Below are positions 1-64,000 of a DNA stretch of 64,000 nucleotides, piece after piece. Source of the stretch: a virus. The stretch lies in IMG/VR virus record IMGVR_UViG_3300045988_112440. One strand, written 5' to 3'. The notes beneath the pieces are model-generated. The model was not told the DNA's origin. It made no database searches and saw nothing but the letters and a program-made list of their open reading frames with translations. How positions within the stretch are numbered: the stretch's first letter is position 1; the number at the start of each line of letters is the position of its first letter. The position numbers and the translations under genes are program-made.

Positions 1-27
1 GAGTGACATCTAAAAGGAGCGATTGAT

Positions 28-243
28 ATGGAAACAATGTACGACCGCATTAAGCGAATGGATAAACATGAACTTGCTGAGTTTATCTATATTGTTTATC
101 AAGTTGGTGTTAAAGATGGTGAACAGAATCTTTGTGATTCTCCTATGGGATTTTTTGGTTGCTGTTACTTCCTTAATGATAATGCAAAAGTATGGATGCC
201 GAATGATAAGTCCAAAGATCTTTGTGATGCTTGGAATATCTAA
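28..243 (+). CDS. hypothetical phage early protein
   Basis: AAGGAG RBS 8 nt before the ATG; 71 aa; no motif recognised. Confidence 0.6.
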   Translation: METMYDRIKRMDKHELAEFIYIVYQVGVKDGEQNLCDSPMGFFGCCYFLNDNAKVWMPNDKSKDLCDAWNI

Positions 244-264
244 TATTAAAAGGAGTGTTTGTTT

Positions 265-459
265 ATGAAATATCGCGTAACCGTTACTCGCACTGGATTT
301 GTTTATGTTGATGCTAAAAACAAAGAAGCGGCAGAAAAATATGCAGAGGAAACCGCATGGGATAATGACGTATGGTGGGATGACGGTTGGGATGCAACGG
401 ATTGTCAGGAAGATGAAAACAATGATTGCGTTGATGACGAAGATTATATCATTGTCTAA
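265..459 (+). CDS. small acidic protein, MKY-VTV family (paralogs at 2625 and 5806)
   Basis: AGGAG RBS. N-terminus is MKYRVTV..VDA..EEA, followed by a W/D-rich tail. Confidence 0.6.
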   Translation: MKYRVTVTRTGFVYVDAKNKEAAEKYAEETAWDNDVWWDDGWDATDCQEDENNDCVDDEDYIIV

Positions 460-486
460 AATCATGCTTTTATAGGAGATGAAAAT

Positions 487-789
487 ATGAAAACTGTATA
501 TGTTATTGCCGTAAAGCATTTATTCTACTACAAAGGAAACACTCTTAATCGTTGGGAGTATGTTCAATTTGATGAGTATGGGTACACATTTTTTACTGAA
601 TCCGTTGATGGTGCGCGGCACTTTTATTCTGTTGATGAGGCTCAAAAATGGTTTGATAAAATCGGCCATGAACTTATCTTTTACGGAAAACGTAAAGGTC
701 AGTATGATTTAGAGTCTCTTTGTATTAAGAGCGTTGTTTTCCGAGACCCTATTGTAAATTTTGTAAGAGATTTGGATTTCAAAAACTGA
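487..789 (+). CDS. hypothetical phage early protein
   Basis: RBS plus ATG; 100 aa. Confidence 0.6.
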   Translation: MKTVYVIAVKHLFYYKGNTLNRWEYVQFDEYGYTFFTESVDGARHFYSVDEAQKWFDKIGHELIFYGKRKGQYDLESLCIKSVVFRDPIVNFVRDLDFKN

Positions 790-826
790 TAAAACAGATA
801 TTTTACAATGATTGACGAGGGGAAAT

Positions 827-1009
827 ATGAAAGTACAAAGAGATAATCCTATCGAAGAAGGAATAGATGATTTCTTTGAAGAAAAACAAAGACTCGAAAA
901 TGAAATTCGAGATTATGAACAGAAATATTTAGATCAATATTATGATCAATTATATGAACAAGAACTTTCCGAACGCTTGGAGTTTTATCGTGAGTTTTAT
1001 GAAGATTGA
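827..1009 (+). CDS. hypothetical phage early protein
   Basis: GAGGGG RBS before ATG 827; acidic, coiled-coil-like. Confidence 0.55.
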   Translation: MKVQRDNPIEEGIDDFFEEKQRLENEIRDYEQKYLDQYYDQLYEQELSERLEFYREFYED

Positions 1010-1020
1010 TGGAGGAGATT

Positions 1021-1254
1021 ATGGTTTCTTATTACGAACTTGATTTTGATGATAATTATGGAATGGTTATTAAAGGAACCGAATGCCCGACTATTTATGA
1101 AGCAGAGGAGTTTGTGAGAAAAGATTTAATGGGTAGACATATTACTGGTGTGTTTCCAATTGACGAGAATGAGGCAAGATGTTTTTATGATTTTTCCAAT
1201 GAGGAAAAATGGCCTGTTTTTGAAAAACCACATAAAACCGATTCGCGATTATAA
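1021..1254 (+). CDS. hypothetical phage early protein
   Basis: GGAGGAG RBS; the start could also be 1009. Confidence 0.55.
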   Translation: MVSYYELDFDDNYGMVIKGTECPTIYEAEEFVRKDLMGRHITGVFPIDENEARCFYDFSNEEKWPVFEKPHKTDSRL

Positions 1255-1297
1255 GAACCAAAACAATAAAGCATTTTACGAAGATTGAGGTGAGAAA

Positions 1298-1531
1298 ATG
1301 ACTGAAAAAGATAAGCGTATTTTGAAATACGCAATTGATAACTTGGTTGCAAGAGAGAATAGTTTGTGTGAAGGATTTTGTAAAAATAATCCTACGCATA
1401 GAGCAGAACGTGAGCGTGACCGGGATTTGATTATCTTTGGTATTCGTGATGTTTTGTGTGAAGTTGAGCGTCTTGAAGAACAAGAGAAAGAGATGCTGGA
1501 GAAAGTCAAACATGAAGTGGTTCAGTTTTGA
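1298..1531 (+). CDS. hypothetical phage early protein
   Basis: GAGGTGAG RBS plus ATG. Confidence 0.6.
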   Translation: MTEKDKRILKYAIDNLVARENSLCEGFCKNNPTHRAERERDRDLIIFGIRDVLCEVERLEEQEKEMLEKVKHEVVQF

Positions 1532-1545
1532 TTGGGGTGATAAAA

Positions 1546-1887
1546 ATGAGTAGTTACAAACCGGAAGAAGTCTGGACTGCATTTGATGTTTTATCAAGCA
1601 GAATTGCCGATTCTGATGAAATCGGGCAGAAGCGTTTAAGACAAATCAAGATCACTCTTACAGAATACTTTGAAATGATTAGGCATCTAAAGAAAACTCC
1701 TTTATGGGATATTTTTGAGTATGAAAAGAAGCTAGAACAGCCGCTTGACCTTTTGGTTTATGAAAATAATCATCTCAAAGAAGAAATCAATAAACTTCAT
1801 AAAAAGCTTGGTATTAAAGAAAAATATAAAACAAATCCATACGATTATATGTTCCAAGATGAAGCTGGATTTAGAGACAAGGAGTGA
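1546..1887 (+). CDS. hypothetical phage early protein
   Basis: GGGGTGA RBS plus ATG 1546. Confidence 0.6.
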   Translation: MSSYKPEEVWTAFDVLSSRIADSDEIGQKRLRQIKITLTEYFEMIRHLKKTPLWDIFEYEKKLEQPLDLLVYENNHLKEEINKLHKKLGIKEKYKTNPYDYMFQDEAGFRDKE

Positions 1888-1891
1888 TTCT

Positions 1892-2077
1892 ATGACCAAC
1901 ACTGAAAAGAATATTGTTCTCGCAGCTCTTTCTTCTTACCGGCGTAAGCTGATGGATCAGAGTGTTTCGTTCCTTAGAGCAGGGAATCATGAGGATGCAA
2001 AACAATCAACGATGGAAGCAGCCAACGTGAATGCGCTGGTGATTAAGTTCACAAGAGAAAAGGAGCTTGCAATATGA
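1892..2077 (+). CDS. hypothetical phage early protein
   Basis: GGAGTG RBS plus ATG 1892, inside the longer track ORF. Confidence 0.55.
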   Translation: MTNTEKNIVLAALSSYRRKLMDQSVSFLRAGNHEDAKQSTMEAANVNALVIKFTREKELAI

Positions 2078-2394
2078 ATAGCGAAAATAAGATTGTTGTG
2101 ACCAGCTGGAATGGGAAGTCTTGGGAGATGACACCTGAACAGATTGAGGCGGCATACCGCTACAAAGAGCATCAGTATCGTATTGAAGATGCAGAGAATC
2201 AGCTTGATGGCAATGCTGATTGGATTGAGGAAGAATACGGTTATTCTCACGATGAGATTATGGACTTTGCTGACGAGTTAGCAGAACGATTCGAGGACAA
2301 ATTTGATTGTAATGTATCAGAAAATGATGATTGGGTAGCACGTATCATAGAGATGTTTGACGTCGCAGGTAGAAAGGAGAGCAACGATGACTGA
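2074..2394 (+). CDS. hypothetical acidic protein
   Basis: ATGA overlap with the upstream gene. Confidence 0.6.
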   Translation: MNSENKIVVTSWNGKSWEMTPEQIEAAYRYKEHQYRIEDAENQLDGNADWIEEEYGYSHDEIMDFADELAERFEDKFDCNVSENDDWVARIIEMFDVAGRKESNDD

Positions 2395-2623
2395 TCCTTG
2401 CCGTTATTGTGTAGCACCGGATCGTTATCCTGGTTGCCACGACCATTGCGAAAAGTTAAAAGCCCATCGTGAAAGTGATGAGTATAAAAAGCTGTGCGAA
2501 TATAAGAATACATACCTAAAAAGCCATTCGACAGCAAGTTCTTCCCAGATTAACAAAGCGATGCGGTACTTCAAATGTAAAGGTTATAGCCTTTATGGAT
2601 TCAAGAATGTTGGGAGTGTGTAA
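2387..2623 (+). CDS. Cys/His-rich small protein
   Basis: AAAGGAG RBS; CRYCVAPDRYPGCHDHCEK metal-binding-like cluster. Confidence 0.55.
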   Translation: MTDPCRYCVAPDRYPGCHDHCEKLKAHRESDEYKKLCEYKNTYLKSHSTASSSQINKAMRYFKCKGYSLYGFKNVGSV

Positions 2624-2624
2624 A

Positions 2625-2804
2625 ATGAACGGCTATTACGTTACTATTGAAACAAGCGTTACTTACACAACGTTTGTTGAAGCAGACAACAAAGATGACG
2701 CTTGTGAGATTGCAAAAGATAGATTTATTGCCGGAGAAATTGAACCTGACAATCCGAATTCGACAGATATCGATTGTGTTACGGTAAAGAATGCGGAGGA
2801 GTGA
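2625..2804 (+). CDS. small acidic protein, MKY-VTV family member
   Basis: MNGYYVTIE..VEADNKDDA..DIDC resembles the ORFs at 265 and 5806. Confidence 0.55.
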   Translation: MNGYYVTIETSVTYTTFVEADNKDDACEIAKDRFIAGEIEPDNPNSTDIDCVTVKNAEE

Positions 2805-2808
2805 TAAA

Positions 2809-3321
2809 ATGAGAGAATTTGAAGGTTTTATTTTTCCTAACGGAAGAATTGTAGCGATTCCTGAAGAGGAATATATGGCAGCTATCGAAGCAGGAAAAGA
2901 AATTCTTGTTTTTTGTGGTGGATGGGCTGGTGGATACGCTAGAGCGTTTGGTGCAGATAAGGAACAGGATATTTATGAGCCTGATAAAACTTGTTACATG
3001 GTCTATTCGTATGATGTCATGGATAAGACCTTTACGCCAGAAGATATGAAGCGGTTCGCTAAAGTGATTGTCACAGATGGTATCCGTGTGTACATGAAAA
3101 CAGGTGAATCGGCCAGTGATTATTATTCTGGAACCTTCTGTGACTGTGGTACGAAAGACAGGCTCGAAGAACATTACCCTGACACTTGTAGCAACGATAT
3201 TGAACAATACGATTTCAGTGATTGTCAGACGGTTGATTTTGATATGACGGTTCGTATGCTTGGTGCAGATGATAAAGATTACGAAGGTATGGTAAAGATG
3301 CTCAAGGAGATTTTGAGGTGA
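2809..3321 (+). CDS. hypothetical protein
   Basis: GGAGGAG RBS plus ATG 2809; 170 aa. Confidence 0.6.
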   Translation: MREFEGFIFPNGRIVAIPEEEYMAAIEAGKEILVFCGGWAGGYARAFGADKEQDIYEPDKTCYMVYSYDVMDKTFTPEDMKRFAKVIVTDGIRVYMKTGESASDYYSGTFCDCGTKDRLEEHYPDTCSNDIEQYDFSDCQTVDFDMTVRMLGADDKDYEGMVKMLKEILR

Positions 3322-3325
3322 CAAA

Positions 3326-3532
3326 ATGATAAAACGTGACTTTGAAAAGTATGGAGTCAAGTTTCACTTAAATGATTTCGGTCGTAATGAATTTGATGCT
3401 CGTTACACACTACTTTATTTTAATGAGGCTATGGGATGCTGGGACGAGTGTTGTCACGTGTCCACTAAAAAAGAAGCAATTGACGCAGTTGACTATATGA
3501 AAAGATGGAAGATAAACGCATTCAGAGAATAA
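3326..3532 (+). CDS. hypothetical protein
   Basis: GAGGTGA RBS plus ATG. Confidence 0.6.
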   Translation: MIKRDFEKYGVKFHLNDFGRNEFDARYTLLYFNEAMGCWDECCHVSTKKEAIDAVDYMKRWKINAFRE

Positions 3533-3548
3533 CAAGAGGAGTGATAAA

Positions 3549-3770
3549 ATGTGGGATTTAATTGAAAATGAATATTCTAAAAAATATGGAATTGGGTGCG
3601 CAACCTTTTTTCGTGACAAACAATTAAAAACAGCAATGGTTATGTATAAATATAATGGCCGTAGCGTTATGTTTTGCTATTCCGAGTACGATAATAAGAT
3701 TCTATCTGATGGTGATAAAGACGAAATTGAGATGACAATCAAAAAGAAACTCAACTTTTGGAAGGATTAA
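3549..3770 (+). CDS. MWDL-family protein, copy 1
   Basis: N-terminus MWDLIENEYSKKYGIGCA..VMYK is shared with the next copies. Confidence 0.65.
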   Translation: MWDLIENEYSKKYGIGCATFFRDKQLKTAMVMYKYNGRSVMFCYSEYDNKILSDGDKDEIEMTIKKKLNFWKD

Positions 3771-3772
3771 CT

Positions 3773-4009
3773 ATGTGGGATTTAATGGGTAACAATTATT
3801 CAGAAGTATACGGTATTGGATATGCTTTACTGAATGGAATTTCAGCTGGGTTTTATGTGAGTGTCATGTACAAGGACCTTGGAGATGAAATTCACTTCTA
3901 TTATCTTGATAATGCTCCTTACGGAGAACTTGATGATAATACCAAAAATAAAATTGAGGATATTATCCGTGATGACCTCAATAAGCGTCATATTTTTGGG
4001 GAGGACTGA
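3773..4009 (+). CDS. MWDL-family protein, copy 2
   Basis: MWDLMGNNYSEVYGIGYA..VMYK. Confidence 0.65.
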   Translation: MWDLMGNNYSEVYGIGYALLNGISAGFYVSVMYKDLGDEIHFYYLDNAPYGELDDNTKNKIEDIIRDDLNKRHIFGED

Positions 4010-4011
4010 TT

Positions 4012-4275
4012 ATGTGGGATTTAATAATAAATAATTACCACGAAGAAGATGGAACAGGTTGCGCCTTGATGTTCAACACAAGTGATAGGTGTTATCTTGA
4101 TGTTATGTACAAGTGTAGGCCGTTACACAATTCAATTCGTGTTTTTTATTCTCTTAATATTTCAGAGAATGAAAAAGAGAATATCGAAGAAGCACTTGTA
4201 AAAGAACTGAGAAACAATGGAGTTTTAAGGAGCGATGATTATGTGGGACCTGAGGGAAGTTCACGCTTGTTTTGA
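4012..4275 (+). CDS. MWDL-family protein, copy 3
   Basis: MWDLIINNYHEEDGTGCA..VMYK. Confidence 0.65.
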   Translation: MWDLIINNYHEEDGTGCALMFNTSDRCYLDVMYKCRPLHNSIRVFYSLNISENEKENIEEALVKELRNNGVLRSDDYVGPEGSSRLF

Positions 4276-4489
4276 TGGTGAAGGTTGGATTTGGAATGAA
4301 TCTTTCCATCACAAGAATGTGTTCGTAGGTGAGAATGAAGATCCGAAAGAAATCTTCTGGCAGGAATGTCAGATGTTCTTCCTTCAGGATTATCTAAGCA
4401 AGTGTGAAATCGTGGATAATGGTGATATTCTTGAACTTCAGTTGAAGGATTCCGGTGAGCCGGTTCTTGCTATGATGATTGCAGAGTAA
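4241..4489 (+). CDS. MWDL-initiated protein, divergent copy 4
   Basis: Starts MWDLREV; AAGGAG RBS 8 nt upstream; overlaps copy 3 by 35 nt. Confidence 0.55.
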   Translation: MWDLREVHACFDGEGWIWNESFHHKNVFVGENEDPKEIFWQECQMFFLQDYLSKCEIVDNGDILELQLKDSGEPVLAMMIAE

Positions 4490-4502
4490 AGGAGAATGAG
4501 TT

Positions 4503-4673
4503 ATGCAGCAATACGAAATTGTATTTTACCGCAATGATATTCTCGATGAATTGATTCCGTTTAAGAAAATGCATAAGGAATTTAATTCATATCAGGAAGC
4601 AAGAGTGTGGGCGCAAAATGAATTGTGTGACTTGCCTACGGCAGTCGCAATGAATGTGTTTATGGACATTTGA
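4503..4673 (+). CDS. hypothetical small protein (56 aa, below track cutoff)
   Basis: AAGGAGAATGAG upstream of ATG 4503; fills an otherwise empty gap. Confidence 0.45.
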   Translation: MQQYEIVFYRNDILDELIPFKKMHKEFNSYQEARVWAQNELCDLPTAVAMNVFMDI

Positions 4674-4682
4674 GGTGACAAT

Positions 4683-4928
4683 ATGGACGCCTTACATACG
4701 ATTATAAAAGAGCTGAGGGCAGGTAAGGTTTATGGTAAAACCTATGAGGGGCGAATCGAACCGTATTTCTGGTTTGTTATGTATAAAGATGGCAACTTTA
4801 TCCGTTGGAGACATTTTGGTGAAAGTTCAAACCGTTGCAATTTGAAAGACCTCAAATGGATAATAAAGGTCATCTTCAAGACAACGCCAGAGAAGTTTAT
4901 TGAAGAGTACGAATGTAAATACTGGTGA
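4683..4928 (+). CDS. hypothetical protein
   Basis: GAGGTGA RBS plus ATG. Confidence 0.6.
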   Translation: MDALHTIIKELRAGKVYGKTYEGRIEPYFWFVMYKDGNFIRWRHFGESSNRCNLKDLKWIIKVIFKTTPEKFIEEYECKYW

Positions 4929-4947
4929 TAAAAGGGAGATTTTAGAT

Positions 4948-5802
4948 ATGAAATATCTGTATTGCTACGATAATGAAATCATAAAATGGACTTACGGCGA
5001 TAACCTGTATTGCTTGCATATTCAGCACGACGACGTTGCAGACAATAACCCTCGTTGGTGGGATGACCACGATTCCGTGATGGCTTGTTTCCATCCTCGT
5101 TACCGTCTTGGTGATAAGGTCGATGCAAGCACACCGGAAGAGTTTTGGAACAATCTTGTTTACGAGATGTGCGAGCCAGAAGAAATTCTGGATGCACTTT
5201 TTAACATGAAACTGGAAGAATCCTGTGTGGTTATTGACAACGATAACAGTAGTATTGAAGAAACTCGTTATGCGATTTGTTGTCGTGAAGATCAAGCCAA
5301 TCCTTGGTATACCAATTTGAAATACAATGAAATTGCGACGTATGCTCGTGGTGATTTTTCTATTCGTGATTGTCAGATTCTTCTTGATAAACACATTGTA
5401 TGGCTTCCACTCTGGTTACATGACCACTCTGGCCTGTCTATGGATTATGATACACGATTCAGAGGTTCGTGGGACGATAGTAATGTTGGTTGGATTGTTA
5501 CAAAAGTTCCTAGCGGTTCTGATGTTTACAAAACAGAAGCAGAACGAATCATGCGTGATGAGGTAAAGACTTATAGCGATTATCTTTCCGGTGAGAATTA
5601 CGGCTATACGCTTTATCAAGAAGATCACGGAGAATGGAAGGAGATTGACAGAGCATTTGGATTTATCGGTTCTGATGTGCTTGAAAACGGTATCACATAC
5701 AGTGCTGGTTGTGGTCTTGAAAAGGCATTAAAGGAAGATCGGTGTCATATCGGTGAAGCAGAGAAAGTTGTTACTGTTACTTACAATTTTGATAAGGTAT
5801 AA
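4948..5802 (+). CDS. hypothetical protein (285 aa), W/D/H-rich
   Basis: AGGGAG RBS plus ATG 4948. Motifs are RWWDDHD and LPLWLHDHSGLSMD; family not recognised. Confidence 0.65.
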   Translation: MKYLYCYDNEIIKWTYGDNLYCLHIQHDDVADNNPRWWDDHDSVMACFHPRYRLGDKVDASTPEEFWNNLVYEMCEPEEILDALFNMKLEESCVVIDNDNSSIEETRYAICCREDQANPWYTNLKYNEIATYARGDFSIRDCQILLDKHIVWLPLWLHDHSGLSMDYDTRFRGSWDDSNVGWIVTKVPSGSDVYKTEAERIMRDEVKTYSDYLSGENYGYTLYQEDHGEWKEIDRAFGFIGSDVLENGITYSAGCGLEKALKEDRCHIGEAEKVVTVTYNFDKV

Positions 5803-5805
5803 ATT

Positions 5806-5916
5806 ATGAAGTACTTTGTTACAGTATCTTGTCCTGGTTATGTGATTGTTGATGCAGAGGATGAAAGAGAAGCAATGGAAATGGCCGAAGTTGTTGATCT
5901 AAAAGAGATAAATTGA
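5806..5916 (+). CDS. MKY-VTV family member truncated by an in-frame TGA (frame stays open to 5967)
   Basis: Reads MKYFVTVSCPGYVIVDAEDEREA..EIN-TGA-DTDDIRAGDCLVQKQF-TGA. The family-like D..D..DC tail lies after the first TGA. Confidence 0.45.
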   Translation: MKYFVTVSCPGYVIVDAEDEREAMEMAEVVDLKEIN

Positions 5917-5980
5917 GACACAGATGATATTCGTGCTGGAGATTGCTTGGTTCAAAAACAATTTTGATGAGGTGTGAATT

Positions 5981-6199
5981 ATGACATACATTAGAGAGAT
6001 TGATGGAAAATGGTATGCTTTTGCAGCAAATCCTGATAACGGTCAGGTCTATTCTATTGGAAGAGATAATCCGAAAGATGGACAGTGGTTTGCAGGTTTA
6101 ACTGATAGTGGAATCAAGTACGTTGCTTCTCCTTGTCCTTCTCGTAAGGCAGCATATATGAGAGCGATGAGAAACGGATCTTATGGCGGAGTTCTGTAA
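5981..6199 (+). CDS. hypothetical protein
   Basis: GAGGTG RBS plus ATG. Confidence 0.6.
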   Translation: MTYIREIDGKWYAFAANPDNGQVYSIGRDNPKDGQWFAGLTDSGIKYVASPCPSRKAAYMRAMRNGSYGGVL

Positions 6200-6226
6200 A
6201 AGTTGAATTTTATTGGAGACAACAAA

Positions 6227-6391
6227 ATGAAATATATTATTGAAGATTGGTTGACGGAAGAAATAATTAAAGTTTTTTCAAGTGAAGAAGAAAGAAATGA
6301 ATGGATTGAGGACAATTGTACATGGTTTAGTGATGGATGCTTTATCACGGACACAGAAACAAAAATTTCAATTTATGAATCAAAACAATAG
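6227..6391 (+). CDS. hypothetical small acidic protein
   Basis: ATG 6227 downstream of GGAGAC. Confidence 0.55.
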   Translation: MKYIIEDWLTEEIIKVFSSEEERNEWIEDNCTWFSDGCFITDTETKISIYESKQ

Positions 6392-6427
6392 ATCGGATAT
6401 TTTAAGCGATTAAAAGGAGAAAATTTC

Positions 6428-6706
6428 ATGAGTAAATTTAAAAATTTTCAGATTGGAGTAAAAGAAATTAGCAAAACATGGAATAGCGAAAATGTATTTT
6501 TTACGCAAATGCGTGACGGATATAGTGCTTCGTATAGACCAAAATATCCAGAATATTGTAATGACGACATGATAATTCAGACATTAGAAGGGACAGGAGC
6601 AGTAAACCGTGGAGATTATGAATTGATAATTTTTGATGATGGAAAATTTACAAGCAAATATTTTAATGATACAGAAGAAATAAAAACGTATTTTGAAAAC
6701 AGATAA
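6428..6706 (+). CDS. hypothetical protein
   Basis: AAGGAGAA RBS plus ATG. Confidence 0.6.
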   Translation: MSKFKNFQIGVKEISKTWNSENVFFTQMRDGYSASYRPKYPEYCNDDMIIQTLEGTGAVNRGDYELIIFDDGKFTSKYFNDTEEIKTYFENR

Positions 6707-6732
6707 AAGAACGGTTTTAGGAGGAAAATAAA

Positions 6733-6936
6733 ATGGATAATAATATGATGGAAAGAATCAAGTATCTGAAGCGTGAGCTTTTTATGGATGGATTTGATAC
6801 AATTGAAAACTTTGTTGGTTATAAACTGAACGAAGATGAGGATGATGATGTTATTGAACGACGAGTGGATATTGCAATCGATTCGATGTCGGAAGATGAG
6901 TTGAATATTTGGTTTGAAAAATATGATATTATTTGA
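6733..6936 (+). CDS. hypothetical acidic protein
   Basis: AGGAGG RBS 8 nt upstream. Confidence 0.6.
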   Translation: MDNNMMERIKYLKRELFMDGFDTIENFVGYKLNEDEDDDVIERRVDIAIDSMSEDELNIWFEKYDII

Positions 6937-6974
6937 ATCTTCGGACGAAAATATCTTTTATGAGGTGCGAATGT

Positions 6975-7145
6975 ATGAAAATGAATATTGACATTGATAT
7001 TGAACGTGTTGGAAAGGGTTTATTTAACGTCTATATCAGTGATAATGGAAATTCTGGTGCGGAATACAAAAATGTAAATTGTGATCAGATTGGTGAGTAT
7101 GTAGCAGATTTGATTGATTGTTTGGAAGAAAGCTATGAGGCGTAA
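6975..7145 (+). CDS. hypothetical protein
   Basis: GAGGTG RBS, then ATG 6975. Confidence 0.55.
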   Translation: MKMNIDIDIERVGKGLFNVYISDNGNSGAEYKNVNCDQIGEYVADLIDCLEESYEA

Positions 7146-7148
7146 AGT

Positions 7149-7484
7149 ATGAGCTATAACGGTGGGCCTTGTTGGTCATGTATTGAGAAGTCTTGTAAAA
7201 ACTGTCCATGTGCTGTCGCAGAGTCTTTTGATAGTACATATCTTACTGCACAATGGATGTTAAAACTAAGAGAAAATAAAGATGATTGCGACAAATTTGT
7301 TGAACGTCTTTGGAAGGAGAACACGGATTTTGCATGGGTTGAAAACGAACGTGGAGAATTAGTTCTTGATCAGAAGTGGAGAGGCTTTCCCGTTGGCAAT
7401 TTTACACAGGATGAATGGTTTCATTGGGTAGATGAGTTCCATAGTAAAGGCGTTGGCTGGGTTTACGAGAATGTGAGTGTGTAA
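7149..7484 (+). CDS. hypothetical Cys-rich N-terminus protein
   Basis: CWSCIEKSCKNCPC cluster. Confidence 0.6.
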   Translation: MSYNGGPCWSCIEKSCKNCPCAVAESFDSTYLTAQWMLKLRENKDDCDKFVERLWKENTDFAWVENERGELVLDQKWRGFPVGNFTQDEWFHWVDEFHSKGVGWVYENVSV

Positions 7485-7504
7485 AATTTAAGAGGAAAAA
7501 TATC

Positions 7505-8062
7505 ATGAAAACTTACACAAAAGACGAACTTTATAATCTCCTGAAGAACGGCGCTATTCTTGATGAATTGCTTGATATGAGTGATGGGCAAGAGTGTACG
7601 ATATTTAAAGCGGATTGCTTTCCTGAAGAGGACTGTTATAACAGCGTTATTTATATTCCTGATCTCGATATGAATGGTGTTGCCTATGACCATAAAATGA
7701 CTTTGCAAGAACTTGCAGACGCATATACGAACTTTTACACTGCACAGGATATTATTGATATCTGTGAAGGTGATGAAAAGAAGGCAAAACGAGTGTTTTA
7801 CAATTGTGATTGGCAGCATCCATCCACTGAATTTACAGAGATGGAAGCATTTGACGAAGAAGATGATTGCGATGCTCAATATTATTATGCTGAAACTCGT
7901 TGGTGTATCGATGACGTTATTGATGCAGCGAAAAGAAAAGGCATTGTATTAAATCCGCAACAAGCTGAACAGTGGTGGCAGAAGAACGAAAAGTGGTTTA
8001 AGGATACTCTTACTGAATATGGTAACGAGATCCTTTTCAATGTGGATTTTAGTGAGGTATAA
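7505..8062 (+). CDS. hypothetical acidic protein (185 aa)
   Basis: RBS plus ATG. Confidence 0.65.
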   Translation: MKTYTKDELYNLLKNGAILDELLDMSDGQECTIFKADCFPEEDCYNSVIYIPDLDMNGVAYDHKMTLQELADAYTNFYTAQDIIDICEGDEKKAKRVFYNCDWQHPSTEFTEMEAFDEEDDCDAQYYYAETRWCIDDVIDAAKRKGIVLNPQQAEQWWQKNEKWFKDTLTEYGNEILFNVDFSEV

Positions 8063-8077
8063 AAGGAGAGTTTTATT

Positions 8078-8263
8078 ATGAAATATGACACTCAAGCGAT
8101 GGCCGAGGTCCTTTGTAAAACAGCAGGCGTTGAATATAGCTCTGATTTGGAAAATTTGCTGTACCATTTAGATGTTCAAGCACAAAATCCTTACAATGCA
8201 GATTTTCGGCGTACAGGTTTGGCTATCATTGCAAAAGTGTGTGAGGAGTTGAAAAAACGATAA
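8078..8263 (+). CDS. hypothetical protein
   Basis: AAGGAGAG RBS. Confidence 0.55.
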   Translation: MKYDTQAMAEVLCKTAGVEYSSDLENLLYHLDVQAQNPYNADFRRTGLAIIAKVCEELKKR

Positions 8264-8457
8264 TGTATTACCATCTTGAATACTCTGTCAGACACTTTAT
8301 GTACGGCGATACATATAGAGGGCATGAAGTCTATCCCACAAAAGAGCTGCGTGATGCAGAACTTGACTGGATGAAAACGTGTTACAGCAAGCCGACAGAG
8401 CTTGTCTATGCAACGTATGAAACCGAAACACTTAATGAAGATAAGATAATAATATAA
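8263..8457 (+). CDS. hypothetical protein
   Basis: TAATG stop-start overlap. Confidence 0.55.
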   Translation: MYYHLEYSVRHFMYGDTYRGHEVYPTKELRDAELDWMKTCYSKPTELVYATYETETLNEDKIII

Positions 8458-8481
8458 TGAGGAATTAAGGGAGTGAGAGTT

Positions 8482-8667
8482 ATGATTATCCAAAATTGCG
8501 GATGGGATCATTCAGTGGATGAAGTTAAGGAAGCTCTTGATACACTTTCATATTGGTTAAGAGAAGGTGTGAGAGTTGGGATTTTTAATAAAGAAACCAA
8601 CAAATATGAGTTACTAAAACCTTTTGATTCAGAAAAAACTTTTATTTTGGAGGACATTAACTTATGA
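8482..8667 (+). CDS. hypothetical protein
   Basis: AAGGGAG RBS plus ATG 8482 (alternative start GTG 8473). Confidence 0.55.
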   Translation: MIIQNCGWDHSVDEVKEALDTLSYWLREGVRVGIFNKETNKYELLKPFDSEKTFILEDINL

Positions 8668-8975
8668 CGGCACGTGAGATTGCAGAAAATTTCGTCAGTA
8701 CAATGAACCCGTCAGGTTGGGACGGTGTTGGGAAGAAACCTGATGATTTTAATGATAAGCAGCAGGTTACATATTATGTGGGTAAATATCCCGATATCGA
8801 TGTTGATATCCATTACGAATATGACGACAACAAATGGTGGCACGTTTGCGAAGCATACGACAAAGAACTTAATGAAAGACTTTGTGGTGGTGCATGGGGC
8901 GATACCGTGAACAATATTGATGATATGATTAGAACTATTAAATGTCTTTTCGATATGTTAGGCATTAAACTTTAA
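8664..8975 (+). CDS. hypothetical protein
   Basis: ATGA overlap. Confidence 0.6.
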   Translation: MTAREIAENFVSTMNPSGWDGVGKKPDDFNDKQQVTYYVGKYPDIDVDIHYEYDDNKWWHVCEAYDKELNERLCGGAWGDTVNNIDDMIRTIKCLFDMLGIKL

Positions 8976-8994
8976 TAAAATCGAGGTTTTAAAA

Positions 8995-9240
8995 ATGTGG
9001 ACTTTTAATAGGATTTATCTTCGGGAAAGTTGTATTTTGCTTATTGAGGAGGACGGAGAAAAGAGTGCAATCACAACAAGTGCATATGACTTAATAAGAG
9101 TGTACAATAACGGCGAGAGTGAATGTCCTTGTGATAACGCAAAGGTTATTTATTGCTCGATTTTTAATGTAAAAATGAAATGTAAAACGTTCAAAGAACT
9201 TATGGATATGCTTGAGAAAATTGTAGCTGATTGTTGTTGA
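8995..9240 (+). CDS. hypothetical protein
   Basis: GAGG RBS plus ATG. Confidence 0.55.
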   Translation: MWTFNRIYLRESCILLIEEDGEKSAITTSAYDLIRVYNNGESECPCDNAKVIYCSIFNVKMKCKTFKELMDMLEKIVADCC

Positions 9241-9250
9241 GGTTTTAGAT

Positions 9251-9484
9251 ATGAAAAATAAAGCAGTGGTTGTTGTTTATGACGATACGATGTGTAATGG
9301 TCCTTACCGTGTAGAGTACAAAACAATTGAAGATGCGGTAGAGGCTGTTAATAATGATTTTGAAAGTCTGATGAAAGAACTGCGAGATGAAGGCTATGAA
9401 CCTGAATGGATTCGTGATGGCTACCATATGCTTGAGGTTTATGTTCCGAATACGTCTATTAACGCATGGTGGGATTTTAAGTAA
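9251..9484 (+). CDS. hypothetical protein
   Basis: GAGG RBS plus ATG. Confidence 0.6.
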   Translation: MKNKAVVVVYDDTMCNGPYRVEYKTIEDAVEAVNNDFESLMKELRDEGYEPEWIRDGYHMLEVYVPNTSINAWWDFK

Positions 9485-9496
9485 GGAGAATTAAAA

Positions 9497-9703
9497 GTGG
9501 ATATCAATGATATTAAGATGTTTGAGCAGATGATGGTTGATAGCGCATTTATTGATGCCGTTGATTTTGATTCAAAGGTTGCTGCCCCGGCAGTGGAAGT
9601 ACGCAAGATGAAAATGAAGGGTGTGTGCTCCTTCAATGAATACATTAACTACTTACAGACAATTACAGGCAATGCAAAGTTGTTCTGGAAGTATCAGTTT
9701 TGA
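9497..9703 (+). CDS. hypothetical protein (GTG start)
   Basis: AAGGAG lies 9 nt before the GTG. Confidence 0.5.
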   Translation: MDINDIKMFEQMMVDSAFIDAVDFDSKVAAPAVEVRKMKMKGVCSFNEYINYLQTITGNAKLFWKYQF

Positions 9704-9713
9704 GGTGACGATT

Positions 9714-9977
9714 ATGAGTGAATTTGAAAATCATGTTTTCGATGTTTGGAATCGTTTTGTAAGAAATATGCCTTGTTGTCCAGAAGATGGTTGTGATCGT
9801 TGGTGTGATGGTGAGAATATTCTATGCAAAACATATGAAGATGCACAGAAGGTCGCTGATTATATTGATGAAAAGGCTGGACGAGCAATATCTGCTACCG
9901 GTTTTTATGATCCAGAAGAAGATAAGAGAATGGGATATGTAGATAAGTATACTGGATGGTATTATGTCACAATCTGA
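9714..9977 (+). CDS. hypothetical Cys-rich protein
   Basis: GAGGTGA RBS plus ATG 9714; ends in YTGWYYV. Confidence 0.6.
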   Translation: MSEFENHVFDVWNRFVRNMPCCPEDGCDRWCDGENILCKTYEDAQKVADYIDEKAGRAISATGFYDPEEDKRMGYVDKYTGWYYVTI

Positions 9978-10023
9978 TAAAACAGTTCTTCTAAAAAAAT
10001 GAAATACAAAGGAGTAAAACAAA

Positions 10024-11343
10024 ATGATTACCAATAATCCTATGACCGTAATAACCTCAAAGTCCTTTGGTGCACTGAATGTGGATGTGTACCAGAATGA
10101 CAAGCACCAGTATTACATGACCCGTGAACAGATTGGTGCTGCGCTAGAGTACAATAATCCTAATAAGGCAATTCAAAACATCCATGTTAAGAATACGGAT
10201 CGTCTTGACCCTCTTTCAACATTCCTCAAACTGAGGAAAGTTGAAGGCGGAATCACGAAAGAGCGTGAAATTATTTGTTACAGTTTGCGTGGCGTTATGG
10301 AGATCTGTCGTCTGTCCCGTCAGCCGAAGGCTGATGCGTTTATGGATTTCTGCTGGGACATTATGGAATCTTTGATGCGTGGCGATACCGTTTTAGCTAC
10401 TCCTAAGATGGATGCTGCACTGAGCAAAGAATTCATTGACGTAAGACTTCATGCTCTGTTTGATAGTATGAAGAATCTTCAGAGTGAACTTGATTCCACT
10501 CGCAAAGATCTCAGTGAACAGATTGAGGAAGCTCGCGCCACCAGCAATGAAGCACTGAATGTGATTAGCAGCGTATCTCAGTGTGTCCATCAGATTAAGG
10601 ACAAGCAGATGGATGATGCGATTCGTTCTACCAGAAACTTTACTCCTCGTAAGGATGTAACGAGTGACTGGCGTAAGAAGATGTATGAACGCATCAATGT
10701 GATTGCGGCAATCAATGAGATGAAGGTTCAGGATGTGTTCCGTGATGTTTACGAATACATGAATCGTGTTTATACCTTTGTCATCGAGGAAGAGCGTAAA
10801 AAGTATTGTGTAAAAACTGGTCGTACTGGTCACATTCCTACGATTGATGTGGTTGAAGCAAGTACGATGTACAAGTCTATCTTTGGTGCTCTGGTTGAGG
10901 ATCTGTATACCGAAGCGGTCAGCAAGAAGAAGGAAGAAGTTACTGAACGGAAAGCTTTGCCTGAAGCAAAAACTATTGAAGCAGCTCCTGAAGTGGCTGT
11001 CTGTGATGCTCCTGTGATTGAGGTGGAAGTTAATGAAGTTGAGTCTGAGCCGGTTGCGAAAGAAAAGCCCAAGAAGCAGAGCGAAACGGCGAAGATTCTT
11101 ATTCCGATTCTGTTACCTTTGGCAGAAAAGCTTAATGATAAGCCGCAATACAAGCACACTTACACTCTGATTTACGAGCGGATTGGCTATAAGAAAATGA
11201 ATAATTTATTTATTGCTTATGAAAAAGCTCACGGTAAAGCACCAAATCCGAAGACTAAGGTGTTTATTGAAAATGAAAAGAACCTGGCACTGTTTAAGAA
11301 AACTGTAAAGCAGTTGATGAAGGAGCAATTTGAAAAGAATTGA
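10024..11343 (+). CDS. Bro-N domain / phage antirepressor-like protein
   Basis: N-terminus FGALNVDVY..YYMTREQIGAALEY..NKAIQNIH..YSLRGVMEICRLSRQPKA is typical of Bro-N; long coiled-coil/acidic C-terminus. Confidence 0.7.
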   Translation: MITNNPMTVITSKSFGALNVDVYQNDKHQYYMTREQIGAALEYNNPNKAIQNIHVKNTDRLDPLSTFLKLRKVEGGITKEREIICYSLRGVMEICRLSRQPKADAFMDFCWDIMESLMRGDTVLATPKMDAALSKEFIDVRLHALFDSMKNLQSELDSTRKDLSEQIEEARATSNEALNVISSVSQCVHQIKDKQMDDAIRSTRNFTPRKDVTSDWRKKMYERINVIAAINEMKVQDVFRDVYEYMNRVYTFVIEEERKKYCVKTGRTGHIPTIDVVEASTMYKSIFGALVEDLYTEAVSKKKEEVTERKALPEAKTIEAAPEVAVCDAPVIEVEVNEVESEPVAKEKPKKQSETAKILIPILLPLAEKLNDKPQYKHTYTLIYERIGYKKMNNLFIAYEKAHGKAPNPKTKVFIENEKNLALFKKTVKQLMKEQFEKN

Positions 11344-11353
11344 GGTACATATT

Positions 11354-11605
11354 ATGAAGGTTTATGTTCTGCACGAGTGTGTTGATTATAGCGATTTCTA
11401 CGCAGAAGATTCTGTAATCACGGTTACAACGGATAAGCTCAAGGCGCTTGATAAAATGGTTCATTTCTTTAATGACTGTAAAGATAGCAATCAGCCGGTA
11501 AGCGATGACGAGACGTGGTGCGTTGCTACTGAAGCATCCGTTGTTAGTGGGGATTCTGGAAATTATTATCGCCATCACTGGAAAATTGATGAGTTTGAGG
11601 TATAA
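11354..11605 (+). CDS. hypothetical protein
   Basis: GAGGT RBS plus ATG 11354. Confidence 0.55.
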   Translation: MKVYVLHECVDYSDFYAEDSVITVTTDKLKALDKMVHFFNDCKDSNQPVSDDETWCVATEASVVSGDSGNYYRHHWKIDEFEV

Positions 11606-11609
11606 GAAA

Positions 11610-11834
11610 ATGATGAAATATGGAAACATAACGTGTAAACGATGTGGGGCTACGTGGTATGGGCCAAAGTGTGGAAAGCTTTATTGTGATAATTGCAGAA
11701 GGATTGTGGATAGAGAAAAAGATATTAGATGTAAAAATAAAAAGAAACACAAACCGACATTTGTTGAAATTACAAGAATGGCAGATGCAGAGGGACTGTC
11801 CTATGGCAAGTATTGTTTAAAATATGGAATCTAA
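11610..11834 (+). CDS. zinc-ribbon small protein
   Basis: CKRCG..x..CDNC pair. Confidence 0.55.
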   Translation: MMKYGNITCKRCGATWYGPKCGKLYCDNCRRIVDREKDIRCKNKKKHKPTFVEITRMADAEGLSYGKYCLKYGI

Positions 11835-11847
11835 AGGAGACGCAAAT

Positions 11848-12693
11848 ATGAACGCAGTATCTGAAAAGAACGAAAATAACGCAGTTGAGTTTAATCCGCC
11901 AAAGGTTGATCCTGCTCCCAAAGTGAAACATAACCAGGCGAAGAACTATAGTATCAAACGCAAGGAAGCTTGTAATGGAACGGTGCAGCCTATTAAAGAT
12001 GTAGAGGATATTAAACGAATTTCGGAATATTTTTGGAATCGTGGGATGTACCGTGATTGGTGTTTGTTTAATGTTGGTGTATGTACTGGTTTTCGTGCAA
12101 GCGATTTGCTTCGTTTTAAGGTTTCAGATGTTACAACGCAGAGGGTAAATGGAAAGTTGCAAGTAAATGCAAATGCAAAAATACGAATGAAGGAAAAGAA
12201 GACTGGAAAATACCGTATTGTTTTTCTTCCAGAATCTGCTTTGGAAGTGATTTCTACTTATATCAATAAAGTTAAGCTCCATTATGACGATTGGCTTTTC
12301 CCGTCATGTAAAGGCAGCTCTCGCAATTCACTGAGGAGCACAGGTGGGACATCAATTAGTAAAAAGACTGGAATTATGTATACACACGAGGCAAATCCAA
12401 AGGTATCCGGGGAGCCGCTTGATGTGGATAGTTTTGGACGAATTATGAAAAAGGTTCAAAAGGATATGGCTCTTCCATATAATCTTGGAACACATAGTTG
12501 CCGTAAGACATTCGGCTATCAGTTTATGGTACAGCACCGTGATGATGTTATGGCTCTGGCCTGGCTTCAGCACGCTTTGAATCATAGTAGTCAGGCAATC
12601 ACTCTTCATTATATTGGTCTTGATTCAGAAGTGGATGAGAGATATTACTCTGGAATCAATTATGGTGTGAATACTCATAGTGAAAACTCTTGA
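11848..12693 (+). CDS. tyrosine recombinase (catalytic residues intact)
   Basis: TGFRASDLL (Arg), HSCRKTFGY (HxxR) and LNHSSQAITLHYIG (His..Tyr). Confidence 0.8.
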   Translation: MNAVSEKNENNAVEFNPPKVDPAPKVKHNQAKNYSIKRKEACNGTVQPIKDVEDIKRISEYFWNRGMYRDWCLFNVGVCTGFRASDLLRFKVSDVTTQRVNGKLQVNANAKIRMKEKKTGKYRIVFLPESALEVISTYINKVKLHYDDWLFPSCKGSSRNSLRSTGGTSISKKTGIMYTHEANPKVSGEPLDVDSFGRIMKKVQKDMALPYNLGTHSCRKTFGYQFMVQHRDDVMALAWLQHALNHSSQAITLHYIGLDSEVDERYYSGINYGVNTHSENS

Positions 12694-12701
12694 GGTGTGT
12701 T

Positions 12702-13382
12702 ATGGCTGATACTTATATTAAAATCTGGGATACTTATGAGAGCTACTTTGAACCACTTAGTGCTGCTGAGGTGGGGCGTCTGGTATTGGCGATGATGAAA
12801 TATAAATCGTCTGGAACGGAGCCTGAACTCAACGGAAATGAGCGGTATGTGTGGCCTGCTATTAAGAGAGATTTAATTAAAGATGCCGAATACATCGAAG
12901 GTAAGCGCATTTCTGGAAAAGCTGGAGGTGAAAGCAAGCGTAAGCAAAACAAAGCAAATGCAAGCAAAACAAAGCTAGAAAAAGAAAAAGAGAAAGAAAA
13001 AGATAAGATATCGTCTTCGTCTAGTGATAAGACGACAACGACGAAATCTATCGAGGATGTCTTTCGAGATGATATTGGGAAGCTTGGTGCTACTGGTCAA
13101 AAGGCTTTAGCAAAATATGTTGAGCGCATGGGTGACGAACTTGTGCTTGCTGTGATTGGTAAGTGTTCTGATCTCGGCGGTAGCACATGGGCTTATGTGC
13201 GAAAAGCTCTGGACGAAGCAGAATCTCTTGGTTGTAAAACTGCTGATGATTATCGCCGGGCTTGTCCGATAGGGAATGGTCGTAATCTTAGAGTGAGTAG
13301 GGATACTCAATGCGGAACCGATTGGCTAAAAAACGCAACCTTGGATAAAAATCTTCGCAGAATGAAAATGATAAAAGAGTGA
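12702..13382 (+). CDS. DnaD-domain-like replication/primosome protein
   Basis: C-terminal LVLAVIGKCSDLGGSTWAYVRKALDEAESLGCKTADDY resembles the DnaD/DnaB_2 fold signature; central KEKEKEK linker. Confidence 0.5.
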   Translation: MADTYIKIWDTYESYFEPLSAAEVGRLVLAMMKYKSSGTEPELNGNERYVWPAIKRDLIKDAEYIEGKRISGKAGGESKRKQNKANASKTKLEKEKEKEKDKISSSSSDKTTTTKSIEDVFRDDIGKLGATGQKALAKYVERMGDELVLAVIGKCSDLGGSTWAYVRKALDEAESLGCKTADDYRRACPIGNGRNLRVSRDTQCGTDWLKNATLDKNLRRMKMIKE

Positions 13383-13398
13383 TTTTAGGAGCGTGATT

Positions 13399-13587
13399 AT
13401 GATGAATGAAGATATCGTTTTGCGAGGTGATGAAGCAAAGCAATTTGTGTATAATCTGCATCATCCTAATGTTGCTAAAATAGTGAAAGAGAATAGACGA
13501 CGTGATAAGGCACTTGACGAAGTGAACTATCAAAAAACAGAGGATGGTTTTACGTTTGACGTTGATAAAAGTAAATTGGAGGTTTGA
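13399..13587 (+). CDS. hypothetical protein (paralog of 14599..14799)
   Basis: Shares ..KQ[FL].Y[ND].[HR]HP.. and the terminal LEV. Confidence 0.55.
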   Translation: MMNEDIVLRGDEAKQFVYNLHHPNVAKIVKENRRRDKALDEVNYQKTEDGFTFDVDKSKLEV

Positions 13588-13590
13588 ATT

Positions 13591-13992
13591 ATGGGACTGT
13601 TACTTGGTTTGGGTCTGCTTGGCGCAGCGTTTGGTATTGACACAGTAAAGCAAGCGCCGTTTGATAGAGCGCATCGCCGTCTCGAAAACGAATGGGGCAC
13701 TTGTACATCAGAGGAGAATAAGCGGTGTAACGCTCTTGAATACGCAGTCAAGAATGGTTTGTGTTTCGAGGATGAGAGGGAACCGGTTATTACATGGCAG
13801 AAGCTGAGAGATCTTCAGTGGAAGTATCAGTTAGCTGGTATTTCATGGCCGAGAGAATCTGCAATTCGAGATGTGTGTCGTTTGGCAGCTCGTGACCGTG
13901 GATTTGAGTACAAGGGATATCTTCGTAATACATTGACATTTGGCTACATCACTGATCCGAAAAACATTTGCAAGCTTGGCATCGTAGATTAA
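13591..13992 (+). CDS. hypothetical protein with N-terminal TM/signal segment
   Basis: MGLLLGLGLLGAAFG. Confidence 0.55.
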   Translation: MGLLLGLGLLGAAFGIDTVKQAPFDRAHRRLENEWGTCTSEENKRCNALEYAVKNGLCFEDEREPVITWQKLRDLQWKYQLAGISWPRESAIRDVCRLAARDRGFEYKGYLRNTLTFGYITDPKNICKLGIVD

Positions 13993-14006
13993 AAGGAGAT
14001 TTGAAA

Positions 14007-14312
14007 ATGAATAACACTCGTAGAAAAGCTATCAAGCAGACCATTAACCGTTTTGATTTTATCCGTGAGAAACTGGATGAGCTTGTGTCAGAGGTCGAAT
14101 GTGTAAAATCAGATGTCGAGAGCATTCAGTGGGAAGAAGAAGAGTATCGTGATAACATGCCGGAGAATCTGCAGGGGAGTGAGCGGTATGATAAAGCAGA
14201 TAATGCTTGCACGAATCTGTCTGATGCTGTGGATGCTCTGGATGATATGATTGATGCTCTGGATTTTAATTTTGGTGATGTGACTACCTATCTGGAGGAA
14301 GCGATGGAATGA
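14007..14312 (+). CDS. hypothetical acidic coiled-coil protein
   Basis: AAAGGAG RBS plus ATG 14007. Confidence 0.6.
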   Translation: MNNTRRKAIKQTINRFDFIREKLDELVSEVECVKSDVESIQWEEEEYRDNMPENLQGSERYDKADNACTNLSDAVDALDDMIDALDFNFGDVTTYLEEAME

Positions 14313-14497
14313 TTAACGCAACAAACCCATTGAGGAGAAATGCATGGGCTGTGTTCTTGTACAGAGGCAGACAAGTCTATTCGTATCTTTTGCGTAATAG
14401 CAATCTTGGGGACAAGGAACGCATGGTAGAACTGCTGGCACGAAGGTACATGACAGCGCCTGAAAACATTGTTGTAGACATTGAATTTAGAGATTGA
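14309..14497 (+). CDS. hypothetical protein
   Basis: ATGA overlap. Confidence 0.5.
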   Translation: MINATNPLRRNAWAVFLYRGRQVYSYLLRNSNLGDKERMVELLARRYMTAPENIVVDIEFRD

Positions 14498-14508
14498 GGT
14501 GATAAAGA

Positions 14509-14583
14509 ATGACCGCGTTTATAATGTTTGTTTTGAATGTGGCACTGATAATAACGGTGAATAGTAATCCGTTTGTGTTTTGA
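14509..14583 (+). CDS. possible 24-aa hydrophobic peptide
   Basis: GAGGTG RBS 7 nt before the ATG; MTAFIMFVLNVALIITV. Confidence 0.3.
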   Translation: MTAFIMFVLNVALIITVNSNPFVF

Positions 14584-14598
14584 TTGAGAGGTGTGGAT

Positions 14599-14799
14599 AT
14601 GAGTATGTTGCAAGAAGAGTATAATTTGACGGATGAAGGACTTAAACAGTTGCTTTATGATATTCGACATCCGAGCATGGAAGCTGCTATACGTCGTGAA
14701 AAGATGTACAAAACATATTTATCGAATGTAGATGTTGAGTATGATGGTGAATCAGAAGTGGTTGATTTTAAAGACTTAGATATTCGACTGGAGGTGTAA
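14599..14799 (+). CDS. hypothetical protein (paralog of 13399..13587)
   Basis: GAGAGGTG RBS plus ATG 14599. Confidence 0.55.
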   Translation: MSMLQEEYNLTDEGLKQLLYDIRHPSMEAAIRREKMYKTYLSNVDVEYDGESEVVDFKDLDIRLEV

Positions 14800-14801
14800 C
14801 T

Positions 14802-15059
14802 ATGAATATTCTGAGTTTTAATGGAAATGAAAATCCAAAAGGGAGAGATGGTGATGTCGTTGTCAAGTTAAGTTATCAGGAACTGTTTAAGTTAAATAAT
14901 ATTTTGTATCACGCTCAAAAAGGCGGTGAGATAAAGGACGTAGTGGACTTTAATATTCGAAGGAATTTTTACATGGCGCTTAATTTGGTTCAACATGGTA
15001 GTCTGGATTCTATTTCGCTAGAAATCATGTTAAAACTTTATGAAAACAATAAAACCTAA
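14802..15059 (+). CDS. hypothetical protein
   Basis: GGAGGTG RBS. Confidence 0.55.
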   Translation: MNILSFNGNENPKGRDGDVVVKLSYQELFKLNNILYHAQKGGEIKDVVDFNIRRNFYMALNLVQHGSLDSISLEIMLKLYENNKT

Positions 15060-15076
15060 ATTCTGTGGAGTAAAAC

Positions 15077-15340
15077 ATGAAATATACAAAGCGTGAAATC
15101 ATTAGCGCATATCGAATTCTCACGAAGAATATTCAGCAGAATGATCTCGGCTGGCGTGGGAAGATGATTTTGAGTGATGTACTTGATGACTATTTCAGTC
15201 GTATTGAGGGTGAAAAAGTTGTCGTTGATCCGAAGTATGGAAGTTTTCGTTGTCCAAAATGCAATACCGTAATTACAAGTGAGTATGACCATTATTGTAG
15301 AGATTGTGGTCAGAAGTTTGATTGGAGAGAAATAAGATGA
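15077..15340 (+). CDS. zinc-ribbon protein
   Basis: CPKCN..x..CRDCG. Confidence 0.55.
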   Translation: MKYTKREIISAYRILTKNIQQNDLGWRGKMILSDVLDDYFSRIEGEKVVVDPKYGSFRCPKCNTVITSEYDHYCRDCGQKFDWREIR

Positions 15341-15558
15341 AGATTGATTTGACTCTTAATGAAGCACGAGTGATTCAAGACGCACTTGATGTGACAAGCT
15401 TGTGCCGGTCTGGATGCTATATGGGTTATAAGAGCGGAGACAAGGATCTGTGTTTTAGGCTTGACAAAGATGGTGATTGGCGTTGCAAGCTAATGCGTGA
15501 AATTGATTCTATCAATGGCAAGCTTGAAGATGCAATGGATGGAGAGGGCAATGATTGA
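15337..15558 (+). CDS. hypothetical protein
   Basis: ATGA overlap. Confidence 0.55.
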   Translation: MKIDLTLNEARVIQDALDVTSLCRSGCYMGYKSGDKDLCFRLDKDGDWRCKLMREIDSINGKLEDAMDGEGND

Positions 15559-15781
15559 AAGAAATAACGAGAAAATCAATACATTGCGCAAAGGTATTAA
15601 GCGGTTAACAAACGAGCTTGATGAACAATGGAAAGAGTTAGAACACTTTTCTGGAGATTTGTATGAAATAAAACTTGCTGAATACATGACAAAATTAGAG
15701 ACCATCAAAACTCTTGGCGGATTTTATTTTCGTTATGATAACGGAAAGCATACAGTTTCCATTATGGGGTTTGATGGCTAA
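15551..15781 (+). CDS. hypothetical protein
   Basis: GGAGAGGG RBS plus ATG 15551. Confidence 0.5.
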   Translation: MIERNNEKINTLRKGIKRLTNELDEQWKELEHFSGDLYEIKLAEYMTKLETIKTLGGFYFRYDNGKHTVSIMGFDG

Positions 15782-15913
15782 TGATGTAAAGTATGCAAGA
15801 ATTGATAAAATCCGGGTTCTTGTGGATATTTAACAAAAGGATGTGTAGACCGATGATATAACTATTGATGACGTAGGATTATTAGTAAAATTTTGGAAAA
15901 TAAAATTGTTGGA

Positions 15914-15942
15914 TTGAAAATTACATTCATGTGGTGTATGAT
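15914..15942 (+). promoter_or_regulatory. sigma70-like promoter candidate (TTGAAA-17-TATGAT)
   Basis: Sits in the 215-nt AT-rich gap before the 15997/Lar-like operon. A downstream AACCTCA..TGAGGTT pairing can sequester the RBS. Confidence 0.45.
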
Positions 15943-15996
15943 TTAAGCAACCTCAGCACAAGATGTTTAAGCTAAAAGAAATGTGAGGTTAATATA

Positions 15997-16152
15997 ATGT
16001 GGATTATGATAATATCGTTTATTGCATTTTACTTTGTACTGCTTGTTCCTTTTGGGATTTTTGTAATGGGACTACTGAAAGTGGCGTCTATTGCTGATGA
16101 TCAGAGTGAGCGGCTGGAAATGGAACAGGGAAGGGATGGTCAAAATGTATGA
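15997..16152 (+). CDS. small membrane protein (51 aa)
   Basis: GAGG RBS; MWIMIISFIAFYFVLLVPFGIFVMGLL TM segment. Confidence 0.4.
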   Translation: MWIMIISFIAFYFVLLVPFGIFVMGLLKVASIADDQSERLEMEQGRDGQNV

Positions 16153-16339
16153 TTTGAAATCGTGCCCATGTTGTGGTGGTCCAGCAACGCTTTTTAAATT
16201 GAGAGCGCAAGTCATATGTGATTATTGTGGACTGAGAACAAAAGCGTATTATGATAATCTTGTTAATTGTGGAATGCCAGATAATAATATGCTTTTGGAT
16301 GCAGTAAATGCTTGGAATAAACGAGTTGATAAAAGTTAA
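16145..16339 (+). CDS. Lar-family restriction-alleviation-like zinc-ribbon protein
   Basis: LKSCPCCGG..CDYCG plus C-terminal AVNAWNKR, the hallmark of the Lar family. Confidence 0.65.
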   Translation: MYDLKSCPCCGGPATLFKLRAQVICDYCGLRTKAYYDNLVNCGMPDNNMLLDAVNAWNKRVDKS

Positions 16340-16357
16340 GATTTAGGAGGAATGAAT

Positions 16358-16522
16358 ATGAACAGATATGATCTTTCCGCTTATGCGATTGCAGTGTCAA
16401 ACTTTTTGAAAGATAATGCTTCTGCTGGCAATGAACGATTTCCAATTACGGTCAATGAATGGGAACTCGCAGCGCAACTGGATAAGCTGGCAAAAGAACT
16501 GCGTGTCCCAGATAAAAACTGA
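16358..16522 (+). CDS. hypothetical small protein (54 aa)
   Basis: AGGAGG RBS 7 nt upstream. Confidence 0.45.
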   Translation: MNRYDLSAYAIAVSNFLKDNASAGNERFPITVNEWELAAQLDKLAKELRVPDKN

Positions 16523-16541
16523 GTTTTAATGGAGATACATT

Positions 16542-16739
16542 ATGAAAAAGTTCGTTGTTCTTTTTGAAGGTTGGAATGATAAGCACGACCGTGAATGTAT
16601 GTGCTATGTTGTTGATGCAGATGATGGCTTTGAAAGTATTTTGAGCGTTGAAGAACGGGCGGAAAAGATGGCTCGAAGCAAACATCCTAATCTGAAAAAT
16701 TTTAAGACGCTTTACATCAAAGAACTGCTTAACAGATAA
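16542..16739 (+). CDS. hypothetical protein
   Basis: GGAGA RBS plus ATG. Confidence 0.55.
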   Translation: MKKFVVLFEGWNDKHDRECMCYVVDADDGFESILSVEERAEKMARSKHPNLKNFKTLYIKELLNR

Positions 16740-16765
16740 GAACTAAGATTTAGGAGGAAATAGTT

Positions 16766-17542
16766 ATGCCGAGAAGGAAAACAGTAGAAGCACTGCAATT
16801 AACGCCGAAAGAAATAGCTCGTAAGTCGCCTACTTTTATGGAGCTTCCTGAGATGGTAAGCCGTGCTGGTGAGCCTACATACTATTATGATGTGGGAGAT
16901 GCTGTAGAGATTGGTCATCTTAGCGGATGCAAGATTGATGAAGTCTGCGACGGTGGTTTATATTACGGTGTTTCTTACGATGATGGATATAGGTACGAAA
17001 CGTGGTTTAACATTCGTAAAGCAGGTATTGAGAAGAAATCTCAACTGACAGAGAATGATGACATTAAGATTTCCTACTCAAATGTGACCATCGAATCCTT
17101 GCTCCACAGGTATTACTTCTTTGGCATCAACTGCAATCCGAGTTATCAACGTGGATCTGTGTGGACAGATGATGACCGTAAACTGCTTCTTGAAACAATT
17201 TTTATGGGTGGTGAAATTGGTCGATTCGTTTTAAAAAATATTGATATGGACGAATGGAATGAAAATCAGAATTACCTTTATGAAATCATTGATGGAAAGC
17301 AGAGGCTTCTGACGCTGACTGCATTCTACGAAGATCGTTTCCGTTACAAAGGATATCTGTATAGTGAACTCTCTAAAAAGGACAAGAGAACATTTGATGA
17401 GGCCGTTGTTGCTATTGCAGATTTGCGGAATCTTTCTAAGAAAGATATGTTGCGTGTATTCTTGTTACTGAATCGTGGCGGCAAGGTTGTTACCAACGAC
17501 GTACTTAATCATGCAAAAGAGTTACTAGATGAAATGGAGTGA
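16766..17542 (+). CDS. DUF262 (ParB/GmrSD N-terminal-like) domain protein
   Basis: YQRGSVW..LLETIFMGGEIGRFVL..EIIDGKQRLLTL matches the DUF262 signature; has an extra ~100-aa N-terminal domain and no DUF1524/HNH part. Confidence 0.7.
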   Translation: MPRRKTVEALQLTPKEIARKSPTFMELPEMVSRAGEPTYYYDVGDAVEIGHLSGCKIDEVCDGGLYYGVSYDDGYRYETWFNIRKAGIEKKSQLTENDDIKISYSNVTIESLLHRYYFFGINCNPSYQRGSVWTDDDRKLLLETIFMGGEIGRFVLKNIDMDEWNENQNYLYEIIDGKQRLLTLTAFYEDRFRYKGYLYSELSKKDKRTFDEAVVAIADLRNLSKKDMLRVFLLLNRGGKVVTNDVLNHAKELLDEME

Positions 17543-17546
17543 GTAA

Positions 17547-17882
17547 ATGATTTATACCGTAACAATGATTGACTCGTTTAAGAACGAGCAGAATGCGAAA
17601 TTCAGTTCGCCAGTGTCAAATACCAAAGGAATCTATTGGATGCCGGATGATAGTTGGATCGCTGGATTCTTTACAGATTTGGCAGAGGCTATTCGAGTTG
17701 TTAAAGAAAACGTGACTGACATCTTTGAACATTGTTACAACTACGCAGTCGTTGAAGGATACGAGGAAGGTCTGTATCCAAGACCAGAATTGACGAGGTG
17801 GTTTAAATATGATGCTGAGAGTGACACAGCATTCGAGATTGAACCGCCGTTGCATAATAAGGTGGCCGGATATGCGTTTTGA
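17547..17882 (+). CDS. hypothetical protein
   Basis: GGAGTGAG RBS. Confidence 0.6.
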   Translation: MIYTVTMIDSFKNEQNAKFSSPVSNTKGIYWMPDDSWIAGFFTDLAEAIRVVKENVTDIFEHCYNYAVVEGYEEGLYPRPELTRWFKYDAESDTAFEIEPPLHNKVAGYAF

Positions 17883-17899
17883 AGAAGGAGAATAAGACT

Positions 17900-18055
17900 A
17901 TGAGTAGTGTACTTATTGATCGGAACGCAGCTAAGAAGGTAGAATCCATCTTCGAGCATCCTGATAAGGTCTATTCGGTGTATTTGAAAGCTGGCGGAGA
18001 TGTCGTTTGGCTGCAAGGTGAAATTGAGTTGTATGAATTTTTGCGTAGCTTGTAA
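17900..18055 (+). CDS. hypothetical small protein (51 aa)
   Basis: AAGGAG RBS. Confidence 0.45.
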   Translation: MSSVLIDRNAAKKVESIFEHPDKVYSVYLKAGGDVVWLQGEIELYEFLRSL

Positions 18056-18081
18056 AACTAAGTTTTAATATAGGTGATTTT

Positions 18082-18834
18082 ATGACAAGAAATGAATTGC
18101 TTGGAGCATTATGCTTTCCAGAATATAATTTTCTTCGGGAGAATGAGCATCTTGGCAAGCATATGATGTTCGTAACGGTCGGTGGCAGTCATGCTTATGG
18201 AACAAATGTTGAGGGTTCAGATCTCGACATCCGAGGGGTGGCATTAAATTCAAGAGAAGACCTTCTTGGTCTTGGTGAGTTTGAACATTATGTGGATACT
18301 CAAACTGATACTACAATCTACAGCTTTAATAAGGCTGTGAAGCTAATGTGCAGTGGAAATCCTAATATGCTGGAGCAGCTAGGGAACGCCGATGAACTCG
18401 TTATTAGCTATAATCCAATGACAAAGTTACTTATGGATAATAAAAAGCTGTTCCTGTCGAGGCGTGTAATCTATTCGTTTGGCGGTTTTGCAGGTAAGCT
18501 GATTCAGAAGGCTGATACGCTGGACAAAGATCCAATTTATCATGGCTCAAAGAAAATGCACAAGACGGTAATGAATGTAGTTCGTGTATACCTGATGCTC
18601 TTTGACATCTTAGAAAAAGGTGAAATTAAAACCTATCGAGACAACGATCATAACTTCCTGACGCAGCTTCGCAACGGTGAATATGATTACAAAGAGATTC
18701 GTCAGCAACTGATTCCGGCCTATGAAAGCAGATTGTCAGTGGACAAGAGTGAGACTTACCTGCCGGACAATGTTGATTGGAAGCGGGTCAACGAGCTTGT
18801 GATGACTGTAAATGAGGAGTCTTTAAAGATTTGA
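18082..18834 (+). CDS. Pol-beta-superfamily nucleotidyltransferase, RlaP-like
   Basis: VGGSHAYGTNVEGSDLDIRGV is the GS..(D/E)xD NTase signature in its RlaP-type context. Confidence 0.7.
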   Translation: MTRNELLGALCFPEYNFLRENEHLGKHMMFVTVGGSHAYGTNVEGSDLDIRGVALNSREDLLGLGEFEHYVDTQTDTTIYSFNKAVKLMCSGNPNMLEQLGNADELVISYNPMTKLLMDNKKLFLSRRVIYSFGGFAGKLIQKADTLDKDPIYHGSKKMHKTVMNVVRVYLMLFDILEKGEIKTYRDNDHNFLTQLRNGEYDYKEIRQQLIPAYESRLSVDKSETYLPDNVDWKRVNELVMTVNEESLKI

Positions 18835-18861
18835 TAAAACCAATATTTTAGGAGTGATATT

Positions 18862-19041
18862 ATGAAAACTTTTGATGTTTTAAAAGTTGGACAGACTATT
18901 GTAGCCGAAGACGGGGACACAATGAAAGTTATTGATTATGATTTTTATGGGACAGGGCAGAATATCATGTGCTTTATGTCGGATCGTTGTGTATATCCAT
19001 CAACTGAGTTTAATGCAGGCGATTGGGAGATTGAAAGTTGA
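18862..19041 (+). CDS. hypothetical small protein (59 aa)
   Basis: AGGAGTG RBS. Confidence 0.45.
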   Translation: MKTFDVLKVGQTIVAEDGDTMKVIDYDFYGTGQNIMCFMSDRCVYPSTEFNAGDWEIES

Positions 19042-19068
19042 AAGGAGGTTTTATTTATCACTAATAAG

Positions 19069-19683
19069 TTGTTAACAAATCGTGAGCAAAGCGTTGCTAT
19101 TGTGTGTATAATGTGCCTGCTGGCAGGGAATTTAGTAATAAAAGCGTTACCGAATACTGAAGTTGGAGGCACATATACATATTATAATGATCAATCGGTT
19201 CATAATGTTACACAGGCAACAAAAGAAGATGAGAACGATGAACCTACAATTTTTGTAAAGAAAATCGTTGAAACGAAGGTGGTGAACTTTAGCCAGGGTA
19301 AACATGAACTCACTGATGATGAGCGTGCTCTTGCAGAGCAGATTGTTGCTTGTGAAGCAGGTGCTGACAGTTTGGAAGGCCAGATGGCCGTTGCTCAATG
19401 TCTTTATGATTCCGCTGTACTTGATGATTTAACCATCCAGCAGGTCTTTAAGAAGTATGGTTATAGTTCCTTATATAATAGGAAGGTTACAGCAGAGAAT
19501 GAGCTGGCTGTCTCTATGGTGTTTGATTATGGTGCTAAAATTTCAGACAAACCTATCCAATGGTTTGTAACCCCGACTGCAGCTCCCGGCAGTTGGCACG
19601 AGCGTGGAGCAACCTTTGCTGGACAATTTGGCGCACATAGGTTCTATTATGATTCGAAGTTGGTTGTGGATGATGCTGAGTGA
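19069..19683 (+). CDS. SleB/CwlJ-type cell-wall hydrolase with N-terminal TM anchor
   Basis: LAEQIVACEAGADSLEGQMAVAQCL ... GAHRFYY. The start is uncertain (TTG 19069; the frame is open from 19042). Confidence 0.7.
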   Translation: MLTNREQSVAIVCIMCLLAGNLVIKALPNTEVGGTYTYYNDQSVHNVTQATKEDENDEPTIFVKKIVETKVVNFSQGKHELTDDERALAEQIVACEAGADSLEGQMAVAQCLYDSAVLDDLTIQQVFKKYGYSSLYNRKVTAENELAVSMVFDYGAKISDKPIQWFVTPTAAPGSWHERGATFAGQFGAHRFYYDSKLVVDDAE

Positions 19684-19736
19684 ATGGCGTCATCTAAAAT
19701 TTTGATAAATAATACAACAAAAAGATGTGTAATATA

Positions 19737-19764
19737 TTGACTAAAACAAAAGGCTGTGTATAAT
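19737..19764 (+). promoter_or_regulatory. sigma70-like promoter (TTGACT-16-TATAAT)
   Basis: Lies in the intergenic gap after the hydrolase gene. Confidence 0.5.
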
Positions 19765-19808
19765 ATATCTTGAAAGTTGTTTGTGTGAGCGGAAGGCGGT
19801 TATTCTTG

Positions 19809-20135
19809 ATGAGCGATAGAAAGGTTTTGAAAGTTATACGGGTTGATGATTTTTTAAAGTACATAAGAAAAAAGCGAGTGTGGGTCTGCTTTGTTTGTAA
19901 TGGTGTGGATATTCACATGATCTGCAAAAAGATTGACGACATTGGCGTAGAGACGGGTGGGATTGTTAATGGCGTGGGGTTCTTCGGAAATGAGAGTCAC
20001 ATCGAGTTGCGACAAAAATGCCATGAAGTAAGGAGAATTGAACTTAGGTCTGGCTGTGCAGAGAAAGCGTATGAGATGATCTTCGATAATACTAGTGTGT
20101 TCGTATCAGAGAATCCTGAGTTGTACGGGCACTAA
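19809..20135 (+). CDS. hypothetical protein
   Basis: ATG 19809 has a weak RBS; the track ORF starts at TTG 19770. Confidence 0.45.
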   Translation: MSDRKVLKVIRVDDFLKYIRKKRVWVCFVCNGVDIHMICKKIDDIGVETGGIVNGVGFFGNESHIELRQKCHEVRRIELRSGCAEKAYEMIFDNTSVFVSENPELYGH

Positions 20136-20154
20136 AAATATTTTCAAAAACCTC

Positions 20155-20183
20155 TTGACTTCTGTGATTGTATCCTGTATAAT
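20155..20183 (+). promoter_or_regulatory. consensus sigma70 promoter (TTGACT-17-TATAAT)
   Basis: Exact hexamers. The spacer and -10 region overlap an inverted copy of the 21-nt element. An 8-bp leader hairpin sits at 20182-20206. Confidence 0.7.
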
Positions 20184-20190
20184 GTAGCTA
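20170..20190 (-). promoter_or_regulatory. 21-nt conserved element, inverted copy
   Basis: + strand GTATCCTGTATAATGTAGCTA is the reverse complement of TAGCTACATTATACAGGATAC. Confidence 0.7.
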
Positions 20191-20226
20191 TGGAACGGAG
20201 CTACATCATTGTAGAGGAGAATGACT

Positions 20227-20646
20227 ATGGATAACAATATTGACCCAAAGGTCGGAGAGGTTTGGTTGGTTGATCTATCCAATGCGACAGGTCATCAGCA
20301 GCGCGGCATTCGACCGTTCGTTGTGACAAGTAACAACAAGCGTAACTTCTTCAGCCCAACAATCAAAGGGAATCCGTTATCTTCAAGAATATATAAGCGT
20401 TCTCCGGTTCATGTTCTACTCTCAAAGGAAGACTGCGAGTTCCTAGAGGTTGATAGTATCGTTCTCTGCGAAGAGACTGATACACTTAACAAAGGACAGT
20501 TCATCAAGAAACTTGGTGTCTTGTCGGAGCGTCAGATGAATATGATTGCAATGGCAAGATGCAAAGATGAACCATTTTTGCTCGCAGCATTTCTGAGCGG
20601 TGTACAACATACTATGGAATTTCAGAATTTTGCCGCATTTGCTTGA
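20227..20646 (+). CDS. mazF: MazF/PemK-family endoribonuclease toxin-like protein
   Basis: VGEVWLVDLSNATGHQQRGIRPFVVTSNN...SPVHVLL fits the PemK signature; GAGGAG RBS 7 nt before ATG 20227. Confidence 0.75.
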   Translation: MDNNIDPKVGEVWLVDLSNATGHQQRGIRPFVVTSNNKRNFFSPTIKGNPLSSRIYKRSPVHVLLSKEDCEFLEVDSIVLCEETDTLNKGQFIKKLGVLSERQMNMIAMARCKDEPFLLAAFLSGVQHTMEFQNFAAFA

Positions 20647-20697
20647 TTTGTTCTCAGGTTTAATGGTACACTACATAATAAGAAGGAGTGTGCCACT

Positions 20698-21624
20698 ATG
20701 CTTACTGAAGAAAAAATCAAATCTTTTGCCGAAAAGTATTCTGATAGAAGCGGTGAGTTTGTTATATCGACGCTTAACCATGTTATGGATTACGAGGCCG
20801 AGCGTGGATATGAGTTGTTTGACTTCACAAAAGATGATTTTGTAAGGATGTTTGCTAAATACAATTGGGTGAACTCAAGTCGGTCGTTCAGAAATGTAAA
20901 GTCGATAATTACAGGGTACATCAAAAGTGATGATCGAGCGAGTATGTATGACTTAGCTGAATTCTCGGAGAGCGATGTGAGTTCAGACAATATGTACGAG
21001 GACAAGTATTTTGCATCAGTTGATGAGTTTGTTGATTTCTTGGACAAGTATGAAGAACCATATCAGATTCGTATGAACGTGATTGCCGTACTGTACTGGA
21101 TTGGACTTACTTCTGAAGAGGTTTCTAATCTGACAATCAACAATGTTGATTTTGAATCATGTACTGTTCTGAATAGGACCGGTGTTGACGCAAGACTGAT
21201 GAATATCATTAAGCAGTGTTATGAAATGAAACAATACGATGCTCCAAATATGGGAGGATACAGAACGTTTTATGTCATAAATGGTGATTACATCCTTCGC
21301 AAAACAGAGGATAGAACTGGTGCAGACAGTGATTCAAGAATGTCTACAAACACAATTCATAGTTATTTCACGCGCTTGAATGATATTCTCGAAAGAAGAT
21401 ATCATTCAAAGGCTTTAGACCGAAGACATCTGACTAGAAACGGCGAGTATGTCAAGGTTTATAACTACTGTAAAACTCATCCAGAATTTAATCTTGCAGA
21501 ACTTAGTTTCGGAAATGGTAAAGATCCTCTTGCGGACATTATCGGAAGAAAGTGCAGCAAGGTTGCCTACATTAGTTTCCGGCAAGGATACAAGGGCTGG
21601 ATCGAATACTTCCACAAAAATTAA
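20698..21624 (+). CDS. tyrosine-recombinase-like protein lacking the catalytic Arg (MrpR/YopR-like repressor candidate)
   Basis: SAM-like N-terminal domain. Has YWIGLTSEEVSNLTINNVDF where recombinases have G.R.SE; no clear HxxR..Y. Confidence 0.5.
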   Translation: MLTEEKIKSFAEKYSDRSGEFVISTLNHVMDYEAERGYELFDFTKDDFVRMFAKYNWVNSSRSFRNVKSIITGYIKSDDRASMYDLAEFSESDVSSDNMYEDKYFASVDEFVDFLDKYEEPYQIRMNVIAVLYWIGLTSEEVSNLTINNVDFESCTVLNRTGVDARLMNIIKQCYEMKQYDAPNMGGYRTFYVINGDYILRKTEDRTGADSDSRMSTNTIHSYFTRLNDILERRYHSKALDRRHLTRNGEYVKVYNYCKTHPEFNLAELSFGNGKDPLADIIGRKCSKVAYISFRQGYKGWIEYFHKN

Positions 21625-21627
21625 AAA

Positions 21628-21652
21628 CAGGGGGCTTCGGCCCCTTGATTTT
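21628..21652 (+). terminator. intrinsic terminator
   Basis: 8-bp stem CAGGGGGC-TTCG-GCCCCTTG followed by ATTTT. Confidence 0.75.
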
Positions 21653-21659
21653 AACATTG

Positions 21660-21680
21660 TAACTATATAACACAGGATAC
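21660..21680 (+). promoter_or_regulatory. 21-nt conserved element, forward copy
   Basis: TAACTATATAACACAGGATAC, with 21 nt between it and the Pnkp ATG. Confidence 0.7.
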
Positions 21681-21701
21681 TTATTAGAAAGGGAAATGTA
21701 G

Positions 21702-23915
21702 ATGAGAACGCTTTTGCTGTTCCGTGGAGCACCAGGTTGTGGGAAGTCCACCTATATTAAAGAGCATAATCTTGAACAGTACGTATTGAGTGCTGATACA
21801 CTTCGCCTTATGTGCCAGAGCGCACAGGAAACACCTGCCGGGCAGATGGAGATTTCTCCGCAGAATGATGATGTTGTATGGGAGATGCTTTTCAAACTGC
21901 TTGAGGTGCGTATGAGTCATGGCGAGTTTACCGTGATTGATGCAACGAATTCCAAGACGGTCGAAATGAATCGTTATAAGAATCTGGCAAAACAGTATCG
22001 TTATCGGATGTATGTTATTGACATGACTGACCTTCCGATTGAGGAATGCAAACGAAGAAACGCTCAGAGAGAATGGCTGAAGCGAGTTCCTGAAGCGGCC
22101 ATTGATAAGATGTACGCTCGGTTTGCTACTCAAAAAGTTCCTTCTGGCGTGACAGTTCTTCCTTCTACTACAGATGTGATGTCCGATTTGAATTACTGTC
22201 CGAATGACTTCAACCAGTGGAAGAAGATCCATGTCATCGGTGATGTTCATGGCTGTTATACTTGTTTAAGTGAATACCTTGGCGAGATGAAGGACGACGA
22301 ACTTTATATTTTCGTTGGTGATTATCTCAATCGTGGCATCGAAAACGTTGAGGTATTCAAGTTCTTGTGTGATGTTGTAAATAACAACCGCAAGAATGTG
22401 ATCCTTTTGGAAGGGAATCACGAGCGTTGGCTGAACAAGTGGGGGCATGATGAACCGGTTCAGAGTGAAGAGTTTGCAAACTACACTCGTCCGCAGCTTT
22501 TTAAAGCTGGTATTGATAAGAACACTGCTCGTAAGATCTATTCCAGAGTCGGCCAGTGTGCCTACTTTGAGTATGATGGTAAGCGGTATTTCGTGAGCCA
22601 CGGTGGTTTGAGTTATCTGCCTTATTTTCTTCCTTTCGTATCTGCTGACCAGATGATCAAAGGTGTAGGTCGCTATCCTGATATGCTAACCGTGGCTGAG
22701 TCTTGGGAAAAATCGATGCCTGATAGCTATATTCAGATATTCGGTCATCGAAATGTGCAGGATGTTCCTATTGATATGGGGCATCGGTGCTACAACCTCG
22801 AAGGAAAAATCGAGTTTGGTGGATATCTCCGTTGCGTGGAACTTGAACACGGTCAGCCCGTCAAGTGTGTAGAAACCAAGAATGATGTATTCCGAAAAGA
22901 GGAACCAAAGACCGAATCTGCCGTTGAAATGAAAACTGAGTTCGATAACGCAGAACTTGTTAGTAAGATGCGTCAAAGCAAATATGTGTTTGAGAAGCGA
23001 TTCGGAGATATTTCTTCTTTCAACTTCTCTCGTGAAGCATTTTATAAGAAGCATTGGGATGAGGTTTCTACCAAAGCAAGGGGATTGTTCATTAACACAA
23101 AGACGAATAAGATTGTAGCTCGAAGCTATGATAAGTTCTTTGCGGTTGATGAGCGGAATGAAACGAGAATTGGAAACCTACAGAACACTTTGAAGTTCCC
23201 GGTGACTGCGTATCTAAAAGAGAACGGATTTCTTGGTATCATTTCGTATGATGCAGAACAGGATGGCCTGTTCATTGCAAGTAAATCCACTCCTGAAGGG
23301 CCTTTTGCAGATATGTTCCGAAAGATTCTCATGGATACGACTTCTGATGAAGATCGTAAGAATCTGAAAGAAGTTGCAAAAGAGAATGGCTCCATCATCT
23401 TCGAGGTGATTGATCCTGTGAATGATGCTCATATCATTGAATACAAGAAACCACACATTGTTTTGCTGGATATTATTGCGAATGATATGAACTTCAGTGT
23501 GATGGATTACGATGATCTGAAGCGTGTTGCTGAAAAGTGTCATTTGCAGATTAAGGAGAAGGTTAAGACTTTTGAGAACTGGAGTAAATTTTATCCTTGG
23601 TACGAGGAAGTCATGAACGAGAACTATCTGCATCATGGCTTTGAACACGTTGAAGGCTTTGTTTTGCGAGACAGCAACAATTTTATGTTTAAGATGAAGC
23701 TTCCTTATTATAAGCACTGGAAGTTCTTGCGTGGTGTCATGCAGAGTGTCCAGAAGCGTGGTTATTACGAAAACACTGCCAAGCTATTTACTGCTGAGGA
23801 TAACCTGTTCTATGGTTGGATGCGTGAGCAACGAGAGAAAGACCAGGAGTCTTTTTGCAAGAAGGGTATTATTCAGCTGCGGAATGAGTTCTACGCAAGT
23901 CAGCAGAAGAGCTGA
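21702..23915 (+). CDS. pnkp: trifunctional polynucleotide kinase-phosphatase-ligase (bacterial Pnkp-type RNA repair enzyme)
   Basis: N-terminal P-loop GAPGCGKS; central metallophosphoesterase GDVHGC/GDYLNRG/EGNHE; C-terminal adenylyltransferase with the KENGF lysine motif (near 23216). Confidence 0.85.
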   Translation: MRTLLLFRGAPGCGKSTYIKEHNLEQYVLSADTLRLMCQSAQETPAGQMEISPQNDDVVWEMLFKLLEVRMSHGEFTVIDATNSKTVEMNRYKNLAKQYRYRMYVIDMTDLPIEECKRRNAQREWLKRVPEAAIDKMYARFATQKVPSGVTVLPSTTDVMSDLNYCPNDFNQWKKIHVIGDVHGCYTCLSEYLGEMKDDELYIFVGDYLNRGIENVEVFKFLCDVVNNNRKNVILLEGNHERWLNKWGHDEPVQSEEFANYTRPQLFKAGIDKNTARKIYSRVGQCAYFEYDGKRYFVSHGGLSYLPYFLPFVSADQMIKGVGRYPDMLTVAESWEKSMPDSYIQIFGHRNVQDVPIDMGHRCYNLEGKIEFGGYLRCVELEHGQPVKCVETKNDVFRKEEPKTESAVEMKTEFDNAELVSKMRQSKYVFEKRFGDISSFNFSREAFYKKHWDEVSTKARGLFINTKTNKIVARSYDKFFAVDERNETRIGNLQNTLKFPVTAYLKENGFLGIISYDAEQDGLFIASKSTPEGPFADMFRKILMDTTSDEDRKNLKEVAKENGSIIFEVIDPVNDAHIIEYKKPHIVLLDIIANDMNFSVMDYDDLKRVAEKCHLQIKEKVKTFENWSKFYPWYEEVMNENYLHHGFEHVEGFVLRDSNNFMFKMKLPYYKHWKFLRGVMQSVQKRGYYENTAKLFTAEDNLFYGWMREQREKDQESFCKKGIIQLRNEFYASQQKS

Positions 23916-23922
23916 ATTAAAA

Positions 23923-23952
23923 TAGACATTTTATCGTGATTTTCGTTAGAAT
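23923..23952 (+). promoter_or_regulatory. promoter candidate for the tRNA array (TAGACA-18-TAGAAT)
   Basis: Hexamers seen by eye; overlaps the DR-IR-DR structure at 23932-23972. Confidence 0.35.
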
Positions 23953-24030
23953 AATTAACGAAGTATCGTGATGTTTCTTCCTCCAAAAATGCTCTGCGCG
24001 GGGCTGACAGCCGGGAAAGACCGGCAATAT

Positions 24031-24115
24031 GGGGATATGGTGAAATTGGCAGCCACGCTTGATTCAAACTCAAGTGTCGAAAGACGTATCGGTTCAAATC
24101 CGATTATCCCTACCA
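24031..24115 (+). tRNA. tRNA-Leu(CAA), type II, CCA encoded
   Basis: Acceptor GGGGATA/TATCCCT; anticodon loop TTCAAAC; long variable arm GTCGAAAGAC; T arm ATCGG-TTCAAAT-CCGAT. Confidence 0.9.
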
Positions 24116-24312
24116 TGAAGATCAGTTGTTCTGGCTAGATCGGGGATTGGCCGTTCATTGGCAAACGACAGGTATCATACCGGTAAAGGATGCCGAGCCA
24201 AATAGGAAGGGGAATAAGGTGCAAGCCGAGTAGCTGTCGGACGAATACCCTTCAGGTAGCCAGTAAACCGGAATGTAAAACAAATGTTGGCTGTTTCTGA
24301 TCTTCTATATAA
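24116..24312 (+). ncRNA. structured inter-tRNA spacer, candidate ncRNA (class unknown)
   Basis: Nested helices 24117-24125/24297-24305 (9 bp), 24126-24130/24279-24283, 24131-24137/24257-24263 (7 bp) and 24166-24171/24234-24239 (6 bp). Confidence 0.4.
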
Positions 24313-24395
24313 GCTACCGTGGTGGAATGGCAGACACCGGAGACTTAAAATCTCCTGTCGGAAACGACGTGCCCGTTCAAGTCGGGTCGGTAGCA
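24313..24395 (+). tRNA. tRNA-Leu(TAA), type II
   Basis: Acceptor GCTACCG/CGGTAGC; anticodon loop CTTAAAA; long variable arm; no encoded CCA. Confidence 0.9.
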
Positions 24396-24402
24396 TTGAT
24401 AT

Positions 24403-24478
24403 CCGGGTGTAGCTCAGTTGGAAGAGCGCGTGCTTTGGGAGCATGAGGCCGCAGGATCGTGACCTGTCACTCGGACCA
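24403..24478 (+). tRNA. tRNA-Pro(TGG), CCA encoded, atypical T-loop
   Basis: Acceptor CCGGGTG/CACTCGG; anticodon loop TTTGGGA; T-loop is ATCGTGA instead of TTCRANN. Confidence 0.8.
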
Positions 24479-24507
24479 ACCCGAAAGGGCATGTAGAATT
24501 TTTCATT

Positions 24508-24566
24508 CACATTATTCCCAGCTCTCTGGAAACGGAGCAGTGTGACGTAGTAAGCTGGGCATATGC
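24508..24566 (+). ncRNA. tRNA-leader hairpin module, copy A
   Basis: CACATTATT then CCCAGCT(24517-24523)...AGCTGGG(24553-24559). It ends 7 nt before tRNA-Gln. Confidence 0.45.
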
Positions 24567-24637
24567 TGCGCCATCGCCAAGCGGTAAGGCAGAGGACTTT
24601 GACTCCTCCATCACAGGTTCGACCCCTGTTGGCGCAA
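24567..24637 (+). tRNA. tRNA-Gln(TTG)
   Basis: Acceptor TGCGCCA/TGGCGCA; anticodon loop CTTTGAC; T arm ACAGG-TTCGACC-CCTGT. Confidence 0.85.
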
Positions 24638-24642
24638 TTTAT

Positions 24643-24724
24643 GCGGATATGGTGGAATGGCAGACACGCCAGACTTAGGATCTGGTGCTTCGGCGTGTGG
24701 GTTCGATGCCCACTATCCGCACCA
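24643..24724 (+). tRNA. tRNA-Leu(TAG), type II, CCA encoded
   Basis: Acceptor GCGGATA/TATCCGC; anticodon loop CTTAGGA; long variable arm. Confidence 0.9.
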
Positions 24725-24770
24725 CGATCATAGAATGGTTGCGTACCGTTTGTTGATCTCCTTTGACTGC

Positions 24771-24830
24771 CACTATTATTCCCAGCTCACCAGTGATGGT
24801 GCAGTAGTGCTTTGTAAGCTGGGTGATTAT
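24771..24830 (+). ncRNA. tRNA-leader hairpin module, copy B
   Basis: CACTATTATT then CCCAGCT(24781-24787)...AGCTGGG(24817-24823), with inner hairpin CACCA-GTGA-TGGTG. It ends 7 nt before tRNA-Gly. Confidence 0.45.
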
Positions 24831-24905
24831 GCAGCGGTCGTACAATGGTTAGTATATCAGCCTTCCAAGCTGAGGATGAGGTTTCGACTACCTTTCGCTG
24901 CTCCA
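24831..24905 (+). tRNA. tRNA-Gly(TCC), CCA encoded
   Basis: Acceptor GCAGCGG/TCGCTGC; anticodon loop CTTCCAA; T loop TTCGACT. Confidence 0.85.
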
Positions 24906-24996
24906 ATCTCGTATGGGTAGGATTTTTAGCGGTCAAATCCGGCTGCGCCTGTGCGAGATACCACCCCGAAAGGGGAGAGATATAGGAAATGTGCAT

Positions 24997-25092
24997 CACT
25001 GTTATTCCTTCCTCGTCTATATGATATAGATGCAATAGTGTTTATAAGGAAGGTTCCCAGTTGAATAGTTGCAGCTGTTTGACTGGGAATAT
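24997..25092 (+). ncRNA. tRNA-leader hairpin module, copy C (two stacked hairpins)
   Basis: CACTGTTATTCC, then CCTTCCT(25007-13)/AGGAAGG(25047-53), then TTCCCAGT(25054-61)/ACTGGGAA(25082-89). It ends 3 nt before tRNA-Met. Confidence 0.4.
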
Positions 25093-25169
25093 GGGATAGT
25101 AGCTCAGTTGGTCAGAGCTGGCGGCTCATAACCGCTTGGTCGCGAGTTCAAATCTTGCCTGTCCCACCA
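25093..25169 (+). tRNA. tRNA-Met(CAT) elongator type (or Ile2 if lysidine-modified), CCA encoded
   Basis: Acceptor GGGATAG/CTGTCCC; anticodon loop CTCATAA; T loop TTCAAAT; pair 1-72 is G-C, so it is not an initiator. Confidence 0.85.
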
Positions 25170-25205
25170 GCCCAATAGGGTATACATAAAATTTTTGTTT
25201 TATAA

Positions 25206-25248
25206 GCGATGAAATAATATGACGTTGATACGTCTATTATTTTTTCGC
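25206..25248 (+). terminator. AT-rich imperfect hairpin after the tRNA array (weak terminator candidate)
   Basis: GCGA..AAATAAT..GACG-loop-CGTC..ATTATTT..TCGC, then TCATTTT. Confidence 0.3.
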
Positions 25249-25263
25249 TCATTTTCGGAGATT

Positions 25264-25284
25264 TAGCTATGTAACACAGGATAC
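25264..25284 (+). promoter_or_regulatory. 21-nt conserved element, forward copy
   Basis: TAGCTATGTAACACAGGATAC, with 17 nt between it and the MTase GTG. Confidence 0.7.
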
Positions 25285-25301
25285 TAAAAGGAGGTGGTTT
25301 G

Positions 25302-26841
25302 GTGAAACATTATGGAAGTATTTGCGAGATTGATGGTTCTAAGATTGAGCCTGTCTCGTGTATCACTGGTGGTTCACCTTGTTAGCCAAGACCTTTCTAT
25401 TGCCGGTAAGCGGGCAGGTTTGGCTGGAGAACGGTCTGGTCTATTTATGGAAATGATTCGTGTGATAAAGGAAATGAGGGATGCCACCAATGGAGAATGT
25501 CCAAAATTTGCAATCTGGGAAAATGTTAGAGGAGCACTTTCCTCAAACAACGGAGAAGACTTCCGATGCGTCTTGGAAGAATTTGCACACATCGTCGAAG
25601 CAGACGCTACAATTCCTAAACCTTCGGGAAAAGGCGGAAAATGGTCTAAATCCGGCGCAATTTCCGGTAATGGATGGTCTTTGGCATGGAGACTCTTTGA
25701 TGCTCAATATTGGGGAGTGCCCCAACGTCGTCAAAGAATCGCGCTTGTCATGGATTTTAGAGGACAACGTGCCGCAGAAATACTATTTGAGCGCACGGGC
25801 GTGCCAGGGAATCCTGACGAGAGCATCCCGACGTGGCAAAGCTTTGCCAGAATTACTGAAGAATGCACTGCTAAAGATGATCGAGTGGTGGGAGAAAAAA
25901 GCTTTTGTATTGTCGGAAACATGATTGACAGAGAAACCAATATGAACGGGACTGGTGTAAAAGAAGATACTGCTTTTACTATAAACACTATTGACCGTAA
26001 TGCTGTTGCCTATACTTTAAAGATTCGTTCAGGATGCGAAGGTGGTGGCAAAGGCGCACTGGTACAGACCGAGAAGAGTGCAACGCTTTCTACATTGCAA
26101 GATCAAACGCTAATCTGCTTGGCAGACAACACCTCTTTACATAATTTAAAACAAAAGATTTGTGTCTTGAATGATCAGGGCGGTAGTGTAATGAATGTTT
26201 CTTACGATATTGTAGGAACAATAAGAGCACAAGAGCATGGTCATCAACCAATTGTATTTGAGAGCCATAGTCAAGATGCTCGATACACCCAGCAAGGTAA
26301 TACAAGTCCGGCTTGTACGGCTCAATGGGGAACTGGTGGCAATAATATGCCGCTTGTTGCCGAAAAGAAAGCCTTTGCAATGCAACGCATTGGTGAATAC
26401 AAGGAAAGTGAACAAGCTAGTACGATGAAATCTCGTGACTACAAGGATGCTACTGACTTGATTGCAGAGAAGGAAACGAAGAATCTGCAATGGATTGTTC
26501 GTCGCCTGACTCCTGTTGAGTGTGAACGGTTACAGGGTTTTCCTGATGGATGGACCGATATTGGCGAGTGGTTTGATGAGAATGGTAAAAAGCACAAACC
26601 TGCCGATTCTCCTCGTTACAAAGCACTCGGTAATTCAATCGCTTTGCCTCAGTGGTATTGGATTTTCCAGAAAATGAAACCGTATATCGGTGAAAATCCC
26701 ACGCTTGGCAGTCTTTTCGATGGAATTGGTGGCTTTCCGCTTGTCTTTGAAAGTATGTATGGTGATGGTGCTGCTATCTGGGGATCAGAGATTGAACCGT
26801 TCTGCGTTGCAGTAACGAAGAAGCATTTCCCAGAAGACTAA
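25302..26841 (+). CDS. dcm: C5 DNA cytosine methyltransferase with circularly permuted motif order, disrupted at the catalytic PCQ motif (needs a +1 shift at 25383, or is a pseudogene)
   Basis: AGGAGG RBS, then GTG 25302 gives VKHYGSICEIDGSKIEPVSCITGGSPC-TAG. The +1 frame continues SQDLSIAGKRAG, ENV (FAIWENVRG), QRRQRI, a long TRD, RRLTPVECERLQGFP and LGNSIA. Motif I/II (LFDGIGGF..SEIEPF..KKHFP) then sits at the C-terminus. Confidence 0.8.
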
Positions 26842-26878
26842 ATCTCATAAAAGGCTAATTCAAATAAGAGGTGACACG

Positions 26879-27085
26879 ATGAACAGCAAAATTCCTGTCA
26901 ATGCAACCATCGATCCTGGCTCTTTGAGTATTCCGGCAAGTCCTATCTTCCAAAAGGAAAAGAATACATATCTTTGTCCGTTTTGTGTGACGAAGCTGGA
27001 GAAGTTCGAGCGTGAATGTTCTGATTGTCATCGCAAGATGGATTGGAGTAGGTTTACTGAAAAGAAGGAGGAGATGTTCACTTGA
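26879..27085 (+). CDS. zinc-ribbon small protein
   Basis: CPFC..x..CSDC; GAGGTGA RBS. Confidence 0.55.
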   Translation: MNSKIPVNATIDPGSLSIPASPIFQKEKNTYLCPFCVTKLEKFERECSDCHRKMDWSRFTEKKEEMFT

Positions 27086-27360
27086 ATATAGATTTCTTCC
27101 AACGGCGCAAGACTCAGCTTGAGGATACTCTTCTTTTGAAAAATCAGGCGGTCGATATGCTTGATTATCTAAAGACGCATTGTATCAATAGCGACCAGTA
27201 TTGTACCATTCGGGATTACATTGAAGAAGCTGCTAAGATTCTGGAGAGTGACCTCGAATACGCAAACAACAAGTTGCAATCCGCATTCAGACCTAAGTAT
27301 GGTCGGAACAACAGACTGACTCGTGTTCAATCTAAAATGTTCCGTGATAGAGAATATTAA
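27082..27360 (+). CDS. hypothetical protein (TTG start)
   Basis: AGGAGGAG lies 8 nt before the TTG. Confidence 0.5.
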   Translation: MNIDFFQRRKTQLEDTLLLKNQAVDMLDYLKTHCINSDQYCTIRDYIEEAAKILESDLEYANNKLQSAFRPKYGRNNRLTRVQSKMFRDREY

Positions 27361-27378
27361 AAATGGGGTGATGCCGCT

Positions 27379-27597
27379 ATGGTGATAAGTAAACATGTAT
27401 GTAACTGGTGTGGCAAGGAATATTCCAAGAATCCTTGTGGAGATACAATCTCTATGTATCACGAATTTGGTTATGAAAGCCCGACATGGGATGGTGCGAA
27501 GCTACAGTTCTCTTTGTGCCAGGAGTGCTCCGATAAGTTTGCAGGAGTACTCCGAGCGATGTTTACATACGATCCCATTGAAGATTCTCAGTGTTAA
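27379..27597 (+). CDS. zinc-ribbon small protein
   Basis: CNWCG..x..CQEC. Confidence 0.55.
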   Translation: MVISKHVCNWCGKEYSKNPCGDTISMYHEFGYESPTWDGAKLQFSLCQECSDKFAGVLRAMFTYDPIEDSQC

Positions 27598-27743
27598 CGA
27601 CCCGAAGGGTTGTTAAATATAAGCCATCAATAAACCAGACGGAGGATAATACATAAAATGAATAGTGCATGAATTGATTCAAGACAATAAAAAGAGACAT
27701 AAGTGATTACAGATGAAACAAAATTACATAAAGGAGACTTGAT

Positions 27744-28844
27744 ATGGCAGATAGAATTTTTAATCTTCCTCAGACCCGTGGTTCTTTTGAGATGGCTGGT
27801 AAGGTCACCGGCACCCAGCGTAGTAACTTCTACAACGAGAAGGAGACTAAGAGTGGTGCTATGCGCCGTGTCCTGAGCTTTGGCGTTCAGACCTCTAACG
27901 AAAACACTTTTTATGTTGATCTGGCTGGTATGCCTCGTGATAAGGTTTACTTCTTCCGCCGTGCCGATAAGGACAAGGGTATCGAGAAGGATAAGAAGGA
28001 AGTCGCTTGGAAGGATCGTCTGACTTATGTTGCACCGGAAGGCTATGACATGATTGGTGTTAAGGTCGGTGTCACCAAGAAGACGAATGAGTCTGGTAAG
28101 GTCGTCAATGATAACAAGACTCTGACCGACTTCGATGCAGCTAAGGAAATCTCCGAGAACCTGCATGACGGTGACAATGTGTATGTCCGTGGCAATATCG
28201 AGTACAGCACTTACAACGGTAAGCACCAGATTCGCTTTGTTCCTACTCAGGTGTCTCTGAGTTCCAAGGAAATCGACTTCGATGCAGAGGGTTTCGAGGA
28301 GCTGGCTCTGTTTACTCAGACCGTTGTGTACACTGGTTGCCGCAAGAGCGATGAGGGCGATGAAGTAATTGTCGATGCCAAGATTGTGAATTACAACACC
28401 ATCGAGGACGCTGAGTTCTTCATTGACTATAAAGCAAACGCTCAGAATAAGGTTCTGGCCGATTCTATTCGTAAGCGTCTGAAGCCTTATACTAGCTTCG
28501 AGTGTTTTGGTCCCATCGTCAATCAGCAGAAGGTTGATGAAGTTGAGACTGAGAATATCTGGGGCGGTCCCAACAAAATGAAGCGTCAGGGAACTCAGGC
28601 AGTTCGCAAGCTGTATATCGAGGGTGTTAATCCTGATTCCTTTGATCCGAATCCCGGCGACAAGGATGCAGAGCCCACTTACACTGAGGACAATATCTCC
28701 GAGGCACGGGCAAAGATTGCTGCCAACACTCAGGCTAAGAAGGACTTTGACGGCAAGGCTGCTGAGAACGACACTTCTTGGTGGGGTGGTTCTAATAAGT
28801 CTACTGTAACTCCTGAAGATGAGGAAGATATCAACTGGGGCTAA
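27744..28844 (+). CDS. putative ssDNA-binding protein (OB-like core, acidic C-terminal tail)
   Basis: Position directly upstream of the Sak4-like ATPase; C-terminus PEDEEDINWG; strongly biased, higher-GC codon usage. Function inferred, not motif-proven. Confidence 0.45.
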   Translation: MADRIFNLPQTRGSFEMAGKVTGTQRSNFYNEKETKSGAMRRVLSFGVQTSNENTFYVDLAGMPRDKVYFFRRADKDKGIEKDKKEVAWKDRLTYVAPEGYDMIGVKVGVTKKTNESGKVVNDNKTLTDFDAAKEISENLHDGDNVYVRGNIEYSTYNGKHQIRFVPTQVSLSSKEIDFDAEGFEELALFTQTVVYTGCRKSDEGDEVIVDAKIVNYNTIEDAEFFIDYKANAQNKVLADSIRKRLKPYTSFECFGPIVNQQKVDEVETENIWGGPNKMKRQGTQAVRKLYIEGVNPDSFDPNPGDKDAEPTYTEDNISEARAKIAANTQAKKDFDGKAAENDTSWWGGSNKSTVTPEDEEDINWG

Positions 28845-28858
28845 AAATTTTTTGCTTT

Positions 28859-28879
28859 TAACTAAGTGACACAGGATAC
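28859..28879 (+). promoter_or_regulatory. 21-nt conserved element, forward copy
   Basis: TAACTAAGTGACACAGGATAC, with 36 nt between it and ATG 28916. Confidence 0.65.
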
Positions 28880-28915
28880 CAATAAAAGAAAAGATTTAGA
28901 GAGGAATTTACATAT

Positions 28916-30076
28916 ATGGCTATTGTTTGTGATGCATCTGCTATTCGTAAGAAGCTTCGTATGCTTGTGTATGGCGAGCAGGGAACTGGTAAGTCTCGAT
29001 TTGCTATGCAGTTCTGCTACATGAAGACTCCTGAAGGTCGTCCGTTCCGTGTTCTGTATCTGGATACTGAGTCTGGTTCTATCGACGATTATCGTGAGGA
29101 ACTGATGGAGAATGGGCTCGACCCGATGAATCTCCGTATCGTTTACACTCAGTCTCTCGCAGAGGTACAGGATTTCATTCATACCGTTGCTGACAACGAG
29201 GACTTCGAAGATGAGGATGGTAATGTTTGGCTGGACGCTGACGGTAAGCCTTTCCGTGCCGATGCTATCGTTGTTGACTCCGCAACCATTCTTAATCTGA
29301 CTACGAAACAGGGCTTGACCAATTTCTCGCAGAAGCGTGCAAAAGTTAAGGCTGCAGCACAGGGTCTGACCGGTGATGAGAAGTCGGTGAAGATTGAGGG
29401 TGCTGGTATGGAGTTGAAGGATTATCAGCAGCTGAACTTTAAGGGTCAGTCCCTGATTCTTGATCTGAATGCAACTGGCGTGAGCTACATCGTTATTTGC
29501 CGTGAGAAGGATGAGACTGAAACCAAGCTGGTGAATGGTTCTTCTGTGAGCGTTTCTACTGGCCGCAAGATTCCTGATGGCTTCAAGGGCCAGGAGTACA
29601 ATGTCGGCACCGAGTTCCGTATGTACCATCCCGGCGATGATAAGTCTATCAACTTTGCTTATTTTGATAAGGATCGTACAGGTGTTCATAATGGCGGTGA
29701 GGTTGTCGAAGACCTGACTCTGCTTGAGTATCAGGAGTATCTTGACCGCTCTGCAAAGAACCGTGAGGTCATTATCAAGAATGGTCTGAATGATGCAGTT
29801 AAGACCGAGATGAAGCTTCGTGCTCGTGAACTTGGTCTTGATGACAATGACATCAGTGATGATGCTCCTGCAGAGAACGCCTCCGAATCCAAGGCGCCTT
29901 CTCTGGACGACATCAAGGCAAAGCTGAACGATCTGATTGCTTCCGCTTCTCCTGTGAAGAAGAGTGCAGCACAGAAGGCAGTTAAGGCGGCTGGTCTGTC
30001 TACCGCATTCCGTTCTATGACTGATATCGAGGAACTGAAGAAGGTTGCCGCAATCATGGAGAAGGAACTGGCTTAA
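28916..30076 (+). CDS. AAA_24 / Sak4-like RecA-fold ATPase (recombination/annealing accessory)
   Basis: Walker A LVYGEQGTGKS near the N-terminus; Walker B-like IVVDS; long low-complexity C-terminus. Confidence 0.65.
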   Translation: MAIVCDASAIRKKLRMLVYGEQGTGKSRFAMQFCYMKTPEGRPFRVLYLDTESGSIDDYREELMENGLDPMNLRIVYTQSLAEVQDFIHTVADNEDFEDEDGNVWLDADGKPFRADAIVVDSATILNLTTKQGLTNFSQKRAKVKAAAQGLTGDEKSVKIEGAGMELKDYQQLNFKGQSLILDLNATGVSYIVICREKDETETKLVNGSSVSVSTGRKIPDGFKGQEYNVGTEFRMYHPGDDKSINFAYFDKDRTGVHNGGEVVEDLTLLEYQEYLDRSAKNREVIIKNGLNDAVKTEMKLRARELGLDDNDISDDAPAENASESKAPSLDDIKAKLNDLIASASPVKKSAAQKAVKAAGLSTAFRSMTDIEELKKVAAIMEKELA

Positions 30077-30768
30077 TGGAACTTACCCGTAAATGCAAGA
30101 TTTGCGGGAAGAACATTTTCATCGAGCGAGACCGTAGCACTTTTTTTTACGACAAGACTGGTTTTTACCACAAGGATTGTTTTGTAGAAAAAAAGAAAAA
30201 TCAAAAACGCCCTTGGACAGATGACCTGCTAAGGGCATTTTTTGACAAAATGAAAGATACTACGGATAAAAAAGTCGATGATCTTCTTTCCAAAAAGAGA
30301 GAGCAAGACCACAATCGTGAGCTTGCGCATATCAAACAGGAAGAAAAAAAGATTCTTTTCGACCATATTCGAGATACATACGCCCCAGCGGTTGTTCCTG
30401 GCAGCTTCTACTCGAAACTTACGCAGTTAATTTCCGGTAATTATTACAAATATAGAGGTTCTATTCCTCCGCTAGAACTTTACGATATGTGGGTTCTAGC
30501 AAAACCCCGACTAGATAAAATAATTGCCGAGAAAGAAGCAAAGGGCTGTGATATGAGTCAGCGATGGAATTACGACTTGGCTGTTTTATTGGCTCAATAC
30601 CCTAGTTATCTCGAACGAAAAGAAAGACTTGCTTCGATTCGCAGTGAAAGCGAAGACAAAACGAAGGAAAATCTGACTGAAACGGTACTGAAACGGATGA
30701 AAACAGCACCGAAACAGAGTAAAAACGAGAATGAAATTGATATAAATGCAATTCTCGATGAGATATAA
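30076..30768 (+). CDS. hypothetical protein with N-terminal zinc finger (possible helicase loader/initiator)
   Basis: CKICGK..x..HKDC; sits between the ATPase and helicase genes. Confidence 0.5.
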   Translation: MELTRKCKICGKNIFIERDRSTFFYDKTGFYHKDCFVEKKKNQKRPWTDDLLRAFFDKMKDTTDKKVDDLLSKKREQDHNRELAHIKQEEKKILFDHIRDTYAPAVVPGSFYSKLTQLISGNYYKYRGSIPPLELYDMWVLAKPRLDKIIAEKEAKGCDMSQRWNYDLAVLLAQYPSYLERKERLASIRSESEDKTKENLTETVLKRMKTAPKQSKNENEIDINAILDEI

Positions 30769-30785
30769 AAGAGGGAGGTGGATGA

Positions 30786-32309
30786 GTGGAACTCATTTCA
30801 AATATCCCGAACGAAATTTTATTTGTTGGCGCAATTTACAAGCATCCTGACTATTTGGTCGAGTATGGGCATTATGTCAAGAGCAAGTACGATTTTGCCG
30901 ATGAAGCAACAAAATTTTTCTACGATGCAGCGTTGATTATTTACGAAACTAGGACTCAAGAATTTAATAAAACGTCTGTTTTAACGTTTATGGCTGAAGA
31001 CGAGTCCAGATTGTCCCAGTATAAGCGGCTGAAGGGCTGGTCAACCATCGAATACTACATGAGCCTTGCGAATGACGATGATATCAAGGGATACTTCAAT
31101 ATCCTGAAGAAATATTCGCTACTTCGTGAGTACCAGAGAAACGGATTTAACATTGAAGGAATCTTGAAGCATCGACAGTTTGAAATGTTTGGTGCTCAGG
31201 ACATTTACAAATTGATTCGTGGCAAGGCCGACAAGATCAACACGGTTATCATTACAAACGATGATGCTGAGATTTTGAATAATGGTCTGTTGCCAATGGT
31301 CAATGAACGTCTGAGTGTTCCTGATATGGGCTTGCCGTTCCAGTATCCTATCATGAATGATTTGTTCCGAGGATTGAAGCTGGGCACTGTGATGTTCAAT
31401 GGTATGCCATCTAACGCTGGTAAGACTAGATACATGATGGCAATTGTTGCCTACGTCACATTGGTTCAAAAGCAGAAAGCTCTTCTGTTGCTGAACGAGA
31501 TGGATCTTGAGTCCGTCCGGTATTGCTTACTGGTCACTGCCATCAATAATCCTGAGTTTCAAGAGCTGCATGGTCATCGCTTCCACAAGGATGAGCGAGA
31601 AATCACACTTGGAATGTACCGTGATGCAAATGGAAACTTCATCTTCCGAAAGCAAAACGAAGACGGAGAATACATAGAAAGTATTGACGAGTTCACCGCT
31701 CGTGTCTACGAGGAAAGCGAAGAGTATCGCAATGTGCTTGATGTTTGCCAGTGGATTGAGAGCGAATCACAAGGCTTGATTATCGCAAAAGATGTTTCTG
31801 CTGATTATAGTGATAAGTCCCTACGATTTGAAATCCAGAAGGCAGCTCTTACTCAGGGAGTTAAGTATGTGTTCTACGATACTCTAAAGAACGACATTGC
31901 ATCTATTGGTGAATGGGCAGCGTTTAAAGTCACAGCCACAGAGCTTGAAGAGATTGCGAAAAACCTGAAGATCTTTATCTATGGTAGTATCCAGTTGGCC
32001 GAAAACGCTCATGAGTATTTTCCTGATGAGCTGAATTCAAACAACATTGCTGAGTCAAAAATGATTAAGCATGTTGCTTGGACGATGGTTTTGTTCAAGG
32101 AGATTCCAAAAGATAAGTTCGCGAAGTATCAATACATCTCTTATGACCCTGAGTGGGGCGGTGACTGTGCCCATCGGCTGAATCCAGATAAGCGGTATTA
32201 CGTTGGAAATATCGATAAGAACCGTTTTGGTGAGAAAAAGAAAATCATGTTTGAAGTGAATTTGAACCAGAATGTCTGGAAAGAGGTCGGTGTCTGCACC
32301 AGAAAGTAA
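30786..32309 (+). CDS. dnaB: DnaB-like replicative DNA helicase (GTG start)
   Basis: GGAGG 8 nt before the GTG; Walker A GMPSNAGKT; DnaB-C-like layout. Confidence 0.8.
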   Translation: MELISNIPNEILFVGAIYKHPDYLVEYGHYVKSKYDFADEATKFFYDAALIIYETRTQEFNKTSVLTFMAEDESRLSQYKRLKGWSTIEYYMSLANDDDIKGYFNILKKYSLLREYQRNGFNIEGILKHRQFEMFGAQDIYKLIRGKADKINTVIITNDDAEILNNGLLPMVNERLSVPDMGLPFQYPIMNDLFRGLKLGTVMFNGMPSNAGKTRYMMAIVAYVTLVQKQKALLLLNEMDLESVRYCLLVTAINNPEFQELHGHRFHKDEREITLGMYRDANGNFIFRKQNEDGEYIESIDEFTARVYEESEEYRNVLDVCQWIESESQGLIIAKDVSADYSDKSLRFEIQKAALTQGVKYVFYDTLKNDIASIGEWAAFKVTATELEEIAKNLKIFIYGSIQLAENAHEYFPDELNSNNIAESKMIKHVAWTMVLFKEIPKDKFAKYQYISYDPEWGGDCAHRLNPDKRYYVGNIDKNRFGEKKKIMFEVNLNQNVWKEVGVCTRK

Positions 32310-32318
32310 GGAACTACA

Positions 32319-33341
32319 ATGGTAAATATCGCAGATCTGAAAAATTACATTCTTGAAGAACAACAGATTAAGCCGATTCTGGAGGAACTTGGGTGTCATC
32401 ACATCAGTCACAAGACTGGTTATTACCAGTGTGCAAATCCAGATGGTGACAATAGAACGGCACTTTGTATCTACGAGAATGAAAATCTTACTGCGGTAGA
32501 TTACACACGAGATATTGCCAATGGAAAGACCAGTTATGATTTGATTTCTGTCGTTCAGTTCTTTCTGGAACTGTCTTTTCCAAAAGCCATTAAGCAAATC
32601 TGCGAATGGGTTGGTCTTGACTACTATCACAACTTCGAGGAAGACCTTCCTAAAAGTATGTTGATTCTAAAAGAACTTATCGCCATGCAAAATGAAGGTG
32701 AAGAACACGAGGATGACCGTCCGATAGTCCCCATCTCCGAAGCCATCCTCGGTTATTACAAACCTTATGTGAACCAGATTTTTGCTGACGATGGGATATC
32801 TTATGAGACGCAGCAGGAGTTTGAGATTGGCTTTGATGAACTGACAAATAGAATCACGATTCCAATCAGAGATGAAATTGGCACTCTGGTTGGTGTAAAG
32901 GGAAGATACTTTGGTAAACCGCCTGAAGGTGAATTAAAGTATCTGTATCTTGAGCCGTGTGCCAGAAACCGTATTCTGTATGGCCTGTATAAGACAGAGC
33001 CGTACATTAAGAATAAAGGTCTGGTATATGTGGGTGAAGCTGAAAAGTCTGTTATGCAGATGTGGAACATGGATGTCTGCAACTGCGTAGCGACTGGCGG
33101 CAAGAAGGTTTCACAGAATCAAATTGAAATTTTGACACGTCTTTGCGTTGATATTTGTTTCGTCTTTGATAAAGACGTTCAGCTTAGTGAGCTTATGGTT
33201 CTCGCCAATCGATTCGTCGATGGCGTAAGTGTGTATGCTGTAGTAGATGATAAAGGGATTCTGGATGAAAAGGAAGCCCCAACTGATAATCCTGAAAAAT
33301 TTAAGGCATTGATTGAGAATTGTGTTAGGAGAATTAAATGA
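32319..33341 (+). CDS. dnaG: DNA primase (Toprim type)
   Basis: Toprim VGEAEKSVMQ and FVFDKDV acidic motifs; sits directly after the helicase. Confidence 0.75.
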   Translation: MVNIADLKNYILEEQQIKPILEELGCHHISHKTGYYQCANPDGDNRTALCIYENENLTAVDYTRDIANGKTSYDLISVVQFFLELSFPKAIKQICEWVGLDYYHNFEEDLPKSMLILKELIAMQNEGEEHEDDRPIVPISEAILGYYKPYVNQIFADDGISYETQQEFEIGFDELTNRITIPIRDEIGTLVGVKGRYFGKPPEGELKYLYLEPCARNRILYGLYKTEPYIKNKGLVYVGEAEKSVMQMWNMDVCNCVATGGKKVSQNQIEILTRLCVDICFVFDKDVQLSELMVLANRFVDGVSVYAVVDDKGILDEKEAPTDNPEKFKALIENCVRRIK

Positions 33342-35080
33342 ATGTAAAACTCTGGAAGGGGAGTAGGAATGACCTATCCGACCCGATTGGAACGATTATG
33401 GAGAACAGAGGGGTCAAGGATTATAAGACCTACATGAATCTGGATGACTCTTGCTTGAATTCTCCGTGGGAATTGGACAATATCGAGTATGCTGTCATGA
33501 TGTTGAATAAACACCTTTGGAAAAAGTCTATCATCTCTATCCTTGTAGACTGTGATGTGGACGGTTTTACAAGTGCTTCGATGATGTTTCAGTATTTGAA
33601 AGCGATTGGTTATTTTGGAAAAATCAATGTTCTGCATCATAGTGGCAAGGAACATGGACTCTCTAAAGAAATTGAGGTTCCACCCGAAACTACCTTACTG
33701 ATTATTCCTGATGCTGGCAGCAACGATGTTGAGCAATGCAAGGAACTTCGTGAAAAGGGTATTGATATTTTGATTCTTGACCATCACATCTGCGACAGAG
33801 AGAATCCTTACGCAGTAATCGTCAATAACCAGAATGGTACATATCCTAATAAGGAACTGTCTGGTGCTGGCGTGGTATATAAGTTCCTTCAGGCTGTTGA
33901 TGAGGATAATTGGACTGATGTTGCAGACCGGTATCTTGATCTGGTAGCAGTCGGAAATATCGGTGATGTCATGGATATGCACTCGCATGAGACAAAGCGC
34001 CTTTGCACGAAAGGTCTGGCACGAATTGTGAATCCGATGATTTGTGCTTTGGTTGAAGCGAATAGCTTCAACATCAAGGGTGACCCGACTATCAATGATG
34101 TTCAGTTCTACATCGTTCCGATGATGAACGCACTGATTCGCGTTGGCTCATCCGAGCAAAAGAAGCGGATGTTCCGTGCGATGGTCGGTGAAGAGCAGAC
34201 TTTCCAGTACACTCCGATTCGTGGCAAGAATGCCGGTGTTACGATTGACGAGACTCTGGCGCAGCATGTGGCTCGCGAGTGCTCCTCTTGTAAGTATCAA
34301 CAAAACAAGACCAAGGACAAGGCTGTCGCGGAACTTCAAAACTGGATTTCTAAGTATGGAGCGGATAGAAGTAAAGTTTTATTTTGTAATTCCACTGGCA
34401 TTCTGGACAGTAATTTGACTGGCGTTGTAGCAATCAAGCTGGCTGAAATGTATGGTAAACCTTGCGTACTACTTCGAGAGATGGCCTGCCCTGAAGAACC
34501 AGACGAAAATCAAGAGTATTTTGGTGGTTCAATGAGAAATCCTGATGGTTCTCCGATTGAAAGTCTAAAGGAGTTTTTGATGAGTACCGGAGATTTTGAG
34601 TCGGTTCTTGGTCATGATAATGCCGCTGGCGTAAAAATCAAGAAAAAAAACGTACCAAAGGCTATTGCGGATTGCGATGAACTGCTTAAAGATGTCACGA
34701 TGAGTAAAGCAATCGTGGTTGATTTTGATTTTGACTATAGTAGGTTGACCGTTGCGTTGCCGAAGACCATGTATGAAATGCATAAAATCTGGGCACAGGG
34801 AATCTCCGAACCGTATTTCTACATTAAAAACATTCCGCTGATTCATAGTGGATGTGCTCCGATGGGCAAGAACGGTAATATGTGGAAGTATTCTGATGAA
34901 GAAAAAGGCATTGATTTTGTGTGCTTTGCTGATAATGGCCGGATGATTGGCTGGATCAACAATGACTTCTATGGTGGTCAGGAAGAGAAATATATCAATG
35001 CTGTATGCCGGTTATCTATAAATCAGTATGGAAATAAAGTGACTCCGCAGGCACAGATTGTTGATTTTGAGGTGATTTGA
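33338..35080 (+). CDS. recJ: RecJ-like DHH-family ssDNA exonuclease
   Basis: DCDVDG, IIPDAGS, LILDHH and GAGVVYKF motifs. Confidence 0.8.
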   Translation: MNVKLWKGSRNDLSDPIGTIMENRGVKDYKTYMNLDDSCLNSPWELDNIEYAVMMLNKHLWKKSIISILVDCDVDGFTSASMMFQYLKAIGYFGKINVLHHSGKEHGLSKEIEVPPETTLLIIPDAGSNDVEQCKELREKGIDILILDHHICDRENPYAVIVNNQNGTYPNKELSGAGVVYKFLQAVDEDNWTDVADRYLDLVAVGNIGDVMDMHSHETKRLCTKGLARIVNPMICALVEANSFNIKGDPTINDVQFYIVPMMNALIRVGSSEQKKRMFRAMVGEEQTFQYTPIRGKNAGVTIDETLAQHVARECSSCKYQQNKTKDKAVAELQNWISKYGADRSKVLFCNSTGILDSNLTGVVAIKLAEMYGKPCVLLREMACPEEPDENQEYFGGSMRNPDGSPIESLKEFLMSTGDFESVLGHDNAAGVKIKKKNVPKAIADCDELLKDVTMSKAIVVDFDFDYSRLTVALPKTMYEMHKIWAQGISEPYFYIKNIPLIHSGCAPMGKNGNMWKYSDEEKGIDFVCFADNGRMIGWINNDFYGGQEEKYINAVCRLSINQYGNKVTPQAQIVDFEVI

Positions 35081-35081
35081 T

Positions 35082-35423
35082 ATGGGAAATTGGAAACGTG
35101 CTATCGCCATCGACTTTGATGGCACTCTCTGTGAGAATAATTATCCTGATATCGGTGAGCCAAACTGGAATGTCATTTATCAAGCAATTCAGGAACAGAA
35201 GCACGGTGCTGGTTTGATTCTCTGGACTTGCCGTGAAGGAAAGCTTTTGTATGATGCAATGGAGGCTTGCTTTGATTGGGGTATTCAGTTTGACGCCATC
35301 AACGAGAGTCTTCCTGAGTGGAAAGAGCATTTTGGCACTGCTCCTAGAAAGGTTGGAGCTGATGAATATTGGGACGATAAGGCTGTAAAAGTAAAGAATG
35401 GAGAGTTGGTTGACAATGAATAA
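35082..35423 (+). CDS. HAD-superfamily-like small hydrolase
   Basis: AIDFDGTLC (DxDGT motif I). Confidence 0.5.
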   Translation: MGNWKRAIAIDFDGTLCENNYPDIGEPNWNVIYQAIQEQKHGAGLILWTCREGKLLYDAMEACFDWGIQFDAINESLPEWKEHFGTAPRKVGADEYWDDKAVKVKNGELVDNE

Positions 35424-35721
35424 AGTGGATAATTACGATTTGTCATTAAATTTGCTTGACAAAGCACATCAATCACTTGCACATACTATTGCAGATTTAG
35501 AACTACTTCGGGAAGGCACAGCATTTAATCAGATTTTAAATGATGGTGCTCATATTATTGAACCGGATGAATTGACTCATATTCTTGATAAATTTGCAGA
35601 GCAGCATCCAAATTGGGAGATTTGTATCGAAACTGACCACGGATCGGTTAGTGAGAAATTTAAGATGGATCATGTTTTCTATGAAGGTATGGGAGATATG
35701 ATTGTTCTTGATTTTGAATGA
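35416..35721 (+). CDS. hypothetical protein
   Basis: ATG 35416 overlaps the upstream stop region. Confidence 0.5.
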   Translation: MNKVDNYDLSLNLLDKAHQSLAHTIADLELLREGTAFNQILNDGAHIIEPDELTHILDKFAEQHPNWEICIETDHGSVSEKFKMDHVFYEGMGDMIVLDFE

Positions 35722-35724
35722 AAA

Positions 35725-35973
35725 ATGGAAAAACGACGATATAGATATTACAAAATTGATTACCGTACATATAATTATACGCTCAAGAAATATCACAACT
35801 TACACAGAGAAATCTACGCTGAAAATGCAAGAGATGCAGTTCAAATGCTAAAAAGTAAAGAGTGTAATCGTGAGTTTGAGGTTGTTAAAGTCTACTTTGT
35901 TGATATTTTCGGTGATAGAAACGATAGATTTTATCCACGAACTTATGTGATTGATAAAGAAGATTTTGAGTGA
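35725..35973 (+). CDS. hypothetical basic protein
   Basis: ORF with an ATG 3 nt after the upstream stop. Confidence 0.55.
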   Translation: MEKRRYRYYKIDYRTYNYTLKKYHNLHREIYAENARDAVQMLKSKECNREFEVVKVYFVDIFGDRNDRFYPRTYVIDKEDFE

Positions 35974-35982
35974 GGTGAGTAT

Positions 35983-36744
35983 ATGGTTTACATTACAGGC
36001 GATATTCATGGTGATTTTAATCGTTTTTTAGAATTGGAAAAGTTTTGCCATGAACACAATCTTGGAAAGAATGACTGGATTGTCTGCCTTGGCGATGTCG
36101 GTTTGAACTATTACGGCAAGGACGACCCTCGCGAATGGAGTATTAAGACTATCGCCGCAGATATTCCTGCAAATCTGTTTTGTATTTATGGCAACCACGA
36201 ACGCCGCCCTTCTCGTAAGGATGGTTATAGGACAAAGGAAATCAGTGGAGATATTTGCGGCAAAGTGTGGCATGACCCACATTATCCCAATCAGTATTTC
36301 GCTATCGATGGCGAAGTTTACCAGATTCTTGCTGATAGGAAAATTCTGAACTGTCTTGTTTGTGGCGGAGCTTATTCCGTAGATAAATGTTATCGGTTGG
36401 AGCGTGGATGGAACTGGTGGCCGGATGAACAGCCTAATGAGAAGACTAAGAAAAAGATCTGGAATATTACACATGACCCTCAAATCGATGGTATTGATGT
36501 TATGCTCACGCATACTTGTCCATTCCGGTTCATTCCAACTGAATTGTTTATCGGTGGTATTGATCAAAGCACAGTAGACCAGTCAACTGAAATATTCTTT
36601 GATAATATATACGAATGTTATCCTAACGATTGTAAACCATTCTGGTACTTCGGCCATTTCCATGGTAACAAGTACACCGATGACTATGTGATGCTTTTCG
36701 ACGATATTATTAAGTTTGGAGATAAGGTGAAGAGTGATGGTTAA
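35983..36744 (+). CDS. calcineurin-like metallophosphoesterase
   Basis: GDIHGD, GDVGLNY and GNHE motifs. Confidence 0.75.
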   Translation: MVYITGDIHGDFNRFLELEKFCHEHNLGKNDWIVCLGDVGLNYYGKDDPREWSIKTIAADIPANLFCIYGNHERRPSRKDGYRTKEISGDICGKVWHDPHYPNQYFAIDGEVYQILADRKILNCLVCGGAYSVDKCYRLERGWNWWPDEQPNEKTKKKIWNITHDPQIDGIDVMLTHTCPFRFIPTELFIGGIDQSTVDQSTEIFFDNIYECYPNDCKPFWYFGHFHGNKYTDDYVMLFDDIIKFGDKVKSDG

Positions 36745-37060
36745 AGATAAAAATTTACGAGTGCTTGATTATATTGATGGCAAGGAAATACTCATTCAGA
36801 TGGGAGAGGAAGGTTCGGAACTGTCGAAAGCTGCGATAAAGTTTTATCGTGCAATCGACATGAAGAACCCAACGCCCGTAAGCATTAACGAGGCTTATGA
36901 AAACCTCGTAGAAGAATTCGGGGATGTGCTGAACTGTATTTACGCATACTATGATGATGACGAGGATTGCATCTTGGCGTTTACATCGAAAGCGAATGAG
37001 ATTGCTAACGAGAAGCGCAAGCGCTGGATTAAGCGTCTGAAGGAACGCGACCAGCTTTAA
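36737..37060 (+). CDS. MazG-like nucleotide pyrophosphohydrolase
   Basis: EEGSELSKA ... EEFGDVLNC, EExxE/D-type helices. Confidence 0.5.
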   Translation: MVKDKNLRVLDYIDGKEILIQMGEEGSELSKAAIKFYRAIDMKNPTPVSINEAYENLVEEFGDVLNCIYAYYDDDEDCILAFTSKANEIANEKRKRWIKRLKERDQL

Positions 37061-37077
37061 TGGTGAAAGGAGAATAG

Positions 37078-40000
37078 ATGTCAGATAATTTTGTAAATCT
37101 TCATGTACATACAGCGCAGGGTTCGTTACTTGACTCTATTCTTACCGTCAAGGAACTTGTAGACTTTGCCAAAGAGAATGGTCAGAAGGCTATTGCTGTT
37201 ACGGACCATGGCAAGATGCACTCTTTTGTTGACCAAGTTAAAGCTTGTAAAGCAGAAGGTATTAAGCCTATCATCGGCTGTGAAGTTTATGAAGTAGATA
37301 ATCAGGCAGAGAAAGCTGACACAAAAGACTATAAACAACCTCGTTACCATCTTATTTTACTAGCGAAGAACGAGACCGGTTTAAAAAATCTATTTAAGGT
37401 TGTTTCAAATGCTTGCGTTGATGGCATGTATAAAAAGCCTCGAACTTCTTTGAACATCATTGAACAAAACGGGTGGGGTAAAGGTATCATCTGTCTTACG
37501 GCCTGTCAAGTTGGTCGAATGAGTAGATTGCTTGTTGATGGAAACGAGACCGAGGCATGGCAGTTATGGAACAAACTGAAATGGATCTTTGATGACGTGT
37601 TTATGGAAGTTCAGTCTCATGATACGCCAGATCAGGCTGAAGCTAATGCCAAAATTGCAGCTTTTATCAAAAAGTACAATCTTCCGTATACTATTACAAC
37701 AGATGCTCATATGCTTTCCAAGGAAGATGTTGAGGCACATTCAGTTTTTGTAGAAATTGGAGAAGGACGAGAAGTTGGAGAAAGTTATGTTGACTGTTAT
37801 CTTCAGACCGAAGACGATGTGCTGAGAACACTTTCAAAGCAGTTTGATGAAGACTTCATCCGAGAAGGCTGCTCAATGTCTGTGAAAATTGCAGATATGG
37901 TTGACGATATTGATATTGGTCTTGGTCAGCCAAACCAGATGCCAGAAGTGAAAATTGAAGGTAAATTTGATTCGCATCTGGATTACCTGTGCTACCTTGT
38001 TTATTCTACTTTCGATGAAAAATTCGGATGGATGAGTAAAGAAGAACAGCAAACCCGGCGAGACAGAATTGAGATGGAGCTTGACGTTTTGGAATATGTT
38101 GACTACATCGACTATTTCATCATGCTGTATATGCTTTGTAAGGTGGCTGATGAACGAGGTATCCCTCGTGGCTATTCTCGTGGTTCTGGTGCAAACTGTC
38201 TATGTCTATTTATGCTAAACGTTACGCAGATTGATTCTGTTCGTTGGGATCTTGACTTCTCTCGTTTTGCAAATAAGGGTCGTAAGAGTCTCGCGGACTT
38301 CGACTTTGATATTAGCCGTCGTCGTCGCAAAGAACTTGTTTCTATTGCAGAAGAGCTTTTTGGAAAAGAGAGTGTAGCACCAATCGCAACTTTTAATTCT
38401 CTGTCTACCAAGGTTGCCATTAAGGATATTGGCAAGGTACTGAACGAAGATCCAGAAAGCCCATATTATATGCAGATTCCGTATGAATTGCGAAATGAAG
38501 TTGCTAAGTTGATTCCGACCGTGAAAACATTGGATGATCTCGGAGAAGAAGTTGAGAAGGAAGTTCTATTGAAGGACATTCTTGGAAAGAGCGAGCAGCT
38601 TTCTAATGTATATGATAAGTTCCCTCTGTGGTTTAAGTACGTTATGCGGCTTGAAGGTTTACCGAAGAGTATGGGTCGCCATGCTGCAGGAACTTTGATT
38701 ACACCTAAGCCTGTTATTGAATATTGCCCTCTCTGTATGGATAGAGAAGGCAATCAGATGTGTCAGCTTGAAATGCACAATGCTATGGATGACCTGTCTC
38801 TAGTTAAGATGGATTTTCTTGGTCTTGAAAATTTGGACACGATTGATGACACATTAAAGATGGCCCATCTTACTTGGAAAGATGTTGATATCAACCATCT
38901 TGATTTGAATGACAAGGCAGTCTATGACGCTGTTTATAAATCTGGACACACAATTGGTATTTTTCAGATGGAGTCTGCTGAAGCTCGAAAGATGTGTGTT
39001 GAAGCAAAATGTGACAACGCCGAGGATATCATTGTTGTGAATGCAGCAAACCGCCCTGGCACTAAGGATAGCTTCCCGACGTACTGTTCCAATAAGCTTC
39101 ATCCAGAGACTATCAAACTACTTCATCCTGATATCAAACAGCTTTTTGCCAAGACTCAGTACATTCTTCTTTATCAGGAACAGGCTCTGGCAGTATTTCG
39201 TTATGCAGGATTCCCTGAAACTGAGGTTGACAATGCTCGTCGTGCCATTGGTAAGAAAAAGAAAGATGTTATGGCATCCTTGGAGGTCCAGTTTAGAGAT
39301 GGTCTTCACAAGAAAGGATGGAACGATTATCAGATTTCTGAGATGTGGGCATTGATCTTGAAACAGGCTTCTTATTCCTTCAACCGGGGCCACGCAGTTG
39401 CTTATGGGCTTCTTTCTTACCTGACAGCATACCTGAAGACTCATTATACTGAGTATTTCATGGCTGCGTGTATGATTACTAAAGAAGATGATTCTGGCAA
39501 AATGGGTGTGTTTATCAATGAATGTGACCGGCTACATATTCGGGTTCTTCCTCCAAGTGTTAACAAGTCTGATATGGAATTTAAGGCCGATGCGGAGAAA
39601 CACACAATTCTGTTTGGTTTGAAAGCCATTAAGGGAATGGGTGAGAGTGTCGCAGCAGGAGTGATTGCAGACCGTCCATATTCTGGATTGGCAGACTTTG
39701 TTCAGAGAGCAAACGGTGGCAAGATTGGCACTTCAAACGTTGTCAAGTTGATTAAGGCGGGAGCTATTCCAACAAAGGACAAGAGAAAAATCTTAATCAC
39801 TTTTGCAAATATGGTTTTTGAGAACGAGTATAAAGAGAAGGGTTTTCATGAGATGGCATCTCTTCCCAAAATCTCTGTTCTTAAAGACGAATATGGGATT
39901 GACACAAATTATATTAAAGATAAGCCTACTAGACTTGCTTTATATAATAAGGCAAGAAGGGTGCGCTGGGAGGCAGATACAGAGAACCGCAAAAAGGAAA

Positions 40001-40422
40001 AAGACAAGAGACGAAAAGATTTCATGCAAGCGTTTGCCGAGAAATATATGCAAGACGAGCACATGTGGGAATTTGAAACCCTTTCAATGTTCTTGACTAG
40101 CAATCCCATTAAGGATGCTTGTACCTATATTGATGCTGGTCTTGATACTGTAGAGGATGGCGGTAAGGCAACTGCTATTTGTGTCATCGTAGACATCCAA
40201 AAAAAGAAGGATAAACGTGGTAACCAGTTTGCATACTTACATGTTTATACGACATGTGGTATTGTTGAAATGATTTGTTGGGCATCTCAGTATGCACGAT
40301 ATTCAAGTCTGATTTCAAAGGGCAGCGATCTTGCAATCCTTTGCAAGAGAAAAGAAAATTCGTACATTGTTGAGAAGATGAAGCCTTATAAGCAGTGGCT
40401 GCAAGATAGAGAGATAGCGTAA
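37078..40422 (+). CDS. dnaE: DNA polymerase III alpha subunit (PHP + polymerase core)
   Basis: PHP FVNLHVHTAQGSLLDS, VTDHG; 1114 aa, with the DFDxD-type and HhH regions in the expected order. Confidence 0.9.
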   Translation: MSDNFVNLHVHTAQGSLLDSILTVKELVDFAKENGQKAIAVTDHGKMHSFVDQVKACKAEGIKPIIGCEVYEVDNQAEKADTKDYKQPRYHLILLAKNETGLKNLFKVVSNACVDGMYKKPRTSLNIIEQNGWGKGIICLTACQVGRMSRLLVDGNETEAWQLWNKLKWIFDDVFMEVQSHDTPDQAEANAKIAAFIKKYNLPYTITTDAHMLSKEDVEAHSVFVEIGEGREVGESYVDCYLQTEDDVLRTLSKQFDEDFIREGCSMSVKIADMVDDIDIGLGQPNQMPEVKIEGKFDSHLDYLCYLVYSTFDEKFGWMSKEEQQTRRDRIEMELDVLEYVDYIDYFIMLYMLCKVADERGIPRGYSRGSGANCLCLFMLNVTQIDSVRWDLDFSRFANKGRKSLADFDFDISRRRRKELVSIAEELFGKESVAPIATFNSLSTKVAIKDIGKVLNEDPESPYYMQIPYELRNEVAKLIPTVKTLDDLGEEVEKEVLLKDILGKSEQLSNVYDKFPLWFKYVMRLEGLPKSMGRHAAGTLITPKPVIEYCPLCMDREGNQMCQLEMHNAMDDLSLVKMDFLGLENLDTIDDTLKMAHLTWKDVDINHLDLNDKAVYDAVYKSGHTIGIFQMESAEARKMCVEAKCDNAEDIIVVNAANRPGTKDSFPTYCSNKLHPETIKLLHPDIKQLFAKTQYILLYQEQALAVFRYAGFPETEVDNARRAIGKKKKDVMASLEVQFRDGLHKKGWNDYQISEMWALILKQASYSFNRGHAVAYGLLSYLTAYLKTHYTEYFMAACMITKEDDSGKMGVFINECDRLHIRVLPPSVNKSDMEFKADAEKHTILFGLKAIKGMGESVAAGVIADRPYSGLADFVQRANGGKIGTSNVVKLIKAGAIPTKDKRKILITFANMVFENEYKEKGFHEMASLPKISVLKDEYGIDTNYIKDKPTRLALYNKARRVRWEADTENRKKEKDKRRKDFMQAFAEKYMQDEHMWEFETLSMFLTSNPIKDACTYIDAGLDTVEDGGKATAICVIVDIQKKKDKRGNQFAYLHVYTTCGIVEMICWASQYARYSSLISKGSDLAILCKRKENSYIVEKMKPYKQWLQDREIA

Positions 40423-40434
40423 GAGGGTTGTAAA

Positions 40435-41349
40435 GTGGCAGATAAGAAATTTAATGAAAATATGATTCGTTGCTACATCAGGATAAAACGAGTCTTTTAT
40501 CCGAAAGATGGGAGGGAAGTGGAGCCCGGCGGCTTCGCCACTTTCTCTGCCGAGGTGGTAAAAGTCAAGCAGGGACATCCTATCATGAGCCGATACAGCG
40601 ACCTCCGGCTAAAAGGCAACGTTCCTAGCCTCGATATGAATAAAACTTATTCGTTCTGTGGTGAATATGTTCATCATGAAAAGTTTGGTGATCAGTATAA
40701 AATTATCTACATGAATGAGTTTCAAGAGATTACTGACCCGGAAGAACAAAAAAGCTTTCTCCGTTTTATCTTGACCGACCATCAGTTTGAGATGCTTTAT
40801 GAAGCATTCAAGAATCCGTATGAAATCATCAAGAACGGTGATGTCAAGTCTCTTTGTACTGTTAGCGGCATTACGGAAGGTCGAGCACAAAAGATTATTG
40901 ACTCCTTTGAAAACAACATTGATAACAGTGAAGCGTACACAAAACTGATTGAGTACGGTTTGACTCCCAGTGCTATTGAAAAGCTTGTTCGTCAGTATCA
41001 CGGTGCAGACATTCTGGTAAAAAAGATTGAAGAGAATCCTTACGTCTTGATTGATGATGTGTATGGCATCGGCTGGAAAAAAGCTGACGCTCTTGCTTTA
41101 AATATGGGCTTAAAGCACAATTCGCAATTCAGAATCGAAGCCTACGTCATGCATTTTCTTGCCGCTCGTGCCGAAGAAGGTAACTCTATTATCTCGGCAA
41201 ACCAGACAATCAATAGCTGTATTAAGGAACTTGATTTGAACGAGGGTGATCAAGAAGTTATCAAAATGGCACTTTTCCATCTGCATGATGTCCGTGAAAC
41301 GCTTTGGTGGAGTGATGACCGTCAGGAATTTGCTTTAACTAGAGTGTGA
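40435..41349 (+). CDS. recD2: RecD2-like helicase, N-terminal (OB + HhH) part, ended by an in-frame TGA
   Basis: GTG start. HhH repeats SGITEGRAQKII and VYGIGWKKADALA. The same frame continues into the helicase core. Confidence 0.75.
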   Translation: MADKKFNENMIRCYIRIKRVFYPKDGREVEPGGFATFSAEVVKVKQGHPIMSRYSDLRLKGNVPSLDMNKTYSFCGEYVHHEKFGDQYKIIYMNEFQEITDPEEQKSFLRFILTDHQFEMLYEAFKNPYEIIKNGDVKSLCTVSGITEGRAQKIIDSFENNIDNSEAYTKLIEYGLTPSAIEKLVRQYHGADILVKKIEENPYVLIDDVYGIGWKKADALALNMGLKHNSQFRIEAYVMHFLAARAEEGNSIISANQTINSCIKELDLNEGDQEVIKMALFHLHDVRETLWWSDDRQEFALTRV

Positions 41350-41421
41350 AATCTGGAAGATAGTATTGCGAATGAAATCAAGCGTCTGGCGGATGCTCCT
41401 GTTGATCCGATTGGTCAAAAT

Positions 41422-42765
41422 ATGGATGCAGCAATCAATGAGGCCGAAAATGCGCTTGGCATCGAGTATACCGAAGAACAGAGAGATGCCATTAAAAAGG
41501 TATGCTCTAGCAACGTCTGTATTTTAACAGGCTACGGCGGAACTGGCAAAAGTACCGTTGTCGCTGGTGTCTTAAAAGTTCTTCGTGGTAAGTCTTTTGC
41601 ACAGACTGCACTCTCTGGCCGTGCTGCCGCTCGTATGCAGGAGATTACTGGTCAGGATGGAAAGACGATTCATCGTCTCCTTGGATATGACATCGAGAAC
41701 GGTGGGTTTGTTCACGATAAGGACAATCCTCTGGATGAGGACATCATCATTCTGGATGAGACCTCCATGGTTGGTGCTCAATTGTTTTACGATTTGATTC
41801 AGGCAATCGAAACCGGCAAGCGATTCATCATGATTGGTGATGACGGTCAGCTTGAGAGTATCGGTATGTGTAACATCTTCAAGGATATGCTTGCATCTAA
41901 GGTTGTTCCTGTGGCTCGTTTGACTAAGATCCATCGTCAGGCAGCCAAGTCTGCAATTATCACGGAGAGCATTAAGGTTCGTAACGCTACGCAATTGGTG
42001 CCTTATGGCTGGGCTGGCAATGAGATTCGTGGTGAACTTCGTGATTTGGAGCTTGATATCTATAAAGACGCAAGTGAGTCATTCAACCACATTATCAATC
42101 AGTACCGTACCTTATATAATAAGGTAGGGAATGATAGTGCGAAGATTCAGATTGTGCTTCCACAGAAGCTGCGTGGTAGTATCTGTACCTATGAAGTCAA
42201 TAATGCTATTCAGGAAATTGTGAATCCGAGTCGTGGTCAAGCAGAAGCAAAGGTCACAATCTATGGTGATGGCAAGGATAGAGCGTACACTCTGCGTGAG
42301 GGTGATCAGGTCATTATCAACAAGAACAACTATGAGCTTCACACATACAATCTCAAGACAAAGAAAAAAGAAGAGAAGTGTCCGGTGTTCAACGGAAACC
42401 GTGGCATTATCCGAAAGATTGAGAATAGTTTTATCCTGGTTGATTTTGACCAGTGGGGAACGATCTTCATTCCACATTACTTTGGTGGGAATAACGTCTG
42501 GGCAACACTTGAACTTGCTTATGCTTTAAGTTGTCATAAGTTGCAGGGCAGTGAGGCTCCGTATGTGATTGTTGGCATGGACAACTCTGCGTACCTGATG
42601 CTGACGAGAGAATGGCTCTATACGGCCATCACTCGTGCCAAGAAGTATTGTGTGATTTGCGCCGAAACTCATGCTCTTGATCGGGCTGTAAAGACTTCGA
42701 GAGTTCCATATAAGCGGACGTTCTTGAAGGAATTTTTACGGAAAGAATTTTCAGAAAAGCATTGA
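41422..42765 (+). CDS. recD2: RecD2-like helicase, SF1 ATPase core (same frame as 40435..41349; open from 41350)
   Basis: Walker A GYGGTGKST, DETSMV, SF1 C-terminal motifs HKLQGSE and YTAITRAK; no RBS before ATG 41422. Confidence 0.8.
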   Translation: MDAAINEAENALGIEYTEEQRDAIKKVCSSNVCILTGYGGTGKSTVVAGVLKVLRGKSFAQTALSGRAAARMQEITGQDGKTIHRLLGYDIENGGFVHDKDNPLDEDIIILDETSMVGAQLFYDLIQAIETGKRFIMIGDDGQLESIGMCNIFKDMLASKVVPVARLTKIHRQAAKSAIITESIKVRNATQLVPYGWAGNEIRGELRDLELDIYKDASESFNHIINQYRTLYNKVGNDSAKIQIVLPQKLRGSICTYEVNNAIQEIVNPSRGQAEAKVTIYGDGKDRAYTLREGDQVIINKNNYELHTYNLKTKKKEEKCPVFNGNRGIIRKIENSFILVDFDQWGTIFIPHYFGGNNVWATLELAYALSCHKLQGSEAPYVIVGMDNSAYLMLTREWLYTAITRAKKYCVICAETHALDRAVKTSRVPYKRTFLKEFLRKEFSEKH

Positions 42766-42790
42766 CAATCATATTGGTGTCCTGTATAAT
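42762..42790 (+). promoter_or_regulatory. consensus sigma70 promoter (TTGACA-17-TATAAT)
   Basis: Exact hexamers. The -35 overlaps the recD2 stop codon. The spacer and -10 overlap an inverted copy of the 21-nt element. Confidence 0.7.
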
Positions 42791-42797
42791 GTAGCTA
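42777..42797 (-). promoter_or_regulatory. 21-nt conserved element, inverted copy
   Basis: + strand GTGTCCTGTATAATGTAGCTA. Confidence 0.65.
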
Positions 42798-42835
42798 TAA
42801 GAAGTCTCTATCCCAGAGGCTTAAAATTCTCTCTT

Positions 42836-42856
42836 TAACTATATAATACAGGATAC
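42836..42856 (+). promoter_or_regulatory. 21-nt conserved element, forward copy
   Basis: TAACTATATAATACAGGATAC. Confidence 0.7.
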
Positions 42857-42859
42857 GGG

Positions 42860-42899
42860 AAAGAAATGGCTTGCTCGTAACGACAAGCCTTTCTTTATT
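42860..42899 (+). terminator. long hairpin / intrinsic-terminator-like element between two forward copies of the 21-nt element
   Basis: AAAGAAA-GGCTTG-TCG / CGA-CAAGCC-TTTCTTT (about 16 bp, one bulge), followed by ATT. Confidence 0.5.
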
Positions 42900-42904
42900 G
42901 GCTA

Positions 42905-42925
42905 TAACTATATAATACAGGATAC
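42905..42925 (+). promoter_or_regulatory. 21-nt conserved element, forward copy
   Basis: TAACTATATAATACAGGATAC, with 13 nt between it and the ligase ATG. Confidence 0.7.
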
Positions 42926-42938
42926 GCAAGGAGGCTTT

Positions 42939-44270
42939 ATGACAGATAAAGAGCTCATAGGTAAGCTTGATGCGATGGTTAAGGCATTGCAGAAAGCAAA
43001 GAAGAAGACGGACAAAACCCGCATTTTGCTGGATGCACGAAAGGATTTTGGCGACGAAGATAATGAGCTGATGTTTTTCTTCAGATTTTTGCTTGACCCA
43101 GCAATTGTGACTGGACTGTCTGACGCAAAGATCAACAAGAAGGTGGCGGCAAAGCCTGATTTGGATTTTGAGCATTACAGTTGTGGATGTCTTTATCTAA
43201 TGGGTAAAGGTCACAACACTGGCTCTGATGCATCCATCGCAACAATCCAAAATTACTTACATAAAAACCATGAGTACGAAGAGTTCCTGAAGCGACTGTT
43301 CACTAAGAACCTGCCGATTGGAGTTGAAGCAGCTACCATCAATAAGGTGTACGGCGAAGAGATTATTCCTGTCTGGGAGGTTCAGCAGGGATATCCGATT
43401 GACAAGGTAAAGCTGAAAGATGGTATTTGGTTTAGTTTGAGCCAGAAGATGAATGGCAACCGGGGCACTATGCATAGAGGTGAAATTATTTCTCGTCAAG
43501 CACAGAAGTTTAAGGGACTCGACCATATAAAGAATGACCTGCTTTCTCTATACGATGGAGACGCCTCCAGGCGAGATGCGTGGGTGTTTGATGGCGAACT
43601 TATCTATAAGAATCCAGAAGGAATGTCAGATGGAGAGGCTTTTCGTTATGGCACTGGCCTACTTAATTCTGACAACAAGGACAAGGCAGGAATCAAATTT
43701 GTGATTTTTGATGTGATTCCTGTTGTAGAGTTCGACCGTGGAAAGTGTACTATCCCATATAAAATTCGCCGTATTTGGTTAAATTGTCTTCGTGCAGAGA
43801 TTACTCGCAAGCACCTTGAAAATATTGAGATTGTTCCCATGGTCTATGAAGGAAAAGACCAAAGCGTGATTCCAAAGTGGCTTGATTATGCTGTCGAGCA
43901 CGATTGGGAAGGTCTTATGTTGAACACGGACGTCCCTTATCGCCGGGCTCGTCACAACGGATGTCTCAAAATAAAGCGATTCTACACTGTTGATCTACGA
44001 ATCACAGCGATTGAGGAAGGTCAGAACCGTCTGGCTGGTACGATGGGCGCTCTTGTTGTTGACTACAAGGGCAACGAGCTTCGTGTCGGATCTGGTTTTG
44101 ATGATGTTACGAGAGTTGCTGTGTGGGCGAATCCAGATGACTACATTGGCAAAATTGTTGAGTGTAAATACAAAGAGGTCACGATGGACAAAAAGACTGG
44201 CCTTGAGTCTCTGCAGTTCCCGACGTTTGTACGATTCCGAAACGACAAGAACGAAGTGAGTTACGGATAA
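42939..44270 (+). CDS. lig: ATP-dependent DNA ligase
   Basis: Motif I SQKMNGNRG (KxNG variant of KxDG), motif III WVFDGELIY, motif IV FVIFDV, motif V EGLMLN..LKIKR. Confidence 0.8.
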   Translation: MTDKELIGKLDAMVKALQKAKKKTDKTRILLDARKDFGDEDNELMFFFRFLLDPAIVTGLSDAKINKKVAAKPDLDFEHYSCGCLYLMGKGHNTGSDASIATIQNYLHKNHEYEEFLKRLFTKNLPIGVEAATINKVYGEEIIPVWEVQQGYPIDKVKLKDGIWFSLSQKMNGNRGTMHRGEIISRQAQKFKGLDHIKNDLLSLYDGDASRRDAWVFDGELIYKNPEGMSDGEAFRYGTGLLNSDNKDKAGIKFVIFDVIPVVEFDRGKCTIPYKIRRIWLNCLRAEITRKHLENIEIVPMVYEGKDQSVIPKWLDYAVEHDWEGLMLNTDVPYRRARHNGCLKIKRFYTVDLRITAIEEGQNRLAGTMGALVVDYKGNELRVGSGFDDVTRVAVWANPDDYIGKIVECKYKEVTMDKKTGLESLQFPTFVRFRNDKNEVSYG

Positions 44271-44280
44271 GGAGAAGGTT

Positions 44281-44553
44281 ATGAATCTTTCCAAGAAGTC
44301 CATTAAACACATTCTTCGGATTCTTGACAATAAATGTATCGAAGTTCCTACAAAGACATCCGCTTATAACAGTAGTGGATGTAGAATTTTGACTCGTGAT
44401 TTTGAGCCAAAGAAGTCACACGGAACGAATGGTTGGCAACGAATCGTCTATGTACCGTCCGAAGGATATTTCTACGGAATTTATAACGGAAAATCGGAAG
44501 AAGATTGGGATATTTCAGATATCTGGTCTCCTGCCCAGCTTTCTGATTTGTGA
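44281..44553 (+). CDS. hypothetical protein
   Basis: AAGGAGAAGG RBS. Confidence 0.55.
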   Translation: MNLSKKSIKHILRILDNKCIEVPTKTSAYNSSGCRILTRDFEPKKSHGTNGWQRIVYVPSEGYFYGIYNGKSEEDWDISDIWSPAQLSDL

Positions 44554-44561
44554 GGTTTACA

Positions 44562-44786
44562 ATGTTTGTTTTAACACAGAATCAAACCGGAGTTGCTGAT
44601 ACCAGTAAATGTTTTGGAATCCATATTGTAGATGAATCAACAGTAATCAGAGCGTATACATTTGATGGAGATGGATGGATGAAACTTGGTAAATATAAAA
44701 CAGTAGAACGAGCAAAAGAAGTAATTCAAGAAATTAACACTGCTCTTTGTGAGAACCGTGTTAGTTTCGATATGCCGGAGGACTAA
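44562..44786 (+). CDS. hypothetical protein (paralog of 44788..45003)
   Basis: MFVLTQ.. and terminal F.MPED. Confidence 0.55.
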   Translation: MFVLTQNQTGVADTSKCFGIHIVDESTVIRAYTFDGDGWMKLGKYKTVERAKEVIQEINTALCENRVSFDMPED

Positions 44787-44787
44787 A

Positions 44788-45003
44788 ATGCTACTTTTAA
44801 CGCAGGGCGGAGAAATTATAAATCTTGAACGCATGGCGATCATTGATGCCGCAAGCCTTAATGTTTACGCACGACAAGGCATGGGTGAACGTGGAATTAT
44901 TCTTGGTAGTTATAATTCTGAGAGCAGATGCTACAATGTTATTGCAGAAATTTATGACGAATATGCACATGGACAGGATGTGTATTCTATGCCGAAGGAT
45001 TAA
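44788..45003 (+). CDS. hypothetical protein (paralog of 44562..44786)
   Basis: MLLLTQ.. and terminal YSMPKD. Confidence 0.55.
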   Translation: MLLLTQGGEIINLERMAIIDAASLNVYARQGMGERGIILGSYNSESRCYNVIAEIYDEYAHGQDVYSMPKD

Positions 45004-45005
45004 CT

Positions 45006-45245
45006 ATGAACGACTTCCGAAAACTAGCCATTCCAAAGAAAGAACGACTTGAAGTTCAACTTACGGATGGCACAGAAAAACACAATATATTGTACATAAT
45101 TACATCTCTAGCCACTATTAAAGGTGCTGAGATTTTTAAAAATTTTCGTTTGTATTCTGTAGGCTCCGCCGGGGAGCTCAACTTACTAGAGAAGCAAGAC
45201 GGCGATCCCTACTTTGATAAGCTGAAAGGAACAGAATATGAGTAA
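45006..45245 (+). CDS. hypothetical protein
   Basis: ATG 2 nt after the upstream stop. Confidence 0.55.
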   Translation: MNDFRKLAIPKKERLEVQLTDGTEKHNILYIITSLATIKGAEIFKNFRLYSVGSAGELNLLEKQDGDPYFDKLKGTEYE

Positions 45246-45585
45246 TTCGATGAATCGAGAAGACCGGCGCAGAGAGCAGCGTAAGGCACGAATCCTTGCC
45301 CGGCGAATCAAAAAGGCCGGTGGTCCCGACTTTCTGGCTGGAATGCCGGTTGAAGAGTGGGAGCCAAAGATTGGTGATGAGGTTACTATTAAGGTAAAGA
45401 GGATTCAGGGCAAGAAGGACTTCTTTAAGATGAGTCCTCAGTATCAGGACTTTATCAATAGCCTTGAGGATGGAAAGCCTTACAAGATTACCAGTACCGG
45501 TATGAAGGGTCAGGTTTACGGCATTGACGCACATCCTTATTTCCAGATTTGGAAGGGTGATATGGAACCCTACAAGGAGCCCTAA
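45238..45585 (+). CDS. hypothetical basic protein
   Basis: Overlapping start; RRREQRKARILARRIKK. Confidence 0.6.
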   Translation: MSNSMNREDRRREQRKARILARRIKKAGGPDFLAGMPVEEWEPKIGDEVTIKVKRIQGKKDFFKMSPQYQDFINSLEDGKPYKITSTGMKGQVYGIDAHPYFQIWKGDMEPYKEP

Positions 45586-45836
45586 TGAGGATGTACTTCA
45601 GAACGGACTATTACAGTTATGTTGCTACAATAGATACTTTTGTTCAACTTAAAAAGGGTAACGCATACGAAGTGTTCGCAGATTTGGATGAATATTACAT
45701 TATTATGATGGATGGTATGCCATTTGAAAAAGAACTAGGCATCGTAGTTGTGATTCCCAAAGAAGACCTTGAAGATGATGTATATGTCGTGACTGGTAAG
45801 AGCGAAAAACTTGAGGAAGGAGGTGGGACGATATGA
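45585..45836 (+). CDS. hypothetical protein
   Basis: AAGGAG RBS; TAATG overlap. Confidence 0.55.
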   Translation: MRMYFRTDYYSYVATIDTFVQLKKGNAYEVFADLDEYYIIMMDGMPFEKELGIVVVIPKEDLEDDVYVVTGKSEKLEEGGGTI

Positions 45837-46036
45837 TTGGTATTGACCATCGTGAACAGGGACGTAAAGAACGAGCCCTTGCAGAATATTATAGAACCTT
45901 GGCTCGATATCCGACTGAATGTGGAGAGCCGATTACATATCAGTTGTCAGAAGAGCAGCTTAAACAGATTCTCTGTGGAGAGATTACTGTTGATGAATTG
46001 ATTGAAAGAGGTGAGGTAAATGAGAGACAGGATTAA
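45833..46036 (+). CDS. hypothetical protein
   Basis: ATGA overlap. Confidence 0.55.
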   Translation: MIGIDHREQGRKERALAEYYRTLARYPTECGEPITYQLSEEQLKQILCGEITVDELIERGEVNERQD

Positions 46037-46184
46037 GATGTGGATCGCCTTCATTAAGATTTTTAAGGATTATCTTATTGCGGCCGGAATCATGATTGCG
46101 TTGTGGTTGCTGTCTTGCCTTATCAAATATGAGATTTCAGTATCCAGTTTTCCAGATTGGTTTAAGTTTGCACTTCTAAAATAA
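46020..46184 (+). CDS. small membrane protein (54 aa)
   Basis: GAGGTAA RBS; TM segment LIAAGIMIALWLLSCLI. Confidence 0.4.
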   Translation: MRDRIKMWIAFIKIFKDYLIAAGIMIALWLLSCLIKYEISVSSFPDWFKFALLK

Positions 46185-46195
46185 AGGAGGATTAA

Positions 46196-46420
46196 ATGGT
46201 AACAGATATTCTTAATAGAGAGATTCATGTTGGCGACACGGTACTTAGAGCTAGAACTCGAAATGGTCGCGGAGTTCTTTGGAGTATTCATAAAGTTATC
46301 TCCATTATGAACGTAATGATTAAGATTCAAGACGGAAAGTACACAACGAATGTTGCACCCAGGAATTGTATCGTAATTGACGAGAGTGACATTCCTGAAA
46401 ACTGGCAGGACGAATATTAA
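46196..46420 (+). CDS. hypothetical protein
   Basis: AAGGAGG RBS. Confidence 0.55.
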   Translation: MVTDILNREIHVGDTVLRARTRNGRGVLWSIHKVISIMNVMIKIQDGKYTTNVAPRNCIVIDESDIPENWQDEY

Positions 46421-46430
46421 GGAGAGTTGA

Positions 46431-47147
46431 ATGACTGTTGATTTGATCGCATACACACAGCGAGTTGTTCCTACAAGTGATAAGAACCCTTTAGATATTG
46501 TGGAGGAAGCTGCGAGTATTTGTTATGATTCTTCAATGACTGACGACTACAAAATTGCCAAGGGATGTAAAGCCAGTGGTCACTATTCTGTGCTTGAACA
46601 CATCAACTTTACGTTCTACGTCAAAGATGTAAGTCGAGCACTTCTGGCACAGATTAGTCGTCATCGACATATTAGCATGAGCTGCCGCAGCCAGCGTTAT
46701 TGCAGCGAGGATGGATTCAAGTATGTGAACCCGTTTACCGGTGAAGATGCTGATGTTTTCGATAATATGATGTCGGACATTGATACCGATTATCAGATCC
46801 TCAAGAAGTATCACAACGCCAAAAACGAAGACGCCCGTGCAGTTCTGCCAAATGCTTGCTGTACAGAGTTTTACATTACGATGAACGCTCGTGCTTTGAT
46901 TGAGATGAGTCATCTTCGACTTTGCTCCAGGGCTCAAAAAGAAATCCGCGAGATGTTTACAGAAATGAAGAATGAAGTTGCACAGGTTTGCCCTGAAGTA
47001 GCAAACTGGATGGTTCCTTCCTGCGAGGCTAATCCGAAGTATCCGTTCTGCCCAGAGGGTCGTGGTTGCTGTGGTCGTCACCCGAAGCTGGCAGATGTTT
47101 ATAAGCCTATTGAAAAGAACAAGGAGGTTATTGATGGAAACACTTGA
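46431..47147 (+). CDS. thyX: FAD-dependent thymidylate synthase ThyX
   Basis: ThyX signature SRHRHISMSCRSQRY (RHRxxS) plus the SVLEH region. Confidence 0.9.
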   Translation: MTVDLIAYTQRVVPTSDKNPLDIVEEAASICYDSSMTDDYKIAKGCKASGHYSVLEHINFTFYVKDVSRALLAQISRHRHISMSCRSQRYCSEDGFKYVNPFTGEDADVFDNMMSDIDTDYQILKKYHNAKNEDARAVLPNACCTEFYITMNARALIEMSHLRLCSRAQKEIREMFTEMKNEVAQVCPEVANWMVPSCEANPKYPFCPEGRGCCGRHPKLADVYKPIEKNKEVIDGNT

Positions 47148-47619
47148 CAAAATTAAGAAGAACGTCGATCATCCGTCTCATTACGGCGGTGCAGACAATC
47201 CCTATGAGGCCATCAAAGTGCTACGGGAGTGGCGGTTAGACAAGGATGCTTATCTTTGGAATGTTGGTAAGTATCTAAGCCGGGCAGGTCACAAAGATGG
47301 TAATTCTCAGCTTCAAGATTTGACGAAGGCACGTTGGTATTTGGACTATAAAATCCGGCTTTTAGAGGAACAACAGAAGATTGCTGAAAGTGTCGTAGAT
47401 ATGCTAAAGAAGATTCCTGATAAGGCTAATGATAAGCTGACTACGATGCCAAAGAAGGACATTAACGATTATTTTTATGATCCAAATCTCGGCGGTGTCT
47501 GCCATGATTTGGTTTATCGTCCTGATGATTCATTTAAAGAAAAACTGGCAAAAGCAGAGCCGATGTGCAACATCGAGACTGCCGTGGTTCCTGATTGCGC
47601 CGATGAGGTCAAGTTTTAA
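47134..47619 (+). CDS. DUF3310-like phage protein with C-terminal extension
   Basis: N-terminal VDHPSHYGG..YEAIKVL..W is the DUF3310/SaV-type signature. Confidence 0.55.
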   Translation: METLDKIKKNVDHPSHYGGADNPYEAIKVLREWRLDKDAYLWNVGKYLSRAGHKDGNSQLQDLTKARWYLDYKIRLLEEQQKIAESVVDMLKKIPDKANDKLTTMPKKDINDYFYDPNLGGVCHDLVYRPDDSFKEKLAKAEPMCNIETAVVPDCADEVKF

Positions 47620-47632
47620 GAGGTTTACATAA

Positions 47633-48190
47633 ATGAGATACAACTGGAAGTTACCTATTATCGTTATTTGTGTCGTGCTGATTTCCATTCTTGGTATGAC
47701 CTTTATGGTGCAGGGGCCTAAGAACACGGCCATCTCTTATGAAGAGCAGATTCAGGAAGCTAAGTCTGGCATTGAGATTCAGGAGAAGCGCAGAGCTGAT
47801 CTGATTCCAAATTTGGTTGAAACCGTCAAGGCTTATGACCAACATGAGTATCAGACTTTGATGGATGTTGTGAATGCTCGTGGCGCTTCCGGCCAGACCG
47901 CTCAAGAGATCACGACTCAGATTGCAGCTATTGCAGAAGCATATCCTGAACTGAAGTCTAGCGACAACTACAAGGAGCTTATGAATGAGCTATCCGTCAC
48001 TGAAAATTTGATTGCAAACTATCGTGGCGATTACAATCGTGTCGTGAAGGAATATAAGCAGAGCGTTCGTAAGTTTCCGAACTCCTTTCTGCTGGGTCTG
48101 ACTGGATATGAGGTTCAGAATTATGAGTATCTGTCCTATGAGGGGAATGAGGCAGCACCGGCAGTCGGCAACCTTTTTGGAAATCGGTAA
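47633..48190 (+). CDS. lemA: LemA-family membrane protein
   Basis: N-terminal TM; RRADLIPNLVETVK, YPELKSSDNY and FPNSFL motifs. Confidence 0.85.
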   Translation: MRYNWKLPIIVICVVLISILGMTFMVQGPKNTAISYEEQIQEAKSGIEIQEKRRADLIPNLVETVKAYDQHEYQTLMDVVNARGASGQTAQEITTQIAAIAEAYPELKSSDNYKELMNELSVTENLIANYRGDYNRVVKEYKQSVRKFPNSFLLGLTGYEVQNYEYLSYEGNEAAPAVGNLFGNR

Positions 48191-48914
48191 TGCCGAAATT
48201 ACTTATCGTGAATTGATCGTCAGTGTTGGTATTGTGTTCATTATGCTGATACTTGGTAGCGTTATCGCTGGAAATATCACCAGAGATTCGCTTGAGCAGA
48301 AGAAAGAATATAATACAGCAATTTCGATTGAGTCCGAAAATATGTTAGATTATGGAATAAGAACTAACGTAGGCAACGCCTTTTGCCAAGGCGCACTAGA
48401 AGCAGTAGATACCGTAAGTGATTCACGTATCGACGGACAGTGGATGTACATCTATTGCGAAGAAAAGCATTATACGATGCATACACGAACTGTAACTACT
48501 ACGGATAGCAAAGGCCATACAAAAACAAGAGTCGAAACGTACTGGACTTGGGATTATTACAGTTCAGAAGAACACAATTCTAAGAATATTACGTTTCTTG
48601 GCAAAGAATTCAAGTATGGTGACATCAAAATGCCATCAAGCAAGTACCTGACAACTGTACAAGTCAGTCCTCATGTGAAATTCGAGTTTTATGTCAAAGA
48701 AGTTCATTATGATGGTACGTTGTTTGCAAATTTGAGCGACGAAAGTATACATGATGCACAATTCATTAAGGATAAAAACATCGAAGAAGCACGAGATTAT
48801 ATGATTTCTGCAGCTGGTACACGGGTGATTTGGTTTTGGGTATTCTGGGTCGTATTGATGGTAGTTGCGGTTGGAGCTTTCTATGTGGCAGAAAATCGTT
48901 GGTTGGAAGATTAA
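48147..48914 (+). CDS. two-TM membrane protein downstream of LemA (start uncertain)
   Basis: TM segments at both ends. No clean RBS; the track ORF opens at 48108. Confidence 0.5.
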   Translation: MRQHRQSATFLEIGNAEITYRELIVSVGIVFIMLILGSVIAGNITRDSLEQKKEYNTAISIESENMLDYGIRTNVGNAFCQGALEAVDTVSDSRIDGQWMYIYCEEKHYTMHTRTVTTTDSKGHTKTRVETYWTWDYYSSEEHNSKNITFLGKEFKYGDIKMPSSKYLTTVQVSPHVKFEFYVKEVHYDGTLFANLSDESIHDAQFIKDKNIEEARDYMISAAGTRVIWFWVFWVVLMVVAVGAFYVAENRWLED

Positions 48915-48925
48915 GGAGTGATTGC

Positions 48926-51136
48926 ATGGAATATGTGATTAAACGCGATGGAACGAAAGTTCTTTTTGATAAGAGTAAGATTGTAAATGCGATTGAGAAG
49001 GCGATGAATGATTCTTCAGATCCTGTTGACCACAAGCTGAGTGATAGTATTGCATCTGAAATCGCAGCCATTGACTCTACTATGGATGTAGAAGCGATTC
49101 AGAATGCAGTTGAGAATCGTCTTATGCAGAGTGGATATTACGAGACGACTCGTTCTTATATGAATTACCGATATCTGCATGGTATTGCTCGCAGCAATTA
49201 CAAAGAGCTGATGGATGCAGTCGAGGAGAAACTTCTCGGCAAAAAGATTGATAACCAGAATGCCAATGTTGATGAAGCATCTTTTGGCGGTCGTATTGGC
49301 GAGATGAGCCGGGTGGTTTCCAAGCGATATGCCCTTGATTATTGCATGTCTAAGATGGCTCGTGAGAATCACGAGAACAACGAAATTTATATCCACGATC
49401 TCGATAGCTACGCAGTTGGTATGCACAATTGCTTGAGTATTCCGTTTGATGACCTGCTTGCGAATGGTTTTAACACTCGCCAGACTGATGTTCGTCCTGC
49501 ACAGTCCATCAGTACGGCATTCCAGCTTGTCGCAGTCATCTTCCAGATTCAAAGTCTTCAGCAGTTCGGCGGCGTGAGCGCAACACACCTAGACTGGACT
49601 ATGGTTCCTTATGTACGGAAGAGCTTTTCGAAGCATTTTAAAGATGGGATTAAATACATTAAGCCTGAAGATGACCCCAGCAGAGTACCAAAAGAATTAT
49701 CTTTTAACGACCTAGAGGCTAATGATCCAAGGAATGCAAAAGTATATCAGTACGCAATGGATATGACCAAACGTGAGTTGAACCAAGCCGTTGAAGGCAT
49801 GTACCATAATCTGAATACACTCCAATCACGTAGCGGAAATCAGCTTCCGTTCACGTCTATCAACTATGGCACATGTACATTGCCTGAAGGCCGAATGGTT
49901 ATCGAAGCATTGCTAAACGCTTCCATTAAGGGTATCGGCAAATTACATAGAACTAGCATTTTCCCTTGTGGTATTTTCCAGATGGCTAAGGGAATCAATC
50001 GTGCTCCCGGAGACCCTAATTACGATATGTATCAGTTGGCACTGCGTTCCACTGCACAGCGTCTTTATCCTAATTATGCCAATGTCGATTGGAGCGGTAA
50101 TGAAGGATACGATAAAAATAATGTAAAAACGTATTTTTCGACGATGGGCTGTAGAACTGCAAATGGTTGGGATGTCAACGGCTTTGAGCAGTTGAAGGAT
50201 GGCCGAGGGAATATCTGTCCTGTTACGATTATTCTTCCTACTCTTGCAATGGAAGCGAAGGAATATACCATTAAAAACGCTACTGGAGAAGACCTTGAAG
50301 GACAGACTGTAGCCAAGTTTATGTCCATTCTTGACCAGAAGTTGCATGAAGCAAAAGATATGCTGATTGAACGCTTCGAGTGGATTTGCTCTCAGTCTCC
50401 TGAGTCTGCAAAATTCATGTGGGAGAATGGAACAATGGCCGGATATGACGGAAAAGATATTCGTTCTGCTCTGAAACATGGCACGTTGGCTGTTGGTTTG
50501 CTCGGCATGGCTGAAACTCTTCAGATTTTGATTGGAGAAGATCAAACTTGTGATAATGGTCTTGAGCTTGCAAAGAAAATTTGTCAGCTCTACAAAGATC
50601 GCTGCGACGAATTCAAGCACAAGTATTCTCTAAATTTTGGCGTGTACTTTACGCCCGCAGAAAACCTTTGTTTTACTGCCATGCAGAGATTTAAGGCCAA
50701 ATATGGTGATATTAAAAACGTTTCAGACAAAGAGTTCTTCACTAACAGTGTCCATGTTCCGGTATGGCGAGAAGTGACACCGTTTGAAAAGATCGATATT
50801 GAGTCTCAGCTTGACGGATATTCAAGCGCAGGCTGCATCGCGTATGTAGAGCTCGACTCGACTGTAAAGAATAATCTCGGTGCGCTGGAAACAATTGTGA
50901 ACTATGCAATGGATCATGACATTCCGTATTTTGCAGTGAATGTTCCAAATGATACCTGTATGGAATGCGGTTATTGTGATGAGATTGGTGATACTTGCCC
51001 TGAGTGTGGAAGTCACAATATTCGGCGTCTTCGTCGTGTAACGGGCTATCTCACGGGCGATTACACTACAGCTTTCAATCTTGGTAAGCAGCAAGAAGTT
51101 GAGCTTCGTGTTAAGCACAATCGAGTGATTCATTAA
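48926..51136 (+). CDS. nrdD: anaerobic (class III) ribonucleoside-triphosphate reductase
   Basis: N-terminal ATP-cone; C-terminal Zn ribbon CMECGY..CPECGS; glycyl-radical RRVTGYL. Confidence 0.9.
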   Translation: MEYVIKRDGTKVLFDKSKIVNAIEKAMNDSSDPVDHKLSDSIASEIAAIDSTMDVEAIQNAVENRLMQSGYYETTRSYMNYRYLHGIARSNYKELMDAVEEKLLGKKIDNQNANVDEASFGGRIGEMSRVVSKRYALDYCMSKMARENHENNEIYIHDLDSYAVGMHNCLSIPFDDLLANGFNTRQTDVRPAQSISTAFQLVAVIFQIQSLQQFGGVSATHLDWTMVPYVRKSFSKHFKDGIKYIKPEDDPSRVPKELSFNDLEANDPRNAKVYQYAMDMTKRELNQAVEGMYHNLNTLQSRSGNQLPFTSINYGTCTLPEGRMVIEALLNASIKGIGKLHRTSIFPCGIFQMAKGINRAPGDPNYDMYQLALRSTAQRLYPNYANVDWSGNEGYDKNNVKTYFSTMGCRTANGWDVNGFEQLKDGRGNICPVTIILPTLAMEAKEYTIKNATGEDLEGQTVAKFMSILDQKLHEAKDMLIERFEWICSQSPESAKFMWENGTMAGYDGKDIRSALKHGTLAVGLLGMAETLQILIGEDQTCDNGLELAKKICQLYKDRCDEFKHKYSLNFGVYFTPAENLCFTAMQRFKAKYGDIKNVSDKEFFTNSVHVPVWREVTPFEKIDIESQLDGYSSAGCIAYVELDSTVKNNLGALETIVNYAMDHDIPYFAVNVPNDTCMECGYCDEIGDTCPECGSHNIRRLRRVTGYLTGDYTTAFNLGKQQEVELRVKHNRVIH

Positions 51137-51166
51137 CGTATAAGTGGCGGGTTGGTGGGATTACAT

Positions 51167-51244
51167 ATGAAAGAAATCATTGTTTTCTTTGTGATTGTAT
51201 GGGTTATCGCCTATTACGTTTTAAAAGATAACTACAAAGATTAA
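51167..51244 (+). CDS. possible 25-aa hydrophobic peptide
   Basis: MKEIIVFFVIVWVIAYYVL; weak RBS. Confidence 0.3.
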   Translation: MKEIIVFFVIVWVIAYYVLKDNYKD

Positions 51245-51254
51245 GGAGATGTTT

Positions 51255-52106
51255 ATGAAGAAATTTATGGCAATTTTTGTTGCATTCCTCGTTGCGGTTG
51301 GCGCAGTGCTTTGTACCGAGCGAGTACATACTGGTTATGTTGGCGTTGTTTATTCCGCAAAGGGTGTCGAGCAGCAAACTATTTCTCAGGGCTGGCATTT
51401 TATGAGCCCTCTGAAGCATGTGTCTGAGTTCCCGATTACTCAGCAGCGAGTAGTCTTTTCTAATGCTCCGTCCGACTATGGTGCAAAGGAACACGCAGAT
51501 TGGCACATTGACGCTCCTGCTAATGGCGGTACGATTGCAATCAACCTGACTGTCAATTATAACTTCCTACCGGAGCATGTTGTTGAACTGTACACCAAGT
51601 TTGGTGGTATGGACGGTGAGAGCCTGATGGAGAGCAAGATCCAGAATGATATTATTGCTTACGTCAAGGAAGTTACTCCTCAGTTCAGTGTCATGCAGAT
51701 TTATTCCGATGACCGTGCAGGTGTTAATACCGCAATCACCAACTATCTGAATGAGAAGCTGACCGCAGAATATGGTATCAATGTTTCTTCCGCACTGATT
51801 GTTGATGCACAGCCTGATGATACCCTGATGCAGAAGATTCGTGCCAAGGAGCAGGCAAAGCAGGATGCAGAGATTGCAGAGCTGAATAAGCAGACCGCTC
51901 TGGCTCAGGCAGAGACTGATAAGGTTAAGGCACAGACGGAAGCTGACGTTAAGATGATCGAAGCACAGGCCGAGGCTGATGCAAACAAGGTACTCTCGGA
52001 GTCTATTACTCCTGAACTGATTCAGATGAAGGAAGCAGAAGCTCGTCTGAAGCATGGTTGGGTCACCGTTCAGGGTGCAGATACAGTCGTCACCAAGGGT
52101 GAGTAA
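51255..52106 (+). CDS. SPFH/band-7 (stomatin/prohibitin-like) membrane protein
   Basis: N-terminal TM; GYVGVVYS..GWHFMSP core; A/Q/E-rich coiled-coil tail. Confidence 0.8.
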   Translation: MKKFMAIFVAFLVAVGAVLCTERVHTGYVGVVYSAKGVEQQTISQGWHFMSPLKHVSEFPITQQRVVFSNAPSDYGAKEHADWHIDAPANGGTIAINLTVNYNFLPEHVVELYTKFGGMDGESLMESKIQNDIIAYVKEVTPQFSVMQIYSDDRAGVNTAITNYLNEKLTAEYGINVSSALIVDAQPDDTLMQKIRAKEQAKQDAEIAELNKQTALAQAETDKVKAQTEADVKMIEAQAEADANKVLSESITPELIQMKEAEARLKHGWVTVQGADTVVTKGE

Positions 52107-52120
52107 ATGAGGCTTTAAAA

Positions 52121-52291
52121 ATGAAAATTTTCGCAAATATCTTAGGATTTATTTTATCCTGGTTTATCACAGTCCTTATTCTCTACGGTGTTTGGAAAAT
52201 GCTTGGGCCAAATTTTAGACTGTGGGTTGCAAGTGGAATCTGGTTAATTCTACTTGTGTTTGGAGGTTTTAAAACTAACAAGAGTCAATAA
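52121..52291 (+). CDS. small two-TM membrane protein (56 aa)
   Basis: Follows the SPFH gene; hydrophobic throughout. Confidence 0.45.
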   Translation: MKIFANILGFILSWFITVLILYGVWKMLGPNFRLWVASGIWLILLVFGGFKTNKSQ

Positions 52292-52332
52292 ATAAATTAG
52301 TAGGGTGGGTGTGGTGGCATGAAAGGAGCTAT

Positions 52333-52509
52333 ATGGATTATTGGTCTGTTGAAGTAATGTACTACGATGATGGGCATCAGGAACTCAATACATATATGGT
52401 CAAAGCGCAGGATCAAAATGATGCCATGAACAAAGCACACCATCGCTTTGAAAAATCTCATCCCGGTATGAGTTGTATGGTCCAGAACACAGAAAAGGTA
52501 GGTGGTTAA
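52333..52509 (+). CDS. hypothetical protein
   Basis: AAAGGAG RBS plus ATG 52333; G-rich tract upstream. Confidence 0.5.
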   Translation: MDYWSVEVMYYDDGHQELNTYMVKAQDQNDAMNKAHHRFEKSHPGMSCMVQNTEKVGG

Positions 52510-52510
52510 G

Positions 52511-52729
52511 ATGGAAGACGAAAATATCGTTTATGAAAACATCAATCCTGAAGATGACAACGAAAGATATTTTCTGACTCCTTGGGGTTGCCTTTGCTGT
52601 GCATTTGGAGATTTTGGCTTAAAACCTCCAGAAATCTCTGGAAAGATGGCTGATGCTCTCATGGATGATTTCTTTGAGATTATGGAAGCAACGGGTATTT
52701 TAGAGAAGAAGGGAAACGATGATTGTTAA
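52511..52729 (+). CDS. hypothetical acidic protein
   Basis: GGTGG RBS. Confidence 0.55.
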   Translation: MEDENIVYENINPEDDNERYFLTPWGCLCCAFGDFGLKPPEISGKMADALMDDFFEIMEATGILEKKGNDDC

Positions 52730-52874
52730 ATTCTTAAAACATCTTCTCCGTTGGTTTCTTCCAGAGTGCAGTAGATGTGGCGGTGTTATGCTTTACGATA
52801 ACACTCATAGCTTGCATGATAAATGGCACTTTGTATGTGATACATGTGGCCGTGAAAAGTGGGGTACTTTATGA
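52719..52874 (+). CDS. zinc-ribbon small protein (51 aa)
   Basis: CSRCGG..x..CDTCG; overlaps both neighbours. Confidence 0.4.
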   Translation: MIVKFLKHLLRWFLPECSRCGGVMLYDNTHSLHDKWHFVCDTCGREKWGTL

Positions 52875-53068
52875 AAAAAATTACAGGAGTTCTAAAAGCA
52901 AAAGGATTTGATAGCTGTAATTTTGAATTCTATGTTGATGACAATATGACAGAAAAACAAATTGAGATGGAAGTCTACCAACGTGCTGGTTTTAGTTTAG
53001 ACTGGACGGAAGAAGATGGTTATGAACCGTATACTGTTACAATGTATCGTAAAAAGAAGGACGAGTAA
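52871..53068 (+). CDS. hypothetical protein
   Basis: ATGA overlap. Confidence 0.55.
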   Translation: MKKITGVLKAKGFDSCNFEFYVDDNMTEKQIEMEVYQRAGFSLDWTEEDGYEPYTVTMYRKKKDE

Positions 53069-53283
53069 TGAATTACGGGCAAACACGTGTATATGGAGTA
53101 AGTCTATCATACATTATGGCTAACGGAGAACGCAATTTCTCATATTATGAGGTGCCCGCCGACAGTGAGTATGAAGCAATCCAGTATGTACGCGGTCAAT
53201 GGCATCGTGAGCATCTGTTTGCTACTTACGAACCAGACGTGAGCGCTCGACTTTCATATACTGATTATTGGAGTGCTTTATAA
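53068..53283 (+). CDS. hypothetical protein
   Basis: TAATG overlap. Confidence 0.55.
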   Translation: MNYGQTRVYGVSLSYIMANGERNFSYYEVPADSEYEAIQYVRGQWHREHLFATYEPDVSARLSYTDYWSAL

Positions 53284-53308
53284 AAGTGCCGTTTTGTGAG
53301 GTGAATAT

Positions 53309-53740
53309 ATGAAGAAATGGACAAAAGACCTTCTTGAAGCCAATGGATATGAGCTGAGAAACGCATACATTAAAAATGTATCTTTTGGAATAAAAGATTA
53401 CGAATTTCTTTCTCTTGCACTCACTTTAGAAGGTGATGGATGGGGAGTAAATTACATGGGGCCTTCTATCGGTAGAAGATACTACATCAACGGAGAGTCT
53501 ATTAAAGATGGTAATGCCGCAAATTTTGAAGGTTATGAAGGCGGAGCTGAAGCTATCGTAAGGATTTTAGATGTTGTTGATTGTTCTGAACTTGAATCAC
53601 TAAAAGGAAAATATATCCGTGCAGCTATCAAAAGAGGAGAGTCTGTGAAAATCATCGGTAATATCATCAAAGATCAGTGGTTTGATCACGGATCTTTTTT
53701 TGATGACTTTGATGACAAAGAGAAAGAGAAGGCTGGCTAA
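53309..53740 (+). CDS. hypothetical protein
   Basis: GAGGTGA RBS. Confidence 0.6.
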   Translation: MKKWTKDLLEANGYELRNAYIKNVSFGIKDYEFLSLALTLEGDGWGVNYMGPSIGRRYYINGESIKDGNAANFEGYEGGAEAIVRILDVVDCSELESLKGKYIRAAIKRGESVKIIGNIIKDQWFDHGSFFDDFDDKEKEKAG

Positions 53741-53741
53741 T

Positions 53742-54119
53742 ATGGATGCGGATGAGTTCATTATCAACGTAATTGCAAAGAAAAACAACGGAACAATTGA
53801 ACTTTCTGTTCCTGATGATATATTCAATCAGGCTGAACGTATTCTTTTGAAAAACGAACAAGGCGTATTCTGCAAGACTTTCCCGGCGGAAGTATTTGGT
53901 AGCGACTCGTGGATTAGTGTAAAAGATGAATTGCCAAAAATTCCAAAAGAAGATTGGAGTGCAGGCCCATTCTGGGTCTACGATAAAGAAGTTGGACAGC
54001 GAGAAGCTTGTTACACTAAAGCTGGAGAATGGCTCGATGGCAGAGAATATTATGAACTTAAATGCGTCACTCACTGGATGCCATTGCCGGTTGACCCGCA
54101 GGAGGTAAATAATGATTAA
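53742..54119 (+). CDS. DUF551-domain protein
   Basis: WISVKDELP ... VTHWMPLP is the DUF551 hallmark. Confidence 0.6.
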   Translation: MDADEFIINVIAKKNNGTIELSVPDDIFNQAERILLKNEQGVFCKTFPAEVFGSDSWISVKDELPKIPKEDWSAGPFWVYDKEVGQREACYTKAGEWLDGREYYELKCVTHWMPLPVDPQEVNND

Positions 54120-54450
54120 CAATCCTTTTGTAGAGGAAGGCATTATCGCTTGCCAATACTGCGGAAGCGGTGAGTACCTTTATAATGAAGATGGAAATCA
54201 AAACAGCTATTGTGGTCAGTGTGGGACTCGGATTGACTGGCCGGAAACTAAGTTGGATGACTGGAATGTCCCGACGATAAATCTTCCGAAGCCTTGTAGC
54301 ATAGTCATGGCAAAATACGGAGAACGAGAAACCAGAGTGTGGTATTCAATGCAAGGAAATTGGATGCCGGACGGTGTGCTTGATTATTTAAAAGTGCCTG
54401 ATGCATGGCGATATTTAAAGGAGAATGAACGTGAAGAAAGTGACTCTTGA
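54112..54450 (+). CDS. zinc-ribbon protein
   Basis: CQYCGS..x..CGQCG. Confidence 0.55.
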   Translation: MINNPFVEEGIIACQYCGSGEYLYNEDGNQNSYCGQCGTRIDWPETKLDDWNVPTINLPKPCSIVMAKYGERETRVWYSMQGNWMPDGVLDYLKVPDAWRYLKENEREESDS

Positions 54451-54775
54451 ACTTCTAGTTGACGAAATCGACAATGAGAATATCAAGTCTATCGAAGACG
54501 ATATTCGTATAGAACTTTCTAATTGTTACCACAATATCGAAGTCTCGTCTTACAAAGAGGTTGATTATGACCCACGATGGATTCGAGTAAAAGACAGAGA
54601 GCCGGTTGTCAGCAACAAGCTCTGCTCCGAAAATGTATATATCCGATATGGTAACGACGGTCCAGCAGAGATTGCCTTTATGGCATGGAATACTCAGTGG
54701 TATGACTTGAATTGTGATGTAATCGACAAGCCAGACTTCTGGAGACACATGACCGAGGATGAGAAGCATAAATAA
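54425..54775 (+). CDS. DUF551-like protein
   Basis: WIRVKDREP.. segment; the start could be GTG 54431. Confidence 0.5.
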   Translation: MNVKKVTLELLVDEIDNENIKSIEDDIRIELSNCYHNIEVSSYKEVDYDPRWIRVKDREPVVSNKLCSENVYIRYGNDGPAEIAFMAWNTQWYDLNCDVIDKPDFWRHMTEDEKHK

Positions 54776-54811
54776 CAAAATAGAATTCCGCTTTTAACAG
54801 AAAGGAAAAGT

Positions 54812-55120
54812 ATGTTTAGGACTTTCAAAAATACTGCCGTATGCGTACTTCTAGCAGCTATTATACTGACTGGATGCAGTGCAAGTGTGAAAGACTCAGT
54901 AGGGAATGTAGCTGTAGAGAATGGCTGGTTCTATCGTATCAGTGATACCCCTATGGTATACGACAAGGATACACGCATTATGTATTACTTGTTCTCTAAA
55001 TGTACAGGCAATCAAGGCTACGGCTATATGTCTCCTTATTATAATGAGTATGGTCAGATGTGCTACTACGTTGATGGTCAGGTTATTCCAATCGAGGAGG
55101 TGCTAATCGATGCTGACTGA
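54812..55120 (+). CDS. lipoprotein
   Basis: Signal peptide with lipobox LTGC (AIILTGCSAS). Confidence 0.7.
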   Translation: MFRTFKNTAVCVLLAAIILTGCSASVKDSVGNVAVENGWFYRISDTPMVYDKDTRIMYYLFSKCTGNQGYGYMSPYYNEYGQMCYYVDGQVIPIEEVLIDAD

Positions 55121-55310
55121 GATTGTTTGGTTCGTGACCAAAGCTTATATTATTTTGCTTTTGACCGCAACTGTAATTCGCTCCGAGCAGATTCTGTATG
55201 ATACCTCTACATATATTTTCGGAGGTAACAAAAAGAATGGAATGTATGGCTGCGTCGCGCTGAATGTTTTTATTATCGTTTGTGCAAGTATGTGGATGGT
55301 GGTGTTTTAA
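55110..55310 (+). CDS. small membrane protein
   Basis: Two hydrophobic segments. Confidence 0.5.
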   Translation: MLTEIVWFVTKAYIILLLTATVIRSEQILYDTSTYIFGGNKKNGMYGCVALNVFIIVCASMWMVVF

Positions 55311-55311
55311 G

Positions 55312-55620
55312 ATGAGACCTATTGATGCAGACAAGGTTATTCCTGCCATTTATAACAAAGGACTTCATTTAAAATATGAGCAAATCTCAGATATGTCTGA
55401 CGCAATTAAATCTATTCCAACGCTTGATTTAGAAAATCTTCAAAAAATAGATTATCATTGTTATACCGATTGGTATAAAAGTTCTTTTTGGAAATGCAAT
55501 ATATGCGGTGGAGAAATTAAAGGTTTTGAGGACCCTGAACTTATGGGATATAGTTTTTGCCCATATTGTGGATTAAAACCGAGGTGGATAAATGAATTAC
55601 ATGAAAGTTGTTCCTTGTGA
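55312..55620 (+). CDS. hypothetical protein with C-terminal zinc ribbon
   Basis: CNICGG..x..CPYCG. Confidence 0.55.
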   Translation: MRPIDADKVIPAIYNKGLHLKYEQISDMSDAIKSIPTLDLENLQKIDYHCYTDWYKSSFWKCNICGGEIKGFEDPELMGYSFCPYCGLKPRWINELHESCSL

Positions 55621-56149
55621 TATTGCGAATGGGCCAGGCGTAAGAGTCACGTTATTCTGCGCGGGTTGTAATCATCATTGTTCCGGCTGTCAGAATCCTA
55701 CTACATGGAACCCGAATGGTGGTCAGCCATTCACAGATGAAACGCTTGATAAAATTGTAGATTTACTTCGACCTGATTATATTCAGGGGCTTACGCTTAC
55801 TGGTGGAGACCCATTGTATCCAGAGAACAGGGAGATGATTTGCAAAATTCTAATAAGGGTCAGACACGAGTTTGAAGGAAGCAAAGACATTTGGATGTGG
55901 ACTGGATATACATGGGAAGAATTGATTCAACAGGCGGCAGAAGAATTGAAATATCAAACTATTCCGACAACGGTAGCAATTATTCGAAATATAAACGTGC
56001 TAGTCGATGGCCCATATATCGAATCTAAACGAGATATCTCTTTACCGTACATGGGGAGTTCCAATCAACGTGTAATCGGCTGTAATAAGAGTTTTGCTTT
56101 ACGAAGACCAGTCCTTTGGTGGGCTCCAGAAGATAAGAAAGGGAAATAA
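55592..56149 (+). CDS. nrdG: anaerobic RNR activating enzyme (radical SAM)
   Basis: DIANGPGVRVTLFCAGCNHHCSGCQN (CxxxCxxC). Confidence 0.85.
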   Translation: MNYMKVVPCDIANGPGVRVTLFCAGCNHHCSGCQNPTTWNPNGGQPFTDETLDKIVDLLRPDYIQGLTLTGGDPLYPENREMICKILIRVRHEFEGSKDIWMWTGYTWEELIQQAAEELKYQTIPTTVAIIRNINVLVDGPYIESKRDISLPYMGSSNQRVIGCNKSFALRRPVLWWAPEDKKGK

Positions 56150-56150
56150 T

Positions 56151-56696
56151 ATGGATTTAGGAAACGCAACTAAGTATTTTGGACGTAACGGAACTATTGA
56201 GGCTTGTTCTCGTGCTTATCGCCCTAACATTAAAATCAATAAACTGCACGAAGATGCTCATCTGCCGACTTATGGTTCAAAAAATGCTGCTTGTGCAGAC
56301 CTGTATGCCTATATCGGTTTTGATGACGCAACGATGGTAAACAAGAACGGTGACCGTTGCATTATGATTCAGCCTGGTGAGACAGTTAAGGTTCATACTG
56401 GTCTGCGGATGGCTCCGCCGGAAGGTTGGTATGTCGCTATCTATGCTCGCAGCGGTTTAGCAACTAAGTTGGGACTTGCTCCTGCGAACAAAACTGGCAT
56501 TTGCGATCAGGATTACCGTGGAGAGTACATTGTAGCATTACATAATCATTCTAACTTCCCTCAGATGATTGCCCACGGTGACCGTATTGCTCAGATGGCG
56601 GTAGTTCCGTTCTGGCAGGCTGATTTTGAAGAAGTTTCCGAATTGGACGAAACTGAGCGTGGCGCTGGTGGATTTGGATCTACCGGAAAACAGTAA
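56151..56696 (+). CDS. dut: dUTP diphosphatase
   Basis: AACADLYA, RSGLATK, DQDYRGE and ERGAGGFGSTG motifs. Confidence 0.85.
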   Translation: MDLGNATKYFGRNGTIEACSRAYRPNIKINKLHEDAHLPTYGSKNAACADLYAYIGFDDATMVNKNGDRCIMIQPGETVKVHTGLRMAPPEGWYVAIYARSGLATKLGLAPANKTGICDQDYRGEYIVALHNHSNFPQMIAHGDRIAQMAVVPFWQADFEEVSELDETERGAGGFGSTGKQ

Positions 56697-56718
56697 GAAA
56701 AATAAAGGAGAAATAATT

Positions 56719-57024
56719 ATGGCTAAGTATTTTTATGTTTATTCTATTGCAGGTGCTGCGGATTCTATTGTGAAGATGTTTAACACTGAAACTGGTGCAG
56801 TAGGCGAAAAGTCTGTGCCGAAGGACCGCATCGACGGATTTGTCGATGGAATTAAGGCAAGCGGATATCAGCTGAATAAGGAGCTGGCTGAAGCTGATGT
56901 TGCTGAAGGTGAAGCAAAGCGCATTCTGGCCGAGAAGATGAGTGACTATCATGCAGCTCGTGATTGCTATTCCGAGAAGGCTGATGTTCTGAAGAGGGTT
57001 AAGGCTAAGTACGGCATTAAATAA
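56719..57024 (+). CDS. hypothetical protein
   Basis: AAAGGAGAA RBS. Confidence 0.55.
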   Translation: MAKYFYVYSIAGAADSIVKMFNTETGAVGEKSVPKDRIDGFVDGIKASGYQLNKELAEADVAEGEAKRILAEKMSDYHAARDCYSEKADVLKRVKAKYGIK

Positions 57025-57036
57025 GGAGATTACATA

Positions 57037-57378
57037 ATGAAGTATTATACTATCGAATCTCATGCCGAGAAGGAAGCACCGTTTGGAATTGCTTGGCAAG
57101 TAAAGCTGTTTGATGAACACACTCTTCTTGAAGAATATGACCACATCTTCTATAACGAGATTGCTGGCTATTGCAAGTGTCTTGAAGATATGGGATTTAT
57201 TGAGAATGTCGAGGTAAAAATTGATATTCAGAAAGAGTTAGAAAAACTCCAAAAGAATATTGACGATATTAATAATGCGACTTCGTTTGTGAATCGCTTT
57301 GGGGTGGGCACATTTGAATCGCATATGAAAACAATTAGCGTTGATGTCCCTAGAAGCACAAGATATACTTTCTTCTAA
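57037..57378 (+). CDS. hypothetical protein
   Basis: AAGGAGA RBS. Confidence 0.6.
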   Translation: MKYYTIESHAEKEAPFGIAWQVKLFDEHTLLEEYDHIFYNEIAGYCKCLEDMGFIENVEVKIDIQKELEKLQKNIDDINNATSFVNRFGVGTFESHMKTISVDVPRSTRYTFF

Positions 57379-57382
57379 AAGG

Positions 57383-57416
57383 TAAATTTTAAGGGTGGGT
57401 GGGTGGAATAAATAAT
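57383..57416 (+). promoter_or_regulatory. conserved G-rich 5' element, copy 1
   Basis: TAAATTTTAAGGGTGGGTGGGTGGAATAAATAAT immediately before the ATG. With the ATG it is 33/37 identical to 59217-59253. Confidence 0.5.
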
Positions 57417-57662
57417 ATGAAACGGAACATCACAATAAATCAGACTTGCAATTGTAATGGTGATAACTGTACTCAAATTGGAATCATTCGCAACGATGAA
57501 GTATATGTCATGCAAACAAGTTCTCCGAAAAGAGAAGGCCCAGCGGAATTTACATGCAGTATGCCTGAACAGAAACATTATTTAAAAAATATCCTTTATA
57601 AGATTATAGAAAAACTAAATAGTCTTATTGGATGGACTATAGATGCGTTTAACGATATTTGA
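57417..57662 (+). CDS. hypothetical protein (alternative in-frame GTG start 57399)
   Basis: ATG sits at the end of the conserved element. Confidence 0.5.
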   Translation: MKRNITINQTCNCNGDNCTQIGIIRNDEVYVMQTSSPKREGPAEFTCSMPEQKHYLKNILYKIIEKLNSLIGWTIDAFNDI

Positions 57663-57675
57663 TCAAGGAGATTGT

Positions 57676-57894
57676 ATGAAAGCACATATTCGAGAAGAAA
57701 AGAAAACAACTCCATTAAAACTTGGTGAGGGAACATTACTTCAAGAGGAAGACGGCAAAATTTACAAGGTTTGCGACACAGTAGAATATGATGAGATACA
57801 TACCGACGATGAAGTTATCAAGATTGCTCTATCAGAAGAAAATATGATTCATGCGACGAACTTTTTTGACACACAATTTGTATTTGCAGATTGA
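57676..57894 (+). CDS. hypothetical protein
   Basis: AAGGAGA RBS. Confidence 0.55.
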   Translation: MKAHIREEKKTTPLKLGEGTLLQEEDGKIYKVCDTVEYDEIHTDDEVIKIALSEENMIHATNFFDTQFVFAD

Positions 57895-57905
57895 GGTGAA
57901 ATGCT

Positions 57906-58139
57906 ATGATTATGGTTGTTCAACACAAAGGAACTCCAAAGAAAAAGAGATACGCTGCAAAATTCTCATGTCAATGTGGATGTATATTTTGGGCTGATGA
58001 CAAAGATATTAAATTTCCGAGTTATTCCGTTATACGAGAATATGCACCGGGCGTAAAACTAGCAGAATGCCCAGAGTGCGGAGAACAAGTTGTTTCTTGT
58101 TTCCTGGCAGTTCCAAGAGAAAAGATTTTTGTGGATTGA
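57906..58139 (+). CDS. zinc-ribbon family protein, copy 1
   Basis: F.C.CGC.FWADD ... CPECG ... VPREKIFVD. Confidence 0.6.
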   Translation: MIMVVQHKGTPKKKRYAAKFSCQCGCIFWADDKDIKFPSYSVIREYAPGVKLAECPECGEQVVSCFLAVPREKIFVD

Positions 58140-58147
58140 GGTGAAAT

Positions 58148-58480
58148 ATGGCGACTAAGATTGTCAAGCACGGCCATGAGCCAGAGCCTCAGAAATTTGC
58201 CATCGAGTTTAAATGTCCTTATTGTCATTGTGATTTTTATGCCGACGACACATTTGATTCAATCTACAAAGACTATTATACCACAGCTGCTAATTTCGAG
58301 TTGCGATACGCTTGCCCTGAATGTGGAGAAACCGCTAAACAAATCGATATTGCAGATTATAATGAGGTATTCGGTAAACCAACATTTTTTGAGTGGCTAA
58401 GAGCTATTTTTGAGACACCACTCGGTAGGTATTATAGGATTCAAAAAATCTTGAAGAGTCTAAGTGAAGGAGAAGAATAA
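58148..58480 (+). CDS. zinc-ribbon family protein, copy 2 (extended)
   Basis: FKCPYCHCDFYADD ... CPECG. Confidence 0.6.
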   Translation: MATKIVKHGHEPEPQKFAIEFKCPYCHCDFYADDTFDSIYKDYYTTAANFELRYACPECGETAKQIDIADYNEVFGKPTFFEWLRAIFETPLGRYYRIQKILKSLSEGEE

Positions 58481-58710
58481 TGGCGATTAAAATCATTCAA
58501 CACAAAAAGAAGTCTGTAAGATTCGCTCTGCACTTCAAATGCTGCTGTGGATGCGAGTTCTGGGCAGACGATAAAGAGGCTTTCGATTATTGTATGGGAA
58601 ATGATATCGTATCACAACATCTTTGTTGGAATGCGTATTGCCCGGAGTGTAAACGACTCGTCCAAAGTGGAGAAAGTCCTGTGCCGAGAGAAAAGATTTT
58701 TGATGATTAA
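58480..58710 (+). CDS. zinc-ribbon family protein, copy 3
   Basis: FKCCCGCEFWADD ... CPECK ... VPREKIFDD. Confidence 0.6.
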   Translation: MAIKIIQHKKKSVRFALHFKCCCGCEFWADDKEAFDYCMGNDIVSQHLCWNAYCPECKRLVQSGESPVPREKIFDD

Positions 58711-58734
58711 AATGTATGTTTTATGGAGGTTTTT

Positions 58735-59208
58735 ATGATTGTTATTGGATATCCATGTATTGGTAAAAGTACATACGCAGTTGGTCATCCGTATCGTGCA
58801 ATCGACCTTGAAAGCAGCAATTTTGTAAAGGATGATAATTGGATCGAGTCGTATTGCAACGTCGCTATTGATTTATCGAGACAGGGACATGTTGTGTTCG
58901 TATCTTCACATGATGCAGTTCGTAAACAGCTTTTGAAGAGTGATTACGAATATGTTTTTGTAATCTATCCAGCTCTTGATATTAAAGAAGAGTGGCTTGA
59001 ACGGCTTCACGAAAGATATTTAGAAACAGAACTCGAAAAAGATTATCGTGCATGGCAGCGTGCTCTGAATTATTACGATGAAGATATTGCAAAGCTAAAA
59101 GAAGATGCAAAGGGCTTTAGTGGTTTTTATGAAATTAGTGGTGGTCGATATGACCTCACGGTAATTCTGGATGAATTTGAATATAGTTCGACTTGGGATC
59201 ATTCGTGA
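58735..59208 (+). CDS. P-loop NTPase/kinase-like protein
   Basis: IGYPCIGKST Walker A at the N-terminus. Confidence 0.5.
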   Translation: MIVIGYPCIGKSTYAVGHPYRAIDLESSNFVKDDNWIESYCNVAIDLSRQGHVVFVSSHDAVRKQLLKSDYEYVFVIYPALDIKEEWLERLHERYLETELEKDYRAWQRALNYYDEDIAKLKEDAKGFSGFYEISGGRYDLTVILDEFEYSSTWDHS

Positions 59209-59216
59209 TTGCTAAT

Positions 59217-59250
59217 TAAATTTTATGGGTAGGTGGGAGGAATAAAGAAT
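59217..59250 (+). promoter_or_regulatory. conserved G-rich 5' element, copy 2
   Basis: TAAATTTTATGGGTAGGTGGGAGGAATAAAGAAT immediately before the ATG. Confidence 0.5.
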
Positions 59251-59586
59251 ATGACTTATACACTTATGTCTGTTCCAGAAGATAAAGAAGTCTGGTGCAC
59301 TGGATTTCGATTTGATGATACGAAGGCTGGCATCAATTGCAAGCCGGTACAAGGAACTATTCATAACAAGGATTATTGGAACTCGAAGTTTAAAACAAAA
59401 AATCGCACAATCAGCGTGAATACAAATCAATCGTATTATGCATTTGCTGACACTTATGAAGAGGCCGCACATATTTATAATGAGATGATAAACACATTTC
59501 TTATTAACCTTGATAATAGATACCACAAAATTGCAAGCTCATTAGAGGGCTGCTATTTATCAAACGATCATGGTGTGATGTATTAA
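59251..59586 (+). CDS. hypothetical protein (alternative in-frame GTG start 59233)
   Basis: ATG sits at the end of the conserved element. Confidence 0.55.
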   Translation: MTYTLMSVPEDKEVWCTGFRFDDTKAGINCKPVQGTIHNKDYWNSKFKTKNRTISVNTNQSYYAFADTYEEAAHIYNEMINTFLINLDNRYHKIASSLEGCYLSNDHGVMY

Positions 59587-59614
59587 AAAACTAGACTTTT
59601 ATGAGGTAGATTGA

Positions 59615-60076
59615 ATGGACGATAGATTTTCAATCGAAAAGAATCACTGGGAAATACAAAATCCAGAATGGGAAAACTATTCTCATTTCATCTGCACTAA
59701 AGACCATTATTGGACTGGTGTACACGGTATCAGCAACTATTTTCTTCAATATAAGAATTTTGGCAGAAGTAAACCAGTCGAACGATTTTCTGTAGAATGG
59801 CCGAACTTCGTAGAGCACATGTGGTTTATCCATTGGCGTGGCCCATGGGATTATATTTTTGCTTCATATAAATTATCCGAAATCAAACGATTTTTAGAAC
59901 TTGATATTGATGCTATTAAAAAGAACCATTGGCCGGATGGCCGCTGCACTTGCTACAGTATTTATGACTACGTGACGAAAAAATGGTACTATTTTAAAAT
60001 CGAAAATTTGGGAACATTTTATGGATGCACGTGGCCGTTGGGTGATGATACAGGGGAGGTGATTAGTTGTGACTAA
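59615..60076 (+). CDS. hypothetical W-rich protein
   Basis: GAGGTAG RBS. Confidence 0.6.
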   Translation: MDDRFSIEKNHWEIQNPEWENYSHFICTKDHYWTGVHGISNYFLQYKNFGRSKPVERFSVEWPNFVEHMWFIHWRGPWDYIFASYKLSEIKRFLELDIDAIKKNHWPDGRCTCYSIYDYVTKKWYYFKIENLGTFYGCTWPLGDDTGEVISCD

Positions 60077-60560
60077 ACAAATCGGCTATTATAAGTCCGA
60101 CTGGTACATTATGGGCATCGACGGAAAATATAACAACGCTTGTATCTCACATACAGAATCGCAGCTTCGATATACAGTTCCAAGGTCGCCAGAATGGACC
60201 ATCAATGGATTGAGTTTTACTTACCTTAGAGAACATGGATTTGAAGATTATCCTGAACTCTATGGTATTATATTCTATGATATGGAGTGGTGGCGAAGAA
60301 AACGCTATCCGGGTGACTTTTATGTAGAAATACCAATTTGCGATTTGTGTGCGGATGCCTTTCATTTAAAATGGCATTGTAAGGAATTTCGTGTACATCA
60401 GTGGTCTAACTTGAGGAAAGAAACAAAGTGGGTGAAAGGTAGAAGTAACTACACCATTTGTGAGCTCGCCCATAAATTACCACATGAAGAGTTTATTGAG
60501 TATTTGAAAGACAACGGCATCTATATTGTAAACGAAAGTGGTGTTGAACTTGGATGGTAA
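60069..60560 (+). CDS. hypothetical protein (GTG start)
   Basis: GGGGAGGTG upstream. Confidence 0.55.
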   Translation: MTKQIGYYKSDWYIMGIDGKYNNACISHTESQLRYTVPRSPEWTINGLSFTYLREHGFEDYPELYGIIFYDMEWWRRKRYPGDFYVEIPICDLCADAFHLKWHCKEFRVHQWSNLRKETKWVKGRSNYTICELAHKLPHEEFIEYLKDNGIYIVNESGVELGW

Positions 60561-60957
60561 TAATGAAAAACTCACTCTTGGAGAAAAGATCTTGTTTTTG
60601 ACAGTCGGTGTGCTCATTACTCTTATTGTTGGATATTTTGTATGGGCGATTGGCGACGGTATCTATCGTCATTATAATCCGATTGAGTGGACTTCCACTA
60701 TTGAAGAACTGGAATCGGGCATCTACGGATATACATCTACTATGGTATCTAATGTCCCAGCAGAAAATTACGAGATGCTTACGGTTCTTTGTAATGGCAA
60801 TTATATGAATATCAAAGGCCATGTAAAAATTGTATATGATAGCAACGCTCCATATATCGAATATAAGTCAACCAATACTGTTAATGCTGACTCTGTAGTA
60901 ATTCATGTTCAAAAAGGGCAGATTAAAAATAATGGAGTTAGTACAGTAACGAGGTGA
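60538..60957 (+). CDS. membrane-anchored protein (start uncertain)
   Basis: TM segment ILFLTVGVLITLIVGYFVWAI. Confidence 0.5.
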   Translation: MVLNLDGNNEKLTLGEKILFLTVGVLITLIVGYFVWAIGDGIYRHYNPIEWTSTIEELESGIYGYTSTMVSNVPAENYEMLTVLCNGNYMNIKGHVKIVYDSNAPYIEYKSTNTVNADSVVIHVQKGQIKNNGVSTVTR

Positions 60958-60962
60958 TTTTT

Positions 60963-61160
60963 ATGAAAGAATTAGGGTTTTACAAAAACAAGGCAAAATA
61001 CTACGAAAAATCATTAGAGGATTTAATGCAGCATTACATAGATGGCTGTAGTATGTGTACCTCTGATTTAGATTGTAGTGAGTGCGCAGTCGATGATTTT
61101 ATCAATCAGCTGCGAAATATTCTATATAGTAGTAGTGAGTATAAAGGAGAACATCGATGA
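60963..61160 (+). CDS. hypothetical protein
   Basis: GAGGTGA RBS; N-terminus MKELGFY is shared with the next gene. Confidence 0.55.
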   Translation: MKELGFYKNKAKYYEKSLEDLMQHYIDGCSMCTSDLDCSECAVDDFINQLRNILYSSSEYKGEHR

Positions 61161-61555
61161 AAGAGCTTGGATATTATATTATCTCTGCTGACTTATGTGG
61201 CATTGCTCCATACCGTAGAGAAATCTTTTACAAAAGAACTCTATTGCAGTATGTTGAGAAGAATTCAATCGAGGAATACTCAAAAAAATTCTACAATCGA
61301 GATGGAGATGGTCGCCCCAATTGGGTAGGAGAGACATTCAAAAATCATTTTTATGTCAGTATTCCAAACGTTGGTGAGCATTCGGAAACAGTGAAGATTA
61401 AAAGAAATAGTGACTATTATATCGAGCTGAAAAAGCAATTTCGGCATGTCTCTGTAAAGGATATTTCTACTGCGGAAGTTATGCATGACCTATCATTTGC
61501 AGATGTCTTAGAACTTGCACGAGACATGGGTTGCGACATTACTAAGCGACCCTGA
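61157..61555 (+). CDS. hypothetical protein
   Basis: ATGA overlap; N-terminus MKELGYY. Confidence 0.6.
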   Translation: MKELGYYIISADLCGIAPYRREIFYKRTLLQYVEKNSIEEYSKKFYNRDGDGRPNWVGETFKNHFYVSIPNVGEHSETVKIKRNSDYYIELKKQFRHVSVKDISTAEVMHDLSFADVLELARDMGCDITKRP

Positions 61556-61586
61556 TAAAACTTGGATTCTATATAGGAGGTTCATA

Positions 61587-62414
61587 ATGATTATTGATTG
61601 TAAATCTATTGCACAAGATATCAAAAATAAAATCAAGAATATTATCGCAGAAGATGACTATGCTCCTATTTTACATATTTATCAAGTAGGGGACAACCCT
61701 GCATCCAACGCTTATATTAAAGGTAAATTACGTGACTGTGAAGAGGTGGGAATCGAAGCAAACCTTATCAAACTGCCAGAAAATATTACGGAGGATGAAT
61801 TAAATAATAGGATACTGGAAGATTATAATTGGGAAGATGTGGACGGTATCATTGTCCAGCTCCCGCTGCCAAAACATATCGATCCTAAAAATATTTGTAT
61901 TCCAGATGAACTTGATGTTGATGGCTTTAATTCCACATCCAAATTTCAGCCGTGCACTCCGCTTGGCGTTATGAAGATTTTTGATTCCATCGGTTACAAT
62001 CTGGATGGCAAGAATGTGCTTGTATGTGGTCAGTCTGATATTGTGGGTCGTCCACTGGTCGATATGCTGATTAAGCGGCACTGTAATGTGATCTCTGTGA
62101 ATAGTACAGGGAGCTACATGAAGAATACTGCTTACGTTACAAAACTAGCAAATGTTGTCATCTCTGCGGTTGGAAAACGCAATTTTATTTCTCATATAGA
62201 TCTATTCAACACAGACATCTGCATTGACGTTGGCATTAACTACGACGAGAATGGCAAGCAACATGGAGACTGTGCTGATGAAGTTTATAAAATGAATAAC
62301 ATTAAAGTAACCCCACGTATCGGTGGCGTTGGTCTGATGACCAGGGCGATGCTGCTTTACAATGTATGTGTGGCAAAGTATGGGGAAGAGAAGATGGAGG
62401 ATGTGATTGTATGA
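61587..62414 (+). CDS. folD: bifunctional methylenetetrahydrofolate dehydrogenase/cyclohydrolase
   Basis: VGDNPASNAYIKGKLRDCEEVGI, GIIVQLPLPKHID, GQSDIVGRPL and PRIGGVGLMT. Confidence 0.9.
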   Translation: MIIDCKSIAQDIKNKIKNIIAEDDYAPILHIYQVGDNPASNAYIKGKLRDCEEVGIEANLIKLPENITEDELNNRILEDYNWEDVDGIIVQLPLPKHIDPKNICIPDELDVDGFNSTSKFQPCTPLGVMKIFDSIGYNLDGKNVLVCGQSDIVGRPLVDMLIKRHCNVISVNSTGSYMKNTAYVTKLANVVISAVGKRNFISHIDLFNTDICIDVGINYDENGKQHGDCADEVYKMNNIKVTPRIGGVGLMTRAMLLYNVCVAKYGEEKMEDVIV

Positions 62415-62604
62415 AAGAAGTCCCAATCTGGGAAAAGCCACCCTGACAATAGAAGAAGCTGCAGCATATTCGAATATTGGTCAATGCAAACTTCGAGAAA
62501 TGGCGGAAGAACAAAACTGTCCATTTGTGCTTTTTGTAGGCCGAAAACGTCTTATTAAACGTAAAGCTCTTGAAAAGTACATAGATCAGTCTTATTCGAT
62601 TTGA
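62407..62604 (+). CDS. xis: excisionase-family HTH DNA-binding protein (TTG start)
   Basis: LTIEEAAAYSNIGQCKLREMA..FVLFVGRKRLIKRKALEKYI; GGAGG 6 nt before the TTG. Confidence 0.7.
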   Translation: MYERSPNLGKATLTIEEAAAYSNIGQCKLREMAEEQNCPFVLFVGRKRLIKRKALEKYIDQSYSI

Positions 62605-62675
62605 AATTGGAGCTTTGGTGTGATATACTTATGGTGTCACATCAAGGCTCTTTATAATAATGTAAGGAGTCTATT

Positions 62676-63830
62676 ATGGAAAGACGTAAAGATAACAAAG
62701 GTAGAGTTTTAAAAGAAGGTGAGAGCCAAAGAAAAGATGGCCTGTATCAATACCGCTGGACAGATAAATTTGGAAAACGGCATACTATGTACGCAAATGA
62801 TTTAAAAGCACTTCGAGATAAAAAGAAACAAGCTTTAGAGTTTGACGTGGAACAAGCCGATGTGATAATAACAATGTATGAGTTGATAAAACGATATGAA
62901 ACTATTCACAAAAAATCACTTAAAGAAACTTCTGCTTATACACGAGGGCAATATCTTAGAAAAATAAAAAACGATTCATTTGGAGAAAAAAATATATCAT
63001 CAATATCGACATTAGATGCGAAAGAATGGTTCTTATCTCTTAACGAAAATGGAATGAGCCAATGTGCTATCGGAAATATGAAAAATATAATTTCTCCTGC
63101 TTTTCAAATGGCCGTTGACGAGAATATGATTTCTTATAATCCGTTTTCATTTAGCTTGAATAAACTTATAAAGCCTACGAAAAAGAAAAAAATTCTATTG
63201 TCAGAAGAACAGTATAAAAAACTTATTGACTTTTCTAAAACGAGTAAAGTCTATAAGAAATATACAGATATGCTTATTATACTGCATGAAACAGGAGTTC
63301 GTGTTGGTGAGTTATGCGGAATAACAATTGATGACGTTGATTTAAAAAATAATTGTTTAAACATAACACATCAAATATCATATGTCCCAGGAATTGGAAC
63401 ATTTGTGCAAGAGCCAAAAAGTGAAAGCGGAAAAAGGAAAATCCCCCTTACTGATAGCGCAAGAGAAAGTTTCGAAAGGCTTATTTGTCAAAGAGAAGCA
63501 TTAAATGATCCTGGTCCAGAGATGGATGGATATACGTCGTTCCTATTTTTGAAAAGAGGAACCCTTTCTCCAAAAGACAAAGATTCCGTCAAGTCAATTA
63601 TTGAAAGTATGATTGGAGCATACCATAGAGAAACAGGCGACACTCTACCAAAAACGACACCACATACTTTTCGGCACATGTTCTGCACAAGACTGATTTC
63701 TGCTGGTATGAACGTTAAATCTGTTCAGTATTTAATGGGTCACGCTAATATACGAATGACGTTGGATGTATATGCAGAGTACAATCTGCCTGTTACAGTT
63801 GACGATTTTTTAAGAATAGCAAATGGCTGA
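62676..63830 (+). CDS. int: tyrosine integrase, Tn916/phage type
   Basis: N-terminal arm-binding-like RKDGLYQYRWTDKFGKRH; ETGVRVGEL, HTFRHMFCT and LMGHANIRMTLDVYAE. Confidence 0.9.
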   Translation: MERRKDNKGRVLKEGESQRKDGLYQYRWTDKFGKRHTMYANDLKALRDKKKQALEFDVEQADVIITMYELIKRYETIHKKSLKETSAYTRGQYLRKIKNDSFGEKNISSISTLDAKEWFLSLNENGMSQCAIGNMKNIISPAFQMAVDENMISYNPFSFSLNKLIKPTKKKKILLSEEQYKKLIDFSKTSKVYKKYTDMLIILHETGVRVGELCGITIDDVDLKNNCLNITHQISYVPGIGTFVQEPKSESGKRKIPLTDSARESFERLICQREALNDPGPEMDGYTSFLFLKRGTLSPKDKDSVKSIIESMIGAYHRETGDTLPKTTPHTFRHMFCTRLISAGMNVKSVQYLMGHANIRMTLDVYAEYNLPVTVDDFLRIANG

Positions 63831-63832
63831 GC

Positions 63833-63856
63833 ACTACACCAATTACTACACCAATT
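63833..63856 (+). repeat. perfect tandem direct repeat 2 x ACTACACCAATT directly after int
   Basis: Read directly from the sequence; begins 3 nt after the int stop. Confidence 0.8.
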
Positions 63857-64000
63857 TTTCAAAAAATATATAAACGTGTATGACCTGGCATAAAAATGTA
63901 GAAACTTCGGTTAAGAAAAGTGAACGACGTATCGTAAAATATAGCCATATATGAATTTGTATTGTAATTTACACGCCGTTCCCTTATTTTGAACACATTT

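What the first reader, a model, noticed from the sequence alone, without database searches (positions are those of the whole stretch)
18082..23915. Phage-borne RNA-repair kit: trifunctional Pnkp without Hen1, an RlaP-like nucleotidyltransferase and the tRNA array
21702-23915 combines a P-loop kinase, a metallophosphoesterase (GDVHGC/GNHE) and a ligase-type adenylyltransferase (KENGF). That is the domain order of the bacterial Pnkp known from Clostridium thermocellum, where it works with the Hen1 methyltransferase. No Hen1-like gene is adjacent here. The gene is followed directly by the tRNA array. It is preceded within 3 kb by a Pol-beta-type NTase with the RlaP signature; RlaP genes are known as neighbours of RNA-ligase repair operons. 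By analogy with T4 Pnk/Rnl1 countering PrrC, this looks like a counter-defence module that heals cleaved tRNAs. Using the bacterial-type single-polypeptide Pnkp would be a different solution from the T4 two-enzyme one.
Basis: partly seen in the sequence, partly recalled or inferred. Interest (0 to 1): 0.7.

Follow-up and report, generated by a model that had tools for sequence, protein, structure and literature searches.

The report
Phage single-protein RNA break repair enzyme
A large gut phage encodes one protein that should heal and re-join cut RNA such as tRNA; it belongs to a family already present, though untested, in more than a hundred sequenced phages, so it is an ordinary find with a few interesting details.

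Summary
ORF 21702-23915 (737 aa) has three domains: a P-loop polynucleotide kinase, a binuclear metallophosphoesterase and an ATP-dependent RNA ligase. All catalytic residues are invariant in 68 homologues. An RlaP nucleotidyltransferase gene lies 2.9 kb upstream, and seven tRNA genes start 116 nt downstream.

The kinase and phosphatase resemble Clostridium thermocellum Pnkp. The ligase does not: it is Rnl1-superfamily (PF09511) and closest in sequence and fold to fungal Trl1 ligase, not the Hen1-dependent Pnkp type. The missing Hen1 is therefore expected.

The protein matches PHROG 8238 end to end. Homologues occur in 140 sequenced phages (Staphylococcus phage Twort and relatives, SPbeta-like Bacillus phages, Lactobacillus, Brochothrix), 481 IMG/VR contigs and 265 bacterial genomes.

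The "kit" is loose:
- RlaP sits in a hypervariable cargo hotspot and is present in 27 of 79 near-identical phages and 6 of 80 distant loci.
- The tRNA array is a feature of this lineage.
- The constant neighbours are a MazF-like RNase and a repressor-like protein.

The most likely function is autonomous repair of 2',3'-cyclic-phosphate/5'-OH RNA breaks during infection. I found no biochemical study of this fusion.

The parts
21702..23915 (+). Gene for the 737-aa trifunctional RNA repair enzyme (kinase, phosphoesterase, ligase)
   Evidence: phrog_8238 end to end, 2.9e-226. AlphaFold2 model has mean pLDDT 90.3.
21702..22151 (+). Kinase module (residues 1-150): P-loop GAPGCGKST, general base D32, R119 and R123
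   Evidence: AAA_33 2.2e-23. Foldseek matches C. thermocellum Pnk 4gp7/4jt2 with TM 0.73-0.74. G14, K15, D32 and R123 are invariant and R119 is >=90% conserved in 68 sequences.
22221..22901 (+). Binuclear metallophosphoesterase module (residues about 174-400): D181, H183, D207, R211, N239, H240, H300, H349
   Evidence: Metallophos 5.4e-15. Foldseek matches lambda phosphatase 1g5b (TM 0.72) and the CthPnkp phosphatase 4j6o (TM 0.66). The listed residues are invariant. This copy has a private D210N change, codon AAT at 22329-22331.
22944..23912 (+). ATP-dependent RNA ligase module (residues 415-737): K506 (motif I, KENG), E568, E651/G652, K664/K666, and a roughly 70-aa helical C-domain
   Evidence: RNA_lig_T4_1 7.7e-41. 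PDB sequence search hits only Trl1-LIG (2.2e-18) and T4 Rnl1. Foldseek gives Trl1-LIG TM 0.66-0.69 against T4 Rnl1 0.55. The isolated C-domain has Trl1-LIG 9qw7 as best hit (TM 0.60, E 1.3).
18082..18834 (+). RlaP-family Pol-beta nucleotidyltransferase; optional accessory gene in a variable cargo hotspot
   Evidence: PF10127 3.8e-19, phrog_388 2e-43. The GS...DLD motif can be read in the sequence. Present in 27 of 79 close relatives.
24031..25169 (+). Array of seven tRNA genes (Leu-CAA, Leu-UAA, Pro-UGG, Gln-UUG, Leu-UAG, Gly-UCC, Met-CAU)
   Evidence: ARAGORN and Rfam RF00005 at 47.7-65.7 bits. Present downstream in 78 of 79 close relatives.
21629..21645 (+). G+C-rich hairpin followed by a T-run between the upstream gene and the repair gene (terminator-like)
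21660..21680 (+). Lineage-specific promoter-like or 5'-UTR motif TAACTATATAACACAGGATAC, also found upstream of replication genes
   Evidence: Six matches against 1.36 expected, alignment. Kept upstream of the gene in 63 of 79 close relatives.
23923..23952 (+). Sigma-70-like promoter match (TAGACA, 18 nt, TAGAAT) ahead of the tRNA array
   Evidence: This is a consensus match only.
20221..20646 (+). MazF/PemK-like endoribonuclease. It is a constant neighbour of the repair gene; whether it belongs to the system is unproven
   Evidence: PemK_toxin 1.7e-19. S. aureus MazF 3.5e-14. Present in 79 of 79 close relatives.
20698..21624 (+). Protein with a weak match to the MrpR N-terminal domain, always next to the MazF-like gene. 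It is a constant neighbour of the repair gene, probably a regulator
   Evidence: PF22822 5.4e-4, below the cut-off. The homologue in L004 carries the same family at E<=1e-5. Present in 79 of 79 close relatives. No PDB sequence match.

Best explanation
The gene encodes a self-sufficient RNA heal-and-seal enzyme. Its substrate should be RNA cut by metal-independent ribonucleases (anticodon nucleases, HEPN or MazF-type enzymes), which leave a 2',3'-cyclic phosphate and a 5'-OH.

Proposed steps:
1. The N-terminal P-loop kinase phosphorylates the 5'-OH.
2. The central Mn/Ni-type binuclear phosphoesterase opens and removes the cyclic phosphate to give a 2',3'-diol.
3. The C-terminal ligase adenylylates itself on K506, transfers AMP to the 5'-phosphate and seals the break.

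The healing modules are of the C. thermocellum Pnkp type. The sealing module is an Rnl1-superfamily ligase with a Trl1-like C-domain, so no Hen1 partner is needed.

The gene has its own promoter-like motif, shared with the phage's replication genes, and is therefore probably expressed during lytic growth. Its most likely role is to undo RNA (chiefly tRNA) cleavage inflicted during infection. The neighbouring tRNA array may offer replacement rather than repair. The RlaP enzyme, where present, may restore nucleotides trimmed from the 3' end before ligation.

Shown here: domain identity, intact catalytic residues, fold, distribution and gene neighbourhoods. Inferred: all enzymatic activities, the substrate, the timing of expression and the counter-defence role.
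For: Domain assignment. Fold: a model with pLDDT 90.3 matches CthPnk, lambda and CthPnkp phosphatases, and Trl1-LIG/T4 Rnl1. Catalytic residues of all three modules are invariant in 68 homologues at about 50% identity. These include counterparts of T4 Rnl1 R54, K75, K99, E159, E227/G228 and K240/K242 (residue list from PMC6379707). Wild-type CthPnkp healing followed by T4 Rnl1 sealing repairs broken tRNA in vitro (PMC1920235), so this pairing of module types is known to work. The histidine whose H189D change redirects CthPnkp to a 2'-phosphate product is His in all 170 family members read (GD[IVL]H). The gene is kept in 79 of 80 closely related phage contigs fetched and occurs in 140 isolated phages across several Firmicute genera, including phage Twort. 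RlaP adds one or two nucleotides to damaged RNA 3' ends (PMC12776372). It overlaps the 3' end of this gene in a 213-kb phage-like contig that also encodes Thg1 and lies 0.8 kb upstream in L092. The promoter-like motif is shared with the methylase, AAA_24 and DNA ligase genes.
Against: No activity, substrate or expression has been measured for any family member that I could find. The ligase keeps a His and two invariant basic residues where Trl1 binds the 2'-phosphate, so the end chemistry it accepts is uncertain. RlaP and tRNA arrays accompany the gene in only a minority of distant loci (6 of 80 and about 5 of 80). Many homologues sit among ordinary cellular genes in Lachnospiraceae chromosomes, so the family is not purely a phage counter-defence tool. 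The host and its nucleases are unknown. This copy has a private D210N change in the phosphatase motif, which is benign in CthPnkp.
Confidence: 0.7

Rival explanations
1. It is an orphan bacterial Pnkp of the C. thermocellum type whose ligase needs a Hen1 partner, so without Hen1 it only heals ends.
For: The domain order is the same. The kinase and phosphatase are closest to CthPnkp structures. TIGR04075 gives a partial match.
Against: TIGR04075 scores 76 bits against a cut-off of 750 and covers no ligase positions. The ligase domain matches PF09511 at 7.7e-41. At E<=10 it hits only Trl1 and T4 Rnl1 in the PDB. No Pnkp ligase or Hen1 complex is among the 50 best Foldseek hits.
Confidence: 0.03
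2. The enzyme works with the phage's own MazF-like RNase. MazF cuts selected RNAs as part of the lysis-lysogeny or host-takeover programme, and the enzyme re-joins them or protects phage and host RNAs from collateral cuts. On this reading it is a cut-and-reseal switch rather than counter-defence.
For: MazF-like and repressor-like genes lie immediately upstream in 79 of 79 close relatives and in phages only about 53% identical in the repair enzyme. MazF-type cuts leave exactly the ends this enzyme should accept (established knowledge of MazF chemistry). SPbeta-family phages are known to involve host MazF in the arbitrium decision (PMC10769878).
Against: A hairpin and a separate promoter-like motif lie between the MazF pair and the repair gene. 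Only 4 of 80 distant loci have a MazF-like gene within 10 kb. The phage records whose neighbourhoods I examined (Goe11, Twort, KKP_3916) have the enzyme with no MazF-like gene within 6 kb. The adjacency could simply be inherited gene order within one phage family.
Confidence: 0.12
3. It is a host-derived general RNA housekeeping gene carried as a passenger, with no specific role in infection.
For: 265 hits in bacterial genomes, mostly Lachnospiraceae and other Clostridia. Many have cellular neighbours such as ABC transporters, RsmB/F and GGDEF/EAL proteins.
Against: The gene is retained with intact catalytic residues in 79 of 80 genomes of this phage lineage, next to a region where nearly everything else varies. 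It occurs in phages of several genera, including Staphylococcus phage Twort. It shares its upstream motif with replication genes.
Confidence: 0.1
4. The ligase works like fungal Trl1. It needs a 2'-phosphate at the 3' end, the phosphoesterase acts only as a cyclic phosphodiesterase, and a host Tpt1/KptA removes the junction 2'-phosphate.
For: The ligase is closest to Trl1-LIG in sequence and fold, including the C-domain. H577 (equivalent to Trl1 His227) is invariant. K674 (at the Arg337 position) and R677 are also invariant.
Against: The Arg334 position is Lys here and Asn in most of the family. The metal-site His whose change to Asp makes CthPnkp leave a 2'-phosphate is always His. No KptA homologue occurs in the window or in 171 loci (the query was validated). 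Among phage genera, only Bacillus appears in both the KptA-bearing and the repair-gene-bearing lists.
Confidence: 0.05

Closest known systems
Bacteriophage T4 Pnkp plus Rnl1 (tRNA-Lys repair against PrrC)
   Same: The same three chemical steps, the same predicted end products (5'-phosphate and 2',3'-diol), a phage origin, and a ligase adenylyltransferase domain of the same superfamily (PF09511; T4 Rnl1 hit at 5.8e-7).
   Different: T4 uses two proteins. Its phosphatase is a DxDxT acylphosphatase (PMC3592404 abstract), not a binuclear metallophosphoesterase. The T4 Rnl1 C-domain, which gives tRNA specificity, is not matched: alignments stop at residue 670.
Clostridium thermocellum Pnkp-Hen1 bacterial RNA repair system
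   Same: The domain order kinase, metallophosphoesterase, ligase in one polypeptide. The kinase and phosphatase folds are the closest solved structures together with lambda phosphatase.
   Different: The ligase module belongs to a different clade (Rnl4 in Pnkp, per PMC6379707; Rnl1/Trl1-like here). There is no Hen1 and no 2'-O-methylation step. TIGR04075 is far below its cut-off.
Fungal tRNA ligase Trl1 (Rnl6 clade)
   Same: A trifunctional heal-and-seal enzyme. Its ligase domain is the best sequence and structure match, including the short helical C-domain. The His next to motif III is conserved.
   Different: The domain order is reversed (LIG-KIN-CPD). Trl1 uses a cyclic phosphodiesterase domain that leaves a 2'-phosphate. 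The Arg-Arg pair of the 2'-phosphate triad is Lys-Lys here and Asn-Lys in most of the family.
PHROG 8238 and GenBank phage proteins annotated 'RNA ligase', 'tRNA ligase' or 'polynucleotide kinase' (e.g. Twort ORF008, SPbeta-like Goe11 c00950)
   Same: The same family and architecture end to end, at 37-44% identity over 99% of the length.
   Different: None in kind. This copy differs by host lineage (human-gut phage), its neighbours and a private D210N change.
RtcB-RtcA-(RlaP) operons
   Same: RNA repair linked to an RlaP nucleotidyltransferase (PMC12776372).
   Different: RtcB joins 3'-phosphate or cyclic-phosphate ends directly to 5'-OH and needs no kinase or phosphatase. It is an unrelated fold.

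Membership tests
Bacterial Pnkp (TIGR04075; C. thermocellum Pnkp-Hen1 system) | Whole-protein match to the equivalog model at or above its cut-off (750 bits) | tested here: not met
   76 bits; only profile positions 10-323 of 851 align.
Bacterial Pnkp (TIGR04075; C. thermocellum Pnkp-Hen1 system) | N-terminal P-loop 5'-kinase and central binuclear metallophosphoesterase | tested here: met
   Pfam AAA_33 and Metallophos. Foldseek TM 0.73 to 4gp7 and 0.66 to 4j6o. Catalytic residues invariant.
Bacterial Pnkp (TIGR04075; C. thermocellum Pnkp-Hen1 system) | C-terminal Rnl4-type ligase domain | tested here: not met
   No Pnkp ligase chain is hit at E<=10 or among the 50 best Foldseek matches. The domain is PF09511 instead.
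Bacterial Pnkp (TIGR04075; C. thermocellum Pnkp-Hen1 system) | Adjacent Hen1 methyltransferase gene | tested here: not met
   No Hen1-like ORF in the 64-kb window. None was seen among called genes in eight related contigs.
Rnl1 superfamily RNA ligase (Pfam PF09511) | Match above the gathering score, with nucleotidyltransferase motifs I, III, IV and V and the N-terminal sub-domain Arg/Lys/Phe | tested here: met
   140.8 bits against 28.3. R460, K478, F479, K506, N508, G509, E568, G652, K664 and K666 are invariant and E651 is >=90% conserved.
T4 Rnl1 proper | T4-type C-terminal domain that confers tRNA anticodon-loop specificity | tested here: not met
   T4 Rnl1 alignments end at residue 670. 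Foldseek TM 0.55 with rmsd 8-10 A. The isolated C-domain does not recover T4 Rnl1.
Rnl6 clade (fungal Trl1-LIG) | Distinctive short all-helical C-domain appended to the adenylyltransferase domain | tested here: inconclusive
   For: the best full-length Foldseek hits cover 350-370 of 372-395 target residues at TM 0.66-0.69. Sequence alignments run to residue 730 and include a GIIxLRNEF match. The C-domain modelled alone has 9qw7 as top hit at TM 0.60. Against: that hit has E=1.3, and a sequence profile of the C-domain alone finds no Trl1.
Rnl6 clade (fungal Trl1-LIG) | [quoted passage not shown] | tested here: not met
   His is kept (H577, invariant). Arg334 is K671 here and Asn in 68 of 91 more distant members. 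Arg337 is K674, an invariant Lys.
Rnl6 clade (fungal Trl1-LIG) | Requirement for a 3'-OH,2'-phosphate end | not testable with these tools
   Needs ligation assays with RNA carrying 2'-phosphate or 2'-OH ends.
RlaP nucleotidyltransferases (PF10127), for ORF 18082-18834 | Family HMM above its cut-off and an intact Pol-beta GS...DxD motif | tested here: met
   69.8 bits against 23. GGSHAYGTNVEGSDLD can be read in the translation.
RlaP nucleotidyltransferases (PF10127), for ORF 18082-18834 | Conserved genomic linkage to an RNA ligase gene | tested here: inconclusive
   Within 2.9 kb here; overlapping the ligase gene in L011 and 0.8 kb away in L092. However it is present in only 27 of 79 close relatives and 6 of 80 distant loci.
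PHROG 8238 | End-to-end profile match | tested here: met
   2.9e-226; residues 1-735 against profile positions 1-734 of 737.

The most novel reading that the evidence does not exclude
The phage's own MazF-like RNase and the adjacent heal-and-seal enzyme form a programmed cut-and-religate circuit tied to the neighbouring repressor-like gene. On this reading RNA breakage and its reversal are part of the phage's lysis-lysogeny or takeover programme, not merely a response to host defence.
Probability: 0.1. Interest if true: 0.7.

Novelty: new member of a known kind. Interest (0 to 1): 0.35.

Why it matters
tRNA cleavage is now recognised as a common bacterial anti-phage strategy. The only experimentally established phage repair answer I know of is the T4 two-enzyme pathway. 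This family packs all three steps into one protein and is widespread in phages of Gram-positive bacteria, including Staphylococcus phages related to Twort. I found no biochemical study of it.

Characterising one member would show three things: whether repair is a general counter-defence in Firmicute phages, which nucleases it defeats, and whether a Trl1-like ligase can work on 2'-OH ends. For this window the practical result is a corrected annotation: Rnl1/Trl1-type ligase, no Hen1 needed, and a loose rather than obligate association with RlaP and tRNAs.

Tried and rejected
- **Pnkp/Hen1 membership.** Rejected on the TIGR04075 score and on ligase identity.
- **Hen1 elsewhere in the window.** Not found. 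The rest of the roughly 135-kb genome is outside the window and could not be searched.
- **A KptA/Tpt1 partner for a 2'-phosphate pathway.** None in the window or in 171 loci, using a KptA sequence recalled from memory. That query retrieved annotated phage KptA genes, which validates it.
- **Sequence profile of the ligase C-domain alone against the PDB.** Only spurious hits.
- **An antitoxin upstream of the MazF-like gene.** No family match for ORF 19770-20135 or its counterparts. That ORF is replaced by an unrelated minus-strand ORF in 24 close relatives.
- **Solved RlaP and MrpR structures by sequence.** No PDB hits.
- **PADLOC.** Neither the repair enzyme, RlaP nor the MazF-like protein matches a defence-system model; only the GmrSD_N-like cargo gene does.
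- **Megablast of the locus against GenBank phages.** Only tRNA-sized matches, so there is no close isolate.
- **Literature on this fusion.** Nothing found. Burroughs and Aravind 2016, the survey most likely to catalogue it, is not in the library.
- **Host identification.** Failed. No bacterial genome carries a copy above 51% identity.

Full report
**1.

ORF 21702-23915 on the + strand encodes 737 aa. Pfam places three domains in it, each above its gathering score:
- AAA_33 kinase at residues 4-142 (2.2e-23)
- Metallophos at 175-353 (5.4e-15)
- RNA_lig_T4_1 at 458-670 (7.7e-41)

ORF 18082-18834 is an RlaP-family nucleotidyltransferase (PF10127, 3.8e-19) and ends 2.87 kb upstream. Seven tRNA genes occupy 24031-25169.

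The window is a large phage. Genes are almost all on one strand, with DnaB, primase, RecJ, DNA polymerase, Dda helicase, DNA ligase, anaerobic ribonucleotide reductase and integrases. Eighty IMG/VR contigs carry the same gene at 88-99% identity, many of them 125-139 kb long. Relatives carry SPbeta-type genes such as YorF and YorH.

**2. Anatomy**

An AlphaFold2 model built on 68 homologues is confident (mean pLDDT 90.3). The only disordered stretch is the linker at 402-413, before the ligase. Foldseek against the PDB gives:

| Module | Best structural matches | TM (target-normalised) |
|---|---|---|
| Kinase | C. thermocellum polynucleotide kinase 4gp7/4jt2 | 0.73-0.74 |
| Phosphatase | lambda phosphatase 1g5b; CthPnkp phosphatase 4j6o | 0.72; 0.66 |
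| Ligase | fungal Trl1 ligase domains 9qw7, 6n0t, 6n67, 8rbj (350-370 aligned columns) | 0.66-0.69 |
| Ligase | T4 Rnl1 (rmsd 8-10 A) | 0.55 |

Catalytic residues in 68 homologues averaging about 50% identity (invariant unless marked):
- Kinase: G14, K15, D32, R119 (>=90%), R123
- Phosphatase: D181, H183, D207, R211, N239, H240, H300, H349
- Ligase: R460, K478, F479, K506, N508, G509, K528, E568, H577, E651 (>=90%), G652, K664, K666

The ligase residues correspond to the essential residues of T4 Rnl1 and Trl1 listed in PMC6379707.

One oddity: this copy alone has Asn at position 210 of the GDxxDRG motif, while the 168 other family members in which the motif could be read have Asp. The equivalent D236N change in CthPnkp leaves 2',3'-cyclic phosphodiesterase efficiency unchanged or slightly better (PMC2190708). 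I treat it as a tolerated private variant.

**3. The ligase is not the Pnkp/Hen1 kind**

NCBIfam's equivalog for bacterial Pnkp (TIGR04075) scores 76 bits against a cut-off of 750 and aligns only the kinase and phosphatase parts. Searched alone at E<=10, the ligase domain hits only Trl1 ligase (best 2.2e-18) and T4 Rnl1 (5.8e-7) among all PDB sequences. PMC6379707 assigns Pnkp-Hen1 to the Rnl4 clade, T4 Rnl1 to Rnl1 and Trl1-LIG to Rnl6, and defines each clade by its C-terminal appendage.

Here the T4 Rnl1 alignments stop at residue 670, whereas the Trl1 alignments run to about residue 730 and include a GIIxLRNEF match. The roughly 70-residue helical C-domain, modelled alone (pLDDT 93.7), has C. 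glabrata Trl1 ligase as its only plausible PDB hit. That hit has TM 0.60 over 72 columns but E=1.3. A sequence profile of the C-domain alone finds no Trl1. I therefore call the ligase Rnl1-superfamily with a Trl1-like C-domain, and leave Rnl6 membership open.

The His-Arg-Arg triad that enforces Trl1's need for a 2'-phosphate (PMC11404444) is only partly kept:
- H577 is invariant.
- The Arg334 position is Lys here and Asn in most of the family.
- The Arg337 position is an invariant Lys, followed by an invariant R677.

**4. The family is already widespread in databases**

- The protein matches PHROG 8238 ("RNA ligase") end to end at 2.9e-226.
- tblastn finds it in 140 GenBank phage records, 113 of them at 80% coverage or more. 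By organism name: Staphylococcus 95 (Twort among them), Lactobacillus 18, Streptomyces 6, Bacillus 5 (SPbeta-like), Fusobacterium 5, Brochothrix 4, Pseudomonas 3, Mammaliicoccus 2, Alicyclobacillus 1, Silviavirus 1.
- Annotations vary: RNA ligase, tRNA ligase, polynucleotide kinase, Ser/Thr phosphatase or hypothetical protein.
- IMG/VR holds 481 relatives. One-per-species bacterial genomes hold 265, mostly Lachnospiraceae and other Clostridia.
- The ligase domain alone has 638 representative clusters at E<=1e-30. About two-thirds of the best 150 are 680-830 aa proteins with the ligase at the C-terminus; the rest are mostly 310-460 aa proteins that are either stand-alone ligases or fragments.
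- Some genomic copies lie in prophages. Others lie among ordinary cellular genes such as ABC transporters, RsmB/F and GGDEF/EAL proteins.
- I found no paper reporting biochemistry of this fusion. The 2016 Burroughs and Aravind survey, which may catalogue it, is not held.

**5. The "kit" is a loose neighbourhood, not a unit**

Counts of neighbours within the flanks fetched (up to 10 kb each side) of the repair gene:

| Neighbour | 79 close relatives (88-99% identity) | 80 distant genome loci (45-51% identity) |
|---|---|---|
| MazF-like gene | 79 | 4 |
| Repressor-like gene | 79 | 4 |
| tRNA array | 78 (directly downstream) | about 5 (adjacent) |
| RlaP | 27 | 6 |

No gene family accompanies the enzyme in more than 18 of the 91 more distant loci compared.

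The segment at 16.1-19.0 kb, which holds RlaP, is a cargo hotspot. Almost every genome has a different set of small ORFs there.

The RlaP link is still real in some places. In a 213-kb phage-like contig the RlaP gene overlaps the 3' end of the repair gene, with Thg1 nearby. In L092 it lies 0.8 kb upstream.

In the window the elements look separately transcribed:
- A hairpin at 19667-19696 follows the ORF after RlaP.
- A hairpin with a T-run at 21629-21645 precedes the repair gene.
- A sigma-70-like site at 23923-23952 precedes the tRNAs.

Between that second hairpin and the start codon lies the motif TAACTATATAACACAGGATAC. It recurs upstream of the cytosine methylase, AAA_24 and DNA ligase genes (six matches against 1.36 expected by chance). 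It is kept upstream of the repair gene in 63 of 79 close relatives. This suggests co-expression with replication genes, but that is an inference.

**6. Most likely mechanism**

The three steps are kinase phosphorylation of the 5'-OH, removal of the 2',3'-cyclic phosphate by the metallophosphoesterase, and sealing through a K506-AMP intermediate. The pairing of module types is known to work: CthPnkp-healed tRNA halves are sealed by T4 Rnl1 in vitro, whereas the H189D mutant leaves a 2'-phosphate that only yeast Trl1 seals (PMC1920235). All 170 family members read keep His at that position.

No KptA/Tpt1 homologue is present in the window or in 171 loci (query validated). Among phage genera, only Bacillus appears in both the KptA-bearing and the repair-gene-bearing lists. 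I therefore favour a T4-like 2'-OH pathway over a Trl1-like 2'-phosphate pathway.

RlaP adds one or two nucleotides to damaged RNA 3' ends (PMC12776372). It would fit as an optional helper against nucleases that also trim the cut end.

The tRNA array may supply replacements. Its tRNAs read codons that are minor in the phage's own genes: CTA 7%, TTA 10%, TTG 18%, CCA 23%, CAA 30% and GGA 24%. That is not what simple codon matching to the phage would predict, but the host is unknown. All activities, substrates and the counter-defence role remain inferred.

**7. Rival explanations**

| Rival | My confidence | Main point |
|---|---|---|
| Orphan Pnkp/Hen1-type enzyme | 0.03 | Contradicted by section 3 |
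| Cut-and-religate circuit with the phage's own MazF-like RNase | 0.12 | The adjacency is strikingly constant in this lineage, and MazF is involved in SPbeta-family lysogeny decisions. But the link is lineage-limited and interrupted by a terminator-like hairpin |
| Host-derived passenger | 0.10 | Argued against by strict retention beside a hypervariable region and by presence in phages of several genera |
| Trl1-like 2'-phosphate chemistry | 0.05 | See section 6 |

**8. Verdict**

This is a new member of an already catalogued but apparently uncharacterised phage and Firmicute family of single-polypeptide RNA repair enzymes. Its healing half resembles bacterial Pnkp and its sealing half resembles Trl1/Rnl1. 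Interest is moderate to low for this window. The family as a whole deserves one good biochemical and genetic study.

**Limits.** The host is unknown. Only 64 kb of a genome of about 135 kb was searched. The neighbourhood statistics rest on my own profile searches, which may miss divergent RlaP or MazF genes. The literature library is incomplete.

Noticed in passing
window 20221-20646 and 20698-21624; also L004-L009 and L162: A MazF/PemK-like RNase gene is followed directly by a 308-aa gene with a weak MrpR N-terminal-domain match. In that protein, where I would expect the first catalytic Arg of a tyrosine recombinase, the sequence reads GLTSEE. The pair is present in all 79 close relatives and is adjacent in more distant phages and prophages, whatever its position relative to the repair gene. 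The phage may carry its own MazF as part of a repressor module.
   Followed up: partly
window about 16100-19000: This is a hypervariable cargo hotspot. Almost every one of 79 near-identical phage genomes has a different set of small ORFs here. RlaP is present in 27 and the GmrSD_N/NsnA-like gene (16766-17542) in 9.
   Followed up: partly
window 21660-21680, 25264-25284, 28859-28879, 42836-42856, 42905-42925: A motif of about 21 nt, TAACTATATAAYACAGGATAC, lies 20-50 nt upstream of the repair gene and of the C5 methylase, AAA_24 and DNA ligase genes (twice for the ligase), usually just after a hairpin. It looks like a lineage-specific promoter or 5'-UTR element. There are six matches against 1.36 expected by chance.
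   Followed up: partly
window 22329-22331 (codon AAT, residue 210): This copy has a private Asp-to-Asn change in the GDxxDRG phosphoesterase motif. The 168 other family members in which the motif could be read, including 77 near-identical copies, have Asp. The equivalent CthPnkp D236N mutant keeps cyclic phosphodiesterase activity.
   Followed up: yes
window 24031-25169; L126, L154, L157: The phage tRNAs decode codons that are minor in the phage's own genes. The same subset (Leu-CAA, Pro-UGG and Gln-UUG, with Leu-UAG in L154 and L157) recurs next to distant homologues of the repair gene. Most of the tRNAs have U at the wobble position. The gaps of 197 nt and 187 nt inside the array hold no recognised RNA.
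   Followed up: partly
L096, L097, L101, L105, L108, L110, L127, L129, L136, L137, L143, L144, L146, L149, L155, L168: A single tRNA-Pro(CGG) gene lies 0.1-10 kb downstream of the homologue in 16 genomes, mostly assigned to Acetatifactor or other Lachnospiraceae. This may be a shared chromosomal position or a prophage attachment site.
   Followed up: no
L008 655-5771: In a related phage contig, RlaP lies beside NAMPT, a phosphoribosyltransferase-like gene (faint match) and NAD synthase genes, just upstream of the MazF-like, repressor-like and repair-enzyme trio. NAD salvage and RNA repair functions are therefore clustered there.
   Followed up: no
window 35983-36744: A second, separate metallophosphoesterase gene (253 aa) sits inside the replication module. 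It was not examined further.
   Followed up: no
L011 (213-kb contig that a source labels Bacteroidaceae): The gene content (many small unknown ORFs, YAcAr, RlaP, Thg1, adenylosuccinate synthase) looks like a jumbo phage rather than a bacterial chromosome. The taxonomic label of this bin is doubtful.
   Followed up: no

Follow-up and report, generated by a model that had tools for sequence, protein, structure and literature searches.

A repeated 21-bp element is the probable operator of an MrpR/SroF-like repressor in a Faecalibacterium prophage

The window (the whole stretch of 64,000 nucleotides that was analyzed) is part of an SPbeta-like prophage of ~135 kb carried by Faecalibacterium, which is among the most abundant human gut bacteria. 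A Tn916-type integrase at the prophage end indicated a temperate lifestyle and allowed the host to be identified: the host flank beside the integrase has 57% GC and every named homologue of a protein encoded there came from Faecalibacterium. The window contains a 21-nt element in seven copies, designated class A where inverted over the -10 of a promoter and class B where forward and shortly ahead of a gene or operon. The features, with coordinates in the window and strand where assigned, are as follows.

20155..20183, +: strong sigma-A-type promoter (TTGACT-17-TATAAT) of the mazF-like/mrpR-like operon, its -35 also kept in relatives
20170..20190, -: element copy 1, class A, over the promoter from about -21 to +1, with the -10 in its AT-rich centre
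20221..20646, +: MazF/PemK-like toxin gene, first of the operon (Pfam PemK_toxin, 1.7e-19)
20698..21624, +: gene of the 308-aa integrase-fold repressor of the MrpR/YopR/SroF family (by profile and fold), proposed reader of the element
21629..21645, +: terminator-like hairpin 3' of the repressor gene
21660..21680, +: element copy 2, class B, forward, 14 nt past the terminator and 21 nt ahead of pnkp
21702..23915, +: Pnkp-type kinase-phosphatase-RNA ligase gene, copy 2 at its head
25264..25284, +: element copy 3, class B, preceded by a tRNA cluster and a hairpin, with the C5 methylase gene next
25312-26841: C5 methylase gene, copy 3 upstream
28859..28879, +: element copy 4, class B, at the replication operon head, 36 nt to 28916
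28916-42765: replication operon (AAA_24/Sak4-like, DnaB-like, primase, RecJ-like, PolIII alpha, RecD-like)
42762..42790, +: strong sigma-A-type promoter (TTGACA-17-TATAAT), its -35 overlapping the upstream helicase stop codon
42777..42797, -: element copy 5, class A, inverted across spacer and -10
42836..42856, +: element copy 6, forward, with a weak hairpin before and a strong terminator after it
42860..42899, +: intrinsic-terminator-like hairpin
42905..42925, +: element copy 7, class B, the ligase start 13 nt downstream
42939-44270: ATP-dependent DNA ligase gene, copy 7 upstream
62676..63830, +: Tn916-type integrase, prophage end

The degenerate 21-mer TA[AG]CTA-N6-ACAGGA[TC]AC had seven exact matches in the window, at precisely the positions listed by a first-pass annotation of this DNA. 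That annotation had proposed comparison with shuffled sequence and a search of related phages: 100 dinucleotide-preserving shuffles of the window yielded no match at all, and the element was kept in >100 related contigs. All seven copies lie between called genes, as had been described, and the core ACAGGAYAC was found at the same seven places only (0.48 expected), bearing out a claim made by eye. A search of the window with three mismatches allowed returned no further copies. A weaker look-alike at 27698-27716 was rejected as a copy, failing this search and requiring an indel in the invariant core when aligned by hand; its suggested position before an SSB-like gene found no echo elsewhere, as the YorF-like gene lacks a true copy in every relative. 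The consensus, TAGCTA-yMTnAy-ACAGGATrC, is an asymmetric 21 bp in which two specific arms flank a 6-bp AT-rich centre, and inspection detected no dyad symmetry in it. No other repeated motif exists in the intergenic DNA of the window.

The copies occupy defined positions relative to promoters and genes. The two inverted copies extend across the spacer and -10 of the promoters at 20155 and 42762, the only TTGACT/A-17-TATAAT sequences in the window. The earlier statement that these were the only two perfect promoters holds for a 17-nt spacer but is otherwise slightly overstated, a third perfect and element-free promoter (TTGACT-16-TATAAT) being located at 19737. Four forward copies had been placed 13-36 nt from gene starts, and the distances were 21 (pnkp), 27 (methylase), 36 (28916), and 13 nt (ligase); the methylase value refers to the ATG at 25312 and would fall to ~18 nt if, on a reading of the sequence, translation begins at a GTG near 25303. 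Folding of the hairpin at 42860-42899 gave a stem and, 3' of it, a U-rich tract, consistent with its description as terminator-like. Copy 1 was perfect in 17/17 independently ascertained relatives and copy 6 was degenerate in some relatives.

The element was present at >116 loci on ~80-140-kb IMG/VR contigs, where the same two main geometries prevailed, inverted and centred on a -10 or forward and 13-36 nt before early-gene start codons. A tally of 225 sites (222 identified by one regular expression in the relatives' loci, plus the seven of the window, minus four counted twice) contained 70 inverted sites with WGTCAA 8-10 nt beyond, i.e., over a TTGACA-17-TATAAT promoter, and 118 of the remaining 155 were forward with a ribosome-binding site and an open reading frame, mostly 13-36 nt downstream. 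A third geometry in relatives consists of a TTGAAT-17-TGgTATAAT promoter bracketed by two copies, the inverted one abutting the -35 and the forward one 9 nt past the -10; in this arrangement the element itself is not the promoter. Stand-alone class B sites have no recognizable -35 and the last -10 position is C instead of T in about half of them. The -10 hexamer is accommodated in the tolerant centre in either orientation, and promoter-terminator-operator cassettes recur.

Across the pan-genome about 12-15 site families were recognized, all ahead of early or middle genes, and no element was seen before structural genes. Forward copies precede the genes for Pnkp, the methylase, the replication operon, and ligase, and in relatives also that of a YonO-like RNA polymerase, where a copy lies 30 nt ahead of the YonO homologue (BLASTP 2e-22). 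The element likewise heads the YorF/G/H/I...PolIII replication module and the repressor operon, whose toxin-repressor gene pair is kept in distant relatives. This set parallels the genes controlled in SPbeta (repressor operon, yonO-like polymerase, and replication operon), which supports reading the element as an MrpR-type operator.

The 308-aa protein is, by profile and predicted fold, a remote homologue of MrpR/YopR/SroF with a tyrosine-recombinase (CB + CAT) fold. A profile built around it (A2) matched the YopR/MrpR crystal structures 8bjv/8bj6/8a0a over the full length (E ~4e-14). Its AlphaFold model (pLDDT 89) was closest in Foldseek to Phi3T SroF bound to DNA (9rd5; E 2e-8, TM 0.60), followed by SroF-Sar and YopR/MrpR; the top seven matches were all SroF/YopR/MrpR, with true recombinases far behind. 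The Pfam domain MrpR_N_CB was detected in 24/37 family members, the window protein scoring 21 bits, under the 27-bit cut-off. Direct comparison with SPbeta MrpR gave ~18% identity (BLASTP E 0.3), and tblastn gave no match. In the alignment, Thr138 stands at the Arg-I catalytic position (R225 of Tn1549 Int), the one catalytic position mapped, and the protein is proposed to be catalytically degenerate; the C-terminal Tyr298 is invariant in the family. The degenerate recombinase architecture attributed to this gene by the first-pass annotation was accordingly supported by profile and fold, and the loss of recombinase chemistry is suggested by the Arg-I replacement.

The deciding evidence was provided by closely related phages, which indicated that element and repressor vary together. 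Four contigs (L118 and L506-L508) encode a MazF-like toxin 95% identical and a Pnkp N-terminus 92% identical to those of the window, compared to only 36% for the repressor. All four lack the canonical element and carry a different 20-nt element of the TAGTATAGTAAACAGAATTT type in the same places and orientations, inverted over the operon promoter and forward past the repressor terminator. This evidence comes from four short-to-medium contigs with only two sites per genome, and in L506 other gene heads carry a palindrome in place of the alternative element. In L121, which represents a more remote lineage, the three corresponding syntenic positions are occupied by still another repeat, forming a third repressor-element pair. 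As the element was exchanged along with the repressor while the neighbouring genes were kept, it is best read as the repressor's operator, and repressor and element alleles appear to be specific to each other, with different phages holding different pairs. Profile, fold, regulon parallel, and allele co-variation together support the protein operator network, akin to SPBRE/MrpR, that had been suggested for this DNA; the 21-bp element is probably the repeated operator of a master repressor encoded at 20698-21624, which would bind it.

The forward copies could alternatively constitute a phage-specific promoter read by a YonO-like single-chain RNA polymerase or a phage sigma-like factor, driving middle genes while the inverted copies fire antisense and silence the overlapping early sigma-A promoters. 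Their length, high conservation, T7-like location 13-36 nt before starts and often past terminators, and missing -35 suit such a role, as do the YonO homologue encoded in relatives and the fact that the promoter read by YonO is not defined (Pubmed Central PMC5467207). This alternative is nonetheless unlikely, as 31% of the sites (70/225) face away from genes in precise register over sigma-A promoters. In addition, early and replication genes have the element at their head, as does the yonO-like gene itself, and it was unseen before structural genes, whereas SPbeta YonO uses one late promoter (PMC5467207). The element also co-varies with the adjacent repressor allele in phages otherwise 92-95% identical where sampled, and a host copy of the element, in the aroD leader, faces away from aroD.

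This host copy is exact and lies in the conserved aroD leader (5' UTR) across Faecalibacterium, next to an rRNA operon. It was found in 11 Faecalibacterium species without the prophage, which leaves room for a host protein reading the same sequence, and it is kept in 82/84 unique sequences from upstream of aroD that were collected irrespective of the motif. Among 110 unique aroD loci, nucleotide diversity was 0.033 at the 16 element positions compared to 0.12-0.31 at aroD codon positions, and the other five element positions vary freely. The positions that vary in the host coincide with those variable in the phage (Spearman 0.47, p 0.03; overlap p 0.011). These observations favor an alternative in which the element is the operator of a Faecalibacterium regulator of aroD, copied by the phage so that its development is wired to host physiology, with the MrpR-like protein binding something else. 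Several points render this quite improbable. The whole aroD 5' UTR is about as conserved as the element, so that the constraint is not specific to it, and only one host copy was found per Faecalibacterium genome. The element, asymmetric over 21 bp and specified at 16 positions, matches the monomeric SroF/MrpR clamp type, unlike the sites of ordinary dimeric regulators; the exchange of the element along with the MrpR-like allele in near-identical phages is unexpected for a host-factor site; and the intergenic DNA of the window contains no alternative binding-site candidate for the MrpR-like protein. With the element taken as the repressor's operator, its presence in the leader of aroD, an amino-acid biosynthesis gene (shikimate pathway), may tentatively be explained in two ways, either that the prophage repressor directly controls this host gene in lysogens or that the entire early regulon of the phage shares its recognition code with a host factor, a proposal somewhat less probable than its converse. 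In the former version the repressor would have evolved to read only the strain-invariant positions of a conserved host 5' UTR.

A further alternative is that the element acts as RNA, as a 21-bp inverted/forward duplex for RNase III, as an antisense of the aroD leader, or as a MazF target. In the ligase leader and other modules, 59-128 nt separate inverted from forward copies, forward-copy RNA is complementary to the aroD leader, and a MazF-like RNase is encoded beside the repressor. Against this, 4/7 copies stand alone, and class A transcripts, with the start placed 7 nt past the -10, would begin at the element edge and leave it outside the RNA. The same sequence is also used both ways relative to transcription and even upstream of a -35, and in the predicted fold of the ligase leader the terminator prevails over inter-element pairing, making an RNA-level role highly improbable.

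The operator reading suggests the following model. By analogy with SroF, one repressor monomer would clamp about two DNA turns and read most bases; a monomeric clamp on an asymmetric box would allow a site to work in either orientation. At class A sites, repressor bound over the -10 of strong sigma-A promoters would occlude RNA polymerase. At the mazF-mrpR promoter this would result in negative autoregulation, copy 1 being the likely autoregulatory operator, and the second such promoter sits in the ligase leader. Class B sites, forward and just ahead of the ribosome-binding site of early operons, usually straight after a terminator, would serve pnkp, the methylase, the replication genes, ligase, and the yonO-like RNA polymerase of relatives. 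There the repressor may cover a weak -35-less promoter that uses the AT-rich centre of the element as its -10, or may block read-through; both whether regulation is negative and whether class B sites serve as promoters or roadblocks are matters that we infer. In the lysogen the network would hold early and middle genes off and repressor inactivation would free them together.

To our knowledge, the MrpR/SroF-type repressor, an integrase turned monomeric clamp on a long asymmetric box, was previously known only from SPbeta-like phages of Bacillus. The present analysis extends this system to a homologue unrecognizable by sequence in a ~135-kb Faecalibacterium prophage and supplies the putative operator sequence and its per-position tolerance, as well as roughly twelve target promoters and two or more natural immunity types. 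The exact aroD copy makes prophage control of a host metabolic gene a directly testable hypothesis, and either reading of it, if true, would constitute a direct regulatory link from a very common gut prophage to the core metabolism of a keystone gut bacterium.

Promoters of the T7/T3/SP6 type always face genes and require their cognate polymerase. The element shares with them a near-invariant block of ~21-23 bp at a short fixed distance before genes, often past terminators, and differs in that 31% of its copies lie inverted on host-type promoters and in its co-variation with the repressor gene. The window, 64 of the ~135 kb, contained a single LexA-box match (GAAC-N4-GTTC), inside nrdD and at chance level.

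Binding of a host gene by a prophage repressor has a precedent in lambda CI and pckA. The aroD leader similarly places an operator-like sequence in the regulatory region of a host metabolic gene, with the difference that the match is exact at all specified positions and appears genus-wide.

The element is best read as an analogue of SPBRE and Phi3TRE with an unrelated sequence. The SroF-Sar system of phi3T provides the best structural match (9rd5) and a box with an AT-rich centre like that of the element, although the Phi3TRE box (CAGTAATTTTATTTTTATTCTTAATG) is unrelated and a Sar-like antirepressor was not identified in the window (64 of ~135 kb, searched without a Sar profile). SroF binds a 26-bp asymmetric box with an AT-rich centre as a monomer, reading 24/26 bp (10.1101/2025.11.27.690993), which fits a 21-bp non-palindromic site used both ways round. 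MrpR (YopR, SroF-SPbeta) binds SPBRE at ten SPbeta promoters, including its own operon and yonP beside yonO (PMC10516654). Common to the SPbeta system and the present one are a repressor of integrase-like fold, devoid of recombinase chemistry in SPbeta and putatively so here, and a ~15-21-bp non-palindromic repeat over about ten early promoters, including the repressor operon and the yonP-yonO region. Both phages are temperate, ~135 kb, and equipped with a YorF-YorL/PolIII replication module and YonO polymerase (PMC10516654). In contrast, SPBRE (~CAAATACAAAWAATATGTATA) is unrelated to the element, its copies located in the 50-kb stretch examined all face the downstream gene compared to a third inverted on a -10 here, and all MrpR ChAP-seq peaks fall within SPbeta whereas one element copy lies in the Faecalibacterium chromosome. 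The host is also a Clostridia gut anaerobe, and features not reported for SPBRE include a -10 in the tolerant centre either way round, recurring promoter-terminator-operator cassettes, and a MazF-like toxin co-transcribed with the repressor.

A pattern search of the window with the degenerate 21-mer TARCTAHRTDAYACAGGAYAC returned exactly seven matches, coinciding to the nucleotide with the copies picked out by eye in the first-pass annotation, and none of 100 dinucleotide-preserving shuffles of the window gave any 21-mer match. The 9-nt core ACAGGAYAC, which that annotation had found nowhere else in the window, was likewise confined to the seven copies (0.48 occurrences expected), and every copy lies between called genes as had been noted. 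The element, whose arms TAGCTA and ACAGGATAC flank its centre, is real and strongly non-random. Allowing three mismatches added no further site in the window, and the look-alike at 27698-27716 formerly offered as a weaker member was dropped on this ground; no other repeated motifs were found in the window.

Copies of the element and gene features of the window
20170-20190, minus strand: element, inverted
20221-21624: MazF/PemK-like toxin and 308-aa protein (20698-21624, plus strand) with a weak MrpR_N_CB match
21660-21680, plus strand: element
21702-23915: kinase-phosphatase-RNA ligase, Pnkp type
24031-25169: tRNA cluster, seven genes
25264-25284, plus strand: element
28859-28879, plus strand: element
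42777-42797, minus strand: element, inverted
42836-42856, plus strand: element
42905-42925, plus strand: element
11824-12693: Xer-like tyrosine recombinase, 289 aa, early region
62676-63830: Tn916-type integrase, 384 aa, prophage end
within the window: C5 methylase gene
within the window: replication module (AAA_24, DnaB-like, primase, RecJ-like, PolIII alpha, RecD-like)
within the window: DNA ligase, ThyX and NrdD genes

Both inverted copies overlie TTGACW-17-TATAAT promoters, at 20155 and 42762. The earlier claim that these are the only two perfect promoters of the window held for the 17-nt spacer, while a third one, spaced at 16 nt (TTGACT-16-TATAAT at 19737-19764, before a 121-aa gene at 19770), carries no copy of the element. 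This promoter, just upstream of the immunity operon, may be constitutive or differently controlled. The hairpin at 42860-42899 folded as previously described.

Window genes are nearly all on the plus strand, and megablast of 9 kb returned fragments alone, with no close GenBank phage relative. The window integrase protein was found, residue for residue identical, at prophage ends in contigs of 250-640 kb, where GC content jumps from 38% to 57% just beyond the integrase and the named homologues of a substrate-binding protein in the 57% GC flank are all from Faecalibacterium. Together these features indicate that the window belongs to a temperate Faecalibacterium phage of ~135 kb. The window encodes two bona fide tyrosine recombinases (the 289-aa Xer-like and 384-aa Tn916-type proteins) besides the degenerate 308-aa protein; a Tn916-Xis-type gene lies immediately upstream of the integrase in related prophage contigs, with an unannotated ORF at 62407-62604 as its window counterpart. 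Two tRNA clusters were identified, that of the window and one at 12148-13162 of the related contig locus L030, and no Rfam families other than tRNAs were detected in the window and three relatives. The window tRNAs (Leu-CAA/TAA/TAG, Pro-TGG, Gln-TTG, Gly-TCC, and Met) read codons rich in A/U, as suits a phage of 38-40% GC whose host has 57% GC. In the 737-aa Pnkp protein a kinase and a metallophosphatase are joined to a T4-Rnl1-type RNA ligase, as in the bacterial Pnkp architecture; its gene has the MazF-like RNase on one side and the tRNA cluster on the other, and the protein may represent an RNA or tRNA repair module.

Occurrence of the element in related phages, suggested earlier as a check, was borne out by a pattern scan of IMG/VR that recovered more than 116 loci on contigs of ~80-140 kb, 75-98% identical to the window. 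A motif scan of these loci and the window yielded 225 sites in two classes. In class A (70 of the 225) the element is inverted relative to the genes, with WGTCAA 8-10 nt beyond it, and overlaps both the spacer and the -10 of a TTGACA-17-TATAAT promoter, its centre always reading TATnnT, a -10, on the gene strand. Class B comprises 118 of the remaining 155 sites, which are forward and have a ribosome-binding site and an ORF downstream, in most cases at 13-36 nt; their forward centre is TATAAT, TATAAC, or TACAAT, about half lacking the final T. A third arrangement in relatives places a TTGAAT-17-TGgTATAAT promoter between an inverted copy that adjoins the -35 and, 9 nt past the -10, a forward copy, so that the element cannot itself be the promoter there. 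Loci ascertained by protein identity rather than by motif carried the element at four of four expected positions with at most one change, and the mazF-upstream regions were perfect in 17/17 loci captured via a different copy. Phylogenetic footprinting of orthologous intergenic regions showed an invariant element and -35 with a varying promoter spacer, although it is weakly informative because the relatives are too similar.

Genes 3' of the sites include the mazF-repressor operon, pnkp, the methylase, the replication operon, the ligase, several small genes and a 689-aa gene of unknown function, and a 927-936-aa homologue of YonO (BLASTP 2e-22, 24% identical to SPbeta YonO; Pfam RdRP), and none was recognisably structural. 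The gene for this YonO-type single-chain RNA polymerase lies at 5577-8360 of L030 (also in L023, L036, L071, and L073), and a forward element precedes its start by 30 nt. In L030 a leader of ~250 nt (1935-2195), GC-rich and possibly structured as judged by eye and matching no Rfam family, follows a promoter bracketed by two elements and precedes a 389-aa gene of unknown function. A recurring cassette was observed at two unrelated loci (window 42762-42899 and L022 2690-2790), in which a strong sigma-A promoter overlain by an inverted element meets an intrinsic terminator within ~10-100 nt, ahead of a forward element and gene; by themselves these cassette promoters would yield just ~35-105-nt RNAs.

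With the start site placed 7 nt downstream of the -10, which is an assumption and not a measured position, the element would span roughly -20 to +1 of the promoter in either orientation, and its sequence-tolerant middle would double as the -10. After derepression, stand-alone forward sites may act as weak -10-only promoters or be served by read-through from upstream. A promoter for a phage polymerase would account for forward copies located after terminators; this is nevertheless an unlikely reading, since it leaves unexplained the 31% of copies inverted in precise register, the bracketed promoter of relatives, and the early-gene target set. Models in which the element acts at the RNA level are very improbable, since one sequence serves in either orientation, lies outside transcripts, and occurs upstream of a -35.

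The proposed reader of the element is the 308-aa protein, which was recognised through deep profile and fold search alone. BLASTP gave a co-linear alignment with YopR at 18% identity that was not significant, tblastn against 50,697 phages gave no match, and single-sequence and shallow-profile searches against PDB returned nothing significant. The family comprised 77 close members and 71 representatives down to ~20% identity, and a profile of 37 representatives matched the YopR/MrpR crystal structures over the full length (E ~4e-14). The AlphaFold model (pLDDT 89.4) had Phi3T SroF bound to DNA as its best PDB match (E 2e-8, TM 0.60), followed by the SroF-Sar complex and YopR/MrpR, with lambda Int and Cre trailing at E ~1e-3 or weaker; in the alignment, Thr138 takes the catalytic Arg-I position. 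Ten promoters of SPbeta are bound by MrpR through the repeated element SPBRE (PMC10516654), and SroF is a monomer nearly encircling DNA that reads 24 bp of a 26-bp asymmetric box (10.1101/2025.11.27.690993). A 21-bp non-palindromic site usable both ways is what a SroF-like monomer would need. LexA boxes in the window were at chance level. The element is probably the operator of this MrpR/YopR/SroF-family repressor, with binding predicted from homology, geometry, and co-variation. The earlier reading of a protein operator network with a degenerate recombinase-like reader gains support from the fold, the SPbeta parallel, and the co-variation of repressor and element, and agrees with this assignment.

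The MazF/PemK-like toxin gene was found directly 5' of the MrpR-like repressor in every lineage examined, down to ~25% repressor identity, and no classical antitoxin gene was present between the two in these lineages; the repressor might double as antitoxin or addiction partner of the toxin.

Toxin-repressor pairs
window 20221-21624
L119 9506-11008
L121 713-2209
L506 9528-10930

Co-variation is the strongest argument for the repressor as the putative reader. In loci L118 and L506-L508 the MazF-like toxin and the Pnkp N-terminus are 95% and 92% identical to those of the window, whereas the MrpR-like protein is merely 36% identical. The canonical element was not found in these loci, which carry a different 20-nt element at the same two places and with the geometry of the window type: AAGTATAGTATACAGAATTT, which covers the spacer and -10 of the operon promoter TTGACA-17-TATACT in inverted orientation, with 9 nt between it and the -35, and TAGTATAGTAAACAGAATTT, forward, 13-15 nt past the repressor terminator. 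The still more distant SPbeta-like phage L121 has a third repeat, TA[AG]GCACAC[AG]AACAC[TG].

Copies of the L121 repeat
680-695: toxin-repressor operon promoter
2262-2277: after the repressor terminator
4231-4246: before yorF (operon head)

A repressor and element that change together in constant surroundings are the signature of an immunity module, which speaks against reading by a host factor or by a polymerase; a phage-polymerase promoter does not account for this co-variation. IMG/VR scans for the L121-type and L118-type elements gave single matches on unrelated contigs alone, which we take to be chance, and no relatives of P0079 were found in IMG/VR. A palindrome, [AG]ACG-N6-CGTTAA, was observed at three gene heads of the heteroimmune-type relative L506 (11028-11043, RNA ligase; 15133-15148, methylase; 16679-16694, small gene), replacing the window-type 21-nt element at the methylase head, which hints at another regulator-site pair that can be swapped.

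Scanning a single genome from each of 185,579 species identified one exact copy of the element in each of 11 Faecalibacterium species and no prophage copies; ~10 singleton matches in other taxa are probably due to chance, for which our own estimate under uniform composition predicts ~140 matches in 596 Gb. In Faecalibacterium the copy is located in the aroD leader (type I 3-dehydroquinate dehydratase), inverted relative to the gene and 12 nt downstream of a TTGACA-17-TATTAT promoter.

Host copies
L134, 234-254
L160, 2849-2869
L130-L145: 11 Faecalibacterium loci
L158-L277: host copies

A prophage junction was rejected as the cause of contig breaks beside the host copy, which arise from the adjacent rRNA operon, divergent from aroD. 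A single chance event inherited by the clade became unlikely once the host had been identified as Faecalibacterium. Among aroD loci sampled without reference to the motif and anchored on the start codon region, the element was kept in 82/84 unique upstream sequences. Nucleotide diversity across 110 unique loci was 0.033 at 16 element positions, compared to 0.16, 0.12, and 0.31 at the first, second, and third codon positions of aroD; the remaining 5' UTR was about as conserved, and the element is thus not singled out by the constraint. Element positions 7, 8, 10, 12, and 20 vary freely in aroD loci (diversity 0.43) and are for the most part the positions that vary in the phage as well (Spearman 0.47, p 0.03; overlap p 0.011). 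No second host copy was found in ~850 kb scanned (aroD-anchored and other Faecalibacterium loci, a few unrelated chance-match loci, and integrase loci). In our reading, the aroD leader is conserved for the host's own reasons and the phage repressor would recognise its invariant part, so that aroD expression may be altered in lysogens. Alternatively, a host factor could share the specificity of the repressor. Assigning the element as a whole to a host regulator would account for the aroD copy but not for the allele swap, and would leave the MrpR-like protein without any box, which makes it quite unlikely.

Compared with SPbeta, the repressor-operator system predicted here is parallel in wiring, although neither SPBRE, derived from the SPbeta record as ~CAAATACAAAWAATATGTATA, nor Phi3TRE, its phi3T counterpart, shares sequence with the Faecalibacterium phage element. 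MrpR peaks were reported at the yopM, yonP, and yorE promoters (PMC10516654). In the SPbeta record, yopR (mrpR) comes shortly after yopM, yonP adjoins yonO, and yorE is found ahead of replication genes, where the examined stretch ends. The operon assignments of these three genes are presumed from gene order and from what is generally known of SPbeta. Around distant relatives of the 308-aa protein (~25% identical) the gene order is preserved: PemK toxin, MrpR-like, YorF, AAA_24, YorH, DnaB ... PolIII alpha. New with respect to the SPbeta-type system are the distant host, the unrelated operator sequence, the new geometric features, and the copy in the host genome.

Follow-up and report, generated by a model that had tools for sequence, protein, structure and literature searches.

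How might a large temperate phage use an operon in which a gene for a MazF-like RNase is followed by one for a recombinase-like protein lacking its first catalytic arginine? The window analysed here, a 64,000-nucleotide stretch of the IMG/VR virus record IMGVR_UViG_3300045988_112440, contains such an operon, and an earlier note, made from the letters alone, had taken it for a lysogeny-control operon. The consensus promoter named in that note is present as P2 (TTGACT-17-TATAAT, positions 20155–20183, plus strand), which is conserved in relatives; at 11/12 or better, the 64 kb contain no more than three sigma-A matches, P2 included. On the same strand lie the gene for a PemK/MazF-family endoribonuclease (20227–20646, 139 aa) and that for a 308-aa integrase-fold protein, the candidate master repressor (20698–21624), in which Arg-I is replaced by Thr138 and whose ORF is preceded by the ribosome-binding site AAGGAG. 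The strong terminator was found as well, as an intrinsic hairpin on the plus strand (GGGGGCUUCGGCCCC, then a U-run; 21629–21645) with a folding energy of -18.2 kcal/mol (z -4.3) and a T-run after it. The transcription unit probably starts earlier than P2, at a second strong promoter of sigma-A type, P1 (TTGACT-16-TATAAT, 19737–19764, plus strand), which drives orf108 (19809–20135, plus strand, 108 aa), and no terminator was found in the interval from orf108 to mazF. The arrangement had been called unusual, and for the fixed link between MazF and the repressor this holds, as it is a new part of the locus; the common direction with the lytic genes has a precedent in SPbeta and is not remarkable: there yopR is the last gene of the co-directional operon yopMNOPQR with a stem-loop after it.

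The phage is an integrated, temperate prophage of about 135 kb. It is temperate because its prophage end carries a Tn916-type Xis gene (62407–62604, plus strand) and a gene for a catalytically complete tyrosine integrase (62676–63830, plus strand); moreover, an identical integrase adjoins ordinary chromosomal genes in four contigs of 250–640 kb. Among the ORFs scanned in the window, which comprises about half of the phage, there is no AimR-like gene; LexA-box matches in the window stay at chance level, and the linkage to Sar, LexA or arbitrium genes that goes with the MrpR family was not seen within this half. A conventional CI-type repressor could be encoded elsewhere in the ~135-kb phage, of which the analysis covered 64 kb.

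What kind of protein is the 308-aa product? Against the Pfam family MrpR_N_CB (PF22822) it reaches 21 bits and stays below the cutoff of 27, and most of its close homologues carry a precomputed, weak match to PF22823 (MrpR_C_cat). A profile of the close family retrieved proteins of 320–340 aa over their full length (E 1e-25 to 1e-17). In the wider alignment MrpR_N_CB is matched by 25 of the 33 members (best E 1.9e-17), and its profile finds YopR/MrpR in a search of the PDB sequences with an E of 1.4e-12; aligned by hhalign, the two agree with 97.4% probability (E 1.5e-11) over 270 columns. Since the shallow close-family profile alone falls short of YopR (E 0.067, not significant), sequence homology to MrpR/YopR rests on intermediate sequences. 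Only two more proteins, both distant, were gained when the wider alignment was used for a word-indexed protein search. A first structure model, built from 22 close homologues, was poor in the C-terminal half (pLDDT 63.6) and was superseded by a model from a deeper alignment (pLDDT 90.1), the ranking of PDB entries being the same with both. The seven best PDB matches of the second model are all SroF, YopR or MrpR (E 1.6e-8 to 1e-6), headed by the SroF-DNA complex (E 1.6e-8, TM 0.60) and including SroF-Sar, YopR and MrpR, and the best catalytic recombinase, lambda Int, is next in rank with an E of 4.8e-4. The two-domain fold of the model, a core-binding domain and a catalytic-like domain, is closer to SroF/MrpR than to catalytic recombinases. 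The architecture of SPbeta MrpR (YopR) that the earlier note had proposed is hence borne out by a profile match at the 1e-12 level and by the seven best PDB matches, and the HMM and Foldseek comparison with YopR and the catalytic recombinases, named there as the check, speaks in its favour. Profiles and model together place the 308-aa protein, as a remote member, in the MrpR/YopR/SroF family of repressors (PDB 8A0A, 8BJ6, 9RD5; Pfam PF22822/PF22823), with which it shares the core-binding plus catalytic-like fold at a similar length (308 versus 325 aa) but only about 13–18% identity.

The active-site residues tell a more mixed story. That a threonine takes the place of the first catalytic arginine was confirmed by alignment, as Thr138 falls at the Arg-I position, where Tn1549 Int and the two genuine integrases of the window have their Arg. 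The statement that no HxxR or Tyr motif is visible was wrong: an HxxR-like motif, HLTR (H244-L-T-R247, residues 244–247), can be seen, and Tyr298 does not vary among 34 sequences of the family. In the alignment to MrpR, R247 corresponds to R258, Tyr298 to Y304 and E141 to E144, and Gly136, nearly invariant in the family, corresponds to MrpR G136. G136 and Y304 matter for stability and DNA binding of MrpR (PMC10516654). The MrpR/YopR/SroF proteins likewise have lost Arg-I and kept the equivalents of Gly136 and Tyr304, while the HxxR-like HLTR motif sets the protein of the window apart from them. A counterpart of the third catalytic His/Trp was looked for in the 308-aa protein and none was found, so that it lacks the full R-(E/D)-K-H-R-(H/W)-Y active site, whereas the integrase of the window (62676–63830) has the complete set. 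We propose, as part of the best explanation, that with Arg-I lost the protein is non-catalytic.

Where would such a protein act? The window has exactly 7 copies of a 21-nt element, TARCTAnnTnAYACAGGAYAC, where chance would give 0.06; all 7 are intergenic, the 9-nt core is found nowhere else in the window on either strand, and the element is kept at the same places in 80 related phages. The inverted copy that the earlier note had seen on the operon promoter (20170–20190, minus strand) does span the -10 hexamer of P2, together with the likely transcription start, and is a candidate autoregulatory operator; P1, common to both immunity types described below, has no copy. A direct copy (21660–21680, plus strand) lies between the terminator and the ribosome-binding site of a Pnkp/RNA-ligase gene, another (25264–25284, plus strand) after a hairpin of -19.9 kcal/mol just upstream of a C5 DNA methylase gene, and a third (28859–28879, plus strand) between the YorF-like and AAA_24 genes at the head of the replication module. 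The remaining three are found upstream of the DNA ligase gene, where an inverted copy (42777–42797, minus strand) covers the -10 box of a perfect sigma-A promoter (TTGACA-17-TATAAT, 42762–42790, plus strand), a direct copy (42836–42856, plus strand) follows 38 nt downstream of that copy, and a further direct copy (42905–42925, plus strand) comes after a hairpin of -16.6 kcal/mol with the ribosome-binding site of the ligase gene 2 nt on. In relatives, a copy also stands 30 nt upstream of a gene for a 930-aa RdRP/YonO-like protein. The direct copies occupy short gaps between genes, a little ahead of the ribosome-binding sites, and are oriented with transcription. That they are themselves sigma-A promoters was considered and rejected: there is no recognisable -35 at usable spacing and no sigma-A -10 box at these copies, and their variable centre deviates from the -10 pattern. 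As in the MrpR family, a repeated motif is present at dispersed sites and at the protein's own promoter, and by analogy the 308-aa protein would bind it and act as a repressor.

The strongest new evidence is that the repressor allele covaries with the element. In three syntenic contigs (L205–L207), which represent one alternative type (type B), MazF is 95% identical and the repressor only 36% identical, and AGTATAGTAWACAGAATTT replaces the element at both operon-flanking sites, the positions corresponding to 20170 and 21660. A phage with a 72%-identical repressor has kept the original element. The idea of autoregulation raised in the earlier note is strengthened by this comparison of sequences, since a change of repressor allele goes along with a change of the element at both flanking sites. 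The type-B loci were found by protein search with an intermediate homologue (P0079). Loci of P0079 were sought in IMG/VR and metagenome contigs and nothing was found; a scan of IMG/VR for the type-B element gave only unrelated matches inside coding sequence; and a repeated element sought in the AT-rich phage L197, which encodes the distant homologue P0114, did not rise above background. An unrelated 105-aa ORF takes the place of orf108 in type B. Since orf108 is swapped together with the allele, specificity could in truth lie with it, wholly or in part, and we regard it loosely as a candidate, allele-specific partner of the repressor. Searches with orf108 returned no family or PDB match and nothing from PADLOC or NCBIfam. 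Nature supplies two immunity types here, in each of which repressor and operator are matched, and thereby a ready-made specificity experiment.

What is the part of MazF in this locus? The ORF opens at 20221, the likely start being the ATG at 20227, as called in relatives, and the MazF-like assignment stands on a match to Pfam PF02452 (PemK_toxin) with an E of 1.7e-19 and 70.5 bits against a cutoff of 23.1; PADLOC and NCBIfam gave only sub-threshold matches for both MazF and the 308-aa protein. The MazF of the window aligns over 100 residues with those of S. aureus and B. subtilis and conserves the Arg of the GIRP motif, and a Ser sits at what we take to be the position of the catalytic Thr of B. 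subtilis MazF. It is 96–100% identical in 80 relatives, which exceeds the conservation of its neighbours, and mazF and the 308-aa gene are linked in all 80 IMG/VR loci tested and in every other syntenic locus checked. A MazE/AbrB-type antitoxin was looked for, and no MazE-like ORF was found in or beside the operon. A role of MazF in the lysis-lysogeny decision is suggested by analogy with arbitrium phages, which use the host MazE-MazF via phi3T AimX, YosL and phi3T_93/YopM; host MazF is released by the phi3T_93 protein, which the repressor operon encodes (its SPbeta counterpart is YopM), and lysogeny is promoted by active MazF (PMC10769878). In both cases a MazF-family RNase is wired into the neighbourhood of an SroF-type repressor, but here the phage carries its own mazF just ahead of the repressor gene, and homologues of MazE, AimX and YosL are lacking. 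The fixed link allows a direct test of whether MazF-type RNases are a general part of such lysis-lysogeny switches.

On balance, the region from about 19737 to 21645 is probably the immunity (lysogeny-control) cassette of an SPbeta-like phage, working as follows. By analogy with SroF, which reads 24/26 bp of its own site as a monomer, the 308-aa protein would bind the asymmetric 21-bp element as a monomer wrapped around it. At 20170–20190 it would cover the -10 box of its own promoter, resulting in negative autoregulation, and at 42777–42797 that of the promoter preceding the DNA ligase gene. Direct copies would serve as operators or as roadblocks like the "stoperators" of mycobacteriophage L5 and silence the lytic genes in the lysogen; they stand where the units for RNA repair, methylase and replication begin, and in relatives also at the start of the YonO-like RNA polymerase unit. 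MazF would be co-expressed as a lysogeny-linked effector. In SPbeta, MrpR, which shows no recombination, binds about ten dispersed SPbeta repeated elements (SPBRE), among them those at the promoter of its own operon (yopM), at yonP, which precedes yonO, and at yorE, where the replication genes begin. The likeness to the locus of the window extends to the repressor as last gene of a co-directional operon with a terminator at its end, to an asymmetric repeated element at the operon promoter, the replication head and the YonO-type polymerase unit, and to a temperate phage of about 135 kb with YorF, AAA_24, PolIII-alpha and YonO-like genes. However, the element is unrelated in sequence to SPBRE or the phi3T box, the operon consists of orf108, mazF and the repressor and not of the six genes sroA-F, the window showed neither arbitrium genes nor a LexA box, the integrase belongs to the tyrosine enzymes (Tn916 type), and the host is an uncultured human-gut anaerobe and not Bacillus. 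The repressor of L5 and the cluster A phages also is a monomer with asymmetric sites in promoters and short intergenic gaps, and its alleles coevolve with the sites, resulting in different immunity types (PMC9283540). Placement and orientation of the element fit stoperators, and a roadblock is predicted here on this likeness, which is one of logic only: the fold, a helix-turn-helix with a second domain, is unrelated, and the L5 sites measure 13 bp instead of 21 bp and number more than 20. As an observation, the earlier note is confirmed in part; its interpretation is supported.

Could the element be something other than an operator? It could itself be a promoter for some other factor, that is, a phage-specific promoter or transcription-unit signal for the orf108 product, an unseen activator or sigma-like protein, or the YonO-like polymerase, with the MrpR-like protein activating the sites or being unrelated to them. 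Such a signal would account for the five direct copies directly after terminator hairpins and 2–37 nt before ribosome-binding sites, where there is no space for a separate promoter and no -35 box, for an orientation that follows gene direction also at divergent pairs in relatives, for the YonO-like RNA polymerase that relatives encode, and for the swap of orf108 together with the element. Yet one copy lies upstream of the RNA polymerase gene itself, which would need the host enzyme first, and SPbeta YonO uses a single late promoter, the early genes being transcribed by the host polymerase. The conserved blocks of 6 and 9 nt within 21 nt in total are unlike a promoter of the sigma-70 type, the variable centre has G at position 2 in about one third and C at position 6 in about half of the copies, against the -10 rules, and from the two inverted copies transcription would run antisense into coding sequence. 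An orientation following transcription is found in SPBRE sites and L5 stoperators too, and homology to a protein that binds dispersed asymmetric sites is the simpler explanation, which leaves the promoter interpretation unlikely. Quite unlikely, too, is that mazF and the 308-aa gene constitute a reverse-order toxin-antitoxin or abortive-infection module, with the integrase-fold protein as antitoxin and autoregulator in prophage stabilisation or defence and not in master repression. A MazF with no MazE-like neighbour, linkage of the two genes at all syntenic loci checked, an operator on the promoter as is typical of type II autoregulation, and conservation of MazF above its neighbours would all suit this proposal; against it, six further element sites ahead of lytic and replication units would be superfluous for an antitoxin, 95% identity of MazF versus 36% of its partner is unexpected for a coevolving pair, and distant MrpR-like genes, including SPbeta yopR, have no adjacent MazF. 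The roles of antitoxin and master repressor are compatible with each other.

Site-specific recombination by the 308-aa protein, with the elements as recombination sites and the operon as something like an invertible cassette, has very little probability. The copies at 20170 and 21660, inverted to each other, bracket the operon in both immunity types, and Tyr298, H244xxR247 and Glu141 are kept; with catalytic tyrosine recombinases such as lambda Int, Cre, XerA and Tn1549 Int the protein has the two-domain fold, the C-terminal Tyr and a weak sequence similarity around the Arg-I helix in common. But Arg-I is a Thr and no His/Trp-III equivalent was found, the structural matches to these enzymes are more than 1000-fold weaker than those to SroF/MrpR, the nearest structural relatives are repressors that do not recombine, the element has neither dyad symmetry nor a core-type architecture, and the phage has a complete integrase and Xis of its own. 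The invertible cassette was rejected on the flank positions in 80 related contigs, which give no sign of a rearrangement by inversion.

If the region is an immunity cassette, a bolder proposal can be attached to it, to which we give some, though doubtful, credit: a self-contained three-part switch that internalises the arbitrium circuit, combined with orientation-dependent roadblock sites for an integrase-fold protein. The effector part, promoting lysogeny or host shutdown, would fall to the phage-borne MazF; the repressor with the integrase fold might also restrain MazF, and the orf108 product would be the cognate antirepressor or specificity partner. To our knowledge, the roadblock ("stoperator") mechanism is so far described only for an unrelated mycobacteriophage repressor.

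How widespread is this type of repressor? Integrase-fold master repressors (MrpR/SroF) were described only in 2023–2025 and only in arbitrium phages of Bacillus. Near-identity and protein searches of 50,697 annotated phage genomes returned nothing, and species-representative bacterial genomes, scanned twice, yielded no relative either. In the assembly collection, by contrast, more than 750 blocks contain the repressor gene, the prophage family being common in human-gut metagenomes, and this suggests that the same type of repressor controls a very common family of ~135-kb human-gut prophages, well beyond Bacillus.

The 308-residue product of the integrase-fold gene at 20698–21624 belongs to the MrpR/SroF repressor family as a new and distant member, and the SPbeta-like gut prophage that carries it is widespread and uncultured. 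Compared directly with the Pfam model MrpR_N_CB the protein scores 21 bits, under the cutoff of 27, and a word-indexed search yielded 77 homologues, each at least 72% identical, most of which carry a precomputed match to PF22823 (MrpR_C_cat). Searching 1.8 billion representative proteins with a profile of this close family retrieved proteins of 320–340 residues over their full length (E 1e-25 to 1e-17). In the combined alignment 25 of 33 sequences match MrpR_N_CB (best E 1.9e-17), and its profile finds SPbeta YopR/MrpR in the PDB across almost the entire chain (E 1.4e-12) and aligns with YopR/MrpR in hhalign at 97.4% probability (E 1.5e-11, 270 columns). Since the shallow close-family profile by itself did not reach YopR, the homology depends on the intermediate sequences. 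The structure predicted from the deeper alignment (pLDDT 90.1) has as its seven top PDB matches phi3T SroF with DNA (E 1.6e-8, TM 0.60), the SroF–Sar complex, YopR and MrpR, and the top catalytic recombinase, lambda Int, comes after these (E 4.8e-4), in agreement with the likeness to MrpR drawn in an earlier note on this DNA. Fold and family assignment can be held with high confidence.

As judged from alignments, the recombinase active site of the protein is incomplete, because the first catalytic Arg is absent and no equivalent of His/Trp-III was found in the family alignment with YopR. Thr138, within WIGLTSEEV, takes the place of the first catalytic Arg when aligned with Tn1549 Int and with the window's two genuine integrases, as the earlier note had read it. 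The same note saw no HxxR or Tyr motif, which does not hold, as H244-L-T-R247 has HxxR spacing and Tyr298 is present; its conclusion of an incomplete site stands with the loss of Arg-I. In the family alignment E144, R258 and Y304 of YopR correspond to E141, R247 and Y298, the last column being Tyr in all 34 aligned sequences. Gly136 and Tyr298 are the counterparts of MrpR G136 and Y304, which are important for stability and DNA binding, G136 being the residue hit by the heat-sensitive c2 mutation (PMC10516654). The deposited SPBc2 sequence (L199, AF020713 81280–82257) has Glu at YopR position 136 (LLFEEVSG), which is the heat-sensitive c2 allele G136E (PMC10516654) and should be borne in mind when this record serves as reference. 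Active recombination by the 308-residue protein is disfavoured, as flank positions in 80 related contigs gave no sign of inversion of the cassette between inverted element copies. Altogether the window contains three integrase-fold genes, the MrpR-like gene, the integrase and a second tyrosine-recombinase gene (289 residues, Phage_integrase E 4e-16), which is followed by a DUF6291/DnaB_2-like gene in a pair (11824–13382) conserved in relatives.

The operon promoter P2 on the plus strand (TTGACT-17-TATAAT, 20155–20183, located by sequence match) is one of three sigma-A matches of at least 11/12 in the 64-kb window (19737, 20155 and 42762). The first ORF downstream, also on the plus strand, belongs to the PemK/MazF family (PF02452, E 1.7e-19, 70.5 bits against a cutoff of 23.1; PHROG 'MazF-like growth inhibitor') and probably starts at ATG 20227 to encode 139 residues, given the position of the ribosome-binding site and the agreeing gene calls of relatives. 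A gap of 51 nt separates it from the repressor gene on the same strand, 3' of which lies the hairpin GGGGGCUUCGGCCCC (−18.2 kcal/mol, z −4.3) with a U-run. Promoter, MazF-like gene and strong terminator had all been proposed in the earlier note and are confirmed; its remark that an orientation shared with the lytic genes is unusual has to be withdrawn, as SPbeta yopMNOPQR also runs in its neighbours' direction, with yopR in last place and a stem-loop after it. The transcription unit probably starts at the promoter P1 (19737), which would drive orf108 (19809–20135), and no terminator intervenes between orf108 and mazF.

The asymmetric 21-bp element TARCTAnnTnAYACAGGAYAC is dispersed over the window in seven copies against 0.06 expected, and its 9-nt core ACAGGAYAC has zero occurrences on either strand outside these copies. 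Two copies are inverted (20170–20190 and 42777) and lie across the −10 boxes of two near-perfect sigma-A promoters; the former contains the −10 hexamer of P2, the overlap already described from the sequence. The five direct copies (21660, 25264, 28859, 42836 and 42905) lie 2–37 nt ahead of ribosome-binding sites and precede the genes for Pnkp/RNA ligase, a DNA methylase, the AAA_24 protein that opens the replication module, and DNA ligase, the last of these with two copies; they come after stable hairpins (−18.2, −19.9 and −16.6 kcal/mol). The element keeps these positions in 80 related phages, and relatives carry more copies outside the region covered by the window, including divergent pairs 38–40 nt apart. 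Such pairs occur in contig L103 (7045–7124 and 14142–14222) and in L099 and L084; one flanks a sigma-A promoter where genes diverge, another a bidirectional terminator hairpin. The control region ahead of DNA ligase (42742–42940) combines a perfect sigma-A promoter, the inverted element over its −10 box, two direct copies at spacings of 59 and 69 nt, and two hairpins between the copies (−8.8 and −16.6 kcal/mol), and could encode a short RNA or attenuator.

The decisive computation linking protein to element is their covariation. Three contigs (L205–L207) have the gene order of the window (small ORF, PemK, 309-residue gene, RNA ligase), and in L205 MazF is 95% identical to that of the window, the integrase-fold protein only 36%. 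The terminator hairpin of L205 is a near match, and at precisely the two positions homologous to those in the window the element is replaced by AGTATAGTAWACAGAATTT, with one copy in inverted orientation across the −10 box of the operon promoter and the other direct, right after the terminator. In a sliding identity profile of the window against L205, conserved islands of 80–97% identity (P1, mazF) alternate with diverged patches of 25–55% (orf108 with the operator, and the repressor gene), and a phage with a 72%-identical repressor keeps the original element. At the sequence level this is the pattern classically seen where two immunity types each pair a repressor with operators to match; the phage has an operator family of its own and comes in two immunity types. 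The argument is confounded by orf108, which changes along with repressor and element. Its type-B counterpart, a 105-residue ORF (L205 9116–9433), follows a promoter that is conserved between the types although the ORFs differ. Because the two ORFs at this place share no BLASTP similarity, orf108 is a candidate allele-specific partner of the repressor, for example an antirepressor.

How might such a protein act? SroF is clamped as a monomer around its site, reading 24 of 26 bp, and by analogy the 308-residue protein probably binds the 21-bp element. Bound there it would, again following SroF, autoregulate its own operon, shut the promoter ahead of DNA ligase and silence the lytic units in the lysogen. 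The direct copies of the element lie behind stable hairpins, and no usable −35 box or proper −10 pattern was found at them; they are best read as roadblocks to read-through transcription, which is also the weakest step of the model. A parallel is offered by the 'stoperators' of mycobacteriophage L5, whose action depends on their orientation (PMC9283540). The main rival to this step is that the element itself is a promoter for another factor. A YonO-type polymerase would be such a factor, but in L103 an element copy (4163–4183) precedes the YonO-like gene itself by 30 nt (1340–4132, minus strand; 930 residues, Pfam RdRP E 9e-15, family of YonO-type single-chain RNA polymerases), and SPbeta YonO uses one late promoter only.

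The layout of the element (own operon promoter, replication head and, in relatives, upstream of a YonO-like gene) matches that of the MrpR sites in SPbeta. The ChAP-seq peaks of SPbeta MrpR, about 10 sites, include the promoters of yopM (its own operon), yonP, directly upstream of yonO, and yorE, the head of the replication genes. Scanning SPBc2 gave five AATATGTATATA-type sites upstream of the published target genes yonT, yopM, yopV, yorE and yonP, all five in gene direction and close to the ribosome-binding site. The window also shares with SPbeta a YorF-family gene followed by an AAA_24 gene. Overall, the balance tilts modestly towards the full master-repressor model.

Unlike known MrpR/SroF operons, that of the window includes MazF and an allele-specific small gene. 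In all syntenic loci that were checked (80 IMG/VR loci and further ones) MazF is the neighbour of the repressor gene, with identities across the 80 loci of 96–100% for MazF and 84–99% for the repressor. It aligns with MazF of S. aureus and B. subtilis and keeps the catalytic Arg, and a Ser sits at what is presumably the position of the catalytic Thr. Pfam, PADLOC, NCBIfam and PDB searches found no MazE-like gene in the operon or beside it. In phi3T a lysogeny-promoting phage protein frees host MazF, whose activity favours lysogeny (PMC10769878), and SPbeta YopM, the corresponding MazE-binding protein, is encoded in the repressor operon. By analogy with these two cases, a MazF encoded by the phage itself, immediately ahead of the repressor, could plausibly be an internalised version of the phi3T/SPbeta MazF circuit. 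Around the operon lie RNA-repair genes, namely an RlaP-type nucleotidyltransferase (18082–18834) and a 737-residue kinase-phosphatase-RNA ligase fusion (21702–23915), as well as a cluster of seven tRNA genes (24031–25169). MazF cleavage leaves ends of the type repaired by such enzymes, and a cut-and-repair relationship is conceivable.

Of a large temperate phage the window covers the half with the early and replication genes; most related viral contigs measure 110–140 kb. It encodes DNA polymerase III alpha, a RecD-like helicase, primase, RecJ, DNA ligase, ThyX, anaerobic NrdD and seven tRNAs, and at its right end a Tn916-type Xis and a catalytically complete integrase. In four contigs of 250–640 kb from different samples, ordinary chromosomal genes (ABC transporters, acyl-ACP thioesterase, IMPDH) come within about 240 nt after the identical integrase, and therefore the phage exists as an integrated prophage. 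In contigs L214–L217 (11156–21155), from four samples, the prophage occupies one and the same chromosomal position, its integrase beside ABC-transporter genes. Relatives were found neither among 50,697 annotated phage genomes nor among GTDB species-representative genomes. A 258-residue protein with a GmrSD_N domain (16766–17542; PADLOC NsnA model, E 6e-17) may be a defence or counter-defence gene. To the left of the window region L103 carries a ToxN gene of a type III toxin-antitoxin system (11067–11564, minus strand; Pfam E 1e-35), and in L213 a Cas12f1-like/TnpB-type gene of 429 residues (12936–14225) stands as an insertion between the genes for RNA ligase and methylase. Within the window, 3–4 tandem paralogous small genes (3549–4248) follow one another at about 230 nt spacing, each beginning with ATGTGGGATTTAAT.
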